Shown here: piece after piece, positions 1 through 64,000 of the stretch
Position numbering within the stretch: position 1 is the first letter of the stretch
Layout: each line of letters starts with the position of its first letter
From: Eledone cirrhosa
Taxonomy: Eukaryota
Direction of reading: 5' to 3'
DNA: 64,000 nt
Assembly: GCA_964016885.1 (NCBI GenBank)
Contig: OZ024741.1
Coordinates: 247,814,001-247,878,000 of the forward strand
Translations under genes and position numbers: made by a program
The notes under the pieces: model-generated
Seen by the model: only the letters and a program-made list of their open reading frames with translations
Database searches by the model: none
What the model was told of the DNA's origin: nothing

Positions 1-1275
1 CCTTGGCTGGCTGGAAATTATCTCCCCTTGGAGGCTGGAACTTATGTCCCCTTGGACGGCTAGAAATTACCTCTCCTTGGACGGCTGGATGATATGTCTC
101 CTTGGACGGCTGGATATTATCTCCCCTTGGACGGCTGGAAATTATCTCCCCTTGGACGGCTGGAAATTATCTCCCATTGGATGGCTAGATATTACCTCCC
201 CTTGGACGGCTGGAAATTATCTCCCCTTGATTTTTTTTACAAATTATCTCCCCCTGATTTTTTTTACAAATTATCTCCCCCTGATTTTTTTTTACAAATT
301 ATCTCCGCCTGATTTTTTTTTAAATATTATCTTCCCTTGGCTGGCTGGAAATTATCTCCCCTTGGACGGCTAGAAATTACCTCTCCTTGGACGGCTGGAA
401 ATTATCTCCCCTTGGACGGCTGGAAATTATCTCCCCTTGGACGGATAGATATTACCTCCCCTTGGACGGCTGGAAATTATCTCCCCTTGATTTTTTTACA
501 AATTATCTCCCCCTGATTTATTTTACAAATCTCCCAATGATTTTTAAAAAAAAATTATCTCCCCTTCGCTGGCTGGAAATTATCTCCCCTTGGACGCTGG
601 AAATTATCTCCCCTTGGACGGCTGAAAATTATCTCCCCTTGGACGGCTGGAAATTATCTCCCCTTGATTTTTTTTACAAATTATCTCCCCCTGATTTTTT
701 TTTACAAATTATCTCCGCCTGATTTTTTTTACAAATTATCTCCCCCTGATTTTTTTTTACAAATTATCTCCCCCTGATTTTTTTACAAATTATCTCCCCC
801 TGATTTTTTTTACAAATTATCTCCGCCTGATTTTTTAAAATATTATCTTCCCTTGGCTGGCGGGAAATTATCTCCCCTTGGACGGCTGGAAATTATCTGC
901 CCTTGATTTTCTTTTTACAAATTATCTTCCACTGATTTTTTTTACAAATTATCTCCACCTGATTTTTTAAAAAATTATCTCCCCTTGGACGGCTGGAAAT
1001 TATCTCCCCTTGGAAGGCTGGAAATTATCTCTCCTTGGACGGCTAGAATTTACCTCTCCTTGGACGGCTGAAAATTATCTCCCCTTGGACGGCTGGAAAT
1101 TATCTCCCCTTGATTTTTTTTACAAATTATCTCCCCCTGATTTTTTTTTACAAATTATCTCCCCCTGATTTTTTTTTACAAATTATCACCCCCTGATTTT
1201 TTTTTACAAATTATCTCCCCCTGATTTTTTTTACAAATTATCTCCCCCTGATTTTTTTACAAATTATCTCCCCTT

Positions 1276-1499
1276 GGCTGGCTGGAAATTATCTCCCCTT
1301 GGAGGCTGGAACTTATCTCCCCTTGGACGGCTAGAAATTACCTCTCCTTGGACGGCTGGAAAATATGTCTCCTTGGACGGCTGGATATTATCTCCCCTTG
1401 GACGGCTGGAAATTATCTCCCCTTGGACGGCTGGAAATTATCTCCCCTTGGATGGCTAGATATTACCTCCCCTTGGACGGCTGGAAATTATCTCCCCTT
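1276..1499 (+). repeat. Representative type-A block: landmark cassette of nine 24-25-bp monomers
   Basis: Ordered variants GGCTGGCTGG, GGAGGCTGGAAC (24 bp), GCTAGAAATTACCTCTCC, AAAATATGTCTCC, GGATATTATC, consensus x2, GGATGGCTAGATATTACC, consensus. The cassette or a truncated form recurs about 50 times (the MAGWKL.PLGGWNL ORFs mark it). Confidence 0.93.
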
Positions 1500-2996
1500 G
1501 ATTTTTTTACAAATTATCTCCCCCTGATTTTTTTTTACAAATTATCTCCCCCTGATTTTTTTTTACAAATTATCTCCCCCTGATTTTTGTTTACAAATTA
1601 TCTCCGCCTGATTTTTTTTTAAAATTATCTCCCCTTGGACGGCTGGAAATTATCTCCCCTTGGACGGCTAGAAATTACCTCTCCTTGGACGGCTGAAAAT
1701 TATCTCCCCTTGGACGGCTGGAAATTATCTCCCCTTGATTTTTTTACAAATTATCTCCCCCTGATTTTTTTTTTACAAATTATCTCCCCCTGATTTTTTT
1801 TTACAAATTATCTACCCCTGATTATTTTTAAAAATTATCTACCCCTGATTTTTTTTACAAATTATCTCCCCCTGATTTTTTTTACAAATTATCTCCCCCT
1901 GATTTTTTCTTTACAAATTATCTCCCCCTGATTTTTTTACAAATTATCTCCCCTTGATTTTTTTTACAACTTATCTGCGCCTGATTTTTTTTAAAAAATT
2001 ATCTCCCCTTGGACGGCTGGAAATTATCTCCCCTTGGACGGCTGGAAATTATCTCTCCTTGGACGGCTAGAATTTACCTCTCCTTGGACGGCTGAAAATT
2101 ATCTCCCCTTGGACGGCTGGGAATTATCTCCCCTTGATTTTTTTTACAAATTATCTCCCCCTGATTTTTTTTTACAAATTATCTCCCCCTGATTTTTTTT
2201 TACAAATTATCTCCCCCTGATTTTTTTTTACAAATTATCTCCCCCTGATTTTTTTACAAATTATCTCCCCTTGGCTGGCTGGAAATTATCTCCCCTTGGA
2301 GCCTGGAACTTATGTCCCCTTGGACGGCTAGAAATTACCTCTCCTTGGACGGCTGGAAAATATGTCTCCTTGGACGGCTGGATATTATCTCCCCTTGGAC
2401 GGCTGGAAATTATCTCCCCTTGGACGGCTGGAAATTATCTCCCCTTGGATGGCTAGATATTACCTCCCCTTGGACGGCTGGAAATTATCTCCCCTTGATT
2501 TTTTTTACAAATTATCTCCCCCTGATTTTTTTTACAAATTATCTCCCCCTGATTTTTTTTTACAAATTATCTCCCCCTGATTTTTGTTTACAAATTATCT
2601 CCGCCTATTTTTTTTAAAAAATTATCTCCCCTTGGACGGCTGGAAATTATCTCCCCTTGGACGGCTAGAAATTACCTCTCCTTGGACGGCTGAAAATTAT
2701 CTCCCCTTGGACGGCTGGAAATTATCTCCCCTTGATTTTTTTACAAATTATCTCCCCCTGATTTTTTTTTTACAAATTATCTCCCCCTGATTTTTTTTTT
2801 ACAAATTATCTCCCCCTGATTTTTTTACAAATTATCTCCCCCTAATTTTTTTTACAAATTATCTCCGCCTGATTTTTTTAAATATTATCTCTCCTTGGCT
2901 GGCGGGAAATTATCTCACCTTGGACGGCTGGAAATTATCTCCCCTTGGAAGAATGGAAATTATCTCCCCTTGGACGGCTGGAAATTATCTACCCCT

Positions 2997-3290
2997 GATT
3001 TTTTTTACAAATTATCTCCCCCTGATTTTTTTTACAAATTATCTCCCCCTGATTTTTTTTTACAAATTATCTACCCCTGATTTTTTTTACAAATTATCTC
3101 CCCCTGATTTTTTTTACAAATTATCTCCCCCTGATTTTTTTTTACAAATTATCTACCCCTGATTTTTTTTACAAATTATCTCCCCCTGATTTTTTTTTAC
3201 AAATTATCTCCCCCTGATTTTTTTACAAATTATCTCCCCCTGATTTTTTTTACAATCTCCGCCTGATTTTTTTAAAAATTATCTTCTCTT
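2997..3290 (+). repeat. Representative long type-B (poly-T) block
   Basis: About 11 consecutive GAT(7-9)ACAAATTATCTCCCCCT monomers with CTACCCC and CCGCC variants. Confidence 0.93.
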
Positions 3291-6200
3291 GGCTGGCTGG
3301 AAATTATCTCCCCTTGGACACTGGAAATTATAGCCACTTGGAGGGCTGGAAATTATCTTCCCTTGGACGGCTGGAAATTATCTCCCCTTGATTTTTTTTA
3401 CAAATTATCTCCGCCTGATTTTTTTTTACAAATTATCTCCCCCTGATTTTTTTTTACAAATTATCTACCCCTGATTTTTTTTTACAAATTATCTCCCCCT
3501 GATTTTTTTTACAAATTATCTCCCCCTGATTTCTCTTTTACAAATTATCTCCCCCTGATTTTTTTACAAATTATCTCCCCCTGATTTTTTTTACAAATTA
3601 TCTCCGCCTGATTTTTTTAAATATTATCTTCCCTTGGCTGGCGGGAAATTATCTCCCCTTGGACGGCTAGAATTTACCTCTCCTTGGACGGCTGAAAATT
3701 ATCTCCCCTTGGACGGCTGGAAATTATCTCCCCTTGATTTTTTTTACAAATTATCTCCCCCTGATTTTTTTTTACAAATTATCTCCCCCTGATTTTTTTT
3801 TACAAATTATCTCCCCCTGATTTTTTTTTACAAATTATCTACCCCTGATTTTTTTTTACAAATTATCTCCCCTTGGCTGGCTGGAAATTATCTCCCCTTG
3901 GAGGCTGGAACTTATCTCCCCTTGGACGGCTAAAAATTACCTCTCCTTGGACGGCTGGAAAATATGTCTCCTTGGACGGCTGGATATTATCTCCCCTTGG
4001 ACGGCTGGAAATTATCTCCCCTTGGACGGCTGAAAATTATCTCCCCTTGATTTTTTTTACAAATTATCTCCCCCTGATTTTTTTTTACAAATTATCTCCC
4101 CCTGATTTTTGTTTACAAATTATCTCCGCCTGATTTTTTAAAAAAATTATCTCCCCTTGGACGGCTGGAAATTATCTCCCCTTGGACGGATAGAAATTAC
4201 CTCTCCTTGGACGGCTGAAAATTATCTCCCCTTTGACGGCTGGAAATTATCTCCCCTTGATTTTTTTACAAATTATCTCCCCCTGATTTTTTTTTTACAA
4301 ATTATCTCCCCCTGATTTTTTTTTACAAATTATCTACCCCTGATTTTTTTTTACAAATTATCTCCCCCTGATTTTTTTTACAAATTATCTCCCCCTGATT
4401 TTTTTTTACAAATTATCTCCCCCTGATTTTTTTACAAATTATCTCCCCCTGATTTTTTTTACAAATTATCTCCGCCTGATTTTTTTAAATATTATCTCTC
4501 CTTGGCTGGCGGGAAATTATCTCCCCTTGGACGGCTGGAAATTATCTCCCCTTGGAAGGATGGAAATTATCTCCCCTTGGACGGCTGGAAATTATCTACC
4601 CCTGATTTTTTTTACAAATTATCTCCCCCTGATTTTTTTTACAAATTATCTCCCCCTGATTTTTTTTACAAATTATCTACCCCTGATTTTTTTTACAAAT
4701 TATCTCCCCCTGATTTTTTTTTTACAAATTATCTCACCCTGATTTTTTTACAAATTATCTCCCCCTGATTTTTTTTACAAATTATCTCCGCCTGATTTTT
4801 TTAAATATTATCTTCCCTTGGCTGGCGGGAAATTATCTCCCCTTGAAGGGCTGAAAATTATCTCCCCTTGGACGGCTGGAAATTATCTCCCCTTGATTTT
4901 TTTTACAAATTATCTCCCCCTGATTTTTTTTTACAAATTATCTCCCCCTGATTTTTTTTACAAATTATCTCCCCCTGATTTTTTTTTACAAATTATCTGC
5001 CGCTGATTTTTTTTACAAATTATCTCCCCCTGATTTTTTTACAAATTATCTCCCCTTGGCTGGCTGGAAATTACCTCCCCTTGGAGGCTGGAATTTATCT
5101 CCCCTTGGACGGCTAGAAATTACCTCTCCTTGGACGGCTGGAAAATATGTCTCCTTGGACGGCTGGATATTATCTCCCCTTGGACGGCTGGAAATTATCT
5201 CCCCTTGGACGGCTGGAAATTATCTCCCCTTGGACGGATAGATATTACCTCCCCTTGGACGGCTGGAAATTATCTCCCCTTGGACGGCTGGAAATAATCT
5301 CCCCATGGACGGCTGGAAATTATCTCCCCTTGGACGGCTAGAAATTATCTCTCCTTGGACGGCTGAAAATTATCTCCCCTTGGACGGCTGGAAATTATCT
5401 CCCGTTGGACGGCTGGAAATTATCTCGCCTTGGACGGCTAGAATTTACCTCTCCTTGGACGGCTGAAAATTATCTCCCCTTGGACGGCTGGAAATTATCT
5501 CCCCTTGATTTTTTTTACAAATTATCTCCCCCTGATTTTTTTTTACAAATTATCTCCCCCTGATTTTTTTTTACAAATTATCTCCCCCTGATTTTTTTTT
5601 ACAAATTATCTCCCCCTGATTTTTTTTACAAATTATCTCCCCCCTGATTTTTTAACAAATTATCTCCCCTTGGCTGGCTGGAAATTATCTCCCCTTGGAG
5701 GCTGGAACTTATCTCCCCTTGGACGGCTAGAAATTACCTCTCCTTGGACGGCTGGAAAATATGTCTCCTTGGACGGCTGGATATTATCTCCCCTTGGACG
5801 GCTGGAAATTATCTCCCCTTGGACGGCTGGAAATTATCTCCCCTTGGATGGCTAGATATTACCTCCCCTTGGACGGCTGGAAATTATCTCCCTTTGATTT
5901 TTTTTACAAATTATCTCCCCCTGATTTTTTTTTACAAATTATCTCCCCCTGATTTTTTTTTACAAATTATCTACCCCTGATTTTTTTTTACAAATTATCT
6001 CCCCCTGATTTTTTTTACAAATTATCTCCCCCTGATTTTTTTTTACAAATTATCTCCCCCTGATTTTTTTACAAATTATCTCCCCCTGATTTTTTTTACA
6101 AATTATCTCCGCCTGATTTTTTTAAATATTATCTCTCCTTGGCTGGCGGGAAATTATCTCCCCTTGGACGGCTGGAAATTATCTCCCCTTGGAAGGATGG

Positions 6201-9200
6201 AAATTATCTCCCCTTGGACGGCTGGAAATTATCTACCCCTGATTTTTTTTACAAATTATCTCCCCCTGATTTTTTTTACAAATTATCTCCCCCTGATTTT
6301 TTTTACAAATTATCTACCCCTGATTTTTTTTACAAATTATCTCCCCCTGATTTTTTTTACAAATTATCTCCCCCTGATTTTTTTTTTACAAATTATCTCA
6401 CCCTGATTTTTTTACAAATTATCTCCCCCTGATTTTTTTTACAAATTATCTCCGCCTGATTTTTTTAAATATTATCTTCCCTTGGCTGGCGAGAAATTAT
6501 CTCCCCTTGAAGGGCTGAAAATTATCTCCCCTTGGACGGCTGGAAATTATCTCCCCTTGATTTTTTTTACAAATTATCTCCCCCTGATTTTTTTTACAAA
6601 TTATCTCCCCCTGATTTTTTTTACAAATTATCTCCCCCTGATTTTTTTTTACAAATTATCTGCCGCTGATTTTTTTTACAAATTATCTCCCCCTGATTTT
6701 TTTACAAATTATCTCCCCTTGGCTGGCTGGAAATTACCTCCCCTTGGAGGCTGGAATTTATCTCCCCTTGGACGGCTAGAAATTACCTCTCCTTGGACGG
6801 CTGGAAAATATGTCTCCTTGGACGGCTGGATATTATCTCCCCTTGGACGGCTGGAAATTATCTCCCCTTGGACGGCTGGAAATTATCTCCCCTTGGACGG
6901 ATAGATATTACCTCCCCTTGGACGGCTGGAAATTATCTCCCCTTGGACGGCTGGAAATTATCTCCCCATGGACGGCTGGAAATTATCTCCCCTTGGACGG
7001 CTATAAATTATCTCTCCTTGGACGGCTGAAAATTATCTCCCCTTGGACGGCTGGAAATTATCTCCCGTTGGACGGCTGGAAATTATCTCGCCTTGGACGG
7101 CTAGAATTTACCTCTCCTTGGACGGCTGAAAATTATCTCCCCTTGGACGGCTGGAAATTATCTCCCCTTGATTTTTTTTACAAATTATCTCCCCCTGATT
7201 TTTTTTTACAAATTATCTCCCCCTGATTTTTTTTTAGAAATTATCTCCCCCTGATTTTTTTTTACAAATTATCTCCCCCTGATTTTTTTTACAAATTATC
7301 TCCCCCCTGATTTTTTAACAAATTATCTCCCCTTGGCTGGCTGGAAATTATCTCCCCTTGGAGGCTGGAACTTATCTCCCCTTGGACGGCTAGAAATTAA
7401 CTCTCCTTGGACGGCTGGAAAATATGTCTCCTTGGACGGCTGGATATTATCTCCCCTTGGACGGCTGGAAATTATCTCCCCTTGGACGGCTGGAAATTAT
7501 CTCCCCTTGGATGGCTAGATATTACCTCCCCTTGGACGGCTGGAAATTATCTCCCTTTGATTTTTTTTACAAATTATCTCCCCCTGATTTTTTTTTACAA
7601 ATTATCTCCCCCTGATTTTTTTTTACAAATTATCTCCCCCTGATTTTTGTTTACAAATTATCTCCGCCTGATTTTTTTTTAAAAATTATCTCCCCTTGGA
7701 CGGCTGGAAATTATCTCCCCTTGGACGGCTAGAAATTACCTCTCCTTGGACGGCTGAAAATTATCTCCCCTTGGACGGCTGGAAATTATCTCCCCTTGAT
7801 TTTTTTACAAATTATCTCCCCCTGATTTTTTTTTTACAAATTATCTCCCCCTGATTTTTTTTTACAAATTATCTACCCCTGATTTTTTTTTACAAATTAT
7901 CTCCCCCTGATTTTTTTTACAAATTATCTCCCCCTGATTTTTTTTTACAAATTATCTCCCCCTGATTTTTTTACATATTATCTCCCCCTGATTTTTTTTA
8001 CAAATTATCTCCGCCTGATTTTTTTAAATATTATCTCTCCTTGGCTGGCGGGAAATTATCTCCCCTTGGACGGCTGGAAATTATCTCCCCTTGGAAGGAT
8101 GGAAATTATCTCCCCTTGGACGGCTAGAAATTATCTCTCTTTGGACGGCTGGAAATTATCACCCCTTGAGTTTTTTACAAATTATCTCCCCCTGATTTTT
8201 TTTACAAATCTCCCAGTGATTTTTTAAAAAAAATTATCTCCCCTTCGCTGGCTGGAAATTATCTCCCCTTGGACGCTGGAAATTATAGCACCTTGGAGGG
8301 CTGGAAATTATCTTCCCTTGGACGGCTGGAAATTATCTCCCCTTGATTTTTTTTACAAATTATCTCCCCCTGATTTTTTTTTACAAATTATCTCCCCCTG
8401 ATTTTTTTTACAACTTATCTGCGCCTGATTTTTTTAAAAAAATTATCTCCCCTTGGACGGCTGGAAATTATCTCCCCTTGGACGGCTGGAAATTATCTCT
8501 CCTTGGACGGCTAGAATTTACCTCTCCTTGGACGGCTGAAAATTATCTCCCCTTGGACGGCTGGAAATTATCTCCCCTTGATTTTTTTTACAAATTATCT
8601 CCCCCTGATTTTTTTTTACAAATTATCTCCCCCTGATTTTTTTTACAAATTATCTCCCCCTGATTTTTTTTTACAAATTATCTCCCCCTGATTTTTTTTA
8701 CAAATTATCTCCCCCTGATTTTCTTACAAATTATCTCCCCTTGGCTGGCTGGAAATTATCTCCCCTTGGAGGCTGGAACTTATGTCCCCTTGGACGGCTA
8801 GAAATTACCTCTCCTTGGACGGCTGGATGATATGTCTCCTTGGACGGCTGGATATTATCTCCCCTTGGACGGCTGGAAATTATCTCCCCTTGGACGGCTG
8901 GAAATTATCTCCCATTGGATGGCTAGATATTACCTCCCCTTGGACGGCTGGAAATTATCTCCCCTTGATTTTTTTTACAAATTATCTCCCCCTGATTTTT
9001 TTTACAAATTATCTCCCCCTGATTTTTTTTTACAAATTATCTCCGCCTGATTTTTTTTTAAATATTATCTTCCCTTGGCTGGCTGGAAATTATCTCCCCT
9101 TGGACGGCTAGAAATTACCTCTCCTTGGACGGCTGGAAATTATCTCCCCTTGGACGGCTGGAAATTATCTCCCCTTGGACGGATAGATATTACCTCCCCT

Positions 9201-11919
9201 TGGACGGCTGGAAATTATCTCCCCTTGATTTTTTTACAAATTATCTCCCCCTGATTTATTTTACAAATCTCCCAATGATTTTTAAAAAAAAATTATCTCC
9301 CCTTCGCTGGCTGGAAATTATCTCCCCTTGGACGCTGGAAATTATCTCCCCTTGGACGGCTGAAAATTATCTCCCCTTGGACGGCTGGAAATTATCTCCC
9401 CTTGATTTTTTTTACAAATTATCTCCCCCTGATTTTTTTTTACAAATTATCTCCGCCTGATTTTTTTTACAAATTATCTCCCCCTGATTTTTTTTTACAA
9501 ATTATCTCCCCCTGATTTTTTTACAAATTATCTCCCCCTGATTTTTTTTACAAATTATCTCCGCCTGATTTTTTAAAATATTATCTTCCCTTGGCTGGCG
9601 GGAAATTATCTCCCCTTGGACGGCTGGAAATTATCTGCCCTTGATTTTCTTTTTACAAATTATCTTCCACTGATTTTTTTTACAAATTATCTCCACCTGA
9701 TTTTTTAAAAAATTATCTCCCCTTGGACGGCTGGAAATTATCTCCCCTTGGAAGGCTGGAAATTATCTCTCCTTGGACGGCTAGAATTTACCTCTCCTTG
9801 GACGGCTGAAAATTATCTCCCCTTGGACGGCTGGAAATTATCTCCCCTTGATTTTTTTTACAAATTATCTCCCCCTGATTTTTTTTTACAAATTATCTCC
9901 CCCTGATTTTTTTTTACAAATTATCACCCCCTGATTTTTTTTTACAAATTATCTCCCCCTGATTTTTTTTACAAATTATCTCCCCCTGATTTTTTTACAA
10001 ATTATCTCCCCTTGGCTGGCTGGAAATTATCTCCCCTTGGAGGCTGGAACTTATCTCCCCTTGGACGGCTAGAAATTACCTCTCCTTGGACGGCTGGAAA
10101 ATATGTCTCCTTGGACGGCTGGATATTATCTCCCCTTGGACGGCTGGAAATTATCTCCCCTTGGACGGCTGGAAATTATCTCCCCTTGGATGGCTAGATA
10201 TTACCTCCCCTTGGACGGCTGGAAATTATCTCCCCTTGATTTTTTTACAAATTATCTCCCCCTGATTTTTTTTTACAAATTATCTCCCCCTGATTTTTTT
10301 TTACAAATTATCTCCCCCTGATTTTTGTTTACAAATTATCTCCGCCTGATTTTTTTTTTAAATTATCTCCCCTTGGACGGCTGGAAATTATCTCCCCTTG
10401 GACGGCTAGAAATTACCTCTCCTTGGACGGCTGAAAATTATCTCCCCTTGGACGGCTGGAAATTATCTCCCCTTGATTTTTTTACAAATTATCTCCCCCT
10501 GATTTTTTTTTTACAAATTATCTCCCCCTGATTTTTTTTTACAAATTATCTACCCCTGATTTTTTTTTACAAATTATCTACCCCTGATTTTTTTTACAAA
10601 TTATCTCCCCCTGATTTTTTTTACAAATTATCTCCCCCTGATTTTTTTTTTACAAATTATCTCCCCCTGATTTTTTTACAAATTATCTCCCCTTGATTTT
10701 TTTTACAACTTATCTGCGCCTGATTTTTTTTAAAAAATTATCTCCCCTTGGACGGCTGGAAATTATCTCCCCTTGGACGGCTGGAAATTATCTCTCCTTG
10801 GACGGCTAGAATTTACCTCTCCTTGGACGGCTGAAAATTATCTCCCCTTGGACGGCTGGGAATTATCTCCCCTTGATTTTTTTACAAATTATCTCCCCCT
10901 GATTTTTTTTTACAAATTATCTCCCCCTGATTTTTTTTTACAAATTATCTCCCCCTGATTTTTTTTTACAAATTATCTCCCCCTGATTTTTTTACAAATT
11001 ATCTCCCCTTGGCTGGCTGGAAATTATCTCCCCTTGGAGCCTGGAACTTATGTCCCCTTGGACGGCTAGAAATTACCTCTCCTTGGACGGCTGGAAAATA
11101 TGTCTCCTTGGACGGCTGGATATTATCTCCCCTTGGAGGGCTGGAAATTATCTCCCCTTGGACGGCTGGAAATTATCTCCCCTTGGATGGCTAGATATTA
11201 CCTCCCCTTGGACGGCTGGAAATTATCTCCCCTTGATTTTTTTTACAAATTATCTCCCCCTGATTTTTTTTTACAAATTATCTCCCCCTGATTTTTTTTT
11301 ACAAATTATCTCCCCCTGATTTTTGTTTACAAATTATCTCCGCCTATTTTTTTTAAAAAATTATCTCCCTTGGACGGCTGGAAATTATCTCCCCTTGGAC
11401 GGCTAGAAATTACCTCTCCTTGGACGGCTGAAAATTATCTCCCCTTGGACGGCTGGAAATTATCTCCCCTTGATTTTTTTACAAATTATCTCCCCCTGAT
11501 TTTTTTTTTACAAATTATCTCCCCCTGATTTTTTTTTTTACAAATTATCTCCCCCTGATTTTTTTACAAATTATCTCCCCCTAATTTTTTTTACAAATTA
11601 TCTCCGCCTGATTTTTTTAAATATTATCTCTCCTTGGCTGGCGGGAAATTATCTCACCTTGGACGGCTGGAAATTATCTCCCCTTGGAAGAATGGAAATT
11701 ATCTCCCCTTGGACGGCTGGAAATTATCTACCCCTGATTTTTTTTACAAATTATCTCCCCCTGATTTTTTTTACAAATTATCTCCCCCTGATTTTTTTTT
11801 ACAAATTATCTACCCCTGATTTTTTTTACAAATTATCTCCCCCTGATTTTTTTTACAAATTATCTCCCCCTGATTTTTTTTTACAAATTATCTACCCCTG
11901 ATTTTTTTTACAAATTATC

Positions 11920-14160
11920 TCCCCCTGATTTTTTTTTACAAATTATCTCCCCCTGATTTTTTTACAAATTATCTCCCCCTGATTTTTTTTACAATCTCCG
12001 CCTGATTTTTTAAAAAATTATCTTCTCTTGGCTGGCTGGAAATTATCTCCCCTTGGACACTGGAAATTATAGCCACTTGGAGGGCTGGAAATTATCTTCC
12101 CTTGGACGGCTGGAAATTATCTCCCCTTGATTTTTTTTACAAATTATCTCCGCCTGATTTTTTTTTACAAATTATCTCCCCCTGATTTTTTTTTACAAAT
12201 TATCTACCCCTGATTTTTTTTTACAAATTATCTCCCCCTGATTTTTTTTACAAATTATCTCCCCCTGATTTCTCTTTTACAAATTATCTCCCCCTGATTT
12301 TTTTACAAATTATCTCCCCCTGATTTTTTTTACAAATTATCTCCGCCTGATTTTTTTAAATATTATCTTCCCTTGGCTGGCGGGAAATTATCTCCCCTTG
12401 GACGGCTGGAAATTATCTACCCTTGATTTTCTTTTTACAAATTATCTTCCACTGATTTTTTTTACAAATTATCTCCACCTGATTTTTTAAAAAATTATCT
12501 CCCCTTGGAAGGCTGGAAATTATCTCCCCTTGGCTGGAAATTATCTCCCCTTGGACGGCTAGAAATTATCTCTCTTTGGACGGCTGGAAATTATCACCCC
12601 TTGAGTTTTTTACAAATTATCTCCCCCTGATTTTTTTACAAATTATCTCCCCCTGATTTTTTTTACAAATTATCTCCGCCTGATTTTTTTAAATATTATC
12701 TTCCCTTGGCTGGCGGGAAATTATCTCCCCTTGGACGGCTGAAAATTATCTCCTCTTGGACGGCTGGAAATTATCTCCCCTTGATTTTTTTTACAAATTA
12801 TCTCCCCCTGATTTTTTTTTACAAATTATCTCCCCCTGATTTTTTTACAAATTATCTCCCCCGATTTTTTTTTACAAATTATCTCCCCCTGATTTTTTTT
12901 ACAAATTATCTCCCTCTGATTTTTTTACAAATTATCTCCCCTTGGCTGGCTGGAAATTATCTCCCCTTGGACGGCTAGAAATTACCTCTCCTTGGACGGC
13001 TGGAAAATATGTCTCCTTGGACGGCTGGATATTATCTCCCCTTGGACGGCTGGAAATTATCTCCGCTTGGACGGCTGGAAATTATCTCCCCTTGGACGGA
13101 TATATATTACCTCCCCTTGGACGGCTGGAAATTATCTCCCCTTGATTTTTTTACAAATTATCTCCCCCTGATTTATTTTACAAATCTCCCAATGATTTTT
13201 AAAAAAAAATTATCTCCCCTTCGCTGGCTGGAAATTATCTCCCCTTGGACGCTGGAAATTATATCCCCTTGGAGGGCTGGAAATTATCTTCCCTTGGACG
13301 GCTGGAAATTATCTCCCCTTGATTTTTTTTACAAATTATCTCCCCCTGATTTTTTTTACAAATTATCACCCCCTGATTTTTTTTACAAATTATCTACCCC
13401 TGATTTTTTTTACAAATTATCTCCCCCTGATTTTGTTTTACAAATTATCTCCCCCTGATTTTTTTTTACAAATTATCTCCCCCTGATTTTTTTACAAATT
13501 ATCTCCCCCTGATTTTTTTTACAATCTCCGCCTGATTTTTTTAAAAATTATCTTCTCTTGGCTGGCTGGAAATTATCTCCCCTTGGACACTGGAAATTAT
13601 AGCCACTTGGAGGGCTGGAAATTATCTTCCCTTGGACGGCTGGAAATTATCACCCCTTGATTTTTTTTACAAATTATCTCCGCCTGATTTTTTTTTACAA
13701 ATTATCTCCCCCTGATTTTTTTTTACAAATTATCTAACCCTGATTTTTTTTTACAAATTATCTCCCCCTGATTTTTTTTACAAATTATCTCCCCCTGATT
13801 TCTCTTTTACAAATTATCTCCCCCTGATTTTTTTACAAATTATCTCCCCCTGATTTTTTTTACAAATTATCTCCGCCTGATTTTTTTAAATATTATCTTC
13901 CCTTGGCTGGCGGGAAATTATCTCCCCTTGGACGGCTGGAAATTATCTACCCTTGATTTTCTTTTTACAAATTATCTTCCACTGATTTTTTTTACAAATT
14001 ATCTCCACCTGATTTTTTAAAAAATTATCTCCCCTTGGAAGGCTGGAAATTATCTCCCCTTGGCTGGAAATTATCTCCCCTTGGACGGCTAGAAATTATC
14101 TCTCTTTGGACGGCTGGAAATTATCACCCCTTGAGCTTTTTACAAATTATCTCCCCCTGA
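11920..14160 (+). repeat. ~700-bp segment duplicated at a 1,530-bp offset
   Basis: Markers ACAATCTCCG, GGACACTGG, TAGCCACTT (12071/13601), TTTCTCTTTT, TTCCACTG and the 21-bp monomer (~12531/~14061) recur in the same order. Confidence 0.85.
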
Positions 14161-15099
14161 TTTTTTTTACAAATCTCCCTGTGATTTTTTAAAAAAAATT
14201 ATCTCCCCTTCGCTGGCTGGAAATTATCTCCCCTTGGACGCTGGAAATTATAGCCCCTTGGAGGGCTGGAAATTATCTTCCCTTGGACGGCTGGAAATTA
14301 TCTCCCCTTGATTTTTTTTACAAATTATCTCCCCCTGATTTTTTTTTACAAATTATCTCCCCCTGATTTTTTTTACAACTTATCTGCGCCTGATTTTTTT
14401 TTAAAAATTATCTCCCCTTGGACGGCTGGAAATTATCTCCCCTTGGACGGCTGGTAATTATCTCTCCTTGGACGGCTAGAATTTACCTCTCCTTGGACGG
14501 CTGAAAATTATCTCCCCTTGGACGGCTGGAAATTATCTCCCCTTGATTTTTTTTACAAATTATCTCCCCCTGATTTTTTTTTACAAATTATCTCCCCCTG
14601 ATTTTTTTTTACAAATTATCTCCCCCTGATTTTTTTTTACAAATTATCTCCCCTTGGCTGGCTGGAAATTATCTCCCCTTGGAGGCTGGAACTTATCTCC
14701 CCTTGGACGGCTAGAAATTACCTCTCCTTGGACGGCTGGAAAATATGTCTCCTTGGACGGCTGGATATTATCTCCCCTTGGACGGCTGGAAATTATCTCC
14801 CCTTGGACGGCTGAAAATTATCTCCCCTTGATTTTTTTTACAAATTATCTCCCCCTGATTTTTTTTTACAAATTATCTCCCCCTGATTTTTGTTTACAAA
14901 TTATCTCCGCCTGATTTTTTAAAAAAATTATCTCCCCTTGGACGGCTGGAAATTATCTCCCCTTGGACGGATAGAAATTACCTCTCCTTGGACGGCTGAA
15001 AATTATCTCCCCTTTGACGGCTGGAAATTATCTCCCCTTGATTTTTTTACAAATTATCTCCCCCTGATTTTTTTTTTACAAATTATCTCCCCCTGATTT

Positions 15100-18000
15100 T
15101 TTTTTACAAATTATCTACCCCTGATTTTTTTTTACAAATTATCTCCCCCTGATTTTTTTTACAAATTATCTCCCCCTGATTTTTTTTTACAAATTATCTC
15201 CCCCTGATTTTTTTACAAATTATCTCCCCCTGATTTTTTTTACAAATTATCTCCGCCTGATTTTTTTAAATATTATCTCTCCTTGGCTGGCGGGAAATTA
15301 TCTCCCCTTGGAGGGCTGGAAATTATCTCCCCTTGGAAGGATGGAAATTATCTCCCCTTGGACGGCTGGAAATTATCTACCCCTGATTTTTTTTACAAAT
15401 TATCTCCCCCTGATTTTTTTTACAAATTATCTCCCCCTGATTTTTTTTACAAATTATCTACCCCTGATTTTTTTTACAAATTATCTCCCCCTGATTTTTT
15501 TTACAAATTATCTCCCCCTGATTTTTTTTTTACAAATTATCTCACCCTGATTTTTTTACAAATTATCTCCCCCTGATTTTTTTTACAAATTATCTCCGCC
15601 TGATTTTTTTAAATATTATCTTCCCTTGGCTGGCGGGAAATTATCTCCCCTTGAAGGGCTGAAAATTATCTCCCCTTGGACGGCTGGAAATTATCTCCCC
15701 TTGATTTTTTTTACAAATTATCTCCCCCTGATTTTTTTTTACAAATTATCTCCCCCTGATTTTTTTTACAAATTATCTCCCCCTGATTTTTTTTTACAAA
15801 TTATCTGCCGCTGATTTTTTTTACAAATTATCTCCCCCTGATTTTTTTACAAATTATCTCCCCTTGGCTGGCTGGAAATTACCTCCCCTTGGAGGCTGGA
15901 ATTTATCTCCCCTTGGACGGCTAGAAATTACCTCTCCTTGGACGGCTGGAAAATATGTCTCCTTGGACGGCTGGATATTATCTCCCCTTGGACGGCTGGA
16001 AATTATCTCCCCTTGGACGGCTGGAAATTATCTCCCCTTGGACGGATAGATATTACCTCCCCTTGGACGGCTGGAAATTATCTCCCCTTGGACGGCTGGA
16101 AATTATCTCCCCATGGACGGCTGGAAATTATCTCCCCTTGGACGGCTAGAAATTATCTCTCCTTGGACGGCTGAAAATTATCTCCCCTTGGACGGCTGGA
16201 AATTATCTCCCGTTGGACGGCTGGAAATTATCTCGCCTTGGACGGCTAGAATTTACCTCTCCTTGGACGGCTGAAAATTATCTCCCCTTGGACGGCTGGA
16301 AATTATCTCCCCTTGATTTTTTTTACAAATTATCTCCCCCTGATTTTTTTTTACAAATTATCTCCCCCTGATTTTTTTTTACAAATTATCTCCCCCTGAT
16401 TTTTTTTTACAAATTATCTCCCCCTGATTTTTTTTACAAATTATCTCCCCCCTGATTTTTTAACAAATTATCTCCCCTTGGCTGGCTGGAAATTATCTCC
16501 CCTTGGAGGCTGGAACTTATCTCCCCTTGGACGGCTAGAAATTACCTCTCCTTGGACGGCTGGAAAATATGTCTCCTTGGACGGCTGGATATTATCTCCC
16601 CTTGGACGGCTGGAAATTATCTCCCCTTGGACGGCTGGAAATTATCTCCCCTTGGATGGCTAGATATTACCTCCCCTTGGACGGCTGGAAATTATCTCCC
16701 TTTGATTTTTTTTACAAATTATCTCCCCCTGATTTTTTTTTACAAATTATCTCCCCCTGATTTTTTTTTACAAATTATCTACCCCTGATTTTTTTTTACA
16801 AATTATCTCCCCCTGATTTTTTTTACAAATTATCTCCCCCTGATTTTTTTTTACAAATTATCTCCTCCTGATTTTTTTACAAATTATCTCCCCCTGATTT
16901 TTTTTACAAATTATCTCCGCCTGATTTTTTTAAATATTATCTCTCCTTGGCTGGCGGGAAATTATCTCCCCTTGGACGGCTGAAAATTATCTCCCCTTGG
17001 AAGGATGGAAATTATCTCCCCTTGGACGGCTGGAAATTATCTACCCCTGATTTTTTTTACAAATTATCTCCCCCTGATTTTTTTTACAAATTATCTCCCC
17101 CTGATTTTTTTTACAAATTATCTACCCCTGATTTTTTTTACAAATTATCTCCCCCTGATTTTTTTTACAAATTATCTCCCCCTGATTTTTTTTTTACAAA
17201 TTATCTCACCCTGATTTTTTTACAAATTATCTCCCCCTGATTTTTTTTACAAATTATCTCCGCCTGATTTTTTTAAATATTATCTTCCCTTGGCTGGCGG
17301 GAAATTATCTCCCCTTGAAGGGCTGAAAATTATCTCCCCTTGGACGGCTGGAAATTATCTCCCCTTGATTTTTTTTACAAATTATCTCCCCCTGATTTTT
17401 TTTTACAAATTATCTCCCCCTGATTTTTTTTACAAATTATCTCCCCCTGATTTTTTTTTACAAATTATCTGCCGCTGATTTTTTTTACAAATTATCTCCC
17501 CCTGATTTTTTTACAAATTATCTCCCCTTGGCTGGCTGGAAATTACCTCCCCTTGGAGGCTGGAATTTATCTCCCCTTGGACGGCTAGAAATTACCTCTC
17601 CTTGGACGGCTGGAAAATATGTCTCCTTGGACGGCTGGATATTATCTCCCCTTGGACGGCTGGAAATTATCTCCCCTTGGACGGCTGGAAATTATCTCCC
17701 CTTGGACGGATAGATATTACCTCCCCTTGGACGGCTGGAAATTATCTCCCCTTGGACGGCTGGAAATTATCTCCCCATGGACGGCTGGAAATTATCTCCC
17801 CTTGGACGGCTAGAAATTATCTCTCCTTGGACGGCTGAAAATTATCTCCCCTTGGACGGCTGGAAATTATCTCCCGTTGGACGGCTGGAAATTATCTCGC
17901 CTTGGACGGCTAGAATTTACCTCTCCTTGGACGGCTGAAAATTATCTCCCCTTGGACGGCTGGAAATTATCTCCCCTTGATTTTTTTTACAAATTATCTC

Positions 18001-18450
18001 CCCCTGATTTTTTTTTACAAATTATCTCCCCCTGATTTTTTTTTACAAATTATCTCCCCCTGATTTTTTTTTACAAATTATCTCCCCCTTTTTTTTTTTT
18101 TACAAATTATCTCCCCCCTGATTTTTTAACAAATTATCTCCCCTTGGCTGGCTGGAAATTATCTCCCCTTGGAGGCTGGAACTTATCTCCCCTTGGACGG
18201 CTAGAAATTACCTCTCCTTGGACGGCTGGAAAATATGTCTCCTTGGACGGCTGGATATTATCTCCCCTTGGACGGCTGGAAATTATCTCCCCTTGGACGG
18301 CTGGAAATTATCTCCCCTTGGATGGCTAGATATTACCTCCCCTTGGACGGCTGGAAATTATCTCCCTTTGATTTTTTTTACAAATTATCTCCCCCTGATT
18401 TTTTTTTACAAATTATCTCCCCCTGATTTTTTTTTACAAATTATCTCCCC
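15100..18450 (+). repeat. 1,664-bp tandem duplication (also present at ~4.3-7.6 kb)
   Basis: ORF pairs 15283/16947, 15626/17290 and 15864/17528 are all +1,664; 4818/6482 is also +1,664. Confidence 0.9.
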
Positions 18451-20499
18451 CTGATTTTTGTTTACAAATTATCTCCGCCTGATTTTTTTTTTTAAATTAT
18501 CTCCCCTTGGACGGCTGGAAATTATCTCCCCTTGGACGGCTAGAAATTACCTCTCCTTGGACGGCTGAAAATTATCTCCCCTTGGACGGCTGGAAATTAT
18601 CTCCCCTTGATTTTTTTACAAATTATCTCCCCCTGATTTTTTTTTACAAATTATCTACCCCTGATTTTTTTTTACAAATTATCTCCCCCTGATTTTTTTT
18701 ACAAATTATCTCCCCCTGATTTTTTTTTACAAATTATCTCCCCCTGATTTTTTTACAAATTATCTCCCCCTGATTTTTTTAAATATTATCTCTCCTTGGC
18801 TGGCGGGAAATTATCTCCCCTTGGACGGCTGGAAATTATCTCCCCTTGGAAGGATGGAAATTATCTCCCCTTGGACGGCTAGAAATTATCTCTCTTTGGA
18901 CGGCTGGAAATTATCACCCCTTGAGTTTTTTACAAATTATCTCCGCCTGATTTTTTTTACAAATCTCCCAGTGATTTTTAAAAAAAAATTATCTCCCCTT
19001 CGCTGGCTGGAAATTATCTCCCCTTGGACGCTGGAAATTATAGCCCCTTGGAGGGCTTGAAATTATCTTCCCTTGGACGGCTGGAAATTATCTCCCCTTG
19101 ATTTTTTTTTACAAATTATCTCCCCCTGATTTTTTTTTACAAATTATCTCCCCCTGATTTTTTTTTACAACTTATCTGCGCCTGATTTTTTAAAAAAAAT
19201 TATCTCCCCTTGGACGGCTGGAAATTATCTCCCCTTGGACGGCTGGAAATTATCTCTCCTTGGACGGCTAGAATTTACCTCTCCTTGGACGGCTGAAAAT
19301 TATCTCCCCTTGGACGGCTGGAAATTATCTCCCCTTGATTTTTTTTTTACAAATTATCTCCCCCTGATTTTTTTTTACGAATTATCTCCCCCTGATTTTT
19401 TTTTACAAATTATCTCCCCCTGATTTTTTTTTACAAATTATATCCCCCTGATTTTTTTTACAAATTATCTCCCTCTGATTTTTTTACAAATTATCTCCCC
19501 TTGGCTGGCTGGAAATTATCTCCCCTAGGAGGCTGGAACTTATCTCCCCTTGGACGGCTAGAAATTACCTCTCTTTGGACGGCTGGAAAATATGTCTCCT
19601 TGGACGGCTGGATATTATCTCCCCTTGGACGGCTGGAAATTATCTCCCCTTGGACGGCTGGAAATTATCTCCCCTTGGATGGCTAGATATTACCTCCCCT
19701 TGGACGGCTGGAAATTATCTCCCCTTGATTTTTTTTTACAAATTATCTCCCCCTGATTTTTTTTTACAAATTATCTCCCCCGATTTTTTTTTACAAATTA
19801 TCTCTCCCTGATTTTTTTTTACAAATTATCTCCCCCTGATTTTTGTTTACAAATTATCTCCCCTTGGACGGCTGGAAATTATCTCCCCTTGGACGGCTAG
19901 AAATTACCTCTCCTTGGACGGCTGAAAATTATCCTCCCTTGGACGGCTGGAAATTATCTCCCCTTGATTTTTTTTACAAATTATCTCCCCCTGATTTTTT
20001 TTTTACAAATTATCTCACCCTGATTTTTTTTACAAATTATCTACCCCTGATTTTTTTTTACAAATTATCTCCCCCTGATTTTTTTTACAAATTATCTCCC
20101 ACTGATTTTTTTTTTACAAATTATCTCCCCCTGATTTTTTTACAAATTATCTCCCCCTGATTTTTTTTACAAATTATATCCGCCTGATTTTTTTAAATAT
20201 TATCTCTCCTTGGCTGGCGGGAAATTATCTCCCCTTGGACGGCTGGAAATTATCTCCCCTTGGAAGGATGGAAATTATCTCCCCTTGGACGGCTGGAAAT
20301 TATCTACCCCTGATTTTTTTTACAAATTATCTCCCCCTGATTTTTTTTACAAATTATCTCCCCCTGATTTTTTTTTTACAAATTATCTCCGCCTGATTTT
20401 TTAAAATATTATCTTACCTTGGCTGGCGGGAAATTATCTCCCCTTGGACGGCTGAAAATTATCTCCCCTTGGACGGCTGGAAATTATCTCCCCTTGATT

Positions 20500-23400
20500 T
20501 TTTTTACAAATTATCTCCCCCTGATTTTTTTTTACAAATTATCTCCCCCTGATTTTTTTTACAAATTATCTCCCCCCTGATTTTTTTACAAATTATCTCC
20601 CCTTGGCTGGCTGGAAATTATCTCCCCTTGGAGGCTGGAACTTATCTCCCCTTGGACGGCTAGAAATTACCTCTCCTTGGACGGCTGGAAAATATGTCTC
20701 CTTGGACGGCTGGATATTATCTCCCCTTGGACGGCTGGAAATTATCTCCCCTTGGACGGCTGGAAATTATCTCCCCTTGGATGGCTAGATATTACCTCCC
20801 CTTGGACGGCTGGAAATTATCTCCCTTTGATTTTTTTTACAAATTATCTCCCCCTGATTTTTTTTTACAAATTATCTCCCCCTGATTTTTTTTACAAATT
20901 ATCTCCCCCTGATTTTTGTTTACAAATTATCTCCGCCTGATTTTTTTTAAAAAATTATCTCCCCTTGGACGGCTGGAAATTATCTCCCCTTGGACGGCTA
21001 GAAATTACCTCTCCTTGGACGGCTGAAAATTATCTCCCCTTGGACGGCTGGAAATTATCTCCCCTTGATTTTTTTACAAATTATCTCCCCCTGATTTTTT
21101 TTTTACAAATTATCTCCCCCTGATTTTTTTTTACAAATTATCTACCCCTGATTTTTTTTTACAAATTATCTCCCCCTGATTTTTTTTACAAATTATCTCC
21201 CCCTGATTTTTTTTTACAAATTATCTCCCCCTGATTTTTTTACAAATTATCTCCCCCTGATTTTTTTTACAAATTATCTCCGCCTGATTTTTTTAAATAT
21301 TATCTCTCCTTGGCTGGCGGGAAATTATCTCCCCTTGGACGGCTGGAAATTATCTCCCCTTGGAAGGATGGAAATTATCTCCCCTTGGACGGCTAGAAAT
21401 TATCTCTCTTTGGACGGCTGGAAATTATCACCCCTTGAGTTTTTTACAAATTATCTCCCCCTGATTTTTTTTACAAATCTCCCAGTGATTTTTAAAAAAA
21501 AATTATCTCCCCTTCGCTGGCTGGAAATTATCTCCCCTTGGACGCTGGAAATTATAGCCCCTTGGAGGGCTTGAAATTATCTTCCCTTGGACGGCTGGAA
21601 ATTATCTCCCCTTGATTTTTTTTTACAAATTATCTCCCCCTGATTTTTTTTTACAAATTATCTCCCCCTGATTTTTTTTTACAACTTATCTGCGCCAGAT
21701 TTTTTTAAAAAAATTATCTCCCCTTGGACGGCTGGAAATTATCTCCCCTTGGACGGCTGGAAATTATCTCTCCTTGGACGGCTAGAATTTACCTCTCCTT
21801 GGACGGCTGAAAATTATCTCCCCTTGGACGGCTGGAAATTATCTCCCCTTGATTTTTTTTACAAATTATCTCCCCCTGATTTTTTTTTACGAATTATCTC
21901 CCCCTGATTTTTTTTTACAAATTATCTCCCCCTGATTTTTTTTTACAAATTATCTCCCCCTGATTTTTTTTACAAATTATCTCCCTCTGATTGTTTTACA
22001 AATTATCTCCCCTTGGCTGGCTGGAAATTATCTCCCCTAGGAGGCTGGAACTTATCTCCCCTTGGACGGCTAGAAATTACCTCTCTTTGGACGGCTGGAA
22101 AATATGTCTCCTTGGACGGCTGGATATTATCTCCCCTTGGACGGCTGGAAATTATCTCCCCTTGGACGGCTGGAAATTATCTCCCCTTGGATGGCTAGAT
22201 ATTACCTCCCCTTGGACGGCTGGAAATTATCTCCCCTTGATTTTTTTTACAAATTATCTCCCCCTGATTTTTTTTTACAAATTATCTCCCCCGATTTTTT
22301 TTTACAAATTATCTCCCCCTGATTTTTTTTTACAAATTATCTCCCCCTGATTTTTGTTTACAAATTATCTCCCCTTGGACGGCTGGAAATTATCTCCCCT
22401 TGGACGGCTAGAAATTACCTCTCCTTGGACGGCTGAAAATTATCCTCCCTTGGACGGCTGGAAATTATCTCCCCTTGATTTTTTTACAAATTATCTCCCC
22501 CTGATTTTTTTTTTACAAATTATCTCACCCTGATTTTTTTTACAAATTATCTACCCCTGATTTTTTTTTACAAATTATCTCCCCCTGATTTTTTTTACAA
22601 ATTATTTCCCACTGATTTTTTTTTTACAAATTATCTCCCCCTGATTTTTTTACAAATTATCTCCCCCTGATTTTTTTTTTACAAATTATCTCACCCTGAT
22701 TTTTTTTACAAATTATCTACCCCTGATTTTTTTTTACAAATTATCTCCCCCTGATTTTTTTTACAAATTATCTCCCACTGATTTTTTTTTTACAAATTAT
22801 CTCCCCCTGATTTTTTTACAAATTATCTCCCCCTGATTTTTTTTACAAATTATATCCGCCTGATTTTTTTAAATATTATCTCTCCTTGGCTGGCGGGAAA
22901 TTATCTCCCCTTGGACGGCTGGAAATTATCTCCCCTTGGAAGGATGGAAATTATCTCCCCTTGGACGGCTAGAAATTATCTCTCTTTGGACGGCTGGAAA
23001 TTATCACCCCTTGAGCTTTTTACAAATTATCTCCCCCTGATTTTTTTTACAAATCTCCCTGTGATTTTTTAAAAAAAATTATCTCCCCTTCGCTGGCTGG
23101 AAATTATCTCCCCTTGGACGCTGGAAATTATAGCCCCTTGGAGGGCTGGAAATTATCTTCCCATGGACGGCTGGAAATTATCTCCCCTTGATTTTTTTTA
23201 CAAATTATCTCCCCCTGATTTTTTTTTACAAATTATCTCCCCCTGATTTTTTTTACAACTTATCTGCGCCTGATTTTTTTTTAAAAATTATCTCCCCTTG
23301 GACGGCTGGAAATTATCTCCCCTTGGACGGCTGGAAATTATCTCTCCTTGGACGGCTAGAATTTACCTCTCCTTGGACGGCTGAAAATTATCTCCCCTTG

Positions 23401-26400
23401 GACGGCTGGAAATTATCTCCCCTTGATTTTTTTTACAAATTATCTCCCCCTGATTTTTTTTTACAAATTATCTCCCCCTGATTTTTTTTACAAATTATCT
23501 ACCCCTGATTTTTTTTTACAAATTATCTCCCCTTGGCTGGCTGGAAATTATCTCCCCTTGGAGGCTGGAACTTATCTCCCCTTGGACGGCTAGAAATTAC
23601 CTCTCCTTGGACGGCTGGAAAATATGTCTCCTTGGACGGCTGGATATTATCTCCCCTTGGACGGCTGGAAATTATCTCCCCTTGGACGGCTGAAAATTAT
23701 CTCCCCTTGATTTTTTTTACAAATTATCTCCCCCTGATTTTTTTTTACAAATTATCTCCCCCTGATTTTTGTTTACAAATTATCTCCGCCTGATTTTTTA
23801 AAAAAATTATCTCCCCTTGGACGGCTGGAAATTATCTCCCCTTGGACGGATAGAAATTACCTCTCCTTGGACGGCTGAAAATTATCTCCCCTTTGACGGC
23901 TGGAAATTATCTCCCCTTGATTTTTTTACAAATTATCTCCCCCTGATTTTTTTTTTACAAATTATCTCCCCCTGATTTTTTTTTTACAAATTATCTACCC
24001 CTGATTTTTTTTTACAAATTATCTCCCCCTGATTTTTTTTACAAATTATCTCCCACTGATTTTTTTTTTACAAATTATCTCCCCCTGATTTTTTTACAAA
24101 TTATCTCCCCCTGATTTTTTTTACAAATTATATCCGCCTGATTTTTTTAAATATTATCTCTCCTTGGCTGGCGGGAAATTATCTCCCCTTGGACGGCTGG
24201 AAATTATCTCCCCTTGGAAGGATGGAAATTATCTCCCCTTGGACGGCTAGAAATTATCTCTCTTTGGACGGCTGGAAATTATCACCCCTTGAGCTTTTTA
24301 CAAATTATCTCCCCCTGATTTTTTTTACAAATCTCCCTGTGATTTTTTAAAAAAAATTATCTCCCCTTCGCTGGCTGGAAATTATCTCCCCTTGGACGCT
24401 GGAAATTATAGCCCCTTGGAGGGCTGGAAATTATCTTCCCATGGACGGCTGGAAATTATCTCCCCTTGATTTTTTTTACAAATTATCTCCCCCTGATTTT
24501 TTTTTACAAATTATCTCCCCCTGATTTTTTTTACAACTTATCTGCGCCTGATTTTTTTTTAAAAATTATCTCCCCTTGGACGGCTGGAAATTATCTCCCC
24601 TTGGACGGCTGGAAATTATCTCTCCTTGGACGGCTAGAATTTACCTCTCCTTGGACGGCTGAAAATTATCTCCCCTTGGACGGCTGGAAATTATCTCCCC
24701 TTGATTTTTTTTACAAATTATCTCCCCCTGATTTTTTTTTACAAATTATCTCCCCCTGATTTTTTTTTACAAATTATCTACCCCTGATTTTTTTTTACAA
24801 ATTATCTCCCCTTGGCTGGCTGGAAATTATCTCCCCTTGGAGGCTGGAACTTATCTCCCCTTGGACGGCTAGAAATTACCTCTCCTTGGACGGCTGGAAA
24901 ATATGTCTCCTTGGACGGCTGGATATTATCTCCCCTTGGACGGCTGGAAATTATCTCCCCTTGGACGGCTGAAAATTATCTCCCCTTGATTTTTTTTACA
25001 AATTATCTCCCCCTGATTTTTTTTTACAAATTATCTCCCCCTGATTTTTGTTTACAAATTATCTCCGCCTGATTTTTTAAAAAAATTATCTCCCCTTGGA
25101 CGGCTGGAAATTATCTCCCCTTGGACGGATAGAAATTACCTCTCCTTGGACGGCTGAAAATTATCTCCCCTTTGACGGCTGGAAATTATCTCCCCTTGAT
25201 TTTTTTACAAATTATCTCCCCCTGATTTTTTTTTTACAAATTATCTCCCCCTGATTTTTTTTTACAAATTATCTACCCCTGATTTTTTTTTACAAATTAT
25301 CTCCCCCTGATTTTTTTTACAAATTATCTCCCCCTGATTTTTTTTTACAAATTATCTCCCCCTGATTTTTTTACAAATTATCTCCCCCTGATTTTTTTTA
25401 CAAATTATCTCCGCCTGATTTTTTTAAATATTATCTCTCCTTGGCTGGCGGGAAATTATCTCCCCTTGGACGGCTGGAAATTATCTCCCCTTGGAAGGAT
25501 GGAAATTATCTCCCCTTGGACGGCTGGAAATTATCTACCCCTGATTTTTTTTACAAATTATCTCCCCCTGATTTTTTTTACAAATTATCTCCCCCTGATT
25601 TTTTTTACAAATTATCTACCCCTGATTTTTTTTACAAATTATCTCCCCCTGATTTTTTTTACAAATTATCTCCCCCTGATTTTTTTTTTACAAATTATCT
25701 CACCCTGATTTTTTTACAAATTATCTCCCCCTGATTTTTTTTACAAATTATCTCCGCCTGATTTTTTTAAATATTATCTTCCCTTGGCTGGCGGGAAATT
25801 ATCTCCCCTTGAAGGGCTGAAAATTATCTCCCCTTGGACGGCTGGAAATTATCTCCCCTTGATTTTTTTTACAAATTATCTCCCCCTGATTTTTTTTTAC
25901 AAATTATCTCCCCCTGATTTTTTTTACAAATTATCTCCCCCTGATTTTTTTTTACAAATTATCTGCCGCTGATTTTTTTTACAAATTATCTCCCCCTGAT
26001 TTTTTTACAAATTATCTCCCCTTGGCTGGCTGGAAATTACCTCCCCTTGGAGGCTGGAATTTATCTCCCCTTGGACGGCTAGAAATTACCTCTCCTTGGA
26101 CGGCTGGAAAATATGTCTCCTTGGACGGCTGGATATTATCTCCCCTTGGACGGCTGGAAATTATCTCCCCTTGGACGGCTGGAAATTATCTCCCCTTGGA
26201 CGGATAGATATTACCTCCCCTTGGACGGCTGGAAATTATCTCCCCTTGATTTTTTTTACAAATTATCTCCCCCTGATTTTTTTTTACAAATTATCTCCCC
26301 CTGATTTTTTTTTACAAATTATCTCCCCCTGATTTTTTTTTTACAAATTATCTCCGCTTGATTTTTTAAAAAAATTATCTCCCCTTGGACGGCTGGAAAT

Positions 26401-29400
26401 TATCTCCCCATGGACGGCTGGAAATTATCTCCCCTTGGACGGCTAGAAATTATCTCTCCTTGGACGGCTGAAAATTATCTCCCCTTGGACGGCTGCAAAT
26501 TATCTCCCCTTGATTTTTTTTATAAATTATCTCCCCCTGATTTTTTTTACAAATTATCTCCCCCTGATTTTTTTTACAAATCTCCCAGTGATTTTTTAAA
26601 AAAATTATCTCCCCTTGGACGGCTGGAAATTATCTCCCCTTGGACGGCTGGAAATTATCTCGCCTTGGACGGCTAGAATTTACCTCTCCTTGGACGGCTG
26701 AAAATTATCTCCCCTTGGACGGTTGGAAATTATCTCCCCTTGATTTTTTTTACAAATTATCTCCCCCTGATTTTTTTTTACAAATTATCTCCCCCTGATT
26801 TTTTTTTACAAATTATCTCCCCCTGATTTTTTTTTACAAATTATCTCCCCCTGATTTTTTTTACAAATTATCTCCCCCCTGATTTTTTTACAAATTATCT
26901 CCCCTTGGCTGGCTGGAAATTATCTCCCCTTGGAGGCTGGAACTTATCTCCCCTTGGACGGCTAGAAATTACCTCTCCTTGGACGGCTGGAAAATATGTC
27001 TCCTTGGACGGCTGGATATTATCTCCCCTTGGACGGCTGGAAATTATCTCCCCTTGGACGGCTGGAAATTATCTCCCCTTGGATGGCTAGATATTACCTC
27101 CCCTTGGACGGCTGGAAATTATCTCCCTTTGATTTTTTTTACAAATTATCTCCCCCTGATTTTTTTTTACAAATTATCTCCCCCTGATTTTTTTTTACAA
27201 ATTATCTCCCCCTGATTTTTGTTTACAAATTATCTCCGCCTGATTTTTTTTTAAAAATTATCTCCCCTTGGACGGCTGGAAATTATCTCCCCTTGGACGG
27301 CTAGAAATTACCTCTCCTTGGACGGCTGAAAATTATCTCCCCTTGGACGGCTGGAAATTATCTCCCCTTGATTTTTTTACAAATTATCTCCCCCTGATTT
27401 TTTTTTTACAAATTATCTCCCCCTGATTTTTTTTTACAAATTATCTACCCCTGATTTTTTTTTACAAATTATCTCCCCCTGATTTTTTTTACAAATTATC
27501 TCCCCCTGATTTTTTTTTACAAATTATCTCCCCCTGATTTTTTTACAAATTATCTCCCCCTGATTTTTTTTACAAATTATCTCCGCCTGATTTTTTTAAA
27601 TATTATCTCTCCTTGGCTGGCGGGAAATTATCTCCCCTTGGACGGCTGGAAATTATCTCCCCTTGGAAGGATGGAAATTATCTCCCCTTGGACGGCTAGA
27701 AATTATCTCTCTTTGGACGGCTGGAAATTATCACCCCTTGAGTTTTTTACAAATTATCTCCCCCTGATTTTTTTTACAAATCTCCCAGTGATTTTTAAAA
27801 AAAAATTATCTCCCCTTCGCTGGCTGGAAATTATCTCCCCTTGGACGCTGGAAATTATAGCCCCTTGGAGGGCTTGAAATTATCTTCCCTTGGACGGCTG
27901 GAAATTATCTCCCCTTGATTTTTTTTTACAAATTATCTCCCCCTGATTTTTTTTTACAAATTATCTCCCCCTGATTTTTTTTTACAACTTATCTGCGCCA
28001 GATTTTTTTAAAAAAATTATCTCCCCTTGGACGGCTGGAAATTATCTCCCCTTGGACGGCTGGAAATTATCTCTCCTTGGACGGCTAGAATTTACCTCTC
28101 CTTGGACGGCTGAAAATTATCTCCCCTTGGACGGCTGGAAATTATCTCCCCTTGATTTTTTTTACAAATTATCTCCCCCTGATTTTTTTTTACGAATTAT
28201 CTCCCCCTGATTTTTTTTTACAAATTATCTCCCCCTGATTTTTTTTTACAAATTATCTCCCCCTGATTTTTTTTACAAATTATCTCCCTCTGATTTTTTT
28301 ACAAATTATCTCCCCTTGGCTGGCTGGAAATTATCTCCCCTAGGAGGCTGGAACTTATCTCGCCTTGGACGGCTAGAAATTACCTCTCTTTGGACGGCTG
28401 GAAAATATGTCTCCTTGGACGGCTGGATATTATCTCCCCTTGGACGGCTGGAAATTATCTCCCCTTGGACGGCTGGAAATTATCTCCCCTTGGATGGCTA
28501 GATATTACCTCCCCTTGGACGGCTGGAAATTATCTCCCCTTGATTTTTTTTACAAATTATCTCCCCCTGATTTTTTTTTACAAATTATCTCCCCCGATTT
28601 TTTTTTACAAATTATCTCCCCCTGATTTTTTTTTACAAATTATCTCCCCCTGATTTTTGTTTACAAATTATCTCCCCTTGGACGGCTGGAAATTATCTCC
28701 CCTTGGACGGCTAGAAATTACCTCTCCTTGGACGGCTGAAAATTATCCTCCCTTGGACGGCTGGAAATTATCTCCCCTTGATTTTTTTACAAATTATCTC
28801 CCCCTGATTTTTTTTTTACAAATTATCTCACCCTGATTTTTTTTACAAATTATCTACCCCTGATTTTTTTTTACAAATTATCTCCCCCTGATTTTTTTTA
28901 CAAATTATCTCCCACTGATTTTTTTTTTACAAATTATCTCCCCCTGATTTTTTTACAAATTATCTCCCCCTGATTTTTTTTACAAATTATATCCGCCTGA
29001 TTTTTTTAAATATTATCTCTCCTTGGCTGGCGGGAAATTATCTCCCCTTGGACGGCTGGAAATTATCTCCCCTTGGAAGGATGGAAATTATCTCCCCTTG
29101 GACGGCTAGAAATTATCTCTCTTTGGACGGCTGGAAATTATCACCCCTTGAGCTTTTTACAAATTATCTCCCCCTGATTTTTTTTACAAATCTCCCTGTG
29201 ATTTTTTAAAAAAAATTATCTCCCCTTCGCTGGCTGGAAATTATCTCCCCTTGGACGCTGGAAATTATAGCCCCTTGGAGGGCTGGAAATTATCTTCCCA
29301 TGGACGGCTGGAAATTATCTCCCCTTGATTTTTTTTACAAATTATCTCCCCCTGATTTTTTTTTACAAATTATCTCCCCCTGATTTTTTTTACAACTTAT

Positions 29401-32400
29401 CTGCGCCTGATTTTTTTTTAAAAATTATCTCCCCTTGGACGGCTGGAAATTATCTCCCCTTGGACGGCTGGAAATTATCTCTCCTTGGACGGCTAGAATT
29501 TACCTCTCCTTGGACGGCTGAAAATTATCTCCCCTTGGACGGCTGGAAATTATCTCCCCTTGATTTTTTTTACAAATTATCTCCCCCTGATTTTTTTTTA
29601 CAAATTATCTCCCCCTGATTTTTTTTTACAAATTATCTACCCCTGATTTTTTTTTACAAATTATCTCCCCTTGGCTGGCTGGAAATTATCTCCCCTTGGA
29701 GGCTGGAACTTATCTCCCCTTGGACGGCTAGAAATTACCTCTCCTTGGACGGCTGGAAAATATGTCTCCTTGGACGGCTGGATATTATCTCCCCTTGGAC
29801 GGCTGGAAATTATCTCCCCTTGGACGGCTGAAAATTATCTCCCCTTGATTTTTTTTACAAATTATCTCCCCCTGATTTTTTTTTACAAATTATCTCCCCC
29901 TGATTTTTGTTTACAAATTATCTCCGCCTGATTTTTTAAAAAAATTATCTCCCCTTGGACGGCTGGAAATTATCTCCCCTTGGACGGATAGAAATTACCT
30001 CTCCTTGGACGGCTGAAAATTATCTCCCCTTTGACGGCTGGAAATTATCTCCCCTTGATTTTTTTACAAATTATCTCCCCCTGATTTTTTTTTTACAAAT
30101 TATCTCCCCCTGATTTTTTTTTTACAAATTATCTACCCCTGATTTTTTTTTACAAATTATCTCCCCCTGATTTTTTTTACAAATTATCTCCCACTGATTT
30201 TTTTTTTACAAATTATCTCCCCCTGATTTTTTTACAAATTATCTCCCCCTGATTTTTTTTACAAATTATATCCGCCTGATTTTTTTAAATATTATCTCTC
30301 CTTGGCTGGCGGGAAATTATCTCCCCTTGGACGGCTGGAAATTATCTCCCCTTGGAAGGATGGAAATTATCTCCCCTTGGACGGCTAGAAATTATCTCTC
30401 TTTGGACGGCTGGAAATTATCACCCCTTGAGCTTTTTACAAATTATCTCCCCCTGATTTTTTTTACAAATCTCCCTGTGATTTTTTAAAAAAAATTATCT
30501 CCCCTTCGCTGGCTGGAAATTATCTCCCCTTGGACGCTGGAAATTATAGCCCCTTGGAGGGCTGGAAATTATCTTCCCATGGACGGCTGGAAATTATCTC
30601 CCCTTGATTTTTTTTACAAATTATCTCCCCCTGATTTTTTTTTACAAATTATCTCCCCCTGATTTTTTTTACAACTTATCTGCGCCTGATTTTTTTTTAA
30701 AAATTATCTCCCCTTGGACGGCTGGAAATTATCTCCCCTTGGACGGCTGGAAATTATCTCTCCTTGGACGGCTAGAATTTACCTCTCCTTGGACGGCTGA
30801 AAATTATCTCCCCTTGGACGGCTGGAAATTATCTCCCCTTGATTTTTTTTACAAATTATCTCCCCCTGATTTTTTTTTACAAATTATCTCCCCCTGATTT
30901 TTTTTTACAAATTATCTACCCCTGATTTTTTTTTACAAATTATCTCCCCTTGGCTGGCTGGAAATTATCTCCCCTTGGAGGCTGGAACTTATCTCCCCTT
31001 GGACGGCTAGAAATTACCTCTCCTTGGACGGCTGGAAAATATGTCTCCTTGGACGGCTGGATATTATCTCCCCTTGGACGGCTGGAAATTATCTCCCCTT
31101 GGACGGCTGAAAATTATCTCCCCTTGATTTTTTTTACAAATTATCTCCCCCTGATTTTTTTTTACAAATTATCTCCCCCTGATTTTTGTTTACAAATTAT
31201 CTCCGCCTGATTTTTTAAAAAAATTATCTCCCCTTGGACGGCTGGAAATTATCTCCCCTTGGACGGATAGAAATTACCTCTCCTTGGACGGCTGAAAATT
31301 ATCTCCCCTTTGACGGCTGGAAATTATCTCCCCTTGATTTTTTTACAAATTATCTCCCCCTGATTTTTTTTTTACAAATTATCTCCCCCTGATTTTTTTT
31401 TACAAATTATCTACCCCTGATTTTTTTTTACAAATTATCTCCCCCTGATTTTTTTTACAAATTATCTCCCCCTGATTTTTTTTTACAAATTATCTCCCCC
31501 TGATTTTTTTACAAATTATCTCCCCCTGATTTTTTTTACAAATTATCTCCGCCTGATTTTTTTAAATATTATCTCTCCTTGGCTGGCGGGAAATTATCTC
31601 CCCTTGGACGGCTGGAAATTATCTCCCCTTGGAAGGATGGAAATTATCTCCCCTTGGACGGCTGGAAATTATCTACCCCTGATTTTTTTTACAAATTATC
31701 TCCCCCTGATTTTTTTTACAAATTATCTCCCCCTGATTTTTTTTACAAATTATCTACCCCTGATTTTTTTTACAAATTATCTCCCCCTGATTTTTTTTAC
31801 AAATTATCTCCCCCTGATTTTTTTTTTACAAATTATCTCACCCTGATTTTTTTACAAATTATCTCCCCCTGATTTTTTTTACAAATTATCTCCGCCTGAT
31901 TTTTTTAAATATTATCTTCCCTTGGCTGGCGGGAAATTATCTCCCCTTGAAGGGCTGAAAATTATCTCCCCTTGGACGGCTGGAAATTATCTCCCCTTGA
32001 TTTTTTTTACAAATTATCTCCCCCTGATTTTTTTTTACAAATTATCTCCCCCTGATTTTTTTTACAAATTATCTCCCCCTGATTTTTTTTTACAAATTAT
32101 CTGCCGCTGATTTTTTTTACAAATTATCTCCCCCTGATTTTTTTACAAATTATCTCCCCTTGGCTGGCTGGAAATTACCTCCCCTTGGAGGCTGGAATTT
32201 ATCTCCCCTTGGACGGCTAGAAATTACCTCTCCTTGGACGGCTGGAAAATATGTCTCCTTGGACGGCTGGATATTATCTCCCCTTGGACGGCTGGAAATT
32301 ATCTCCCCTTGGACGGCTGGAAATTATCTCCCCTTGGACGGATAGATATTACCTCCCCTTGGACGGCTGGAAATTATCTCCCCTTGATTTTTTTTACAAA

Positions 32401-35400
32401 TTATCTCCCCCTGATTTTTTTTTACAAATTATCTCCCCCTGATTTTTTTTTACAAATTATCTCCCCCTGATTTTTTTTTTACAAATTATCTCCGCTTGAT
32501 TTTTTAAAAAAATTATCTCCCCTTGGACGGCTGGAAATTATCTCCCCATGGACGGCTGGAAATTATCTCCCCTTGGACGGCTAGAAATTATCTCTCCTTG
32601 GACGGCTGAAAATTATCTCCCCTTGGACGGCTGCAAATTATCTCCCCTTGATTTTTTTTATAAATTATCTCCCCCTGATTTTTTTTACAAATTATCTCCC
32701 CCTGATTTTTTTTACAAATCTCCCAGTGATTTTTTAAAAAAATTATCTCCCCTTGGACGGCTGGAAATTATCTCCCCTTGGACGGCTGGAAATTATCTCG
32801 CCTTGGACGGCTAGAATTTACCTCTCCTTGGACGGCTGAAAATTATCTCCCCTTGGACGGCTGGAAATTATCTCCCCTTGATTTTTTTTACAAATTATCT
32901 CCCCCTGATTTTTTTTTACAAATTATCTCCCCCTGATTTTTTTTTACAAATTATCTCCCCCTGATTTTTTTTTACAAATTATCTCCCCCTGATTTTTTTT
33001 ACAAATTATCTCCCCCCTGATTTTTTTACAAATTATCTCCCCTTGGCTGGCTGGAAATTATCTCCCCTTGGAGGCTGGAACTTATCTCCCCTTGGACGGC
33101 TAGAAATTACCTCTCCTTGGACGGCTGGAAAATATGTCTCCTTGGACGGCTGGATATTATCTCCCCTTGGACGGCTGGAAATTATCTCCCCTTGGACGGC
33201 TGGAAATTATCTCCCCTTGGATGGCTAGATATTACCTCCCCTTGGACGGCTGGAAATTATCTCCCTTTGATTTTTTTTACAAATTATCTCCCCCTGATTT
33301 TTTTTTACAAATTATCTCCCCCTGATTTTTTTTTACAAATTATCTCCCCCTGATTTTTGTTTACAAATTATCTCCGCCTGATTTTTTTTTAAAAATTATC
33401 TCCCCTTGGACGGCTGGAAATTATCTCCCCTTGGACGGCTAGAAATTACCTCTCCTTGGACGGCTGAAAATTATCTCCCCTTGGACGGCTGGAAATTATC
33501 TCCCCTTGATTTTTTTACAAATTATCTCCCCCTGATTTTTTTTTTACAAATTATCTCCCCCTGATTTTTTTTTACAAATTATCTACCCCTGATTTTTTTT
33601 TACAAATTATCTCCCCCTGATTTTTTTTACAAATTATCTCCCCCTGATTTTTTTTTACAAATTATCTCCCCCTGATTTTTTTACAAATTATCTCCCCCTG
33701 ATTTTTTTTACAAATTATCTCCGCCTGATTTTTTTAAATATTATCTCTCCTTGGCTGGCGGGAAATTATCTCCCCTTGGACGGCTGGAAATTATCTCCCC
33801 TTGGAAGGATGGAAATTATCTCCCCTTGGACGGCTAGAAATTATCTCTCTTTGGACGGCTGGAAATTATCACCCCTTGAGTTTTTTACAAATTATCTCCC
33901 CCTGATTTTTTTTACAAATCTCCCAGTGATTTTTAAAAAAAAATTATCTCCCCTTCGCTGGCTGGAAATTATCTCCCCTTGGACGCTGGAAATTATAGCC
34001 CCTTGGAGGGCTTGAAATTATCTTCCCTTGGACGGCTGGAAATTATCTCCCCTTGATTTTTTTTTACAAATTATCTCCCCCTGATTTTTTTTTACAAATT
34101 ATCTCCCCCTGATTTTTTTTTACAACTTATCTGCGCCAGATTTTTTTAAAAAAATTATCTCCCCTTGGACGGCTGGAAATTATCTCCCCTTGGACGGCTG
34201 GAAATTATCTCTCCTTGGACGGCTAGAATTTACCTCTCCTTGGACGGCTGAAAATTATCTCCCCTTGGACGGCTGGAAATTATCTCCCCTTGATTTTTTT
34301 TACAAATTATCTCCCCCTGATTTTTTTTTACGAATTATCTCCCCCTGATTTTTTTTTACAAATTATCTCCCCCTGATTTTTTTTTACAAATTATCTCCCC
34401 CTGATTTTTTTTACAAATTATCTCCCTCTGATTTTTTTACAAATTATCTCCCCTTGGCTGGCTGGAAATTATCTCCCCTAGGAGGCTGGAACTTATCTCG
34501 CCTTGGACGGCTAGAAATTACCTCTCTTTGGACGGCTGGAAAATATGTCTCCTTGGACGGCTGGATATTATCTCCCCTTGGACGGCTGGAAATTATCTCC
34601 CCTTGGACGGCTGGAAATTATCTCCCCTTGGATGGCTAGATATTACCTCCCCTTGGACGGCTGGAAATTATCTCCCCTTGATTTTTTTTACAAATTATCT
34701 CCCCCTGATTTTTTTTTACAAATTATCTCCCCCGATTTTTTTTTACAAATTATCTCCCCCTGATTTTTTTTTACAAATTATCTCCCCCTGATTTTTGTTT
34801 ACAAATTATCTCCCCTTGGACGGCTGGAAATTATCTCCCCTTGGACGGCTAGAAATTACCTCTCCTTGGACGGCTGAAAATTATCCTCCCTTGGACGGCT
34901 GGAAATTATCTCCCCTTGATTTTTTTACAAATTATCTCCCCCTGATTTTTTTTTTACAAATTATCTCACCCTGATTTTTTTTACAAATTATCTACCCCTG
35001 ATTTTTTTTTACAAATTATCTCCCCCTGATTTTTTTTACAAATTATCTCCCACTGATTTTTTTTTTACAAATTATCTCCCCCTGATTTTTTTACAAATTA
35101 TCTCCCCCTGATTTTTTTTACAAATTATATCCGCCTGATTTTTTTAAATATTATCTCTCCTTGGCTGGCGGGAAATTATCTCCCCTTGGACGGCTGGAAA
35201 TTATCTCCCCTTGGAAGGATGGAAATTATCTCCCCTTGGACGGCTAGAAATTATCTCTCTTTGGACGGCTGGAAATTATCACCCCTTGAGCTTTTTACAA
35301 ATTATCTCCCCCTGATTTTTTTTACAAATCTCCCTGTGATTTTTTAAAAAAAATTATCTCCCCTTCGCTGGCTGGAAATTATCTCCCCTTGGACGCTGGA

Positions 35401-35800
35401 AATTATAGCCCCTTGGAGGGCTGGAAATTATCTTCCCTTGGACGGCTGGAAATTATCTCCCCTTGATTTTTTTTACAAATTATCTCCCCCTGATTTTTTT
35501 TTACAAATTATCTCCCCCTGATTTTTTTTACAACTTATCTGCGCCTGATTTTTTTTTAAAAATTATCTCCCCTTGGACGGCTGGAAATTATCTCCCCTTG
35601 GACGGCTGGAAATTATCTCTCCTTGGACGGCTAGAATTTACCTCTCCTTGGACGGCTGAAAATTATCTCCCCTTGGACGGCTGGAAATTATCTCCCCTTG
35701 ATTTTTTTTACAAATTATCTCCCCCTGATTTTTTTTTACAAATTATCTCCCCCTGATTTTTTTTTACAATCTCCCCCTGATTTTTTTTTACAAATTATCT
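20500..35800 (+). repeat. 6,138-bp higher-order repeat, about 2.5 tandem copies
   Basis: Pairs at +6,138: 23533/29671, 24466/30604, 25441/31579, 26905/33043, 27638/33776, 28316/34454, 29325/35463. Upstream pairs are at +6,302/6,303 (20603/26905, 22013/28316) because of a 166-bp extra segment. Confidence 0.92.
22700..25300 (+). repeat. 1,278-bp tandem duplication nested in the 6,138-bp unit (repeated at ~28.9-31.4 kb)
   Basis: Pairs 23188/24466, 23533/24812 and 29325/30604. The marker TTCCCATGG is at ~23158, 24437, 29295 and 30574. Confidence 0.88.
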
Positions 35801-38800
35801 ACCCCTGATTTTTTTTTACAAATTATCTCCCCTTGGCTGGCTGGAAATTATCTCCCCTTGGAGGCTGGAACTTATCTCCCCTTGGACGGCTAGAAATTAC
35901 CTCTCCTTGGACGGCTGGAAAATATGTCTCCTTGGACGGCTGGATATTATCTCCCCTTGGACGGCTGGAAATTATCTCCCCTTGGACGGCTGAAAATTAT
36001 CTCCCCTTGATTTTTTTTACAAATTATCTCCCCCTGATTTTTTTTTACAAATTATCTCCCCCTGATTTTTGTTTACAAATTATCTCCGCCTGATTTTTTA
36101 AAAAAATTATCTCCCCTTGGACGGCTGGAAATTATCTCCCCTTGGACGGATAGAAATTACCTCTCCTTGGACGGCTGAAAATTATCTCCCCTTTGACGGC
36201 TGGAAATTATCTCCCCTTGATTTTTTTACAAATTATCTCCCCCTGATTTTTTTTTTACAAATTATCTCCCCCTGATTTTTTTTTACAAATTATCTACCCC
36301 TGATTTTTTTTTACAAATTATCTCCCCCTGATTTTTTTTACAAATTATCTCCCCCTGATTTTTTTTTTACAAATTATCTCCCCCTGATTTTTTTACAAAT
36401 TATCTCCCCCTGATTTTTTTTACAAATTATCTCCGCCTGATTTTTTTAAATATTATCTCTCCTTGGCTGGCGGGAAATTATCTCCCCTTGGACGGCTGGA
36501 AATTATCTCCCCTTGGAAGGATGGAAATTATCTCCCCTTGGACGGCTGGAAATTATCTACCCCTGATTTTTTTTACAAATTATCTCCCCCTGATTTTTTT
36601 TACAAATTATCTCCCCCTGATTTTTTTTACAAATTATCTACCCCTGATTTTTTTTACAAATTATCTCCCCCTGATTTTTTTTACAAATTATCTCCCCCTG
36701 ATTTTTTTTTTACAAATTATCTCACCCTGATTTTTTTACAAATTATCTCCCCCTGATTTTTTTTACAAATTATCTCCGCCTGATTTTTTTAAATATTATC
36801 TTCCCTTGGCTGGCGGGAAATTATCTCCCCTTGAAGGGCTGAAAATTATCTCCCCTTGGACGGCTGGAAATTATCTCCCCTTGATTTTTTTTACAAATTA
36901 TCTCCCCCTGATTTTTTTTTACAAATTATCTCCCCCTGATTTTTTTTTTACAAATTATCTCACCCTGATTTTTTTTACAAATTATCTACCCCTGATTTTT
37001 TTTTACAAATTATCTCCCCCTGATTTTTTTTACAAATTATCTCCCACTGATTTTTTTTTTACAAATTATCTCCCCCTGATTTTTTTACAAATTATCTCCC
37101 CCTGATTTTTTTTACAAATTATATCCGCCTGATTTTTTTAAATATTATCTCTCCTTGGCTGGCGGGAAATTATCTCCCCTTGGACGGCTGGAAATTATCT
37201 CCCCTTGGAAGGATGGAAATTATCTCCCCTTGGACGGCTAGAAATTATCTCTCTTTGGACGGCTGGAAATTATCACCCCTTGAGCTTTTTACAAATTATC
37301 TCCCCCTGATTTTTTTTACAAATCTCCCTGTGATTTTTAAAAAAAAATTATCTCCCCTTCGCTGGCTGGAAATTATCTCCCCTTGGACGCTGGAAATTAT
37401 AGCCCCTTGGAGGGCTGGAAATTATCTTCCCTTGGACGGCTGGAAATTATCTCCCCTTGATTTTTTTTACAAATTATCTCCCCCTGATTTTTTTTTACAA
37501 ATTATCTCCCCCTGATTTTTTTTACAACTTATCTGCGCCTGATTTTTTTTTAAAAATTATCTCCCCTTGGACGGCTGGAAATTATCTCCCCTTGGACGGC
37601 TGGAAATTATCTCTCCTTGGACGGCTAGAATTTACCTCTCCTTGGACGGCTGAAAATTATCTCCCCTTGGACGGCTGGAAATTATCTCCCCTTGATTTTT
37701 TTTACAAATTATCTCCCCCTGATTTTTTTTTACAAATTATCTCCCCCTGATTTTTTTTTACAAATTATCTCCCCCTGATTTTTTTTTACAAATTATCTAC
37801 CCCTGATTTTTTTTTACAAATTATCTCCCCTTGGCTGGCTGGAAATTATCTCCCCTTGGAGGCTGGAACTTATCTCCCCTTGGACGGCTAGAAATTACCT
37901 CTCCTTGGACGGCTGGAAAATATGTCTCCTTGGACGGCTGGATATTATCTCCCCTTGGACGGCTGGAAATTATCTCCCCTTGGACGGCTGAAAATTATCT
38001 CCCCTTGATTTTTTTTACAAATTATCTCCCCCTGATTTTTTTTTACAAATTATCTCCCCCTGATTTTTGTTTACAAATTATCTCCGCCTGATTTTTTAAA
38101 AAAATTATCTCCCCTTGGACGGCTGGAAATTATCTCCCCTTGGACGGATAGAAATTACCTCTCCTTGGACGGCTGAAAATTATCTCCCCTTTGACGGCTG
38201 GAAATTATCTCCCCTTGATTTTTTTACAAATTATCTCCCCCTGATTTTTTTTTTACAAATTATCTCCCCCTGATTTTTTTTTACAAATTATCTACCCCTG
38301 ATTTTTTTTTACAAATTATCTCCCCCTGATTTTTTTTACAAATTATCTCCCCCTGATTTTTTTTTTACAAATTATCTCCCCCTGATTTTTTTACAAATTA
38401 TCTCCCCCTGATTTTTTTTACAAATTATCTCCGCCTGATTTTTTTAAATATTATCTCTCCTTGGCTGGCGGGAAATTATCTCCCCTTGGACGGCTGGAAA
38501 TTATCTCCCCTTGGAAGGATGGAAATTATCTCCCCTTGGACGGCTGGAAATTATCTACCCCTGATTTTTTTTACAAATTATCTCCCCCTGATTTTTTTTA
38601 CAAATTATCTCCCCCTGATTTTTTTTACAAATTATCTACCCCTGATTTTTTTTACAAATTATCTCCCCCTGATTTTTTTTACAAATTATCTCCCCCTGAT
38701 TTTTTTTTTACAAATTATCTCACCCTGATTTTTTTACAAATTATCTCCCCCTGATTTTTTTTACAAATTATCTCCGCCTGATTTTTTTAAATATTATCTT

Positions 38801-38950
38801 CCCTTGGCTGGCGGGAAATTATCTCCCCTTGAAGGGCTGAAAATTATCTCCCCTTGGACGGCTGGAAATTATCTCCCCTTGATTTTTTTTACAAATTATC
38901 TCCCCCTGATTTTTTTTTACAAATTATCTCCCCCTGATTTTTTTTACAAA
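34950..38950 (+). repeat. 1,998-bp tandem duplication
   Basis: Pairs 35833/37831, 36463/38461 and 36806/38804 are +1,998. Pair 35463/37457 is +1,994, consistent with the 4-bp deletion at ~35,770. Confidence 0.88.
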
Positions 38951-41900
38951 TTATCTCCCCCTGATTTTTTTTTACAAATTATCTGCCGCTGATTTTTTTT
39001 ACAAATTATCTCCCCCTGATTTTTTTACAAATTATCTCCCCTTGGCTGGCTGGAAATTACCTCCCCTTGGAGGCTGGAATTTATCTCCCCTTGGACGGCT
39101 AGAAATTACCTCTCCTTGGACGGCTGGAAAATATGTCTCCTTGGACGGCTGGATATTATCTCCCCTTGGACGGCTGGAAATTATCTCCCCTTGGACGGCT
39201 GGAAATTATCTCCCCTTGGACGGATAGATATTACCTCCCCTTGGACGGCTGGAAATTATCTCCCCTTGGACGGCTAGAAATTATCTCTCCTTGGACGGCT
39301 GAAAATTATCTCCCCTTGGACGGCTGCAAATTATCTCCCCTTGATTTTTTTTATAAATTATCTCCCCCTGATTTTTTTTACAAATTATCTCCCCCTGATT
39401 TTTTTTACAAATCTCCCAGTGATTTTTTAAAAAAATTATCTCCCCTTGGACGGCTGGAAATTATCTCCCCTTGGACGGCTGGAAATTATCTCGCCTTGGA
39501 CGGCTAGAATTTACCTCTCCTTGGACGGCTGAAAATTATCTCCCCTTGGACGGCTGGAAATTATCTCCCCTTGATTTTTTTTACAAATTATCTCCCCCTG
39601 ATTTTTTTTTACAAATTATCTCCCCCTGATTTTTTTTTACAAATTATCTCCCCCTGATTTTTTTTTACAAATTATCTCCCCCTGATTTTTTTTACAAATT
39701 ATCTCCCCCCTGATTTTTTTACAAATTATCTCCCCTTGGCTGGCTGGAAATTATCTCCCCTTGGAGGCTGGAACTTATCTCCCCTTGGACGGCTAGAAAT
39801 TACCTCTCCTTGGACGGCTGGAAAATATGTCTCCTTGGACGGCTGGATATTATCTCCCCTTGGACGGCTGGAAATTATCTCCCCTTGGACGGCTGGAAAT
39901 TATCTCCCCTTGGATGGCTAGATATTACCTCCCCTTGGACGGCTGGAAATTATCTCCCTTTGATTCTTTTTACAAATTATCTCCCCCTGATTTTTTTTTA
40001 CAAATTATCTCCCCCTGATTTTTGTTTACAAATTATCTCCGCCTGATTTTTTTTTAAAAATTATCTCCCCTTGGACGGCTGGAAATTATCTCCCCTTGGA
40101 CGGCTAGAAATTACCTCTCCTTGGACGGCTGAAAATTATCTCCCCTTGGACGGCTGGAAATTATCTCCCCTTGATTTTTTTTTACAAATTATCTCCCCCT
40201 GATTTTTTTTTACAAATTATCTCCCCCTGATTTTTTTTACAACTTATCTGCGCCTGATTTTTTTAAAAAAATTATCTCCCCTTGGACGGCTGGAAATTAT
40301 CTCTCCTTGGACGGCTAGAATTTACCTCTCCTTGGACGGCTGAAAATTATCTCCCCTTGGACGGCTGGAAATTATCTCCCCTTGATTTTTTTTACAAATT
40401 ATCTCCCCCTGATTTTTTTTTCGAATTATCTCCCCCTGATTTTTTTTTACAAATTATCTCCCCCTGATTTTTTTTTACAAATTATCTCCCCCTGATTTTT
40501 TTTACAAATTATCTCCCTCTGATTTTTTTACAAATTATCTCCCCTTGGCTGGCTGGAAATTATCTCCCCTAGGAGGCTGGAACTTATCTCCCCTTGGACG
40601 GCTAGAAATTACCTCTCTTTGGACGGCTGGAAAATATGTCTCCTTGGACGGCTGGATATTATCTCCCCTTGGACGGCTGGAAATTATCTCCCCTTGGACG
40701 GCTGGAAATTATCTCCCCTTGGATGGCTAGATATTACCTCCCCTTGGACGGCTGGAAATTATCTCCCCTTGATTTTTTTTTACAAATTATCTCCCCCTGA
40801 TTTTTTTTTACAAATTATCTCCCCCGATTTTTTTTTACAAATTATCTCTCCCTGATTTTTTTTTACAAATTATCTCCCCCTGATTTTTGTTTACAAATTA
40901 TCTCCCCTTGGACGGCTGGAAATTATCTCCCCTTGGACGGCTAGAAATTACCTCTCCTTGGACGGCTGAAAATTATCCTCCCTTGGACGGCTGGAAATTA
41001 TCTCCCCTTGATTTTTTTACAAATTATCTCCCCCTGATTTTTTTTTTACAAATTATCTCACCCTGATTTTTTTTACAAATTATCTACCCCTGATTTTTTT
41101 TTACAAATTATCTCCCCCTGATTTTTTTTACAAATTATCTCCCACTGATTTTTTTTTTACAAATTATCTCCCCCTGATTTTTTTACAAATTATCTCCCCC
41201 TGATTTTTTTTACAAATTATATCCGCCTGATTTTTTTAAATATTATCTCTCCTTGGCTGGCGGGAAATTATCTCCCCTTGGACGGCTGGAAATTATCTCC
41301 CCTTGGAAGGATGGAAATTATCTCCCCTTGGACGGCTGGAAATTATCTACCCCTGATTTTTTTTACAAATTATCTCCCCCTGATTTTTTTTACAAATTAT
41401 CTCCCCCTGATTTTTTTTTTACAAATTATCTCCCCCTGATTTTTTTACAAATTATCTCCCCCTGATTTTTTTTACAAATTATCTCCGCCTGATTTTTTAA
41501 AATATTATCTTACCTTGGCTGGCGGGAAATTATCTCCCCTTGGACGGCTGAAAATTATCTCCCCTTGGACGGCTGGAAATTATCTCCCCTTGGACGCTGG
41601 AAATTATAGCCCCTTGGAGGGCTGGAAATTATCTTCCCTTGGACGGCTGGAAATTATCTCCCCTTGATTTTTTTTTACAAATTATCTCCCCCTGATTTTT
41701 TTTTACAAATTATCTCCCCCTGATTTTTTTTTACAAATTATCTCCCCCTGATTTTTTTTTTACAAATTATCTCCGCCTGATTTTTTTTTTAAAATTATCT
41801 CCCCTTGGACGGCTGGAAATTATCTCCCCTTGGACGGCTGGAAATTATCTCCCCTTGGACGGCTAGAAATTATCTCTCCTTGGACGGCTGAAAATTATCT

Positions 41901-44900
41901 CCCCTTGGACGGCTGCAAATTATCTCCCCTTGATTTTTTTTACAAATTATCTCCCCCTGATTTTTTTTACAAATTATCTCCCCCTGATTTTTTTTACAAA
42001 TTATCTACCCCTGATTTTTTTTACAAATTATCTCCCCCTGATTTTTTTTTACAAATTATCTCCCTCTGATTTTTTTTTACAAATTATCTCCCCCTGATTT
42101 TTTTTTACAAATTATCTCCCCCTGATTTTTTTACAAATTATCTCCCCCTGATTTTTTTTACAATCTCCGCCTGATTTTTTTAAAAATTATCTTCCCTTGG
42201 CTGGCGGGAAATTATCTCCCCTTGGACGGCTGGAAATTATCTCCCCTTGGAAGGATGGAAATTATCTCCCCTTGGACGGCTGGAAATTATCTCCCCTTGC
42301 ACGGCTGGAAATTATCTCCCCTTGGCTGGAAATTATCTCCCCTTGGACGGCTAGAAATTATCTCTCTTTGGACGGCTGGAAATTATCTCCCTTTGATTTT
42401 TTTTAAAAATTATCTCCCTCTGATTTTTTTTACAAATCTCCCCCTGATTTTTTAAAAAAAATTATCTCCCCTTCGCTGGCTGGAAATTATCTCCCCTTGG
42501 ACACTGGAAATTATAGCCCCTTGGAGGGCTGGAAATTATCTTCTCTTGGACGGCTGGAAATTATCTCCCCTTGATTTTTTTTACAAATTATCTCCCCCTG
42601 ATTTTTTTTTACAAATTATCTCCCCCGATTTTTTTTTACAAATTATCTCCCCCTGATTTTTTTTTACAAATTATCTCCCCCTGATTTTTGTTTACAAATT
42701 ATCTCCCCTTGGACGGCTGGAAATTATCTCCCCTTGGACGGCTAGAAATTACCTCTCCTTGGACGGCTGAAAATTATCCTCCCTTGGACGGCTGGAAATT
42801 ATCTCCCCTTGATTTTTTTACAAATTATCTCCCCCTGATTTTTTTTTTACAAATTATCTCACCCTGATTTTTTTTACAAATTATCTACCCCTGATTTTTT
42901 TTTACAAATTATCTCCCCCTGATTTTTTTTACAAATTATCTCCCACTGATTTTTTTTTTACAAATTATCTCCCCCTGATTTTTTTACAAATTATCTCCCC
43001 CTGATTTTTTTTACAAATTATATCCGCCTGATTTTTTTAAATATTATCTCTCCTTGGCTGGCGGGAAATTATCTCCCCTTGGACGGCTGGAAATTATCTC
43101 CCCTTGGAAGGATGGAAATTATCTCCCCTTGGACGGCTGGAAATTATCTACCCCTGATTTTTTTTACAAATTATCTCCCCCTGATTTTTTTTACAAATTA
43201 TCTCCCCCTGATTTTTTTACAAATTATCTCCCCCTGATTTTTTTTACAAATTATCTCCGCCTGATTTTTTAAAATATTATCTTACCTTGGCTGGCGGGAA
43301 ATTATCTCCCCTTGGACGGCTGAAAATTATCTCCCCTTGGACGGCTGGAAATTATCTCCCCTTGATTTTTTTTACAAATTATCTCCCCCTGATTTTTTTT
43401 TACAAATTATCTCCCCCTGATTTTTTTTACAAATTATCTCCCCCCTGATTTTTTTACAAATTATCTCCCCTTGGCTGGCTGGAAATTATCTCCCCTTGGA
43501 GGCTGGAACTTATCTCCCCTTGGACGGCTAGAAATTACCTCTCCTTGGACGGCTGGAAAATATGTCTCCTTGGACGGCTGGATATTATCTCCCCTTGGAC
43601 GGCTGGAAATTATCTCCCCTTGGACGGCTGGAAATTATCTCCCCTTGGATGGCTAGATATTACCTCCCCTTGGACGGCTGGAAATTATCTCCCTTTGATT
43701 TTTTTTACAAATTATCTCCCCCTGATTTTTTTTTACAAATTATCTCCCCCTGATTTTTTTTTACAAATTATCTCCCCCTGATTTTTGTTTACAAATTATC
43801 TCCGCCTGATTTTTTTTTAAAAATTATCTCCCCTTGGACGGCTGGAAATTATCTCCCCATGGACGGCTAGAAATTACCTCTCCTTGGACGGCTGAAAATT
43901 ATCTCCCCTTGGACGGCTGGAAATTATCTCCCCTTGATTTTTTTACAAATTATCTCCCCCTGATTTTTTTTTTACAAATTATCTCCCCCTGATTTTTTTT
44001 TACAAATTATCTACCCCTGATTTTTTTTTACAAATTATCTCCCCCTGATTTTTTTTACAAATTATCTCCCCCTGATTTTTTTTTACAAATTATCTCCCCC
44101 TGATTTTTTTACAAATTATCTCCCCCTGATTTTTTTACAAATTATCTCCGCCTGATTTTTTTAAATATTATCTCTCCTTGGCTGGCGGGAAATTATCTCC
44201 CCTTGGACTGCTGGAAATTATCTCCCCTTGGAAGGATGGAAATTATCTCCCCTTGGACGGCTAGAAATTATCTCTCTTTGGACGGCTGGAAATTATCACC
44301 CCTTGAGTTTTTTACAAATTATCTCCCCCTGATTTTTTTTACAAATCTCCCAGTGATTTTTAAAAAAAAATTATCTCCCCTTCGCTGGCTGGAAATTATC
44401 TCCCCTTGGACGCTGGAAATTATAGCCCCTTGGAGGGCTTGAAATTATCTTCCCTTGGACGGCTGGAAATTATCTCCCGTTGATTTTTTTTTACAAATTA
44501 TCTCCCCCTGATTTTTTTTTACAAATTATCTCCCCCTGATTTTTTTTTACAACTTATCTGCGCCAGATTTTTTTAAAAAAATTATCTCCCCTTGGACGGC
44601 TGGAAATTATCTCCCCTTGGACGGCTGGAAATTATCTCTCCTTGGACGGCTAGAATTTACCTCTCCTTGGACGGCTGAAAATTATCTCCCCTTGGACGGC
44701 TGGAAATTATCTCCCCTTGATTTTTTTTACAAATTATCTCCCCCTGATTTTTTTTTACGAATTATCTCCCCCTGATTTTTTTTTACAAATTATCTCCCCC
44801 TGATTTTTTTTTACAAATTATCTCCCCCTGATTTTTTTTACAAATTATCTCCCTCTGATTTTTTTACAAATTATCTCCCCTTGGCTGGCTGGAAATTATC

Positions 44901-45499
44901 TCCCCTAGGAGGCTGGAACTTATCTCCCCTTGGACGGCTAGAAATTACCTCTCTTTGGACGGCTGGAAAATATGTCTCCTTGGACGGCTGGATATTATCT
45001 CCCCTTGGACGGCTGGAAATTATCTCCCCTTGGACGGCTGGAAATTATCTCCCCTTGGATGGCTAGATATTACCTCCCCTTGGACGGCTGGAAATTATCT
45101 CCCCTTGATTTTTTTTACAAATTATCTCCCCCTGATTTTTTTTTACAAATTATCTCCCCCGATTTTTTTTTACAAATTATCTCCCCCTGATTTTTTTTTA
45201 CAAATTATCTCCCCCTGATTTTTGTTTACAAATTATCTCCCCTTGGACGGCTGGAAATTATCTCCCCTTGGACGGCTAGAAATTACCTCTCCTTGGACGG
45301 CTGAAAATTATCCTCCCTTGGACGGCTGGAAATTATCTCCCCTTGATTTTTTTACAAATTATCTCCCCCTGATTTTTTTTTTACAAATTATCTCACCCTG
45401 ATTTTTTTTACAAATTATCTACCCCTGATTTCTTTTTACAAATTATCTCCCCCTGATTTTTTTTACAAATTATCTCCCACTGATTTTTTTTTTACAAAT

Positions 45500-48400
45500 T
45501 ATCTCCCCCTGATTTTTTTACAAATTATCTCCCCCTGATTTTTTTTACAAATTATATCCGCCTGATTTTTTTAAATATTATCTCTCCTTGGCTGGCGGGA
45601 AATTATCTCCCCTTGGACGGCTGGAAATTATCTCCCCTTGGAAGGATGGAAATTATCTCCCCTTGGACGGCTAGAAATTATCTCTCTTTGGACGGCTGGA
45701 AATTATCACCCCTTGAGCTTTTTACAAATTATCTCCCCCTGATTTTTTTTACAAATCTCCCTGTGATTTTTAAAAAAAAATTATCTCCCCTTCGCTGGCT
45801 GGAAATTATCTCCCCTTGGACGCTGGAAATTATAGCCCCTTGGAGGGCTGGAAATTATCTTCCCTTGGACGGCTGGAAATTATCTCCCCTTGATTTTTTT
45901 TACAAATTATCTCCCCCTGATTTTTTTTTACAAATTATCTCCCCCTGATTTTTTTTACAACTTATCTGCGCCTGATTTTTTTTTAAAAATTATCTCCCCT
46001 TGGACGGCTGGAAATTATCTCCCCTTGGACGGCTGGAAATTATCTCTCCTTGGACGGCTAGAATTTACCTCTCCTTGGACGGCTGAAAATTATCTCCCCT
46101 TGGACGGCTGGAAATTATCTCCCCTTGATTTTTTTTACAAATTATCTCCCCCTGATTTTTTTTTACAAATTATCTCCCCCTGATTTTTTTTTACAAATTA
46201 TCTCCCCCTGATTTTTTTTTACAAATTATCTACCCCTGATTTTTTTTTGCAAATTATCTCCCCTTGGCTGGCTGGAAATTATCTCCCCTTGGAGGCTGGA
46301 ACTTATCTCCCCTTGGACGGCTAGAAATTACCTCTCCTTGGACGGCTGGAAAATATGTCTCCTTGGACGGCTGGATATTATCTCCCCTTGGACGGCTGGA
46401 AATTATCTCCCCTTGGACGGCTGAAAATTATCTCCCCTTGATTTTTTTTACAAATTATCTCCCCCTGATTTTTTTTTACAAATTATCTCCCCCTGATTTT
46501 TGTTTACAAATTATCTCCGCCTAATTTTTTTAAAAAATTATCTCCCCTTGGACGGCTGGAAATTATCTTCCCTTGGACGGATAGAAATTACCTCTCCTTG
46601 GACGGCTGAAAATTATCTCCCCTTTGACGGCTGGAAATTATCTCCCCTTGATTTTTTTACAAATTATCTGCCCCTGATTTTTTTTTTACAAATTATCTCC
46701 CCCTGATTTTTTTTTACAAATTATCTACCCCTGATTTTTTTTTACAAATTATCTCCCCCTGATTTTTTTTACAAATTATCTCCCCCTGATTTTTTTTTTA
46801 CAAATTATCTCCCCCTGATTTTTTTACAAATTATCTCCCCCTGATTTTTTTTATAAATTATCTCCGCCTGATTTTTTTAAATATTATCTCTCCTTGGCTG
46901 GCGGTAAATTATCTCCCCTTGGACGGCTGGAAATTATCTCCCCTTGGAAGGATGGAAATTATCTCCCCTTGGACGGCTGGAAATTATCTACCCCTGATTT
47001 TTTTTACAAATTATCTCCCCCTGATTTTTTTTACAAATTATCTCCCCCTGATTTTTTTTACAAATTATCTACCCCTGATTTTTTTTACAAATTATCTCCC
47101 CCTGATTTTTTTTACAAATTATCTCCCCCTGATTTTTTTTTTACAAATTATCTCACCCTGATTTTTTTACAAATTATCTCCCCCTGATTTTTTTTACAAA
47201 TTATCTCCGCCTGATTTTTTTAAATATTATCTTCCCTTGGCTGGCGGGAAATTATCTCCCCTTGAAGGGCTGAAAATTATCTCCCCTTGGACGGCTGGAA
47301 ATTATCTCCCCTTGATTTTTTTTACAAATTATCTCCCCCTGATTTTTTTTTACAAATTATCTCCCCCTGATTTTTTTTACAAATTATCTCCCCCTGATTT
47401 TTTTTTACAAATTATCTGCCGCTGATTTTTTTTACAAATTATCTCCCCCTGATTTTTTTACAAATTATCTCCCCTTGGCTGGCTGGAAATTACCTCCCCT
47501 TGGAGGCTGGAATTTATCTCCCCTTGGACGGCTAGAAATTACCTCTCCTTGGACGGCTGGAAAATATGTCTCCTTGGACGGCTGGATATTATCTCCCCTT
47601 GGACGGCTGGAAATTATCTCCCCTTGGACGGCTGGAAATTATCTCCCCTTGGACGGATAGATATTACCTCCCCTTGGACGGCTGGAAATTATCTCCCCTT
47701 GATTTTTTTTACAAATTATCTCCCCCTGATTTTTTTTTACAAATTATCTCCCCCTGATTTTTTTTTACAAATTATCTCCCCCTGATTTTTTTTTTACAAA
47801 TTATCTCCGCTTGATTTTTTAAAAAAATTATCTCCCCTTGGACGGCTGGAAATTATCTCCCCATGGACGGCTGGAAATTATCTCCCCTTGGACGGCTAGA
47901 AATTATCTCTCCTTGGACGGCTGAAAATTATCTCCCCTTGGACGGCTGCAAATTATCTCCCCTTGATTTTTTTTATAAATTATCTCCCCCTGATTTTTTT
48001 TACAAATTATCTCCCCCTGATTTTTTTTACAAATCTCCCAGTGATTTTTTTAAAAAAATTATCTCCCCTTGGACGGCTGGAAATTATCTCCCCTTGGACG
48101 GCTGGAAATTATCTCGCCTTGGACGGCTAGAATTTACCTCTCCTTGGACGGCTGAAAATTATCTCCCCTTGGACGGCTGGAAATTATCTCCCCTTGATTT
48201 TTTTTACAAATTATCTCCCCCTGATTTTTTTTTACAAATTATCTCCCCCTGATTTTTTTTTACAAATTATCTCCCCCTGATTTTTTTTTACAAATTATCT
48301 CCCCCTGATTTTTTTTACAAATTATCTCCCCCCTGATTTTTTTACAAATTATCTCCCCTTGGCTGGCTGGAAATTATCTCCCCTTGGAGGCTGGAACTTA

Positions 48401-51400
48401 TCTCCCCTTGGACGGCTAGAAATTATCTCTCTTTGGACGGCTGGAAATTATCACCCCTTGAGTTTTTTACAAATTATCTCCCCCTGATTTTTTTTACAAA
48501 TCTCCCAGTGATTTTTAAAAAAAAATTATCTCCCCTTCGCTGGCTGGAAATTATCTCCCCTTGGACGCTGGAAATTATAGCCCCTTGGAGGGCTTGAAAT
48601 TATCTTCCCTTGGACGGCTGGAAATTATCTCTCCTTGGACGGCTAGAATTTACCTCTCCTTGGACGGCTGAAAATTATCTCCCCTTGGACGGCTGGAAAT
48701 TATCTCCCCTTGATTTTTTTTACAAATTATCTCCCCCTGATTTTTTTTTACGAATTATCTCCCCCTGATTTTTTTTTACAAATTATCTCCCCCTGATTTT
48801 TTTTTACAAATTATCTCCCCCTGATTTTTTTTACAAATTATCTCCCTCTGATTTTTTTACAAATTATCTCCCCTTGGCTGGCTGGAAATTATCTCCCCTA
48901 GGAGGCTGGAACTTATCTCCCCTTGGACGGCTAGAAATTACCTCTCTTTGGACGGCTGGAAAATATGTATCCTTGGACGGCTGGATATTATCTCCCCTTG
49001 GACGGCTGGAAATTATCTCCCCTTGGACGGCTGGAAATTATCTCCCCTTGGATGGCTAGATATTACCTCCCCTTGGACGGCTGGAAATTATCTCCCCTTG
49101 ATTTTTTTTACAAATTATCTCCCCCTGATTTTTTTTTACAAATTATCTCCCCCGATTTTTTTTTACAAATTATCTCCCCCTGATTTTTTTTTACAAATTA
49201 TCTCCCCCTGATTTTTGTTTACAAATTATCTCCCCTTGGACGGCTGGAAATTATCTCCCCTTGGACGGCTAGAAATTACCTCTCCTTGGACGGCTGAAAA
49301 TTATCCTCCCTTGGACGGCTGGAAATTATCTCCCCTTGATTTTTTTACAAATTATCTCCCCCTGATTTTTTTTTTACAAATTATATCCCCCTGATTTTTT
49401 TTTACAAATTATCTCCCCCTGATTTTTTTTTACAAATTATCTCCCCCGATTTTTTTTTACAAATTATCTACCCCTGATTTTTTTTTACAAATTATCTCCC
49501 CCTGATTTTTTTTACAAATTATCTCCCACTGATTTTTTTTTTACAAATTATCTCCCCCTGATTTTTTTACAAATTATCTCCCCCTGATTTTTTTTACAAA
49601 TTATATCCGCCTGATTTTTTTAAATATTATCTCTCCTTGGCTGGCGGGAAATTATCTCCCCTTGGACGGCTGGAAATTATCTCCCCTTGGAAGGATGGAA
49701 ATTATCTCCCCTTGGACGGCTGGAAGTTATCTACCCCTGATTTTTTTTACAAATTATCTCCCCCTGATTTTTTTTACAAATTATCATCCCCTGATTTTTT
49801 TTTTACAAATTATCTCCCTCTGATTTTTTTACAAATTATCTCCCCCTGATTTTTTTTACAAATTATCTCCGCCTGATTTTTTAAAATATTATCTTACCTT
49901 GGCTGGCAGGAAATTATCTCCCCTTGGACGGCTGAAAATTATCTCCCCTTGGACGGCTGGAAATTATCTCCCCTTGATTTTTTTTACAAATTATCTCCCC
50001 CTGATTTTTTTTTACAAATTATCTCCCCCTGATTTTTTTTACAAATTATCTCCCCCCTGATTTTTTTACAAATTATCTCCCCTTGGCTGGCTGGAAATTA
50101 TCTCCCCTTGGAGGCTGGAACTTATCTCCCCTTGGACGGCTAGAAATTACCTCTCCTTGGACGGCTGGAAAATATGTCTCCTTGGACGGCTGGATATTAT
50201 CTCCCCTTGGACGGCTGGAAATTATCTCCCCTTGGACGGCTGGAAATTATCTCCCCTTGGATGGCTAGATATTACCTCCCCTTGGACGGCTGGAAATTAT
50301 CTCCCTTTGATTTTTTTTACAAATTATCTCCCCCTGATTTTTTTTTACAAATTATCTCCCCCTGATTTTTTTTTACAAATTATCTCCCCCTGATTTTTGT
50401 TTACAAATTATCTCCGCCTGATTTTTTTTTAAAAATTATCTCCCCTTGGACGGCTGGAAATTATCTCCCCTTGGACGGCTAGAAATTACCTCTCCTTGGA
50501 CGGCTGAAAATTATCTCCCCTTGGACGGCTGGAAATTATCTCCCCTTGATTTTTTTACAAATTATCTCCCCCTGATTTTTTTTTTACAAATTATCTCCCC
50601 CTGATTTTTTTTTACAAATTATCTACCCCTGATTTTTTTTTACAAATTATCTCCCCCTGATTTTTTTACAAATTATCTCCCCCTGATTTTTTTTTTACAA
50701 ATTATCTCCCCCTGATTTTTTTACAAATTATCTCCCCCTGATTTTTTTTACAAATTATATCCGCCTGATTTTTTTAAATATTATCTCTCCTTGGCTGGCG
50801 GGAAATTATCTCCCCTTGGACGGCTGGAAATTATCTCCCCTTGGAAGGATGGAAATTATCTCCCCTTGGACGGCTAGAAATTATCTCTCTTTGGACGGCT
50901 GGAAATTATCACCCCTTGAGCTTTTTACAAATTATCTCCCCCTGATTTTTTTTACAAATCTCCCTGTGATTTTTAAAAAAAAATTATCTCCCCTTCGCTG
51001 GCTGGAAATTATCTCCCCTTGGACGCTGGAAATTATAGCCCCTTGGAGGGCTGGAAATTATCTTCCCTTGGACGGCTGGAAATTATCTCCCCTTGATTTT
51101 TTTTACAAATTATCTCCCCCTGATTTTTTTTTACAAATTATCTCCCCCTGATTTTTTTTACAACTTATCTGCGCCTGATTTTTTTTTAAAAATTATCTCC
51201 CCTTGGACGGCTGGAAATTATCTCCCCTTGGACGGCTGGAAATTATCTCTCCTTGGACGGCTAGAATTTACCTCTCCTTGGACGGCTGAAAATTATCTCC
51301 CCTTGGACGGCTGGAAATTATCTCCCCTTGATTTTTTTTACAAATTATCTCCCCCTGATTTTTTTTTACAAATTATCTCCCCCTGATTTTTTTTTACAAA

Positions 51401-54200
51401 TTATCTCCCCCTGATTTTTTTTTACAAATTATCTACCCCTGATTTTTTTTTGCAAATTATCTCCCCTTGGCTGGCTGGAAATTATCTCCCCTTGGAGGCT
51501 GGAACTTATCTCCCCTTGGACGGCTAGAAATTACCTCTCCTTGGACGGCTGGAAAATATGTCTCCTTGGACGGCTGGATATTATCTCCCCTTGGACGGCT
51601 GGAAATTATCTCCCCTTGGACGGCTGAAAATTATCTCCCCTTGATTTTTTTTACAAATTATCTCCCCCTGATTTTTTTTTACAAATTATCTCCCCCTGAT
51701 TTTTGTTTACAAATTATCTCCGCCTAATTTTTTTAAAAAATTATCTCCCCTTGGACGGCTGGAAATTATCTCCCCTTGGACGGATAGAAATTACCTCTCC
51801 TTGGACGGCTGAAAATTATCTCCCCTTTGACGGCTGGAAATTATCTCCCCTTGATTTTTTTACAAATTTTCTGCCCCTGATTTTTTTTTTACAAATTATC
51901 TCCCCCTGATTTTTTTTTACAAATTATCTACCCCTGATTTTTTTTTACAAATTATCTCCCCCTGATTTTTTTTACAAATTATCTCCCCCTGATTTTTTTT
52001 TTACAAATTATCTCCCCCTGATTTTTTTACAAATTATCTCCCCCTGATTTTTTTTATAAATTATCTCCGCCTGATTTTTTTAAATATTATCTCTCCTTGG
52101 CTGGCGGGAAATTATCTCCCCTTGGACGGCTGGAAATTATCTCCCCTTGGAAGGATGGAAATTATCTCCCCTTGGACGGCTGGAAATTATCTACCCCTGA
52201 TTTTTTTTACAAATTATCTCCCCCTGATTTTTTTTACAAATTATCTCCCCCTGATTTTTTTTACAAATTATCTACCCCTGATTTTTTTTACAAATTATCT
52301 CCCCCTGATTTTTTTTACAAATTATCTCCCCCTGATTTTTTTTTTACAAATTATCTCACCCTGATTTTTTTACAAATTATCTCCCCCTGATTTTTTTTAC
52401 AAATTATCTCCGCCTGATTTTTTTAAATATTATCTTCCCTTGGCTGGCGGGAAATTATCTCCCCTTGAAGGGCTGAAAGTTATCTCCCCTTGGACGGCTG
52501 GAAATTATCTCCCCTTGATTTTTTTTACAAATTATCTCCCCCTGATTTTTTTTTACAAATTATCTCCCCCTGATTTTTTTTACAAATTATCTCCCCCTGA
52601 TTTTTTTTTACAAATTATCTGCCGCTGATTTTTTTTACAAATTATCTCCCCCTGATTTTTTTACAAATTATCTCCCCTTGGCTGGCTGGAAATTACCTCC
52701 CCTTGGAGGCTGGAATTTATCTCCCCTTGGACGGCTAGTAATTACCTCTCCTTGGACGGCTGGAAAATATGTCTCCTTGGACGGCTGGATATTATCTCCC
52801 CTTGGACGGCTGGAAATTATCTCCCCTTGGACGGCTGGAAATTATCTCCCCTTGGACGGATAGATATTACCTCCCCTTGGACGGCTGGAAATTATCTCCC
52901 CTTGATTTTTTTTACAAATTATCTCCCCCTGATTTTTTTTTACAAATTATCTCCCCCTGATTTTTTTTTACAAATTATCTCCCCCTGATTTTTTTTTTAC
53001 AAATTATCTCCGCTTGATTTTTTAAAAAAATTATCTCCCCTTGGACGGCTGGAAATTATCTCCCCATGGACGGCTGGAAATTATCTCCCCTTGGACGGCT
53101 AGAAATTATCTCTCCTTGGACGGCTGAAAATTATCTCCCCTTGGACGGCTGCAAATTATCTCCCCTTGATTTTTTTTATAAATTATCTCCCCCTGATTTT
53201 TTTTACAAATTATCTCCCCCTGATTTTTTTTACAAATCTCCCAGTGATTTTTTTAAAAAAATTATCTCCCCTTGGACGGCTGGAAATTATCTCCCCTTGG
53301 ACGGCTGGAAATTATCTCGCCTTGGACGGCTAGAATTTACCTCTCCTTGGACGGCTGAAAATTATCTCCCCTTGGACGGCTGGAAATTATCTCCCCTTGA
53401 TTTTTTTTACAAATTATCTCCCCCTGATTTTTTTTTACAAATTATCTCCCCCTGATTTTTTTTTACAAATTATCTCCCCCTGATTTTTTTTTACAAATTA
53501 TCTCCCCCTGATTTTTTTTACAAATTATCTCCCCCCTGATTTTTTTACAAATTATCTCCCCTTGGCTGGCTGGAAATTATCTCCCCTTGGAGGCTGGAAC
53601 TTATCTCCCCTTGGACGGCTAGAAATTATCTCTCTTTGGACGGCTGGAAATTATCACCCCTTGAGTTTTTTACAAATTATCTCCCCCTGATTTTTTTTAC
53701 AAATCTCCCAGTGATTTTTAAAAAAAAATTATCTCCCCTTCGCTGGCTGGAAATTATCTCCCCTTGGACGCTGGAAATTATAGCCCCTTGGAGGGCTTGA
53801 AATTATCTTCCCTTGGACGGCTGGAAATTATCTCTCCTTGGACGGCTAGAATTTACCTCTCCTTGGACGGCTGAAAATTATCTCCCCTTGGACGGCTGGA
53901 AATTATCTCCCCTTGATTTTTTTTACAAATTATCTCCCCCTGATTTTTTTTTACGAATTATCTCCCCCTGATTTTTTTTTACAAATTATCTCCCCCTGAT
54001 TTTTTTTTACAAATTATCTCCCCCTGATTTTTTTTACAAATTATCTCCCTCTGATTTTTTTACAAATTATCTCCCCTTGGCTGGCTGGAAATTATCTCCC
54101 CTAGGAGGCTGGAACTTATCTCCCCTTGGACGGCTAGAAATTACCTCTCTTTGGACGGCTGGAAAATATGTATCCTTGGACGGCTGGATATTATCTCCCC
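45500..54200 (+). repeat. 5,203-bp higher-order duplication (~1.7 copies)
   Basis: Pairs 45613/50816, 46264/51467, 46894/52097, 47863/53066 and 48874/54077. Shared markers are TTTGCAAATT (~46249/51452), CGCCTAATT and AAAATATGTATCC. Confidence 0.92.
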
Positions 54201-54389
54201 TTGGACGGCTGGAAATTATCTCCCCTTGGAAGGATGGAAATTATCTCCCCTTGGACGGCTAGAAATTATCTCTCTTTGGACGGCTGGAAATTATCACCCC
54301 TTGAGTTTTTTACAAATTATCTCCCCCTGATTTTTTTTACAAATCTCCCAGTGATTTTTTAAAAAAAATTATCTCCCCTTCGCTGGCTG

Positions 54390-57300
54390 GAAATTATCTC
54401 TCCTTGGATGGCTAGAATTTACCTCTCCTTGGACGGCTGAAAATTATCTCCCCTTGGACGGCTGGAAATTATCTCCCCTTGATTTTTTTTACAAATTATC
54501 TCCCCCTGATTTTTTTTTACAAATTATCTCCCCCTGATTTTTTTTACAAATTATCTCCCCCTGATTTTTTTTTACAAATTATCTCCCCCTGATTTTTTTT
54601 ACAAATTATCTCCCCCTGATTTTCTTACAAATTATCTCCCCTTGGCTGGCTGGAAATTATCTCCCCTTGGAGGCTGGAACTTATGTCCCCTTAGACGGCT
54701 AGAAATTACCTCTCCTTGGACGGCTGGATGATATGTCTCCTTGGACGGCTGGATATTATCTCCCCTTGGACGGCTGGAAATTATCTCCCCTTGGACGGCT
54801 GGAAATTATCTCCCATTGGATGGCTAGATATTACCTCCCCTTGGACGGCTGGAAATTATCTCCCCTTGATTTTTTTTACAAATTATCTCCCCCTGATTTT
54901 TTTTACAAATTATCTCCCCCTGATTTTTTTTTACAAATTATCTCCGCCTGATTTTTTTTTAAATATTATCTTCCCTTGGCTGGCTGGAAATTATCTCCCC
55001 TTGGACGGCTAGAAATTACCTCTCCTTGGACGGCTGGAAATTATCTCCCCTTGGACGGCTGGAAATTATCTCCCCTTGGACGGATAGATATTACCTCCCC
55101 TTGGACGGCTGGAAATTATCTCCCCTTGATTTTTTTACAAATTATCTCCCCCTGATTTATTTTACAAATCTCCCAATGATTTTTAAAAAAAAATTATCTC
55201 CCCTTCGCTGGCTGGAAATTATCTCCCCTTGGACGCTGGAAATTATCTCCCCTTGGACGGCTGAAAATTATCTCCCCTTGGACGGCTGGAAATTATCTCC
55301 CCTTGATTTTTTTTACAAATTATCTCCCCCTGATTTTTTTTTACAAATTATCTCCGCCTGATTTTTTTTACAAATTATCTCCCCCTGATTTTTTTTTACA
55401 AATTATCTCCCCCTGATTTTTTTACAAATTATCTCCCCCTGATTTTTTTTACAAATTATCTCCGCCTGATTTTTTAAAATATTATCTTCCCTTGGCTGGC
55501 GGGAAATTATCTCCCCTTGGACGGCTGGAAATTATCTGCCCTTGATTTTCTTTTTACAAATTATCTTCCACTGATTTTTTTTACAAATTATCTCCACCTG
55601 ATTTTTTAAAAAATTATCTCCCCTTGGACGGCTGGAAATTATCTCCCCTTGGAAGGCTGGAAATTATCTCTCCTTGGACGGCTAGAATTTACCTCTCCTT
55701 GGACGGCTGAAAATTATCTCCCCTTGGACGGCTGGAAATTATCTCCCCTTGATTTTTTTTACAAATTATCTCCCCCTGATTTTTTTTTACAAATTATCTC
55801 CCCCTGATTTTTTTTTACAAATTATCACCCCCTGATTTTTTTTTACAAATTATCTCCCCCTGATTTTTTTTACAAATTATCTCCCCCTGATTTTTTTACA
55901 AATTATCTCCCCTTGGCTGGCTGGAAATTATCTCCCCTTGGAGGCTGGAACTTATCTCCCCTTGGACGGCTAGAAATTACCTCTCCTTGGACGGCTGGAA
56001 AATATGTCTCCTTGGACGGCTGGATATTATCTCCCCTTGGACGGCTGGAAATTATCTCCCCTTGGACGGCTGGAAATTATCTCCCCTTGGATGGCTAGAT
56101 ATTACCTCCCCTTGGACGGCTGGAAATTATCTCCCCTTGATTTTTTTACAAATTATCTCCCCCTGATTTTTTTTTACAAATTATCTCCCCCTGATTTTTT
56201 TTTACAAATTATCTCCCCCTGATTTTTGTTTACAAATTATCTCCGCCTGATTTTTTTTTTTAAATTATCTCCCCTTGGACGGCTGGAAATTATCTCCCCT
56301 TGGACGGCTAGAAATTACCTCTCCTTGGACGGCTGAAAATTATCTCCCCTTGGACGGCTGGAAATTATCTCCCCTTGATTTTTTTACAAATTATCTCCCC
56401 CTGATTTTTTTTTTACAAATTATCTCCCCCTGATTTTTTTTTACAAATTATCTACCCCTGATTTTTTTTTACAAATTATCTACCCCTGATTTTTTTTACA
56501 AATTATCTCCCCCTGATTTTTTTTACAAATTATCTCCCCCTGATTTTTTTTTTACAAATTATCTCCCCCTGATTTTTTTACAAATTATCTCCCCTTGATT
56601 TTTTTTACAACTTATCTGCGCCTGATTTTTTTTAAAAAATTATCTCCCCTTGGACGGCTGGAAATTATCTCCCCTTGGACGGCTGGAAATTATCTCTCCT
56701 TGGACGGCTAGAATTTACCTCTCCTTGGACGGCTGAAAATTATCTCCCCTTGGACGGCTGGGAATTATCTCCCCTTGATTTTTTTACAAATTATCTCCCC
56801 CTGATTTTTTTTTACAAATTATCTCCCCCTGATTTTTTTTTACAAATTATCTCCCCCTGATTTTTTTTTACAAATTATCTCCCCCTGATTTTTTTACAAA
56901 TTATCTCCCCTTAGCTGGCTGGAAATTATCTCCCCTTGGAGCCTGGAACTTATGTCCCCTTGGACGGCTAGAAATTACCTCTCCTTGGACGGCTGGAAAA
57001 TATGTCTCCTTGGACGGCTGGATATTATCTCCCCTTGGAGGGCTGGAAATTATCTCCCCTTGGACGGCTGGAAATTATCTCCCCTTGGATGGCTAGATAT
57101 TACCTCCCCTTGGACGGCTGGAAATTATCTCCCCTTGATTTTTTTTACAAATTATCTCCCCCTGATTTTTTTTTACAAATTATCTCCCCCTGATTTTTTT
57201 TTACAAATTATCTCCCCCTGATTTTTGTTTACAAATTATCTCCGCCTATTTTTTTTAAAAAATTATCTCCCCTTGGACGGCTGGAAATTATCTCCCCTTG

Positions 57301-60300
57301 GACGGCTAGAAATTACCTCTCCTTGGACGGCTGAAAATTATCTCCCCTTGGACGGCTGGAAATTATCTCCCCTTGATTTTTTTACAAATTATCTCCCCCT
57401 GATTTTTTTTTTACAAATTATCTCCCCCTGATTTTTTTTTTTACAAATTATCTCCCCCTGATTTTTTTACAAATTATCTCCCCCTAATTTTTTTTACAAA
57501 TTATCTCCGCCTGATTTTTTTAAATATTATCTCTCCTTGGCTGGCGGGAAATTATCTCACCTTGGACGGCTGGAAATTATCTCCCCTTGGAAGAATGGAA
57601 ATTATCTCCCCTTGGACGGCTGGAAATTATCTACCCCTGATTTTTTTTACAAATTATCTCCCCCTGATTTTTTTTACAAATTATCTCCCCCTGATTTTTT
57701 TTTACAAATTATCTACCCCTGATTTTTTTTACAAATTATCTCCCCCTGATTTTTTTTACAAATTATCTCCCCCTGATTTTTTTTTACAAATTATCTACCC
57801 CTGATTTTTTTTACAAATTATCTCCCCCTGATTTTTTTTTACAAATTATCTCCCCCTGATTTTTTTACAAATTATCTCCCCCTGATTTTTTTTACAATCT
57901 CCGCCTGATTTTTTAAAAAATTATCTTCTCTTGGCTGGCTGGAAATTATCTCCCCTTGGACACTGGAAATTATAGCCACTTGGAGGGCTGGAAATTATCT
58001 TCCCTTGGACGGCTGGAAATTATCTCCCCTTGATTTTTTTTACAAATTATCTCCGCCTGATTTTTTTTTACAAATTATCTCCCCCTGATTTTTTTTTACA
58101 AATTATCTACCCCTGATTTTTTTTTACAAATTATCTCCCCCTGATTTTTTTTACAAATTATCTCCCCCTGATTTCTCTTTTACAAATTATCTCCCCCTGA
58201 TTTTTTTACAAATTATCTCCCCCTGATTTTTTTTACAAATTATCTCCGCCTGATTTTTTTAAATATTATCTTCCCTTGGCTGGCGGGAAATTATCTCCCC
58301 TTGGACGGCTGGAAATTATCTACCCTTGATTTTCTTTTTACAAATTATCTTCCACTGATTTTTTTTACAAATTATCTCCACCTGATTTTTTAAAAAATTA
58401 TCTCCCCTTGGAAGGCTGGAAATTATCTCCCCTTGGCTGGAAATTATCTCCCCTTGGACGGCTAGAAATTATCTCTCTTTGGACGGCTGGAAATTATCAC
58501 CCCTTGAGTTTTTTACAAATTATCTCCCCCTGATTTTTTTACAAATTATCTCCCCCTGATTTTTTTTACAAATTATCTCCGCCTGATTTTTTTAAATATT
58601 ATCTTCCCTTGGCTGGCGGGAAATTATCTCCCCTTGGACGGCTGAAAATTATCTCCTCTTGGACGGCTGGAAATTATCTCCCCTTGATTTTTTTTACAAA
58701 TTATCTCCCCCTGATTTTTTTTTACAAATTATCTCCCCCTGATTTTTTTACAAATTATCTCCCCCGATTTTTTTTTACAAATTATCTCCCCCTGATTTTT
58801 TTTACAAATTATCTCCCTCTGATTTTTTTACAAATTATCTCCCCTTGGCTGGCTGGAAATTATCTCCCCTTGGACGGCTAGAAATTACCTCTCCTTGGAC
58901 GGCTGGAAAATATGTCTCCTTGGACGGCTGGATATTATCTCCCCTTGGACGGCTGGAAATTATCTCCCCTTGGACGGCTGGAAATTATCTCCCCTTGGAC
59001 GGATATATATTACCTCCCCTTGGACGGCTGGAAATTATCTCCCCTTGATTTTTTTACAAATTATCTCCCCCTGATTTATTTTACAAATCTCCCAATGATT
59101 TTTAAAAAAAAATTATCTCCCCTTCGCTGGCTGGAAATTATCTCCCCTTGGACGCTGGAAATTATATCCCCTTGGAGGGCTGGAAATTATCTTCCCTTGG
59201 ACGGCTGGAAATTATCTCCCCTTGATTTTTTTTACAAATTATCTCCCCCTGATTTTTTTTACAAATTATCACCCCCTGATTTTTTTTACAAATTATCTAC
59301 CCCTGATTTTTTTTACAAATTATCTCCCCCTGATTTTGTTTTACAAATTATCTCCCCCTGATTTTTTTTTACAAATTATCTCCCCCTGATTTTTTTACAA
59401 ATTATCTCCCCCTGATTTTTTTAACAATCTCCGCCTGATTTTTTTAAAAATTATCTTCTCTTGGCTGGCTGGAAATTATCTCCCCTTGGACACTGGAAAT
59501 TATAGCCACTTGGAGGGCTGGAAATTATCTTCCCTTGGACGGCTGGAAATTATCACCCCTTGATTTTTTTTACAAATTATCTCCGCCTGATTTTTTTTTA
59601 CAAATTATCTCCCCCTGATTTTTTTTTACAAATTATCTAACCCTGATTTTTTTTTACAAATTATCTCCCCCTGATTTTTTTTACAAATTATCTCCCCCTG
59701 ATTTCTCTTTTACAAATTATCTCCCCCTGATTTTTTTACAAATTATCTCCCCCTGATTTTTTTTACAAATTATCTCCGCCTGATTTTTTTAAATATTATC
59801 TTCCCTTGGCTGGCGGGAAATTATCTCCCCTTGGACGGCTGGAAATTATCTACCCTTGATTTTCTTTTTACAAATTATCTTCCACTGATTTTTTTTACAA
59901 ATTATCTCCACCTGATTTTTTAAAAAATTATCTCCCCTTGGAAGGCTGGAAATTATCTCCCCTTGGCTGGAAATTATCTCCCCTTGGACGGCTAGAAATT
60001 ATCTCTCTTTGGACGGCTGGAAATTATCACCCCTTGAGCTTTTTACAAATTATCTCCCCCTGATTTTTTTTACAAATCTCCCTGTGATTTTTTAAAAAAA
60101 ATTATCTCCCCTTCGCTGGCTGGAAATTATCTCCCCTTGGACGCTGGAAATTATAGCCCCTTGGAGGGCTGGAAATTATCTTCCCTTGGACGGCTGGAAA
60201 TTATCTCCCCTTGATTTTTTTTACAAATTATCTCCCCCTGATTTTTTTTTACAAATTATCTCCCCCTGATTTTTTTTACAACTTATCTGCGCCTGATTTT

Positions 60301-63300
60301 TTTTTAAAAATTATCTCCCCTTGGACGGCTGGAAATTATCTCCCCTTGGACGGCTGGTAATTATCTCTCCTTGGACGGCTAGAATTTACCTCTCCTTGGA
60401 CCGCTGAAAATTATCTCCCCTTGGACGGCTGGAAATTATCTCCCCTTGATTTTTTTTACAAATTATCTCCCCCTGATTTTTTTTTACAAATTATCTCCCC
60501 CTGATTTTTTTTTACAAATTATCTCCCCCTGATTTTTTTTTACAAATTATCTACCCCTGATTTTTTTTTACAAATTATCTCCCCTTGGCTGGCTGGAAAT
60601 TATCTCCCCTTGGAGGCTGGAACTTATCTCCCCTTGGACGGCTAGAAATTACCTCTCCTTGGACGGCTGGAAAATATGTCTCCTTGGACGGCTGGATATT
60701 ATCTCCCCTTGGACGGCTGGAAATTATCTCCCCTTGGACGGCTGAAAATTATCTCCCCTTGATTTTTTTTACAAATTATCTCCCCCTGATTTTTTTTTAC
60801 AAATTATCTCCCCCTGATTTTTGTTTACAAATTATCTCCGCCTGATTTTTTAAAAAAATTATCTCCCCTTGGACGGCTGGAAATTATCTCCCCTTGGACG
60901 GATAGAAATTACCTCTCCTTGGACGGCTGAAAATTATCTCCCCTTTGACGGCTGGAAATTATCTCCCCTTGATTTTTTTACAAATTATCTCCCCCTGATT
61001 TTTTTTTTACAAATTATCTCCCCCTGATTTTTTTTTACAAATTATCTACCCCTGATTTTTTTTTACAAATTATCTCCCCCTGATTTTTTTTACAAATTAT
61101 CTCCCCCTGATTTTTTTTTACAAATTATCTCCTCCTGATTTTTTTACAAATTATCTCCCCCTGATTTTTTTTACAAATTATCTCCGCCTGATTTTTTTAA
61201 ATATTATCTCTCCTTGGCTGGCGGGAAATTATCTCCCCTTGGACGGCTGAAAATTATCTCCCCTTGGAAGGATGGAAATTATCTCCCCTTGGACGGCTGG
61301 AAATTATCTACCCCTGATTTTTTTTACAAATTATCTCCCCCTGATTTTTTTTACAAATTATCTCCCCCTGATTTTTTTTACAAATTATCTACCCCTGATT
61401 TTTTTTACAAATTATCTCCCCCTGATTTTTTTTACAAATTATCTCCCCCTGATTTTTTTTTTACAAATTATCTCACCCTGATTTTTTTACAAATTATCTC
61501 CCCCTGATTTTTTTTACAAATTATCTCCGCCTGATTTTTTTAAATATTATCTTCCCTTGGCTGGCGGGAAATTATCTCCCCTTGAAGGGCTGAAAATTAT
61601 CTCCCCTTGGACGGCTGGAAATTATCTCCCCTTGATTTTTTTTACAAATTATCTCCCCCTGATTTTTTTTTACAAATTATCTCCCCCTGATTTTTTTTAC
61701 AAATTATCTCCCCCTGATTTTTTTTTACAAATTATCTGCCGCTGATTTTTTTTACAAATTATCTCCCCCTGATTTTTTTACAAATTATCTCCCCTTGGCT
61801 GGCTGGAAATTACCTCCCCTTGGAGGCTGGAATTTATCTCCCCTTGGACGGCTAGAAATTACCTCTCCTTGGACGGCTGGAAAATATGTCTCCTTGGACG
61901 GCTGGATATTATCTCCCCTTGGACGGCTGGAAATTATCTCCCCTTGGACGGCTGGAAATTATCTCCCCTTGGACGGATAGATATTACCTCCCCTTGGACG
62001 GCTGGAAATTATCTCCCCTTGGACGGCTGGAAATTATCTCCCCATGGACGGCTGGAAATTATCTCCCCTTGGACGGCTAGAAATTATCTCTCCTTGGACG
62101 GCTGAAAATTATCTCCCCTTGGACGGCTGGAAATTATCTCCCGTTGGACGGCTGGAAATTATCTCGCCTTGGACGGCTAGAATTTACCTCTCCTTGGACG
62201 GCTGAAAATTATCTCCCCTTGGACGGCTGGAAATTATCTCCCCTTGATTTTTTTTACAAATTATCTCCCCCTGATTTTTTTTTACAAATTATCTCCCCCT
62301 GATTTTTTTTTACAAATTATCTCCCCCTGATTTTTTTTTACAAATTATCTCCCCCTGATTTTTTTTACAAATTATCTCCCCCCTGATTTTTTAACAAATT
62401 ATCTCCCCTTGGCTGGCTGGAAATTATCTCCCCTTGGAGGCTGGAACTTATCTCCCCTTGGACGGCTAGAAATTACCTCTCCTTGGACGGCTGGAAAATA
62501 TGTCTCCTTGGACGGCTGGATATTATCTCCCCTTGGACGGCTGGAAATTATCTCCCCTTGGACGGCTGGAAATTATCTCCCCTTGGATGGCTAGATATTA
62601 CCTCCCCTTGGACGGCTGGAAATTATCTCCCTTTGATTTTTTTTACAAATTATCTCCCCCTGATTTTTTTTTACAAATTATCTCCCCCTGATTTTTTTTT
62701 ACAAATTATCTCCCCCTGATTTTTGTTTACAAATTATCTCCGCCTGATTTTTTTTTTTAAATTATCTCCCCTTGGACGGCTGGAAATTATCTCCCCTTGG
62801 ACGGCTAGAAATTACCTCTCCTTGGACGGCTGAAAATTATCTCCCCTTGGACGGCTGGAAATTATCTCCCCTTGATTTTTTTACAAATTATCTCCCCCTG
62901 ATTTTTTTTTACAAATTATCTACCCCTGATTTTTTTTTACAAATTATCTCCCCCTGATTTTTTTTACAAATTATCTCCCCCTGATTTTTTTTTACAAATT
63001 ATCTCCCCCTGATTTTTTTACAAATTATCTCCCCCTGATTTTTTTAAATATTATCTCTCCTTGGCTGGCGGGAAATTATCTCCCCTTGGACGGCTGGAAA
63101 TTATCTCCCCTTGGAAGGATGGAAATTATCTCCCCTTGGACGGCTAGAAATTATCTCTCTTTGGACGGCTGGAAATTATCACCCCTTGAGTTTTTTACAA
63201 ATTATCTCCGCCTGATTTTTTTTACAAATCTCCCAGTGATTTTTAAAAAAAAATTATCTCCCCTTCGCTGGCTGGAAATTATCTCCCCTTGGACGCTGGA

Positions 63301-64000
63301 AATTATAGCCCCTTGGAGGGCTTGAAATTATCTTCCCTTGGACGGCTGGAAATTATCTCCCCTTGATTTTTTTTTACAAATTATCTCCCCCTGATTTTTT
63401 TTTACAAATTATCTCCCCCTGATTTTTTTTTACAACTTATCTGCGCCTGATTTTTTTAAAAAAATTATCTCCCCTTGGACGGCTGGAAATTATCTCCCCT
63501 TGGACGGCTGGAAATTATCTCTCCTTGGACGGCTAGAATTTACCTCTCCTTGGACGGCTGAAAATTATCTCCCCTTGGACGGCTGGAAATTATCTCCCCT
63601 TGATTTTTTTTTTACAAATTATCTCCCCCTGATTTTTTTTTACGAATTATCTCCCCCTGATTTTTTTTTACAAATTATCTCCCCCTGATTTTTTTTTACA
63701 AATTATATCCCCCTGATTTTTTTTACAAATTATCTCCCTCTGATTTTTTTACAAATTATCTCCCCTTGGCTGGCTGGAAATTATCTCCCCTAGGAGGCTG
63801 GAACTTATCTCCCCTTGGACGGCTAGAAATTACCTCTCTTTGGACGGCTGGAAAATATGTCTCCTTGGACGGCTGGATATTATCTCCCCTTGGACGGCTG
63901 GAAATTATCTCCCCTTGGACGGCTGGAAATTATCTCCCCTTGGATGGCTAGATATTACCTCCCCTTGGACGGCTGGAAATTATCTCCCCTTGATTTTTTT
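54390..64000 (+). repeat. Long-range copy of ~8.5-19.7 kb (offset ~45.9 kb, then ~44.27 kb)
   Basis: Pairs 8832/54733, 9125/55026 and 10012/55913 are +45,901; 12706/58609 is +45,903; 14654/60585 is +45,931; 16947/61214 is +44,267; 19501/63766 is +44,265. Confidence 0.92.

Follow-up and report, generated by a model that had tools for sequence, protein, structure and literature searches.

Why two satellite monomers with dissimilar spacers should share one short core is the question raised by this locus in the octopus Eledone cirrhosa. The window, by which we mean the whole 64-kb stretch that was analysed (contig C2:247,814,001-247,878,000, numbered here as 1..64000), lies within a sampled array of ~2.7 Mb on the + strand and was treated by TRF as one array. 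Chain alignment split it into 2,452 monomers, every one on the + strand, comprising 1,195 of type A and 1,257 of type B. The A monomer is the core followed by GACGGCTGG and is 25 bp long (a consensus example lies at 139..163, +); the B monomer is the core followed by A, a run of six to eleven Ts, and AC, with T7-T10 in 1,248 of the 1,257. The T-runs are narrowly bounded, as runs of twelve Ts were found in 7 copies and runs of fourteen in none in the context searched. Runs extend over 2-18 A or 1-15 B monomers and only one of 437 is a single monomer, which bears out the initial annotation in describing two spacer types that lie in runs on a shared core.

The A blocks have a GC content of 50% and the B blocks of 28%. 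We rejected a fixed nucleosome-sized A+B unit, as block lengths vary from 125 to 625 bp (median 287) and A and B lengths are weakly anticorrelated (rho -0.13, p=0.05). Sampled A/B stretches had a mean identity to their templates of 0.92-0.96, and a 38-mer from the repeat gave 56,233 matches versus 0 for a reversed control. Four sequencing runs under the same organism label, which may be the assembly's own source data, contain 63-84% of 68 sampled repeat words. Runs from nine other organism labels (eight studies) contain 21-43% of these words, a result also expected if traces of so abundant a repeat had been carried over; pure consensus words make up 115 of the 682 distinct 31-mers.

The core had been described as constant, a claim that did not survive counting: the exact core, AAATTATCTCCCCYTG, is present 1,421 times among the 2,452 window monomers, and in a pool of 6,421 monomers, 51% of A and 63% of B-after-B units have the full core unaltered. 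When per-site variation in the core was compared with that in the spacer, the core was not established as less variable in A (5.2% vs 9.9%, p=0.058), in B (3.4% vs 3.8%, p=0.55) or in two older monomer types described below, A' (7.3% vs 6.3%, p=0.46) and D (4.8% vs 7.0%, p=0.30). The core contains a word of 11-12 bp, TT(A/G/C)T(C/T)TCCC(C)TT (for example TTATCTCCCCTT at 142..153, +), that is also present in a telomere-adjacent element. Two sites of this word are variable in the A core (T7, 12%; C11, 21%). Where the telomere word is invariant, neither A' (6.3% variation vs 8.6% at the other positions) nor D (4.9% vs 4.5%) is clearly protected from change, and the satellite itself therefore shows no selection for the word. 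The word is matched by 58-77% of A and junction cores versus 3 of 1,038 cores of B monomers between B neighbours (B-B cores). Within the satellite, then, core and spacer drift alike, and the word is broken in B-B cores. The proposal that the core is a constrained element displayed in two contexts consequently fails inside the array on both counts, and the part of it that stands, conservation of the word, was found outside the window.

The break in B goes with a change at core position 14, which had been taken as a free pyrimidine. It is in fact set by context: T occupies this position in 961 of 975 A-A, 200 of 218 A-B and 218 of 218 B-A cores, and C occupies it in 1,001 of 1,038 B-B cores. The first B of a run at 214..240 (+) retains T14 in a manner that reads as a fossil of a founding A-to-B junction, and at 241..267 (+) an inner B monomer, bearing C14, has lost its match to the word of the telomere element. 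At the other end of a B run, the last B at 296..323 (+) carries junction-enriched variants (CCGCC and a T-run ending in AA), and the first A after a B run at 1261..1285 (+) has C18, as the older A' monomer does. In the window, C18 is found in 146 of 218 first-A monomers and in 0 of 974 other A monomers. The same junction base pattern was seen on contigs C1, C2, C3, C4 and C21 and on two unplaced contigs.

These bases bear directly on the idea that A and B were repeatedly shuffled through the core, acting as a recombination box or as a binding site under selection in both monomers. If crossovers were evenly spread over the core, T would be expected at about 2/15 of A-B junctions; instead, T14 is found at 92% of A-B junctions and at every B-A junction (418 of 436 together), and the relic C18 is confined to first-A monomers. 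A minority of junctions look secondary (C14 in 18 of 218 A-B cores; the modern A18 in 72 of 218 first-A monomers), as recurrent shuffling would have it, but such junctions are also expected from ordinary in-register exchange. Since relic bases sit at both junction types, A/B mixing is mostly inherited, and the junctions appear to be relics of a single founding event rather than of recurrent recombination, which was the outcome that the initial annotation had itself named as counting against its recombination core. Added to the mismatch between B-B cores and the telomere word, and to a core conserved no better than its spacer, these observations largely refute the shuffled-box or selected-core explanation, which we regard as very improbable.

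B would instead have arisen a single time, when an A-type unit had its spacer replaced, leaving the core common to both. Neither a genome-wide search for a longer ancestor nor a comparison of cassette classes with shuffles revealed the source of the B spacer. We rejected A and B as reciprocal deletions of a longer ancestor with poly-T ahead of the A-spacer tail, which had 0 matches genome-wide. Derivation of the B spacer from a shrunken piece of an AT-rich cassette gained no support, as the best match beat shuffles in only 1 of the 14 cassette classes shown (p~0.02; others p=0.16-0.93).

Runs and multi-kilobase blocks have also been duplicated. A recent tandem duplication of 6,138 bp occupies 23474..35775 (+), with at least 98% identity in 200-bp windows, and three segments within 8465..16825 (+) recur ~45.9 kb downstream as a long-range duplication. 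Only 68 of the 219 A blocks in the window are distinct, and the duplications span 1.3-46 kb.

We estimate the total array in the genome at ~17 Mb. The map is partial, being built from rare-variant searches, and the sampled arrays could cover roughly 14-15 Mb of this total. Among the matches listed, the array occurs on at least five of the 27 chromosome-size contigs, with two places on C4, and on at least two unplaced contigs; its positions along the contigs are 57% on C1, 59-60% on C2, 43-45% on C3, 54% on C4 and 50% on C21. On both C2 and C3, two megabase arrays face each other across a gap of ~0.2-0.45 Mb. The arrays thus have the form of a satellite with irregular higher-order structure, with near-identical monomers lying head to tail over megabases, re-amplified multi-monomer blocks and older variants at the edges.

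The older layers that line the array edges carry the same 14-bp core, ATTATCTCCCCTTG, which is common to D, A' and A and from which B differs by one change. The D layer consists of runs of a 19-bp monomer within a composite unit of ~1.2 kb, and the A' layer of runs of a 25-bp monomer plus an AT-rich cassette of ~300 bp. On C3 and C1, A/B passes directly into A' with its cassette, and on C3 then into D; a separate 2.8-kb island of D lies on C2. The check suggested by the initial annotation, for pure A arrays and further spacer types elsewhere, thus turned up both pure A-type runs and further spacers. A search with the 16-bp core plus C/T for further spacers gave 4,643 matches, and among the 100 listed all but one fell inside the C1 array. 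We infer the layer order D, then A', then A/B, with spread by unequal exchange and slippage.

Outside the arrays, an element carrying the word lies beside the telomere at 10 of the 10 ends having a terminal TTAGGG tract. Each end has 7-11 words, in both orientations, and the elements are 87-93% identical to the copy on C10. Word density is 10-11 in 1.4-1.7 kb versus 0.02 expected from 500 shuffles, and the background is 6 in 183,338 bases. The exact 13-mer TTATCTCCCCTTG is one site of the element. With three sites set aside (two inverted in some ends and one in the outer 186 bases, where coverage is poor), variable columns made up 2 of 112 in words versus 216 of 1,198 in flanks (Fisher, 4e-7), and the seven ends not used for defining the word gave 2 of 112 versus 166 of 1,207 (4e-5). 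Away from gaps, the counts were 2 of 77 versus 101 of 820 (p=0.008; shift test, 0.025). Over the full set of sites, word conservation did not reach significance (21 of 134 vs 233 of 1,216, p=0.35), and 19 of those 21 variable columns fell in the three sites later set aside. Chromosome ends exchange sequence, so the ends are not independent samples. Small inversions at three ends flip a word yet keep it. With the motif clustered in the telomere-associated DNA of most ends and conserved relative to its flanks after site exclusion, the telomere word is likely a protein-binding site.

The GATA-factor consensus is WGATAR, and we rejected a GATA-factor site, as TTATCT is present in only 3 of the 14 listed telomere-element sites. 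Rfam returned 8 weak matches to the telomere element, all far under the gathering scores. In three of the nine other organism labels, no continuous copy of the element was found at 80% likeness, the matches being pieces of 18-42 bases.

Our preferred explanation, which we hold to be probable, is that this ~17-Mb A/B satellite gained its B monomer once from an A-type unit and that its core is a putative chromosome-end-protein site, conserved beside telomeres. Massive amplification of that putative site would then be the likely source of the satellite, with the direction from end to array being our proposal. One sequence-specific protein would bind the word; the A blocks would be putative clusters of binding sites, with ~14 intact words per kb and ~250,000 in all, and the site-free poly-T B blocks would separate these clusters. 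The array may then recruit or soak up the end protein in heterochromatin near the middle of giant chromosomes. Because single sites would be redundant within an array, they would escape selection.

Much of the same evidence also suits a neutral satellite, in which the word is functional only at the ends, drift expanded a seeded copy into a tandem repeat, and the arrays, as inert and closed heterochromatin, are left unbound by the protein. We consider this a serious contender that nonetheless falls somewhat short of being probable. It agrees with a core that varies as much as the spacer does in all four monomer types, with site variation that is uncorrelated between A and B cores (rho 0.32, p=0.23), with loss of the word from B-B cores (~42% of monomers), with one founding junction, and with the surrounding mosaic of many unrelated satellites without the word in which the arrays are embedded. 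Less expected from drift is a 14-bp core that is identical in D, A' and A despite changes in spacer length and sequence, but this argument is weak because the relatives are recognised by the core. The alternation of word clusters and AT-rich blocks in each of the three generations is likewise a weak objection, and the tight bounds on the T-runs could also be mutational.

The positions of the arrays raise a further explanation, that this is a functional centromeric satellite of giant, probably fused chromosomes, with A/B blocks organising centromeric nucleosomes and inverted pairs marking centric fusions. Near-central positions (43-60% of the lengths of C1, C2, C3, C4 and C21 among the matches listed), facing megabase pairs on C2 and C3, and homogeneous, layered arrays are all consistent with it, as is a degenerate telomere repeat of ~40 kb that lies ~33 kb beyond the C2 array. 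However, this telomere-like tract is outside the array pair and not at its centre, the A+B block length is not fixed, and among the 27 chromosome-size contigs the matches listed place arrays on only five (at two places on C4), besides two unplaced contigs. We therefore judge a centromeric function rather unlikely. A bolder version joins it to the preferred explanation: a putative telomere-capping site amplified ~500-fold at fusion points of giant chromosomes, where A would dock and B would space, may have become centromere or pericentromere. This we consider quite improbable.

The locus yields a ~17-Mb satellite with readable ancestry, a telomere-cap element at all tract-bearing ends and a concrete 11-12-bp word for finding its protein; it also suggests that a satellite's shared core can be the drifting copy of a site selected elsewhere. 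If one protein binds in both places, chromosome-end chromatin would be linked to satellite blocks in the interior of chromosomes that are probably fused, and the proposal that subtelomeric DNA can give rise to centromeric DNA (PMC3698924) would become testable in one species. If the reading from end chromatin to centromere is true, this would be a traceable case in which a subtelomeric binding site gave rise to a centromeric satellite.

Among the papers listed in searches by topic or sequence word, none described the octopus A/B family (the sequence-word matches listed were all unrelated by title), and none dealt with cephalopod centromeres, subtelomeres or satellites. The main text of a 325-genome centromere atlas does not name octopus, Eledone, cephalopods or molluscs, and its supplements could bear on novelty (10.64898/2026.09.17.752431); the available portions of two cephalopod genome papers do not mention satellites (PMC12682272; 10.1101/2025.08.29.672809). 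What is new here is the clustering of the core word in the telomere-adjacent element.

Centromeric repeats of Meloidogyne incognita share a 19-bp box reported to be conserved, GC-rich and dyad-forming, and linked with CenH3 through ChIP and imaging (PMC8097292). There, as in the octopus, short and otherwise divergent monomers have one common box and form monomeric and mosaic arrays; unlike that box, the octopus core drifts in the arrays, is broken in B and shows no palindrome by inspection, and its conserved word copies adjoin telomeres. Satellites of Meloidogyne chitwoodi and M. fallax have monomers of ~170 bp with Box 1/Box 2 at junctions, from which frequent shuffling was inferred (PMC3694981). 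Their complex arrays of dissimilar monomers also meet at a common motif (~17 bp), whereas octopus monomers are 19-29 bp long and their junctions appear to derive mostly from one founding event.

The arrays of SPE2 in Plasmodium falciparum, shown experimentally to be bound by PfSIP2, likewise cluster a short motif in the telomere-associated DNA of many ends (PMC2829057). The octopus word has no sequence relation to SPE2, its binding is putative, and it differs in having a megabase internal satellite, none being described for SPE2 in the abstract of that paper.

Alpha satellite, with monomers of ~171 bp, has layered flanks with older layers at the edges, as in the octopus array. In primates it also has two monomer types of which one carries a box, the CENP-B box of the dimer (PMC8122249) corresponding to the putative binding word of A, and it has undergone higher-order duplication. 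Unlike alpha satellite monomers, which are homologous along their length, octopus A and B are set apart by replacement of the spacer.

The array had been described in the initial annotation as a two-state satellite, with a 16-bp core followed by either a GC-rich or a poly-T spacer, arranged in runs, and the feature is real. Chain alignment of the window (G000:C2:247,814,001-247,878,000) gave 2,452 monomers in runs (1,195 of the 25-bp monomer A, with the GC-rich spacer, and 1,257 of monomer B, with a spacer of the form A T6-11 AC), with a single-monomer run in 1 of 437 cases and 1,421 occurrences of the exact core. Pure runs extend to A18 and B15 within the window; elsewhere, the A/B samples reach A16 and B17. 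Duplications of 1.3, 5.2, 6.1, 8.7 and 45.9 kb are visible. B T-runs are tightly bounded: T7-T10 account for 99% of window monomers, and context searches of the whole genome found T12 in 7 places and no T14 B spacer. A 38-mer of A had 56,233 matches (0 for the reversed control) in the Eledone cirrhosa assembly, which totals 3.0 Gb, includes four giant contigs (443, 416, 379 and 379 Mb) and has TTAGGG as its telomere repeat. The mitochondrial COX1 of the assembly matches a public Eledone cirrhosa protein without a difference. Scaled by 38-mer density in the window or in 37 sampled stretches, this count corresponds to 17-18 Mb, or ~0.6% of the genome.

The junctions between A and B runs are fossils. 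At position 14 of the core, T is present in 961/975 cores between two A neighbours (A-A), 200/218 A-B cores and 218/218 B-A cores, and C in 1,001/1,038 B-B cores, a pattern that recurs on all contigs sampled; had exchange been uniform along the core, T would be expected at ~2/15 A-B junctions. At position 18, C occurs in 146/218 of the first A monomers after a B run vs 0/974 other A monomers, and C18 is the state of A', a 25-bp A-like sister monomer. In the simplest history, one poly-T spacer would have replaced the GC spacer in an A'-type run, the new unit would have been duplicated and acquired C14, inner A' units would have turned into A, and A and B runs would then have expanded and contracted. 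Secondary junctions are the minority (18/218 and 72/218), and a search for the source of the poly-T spacer did not find one. Given the relic T14 and C18, one ancestral event followed by amplification, which the initial annotation had set against its own reading, mostly explains the two-state layout.

That reading was of a core kept alike as a constrained element, and it did not hold within the array, where the core is without special conservation. Among 6,421 pooled monomers, A monomers had a per-site variation of 5.2% in the core vs 9.9% in the spacer (p=0.058), and B monomers 3.4% vs 3.8% (p=0.55), p-values that are only a guide because the copies are related by amplification. Variation in the A spacer peaks at a CpG site, and no correlation was seen between A and B cores in how much each site varies.

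Pure A-type runs and further spacer types occur outside the window, as A' and as D, a related 19-bp monomer. On contig C3, the A/B array passes into pure A' runs with spacer GCCGGCTGG, between which sits an AT-rich cassette of 200-350 bp. D runs follow further out, within a ~1.2-kb unit that also contains an AT block of greater length and a GC block with many GCGCATGCGC and TTTCCGG words. A' with cassette also occurs at C1 251.77-251.81 and 252.02-252.21 Mb, a lone A' run at C1 231.58 Mb and a D island at C2 192.18 Mb; ATTATCTCCCCTTG is kept in all A' and D layers. From layer position and the C18 relic, we infer the order D, A', A/B. The D composite unit (sampled stretches L097:1-3300, minus strand, and L136:5139-8200) resembles a stack of promoter-factor words, with 55 NRF1-like GCGCATGCGC palindromes, 14 ETS-like TTTCCGG words and an AT-rich dyad. 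The palindromes are 89-100% conserved vs 33-78% for flanks, in a selection-biased comparison. The C2 copy lies within retroelement-like coding DNA.

A core scan of chromosome-end stretches located the core immediately internal to the telomere tracts on C7, C9 and C10. These ends have in common a non-tandem, AT-rich ~1.6-kb element (alignment A1) with 10-11 copies of the word TT(A/G/C)T(C/T)TCCC(C)TT, vs 0.02 in shuffles and 6 in 183,338 background bases. The copies face both ways and frequently form inverted pairs with a spacing of ~20 bp. A survey of 1.5 or 10 kb at each end of the 27 chromosome-size contigs showed a terminal tract at 10 ends, and the element at 10/10 of these with 7-11 words each (L142:3758-5450, L144:399-1780, L146:4799-6420; seven more ends, L158, L173, L175, L177, L185, L186 and L195). 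Homology between these ends extends at least 3.6 kb inward, and the element had no family match in Rfam.

With all sites included, 21/134 word columns vs 233/1,216 flank columns were variable (p=0.35). Nineteen of the 21 fell in three sites: two that are flipped in situ at three ends without loss of the word, and one within the poorly covered outer 186 bases. With these regions set aside, the counts were 2/112 vs 216/1,198, and 2/112 vs 166/1,207 at the seven ends that played no part in defining the word; a stricter gap-free test gave 2/77 vs 101/820 (p=0.008; shift test 0.025). The conservation is seen in G/C and A/T columns taken separately, and variation reaches 16% within five bases of the word. 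Conservation is higher still in the ~350 bases inside the motif cluster (16/344 columns variable). Because the word is clustered, occurs in both orientations, has differing flanks and is locally conserved, as fits a protein-binding site, we regard it as a putative one. One internal module recurs and supplies some of the sites, whose independent origins therefore number fewer than 14. A GATA site was rejected since TTATCT is present in only 3/14 sites. Words like AAGGGAGATAAC, the reverse strand of the word, seem very common in bivalve repeats, and the putative binding word may thus be older than octopods.

In the satellite, 58% of A-A, 77% of A-B and 69% of B-A cores carry an intact word, as do 3/1,038 B-B cores; word clusters thus alternate with word-free poly-T blocks along the array, a layout shared by A' and D with their cassettes. 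At ~14 per kb, the satellite holds ~250,000 copies vs roughly 500 at chromosome ends. In A' and D, and by inspection in A, positions that are fixed in the telomere word show no clear sparing, and position-wise variation in these monomers gave no sign of selection on single word copies.

Arrays, with bounds taken from samples rather than continuous reads, lie at C1 251.2-252.2 Mb, C2 245.6-248.3 (plus) and 248.5-251.13 Mb (minus) with an island at 244.3 Mb, C3 163.35 to at least 165.4 (plus), 165.87 to at least 167.8 (minus) and 169.08 Mb (plus), C4 140.1 Mb and 205.5 to at least 206.2 Mb, C21 17.55-17.70 of 35.4 Mb, and unplaced C123 and C1499. A general centromere repeat is disfavoured because arrays are so far on only 5 of 27 chromosome-size contigs (at least 5, among the matches listed). 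Converging inverted pairs, as on C2 and C3, would be expected after centric fusion of like-oriented arrays, by comparison with mouse Robertsonian chromosomes. Extra karyotype changes have been reported for Eledone (PMC12682272). Mid-chromosome, ~33 kb outside the C2 pair, lies ~40 kb of degenerate (CCCTAA)n (G000:C2:251,167,600-251,207,600; L192, L149, L150, L126, L106, L147), with a gap in the assembly and an (AGCACCA)n-type repeat between it and the array end; the telomere element was not found next to it.

Satellites around the arrays are 227-bp GC-rich, 13-bp poly-T, 16-bp, 88-bp and (ACACCACCA)n-type (L063, L035, L103, L104 at C2 244.3-245.0 Mb; L064, L119, L132, L208; L047, L048; L113; L101, L117, L118). 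The 13-bp poly-T satellite adjoins arrays on C2, C3 and C4, and the word was absent from the neighbouring satellites tested. An AT-rich ~45/91-bp satellite immediately precedes the C1 array (L029:1-7000, C1 251.183-251.19 Mb). The small A/B island at C4 139.95-140.30 Mb (L210, L075, L211) has a foldback-like layout, with one short repeat on both sides in opposite orientations. Several nuclear COX1-like matches on C2 (345.14, 115.16-115.18, 163.79 and 206.20 Mb; L070) are likely mitochondrial insertions.

Nine other organism labels contained 21-43% of sampled satellite words, for which carry-over could account, and no continuous telomere-element copy was found in three of the nine. We found no literature description linking the satellite core to a conserved telomere-cap word; the A/B layout itself is close in pattern to known shared-box satellites.
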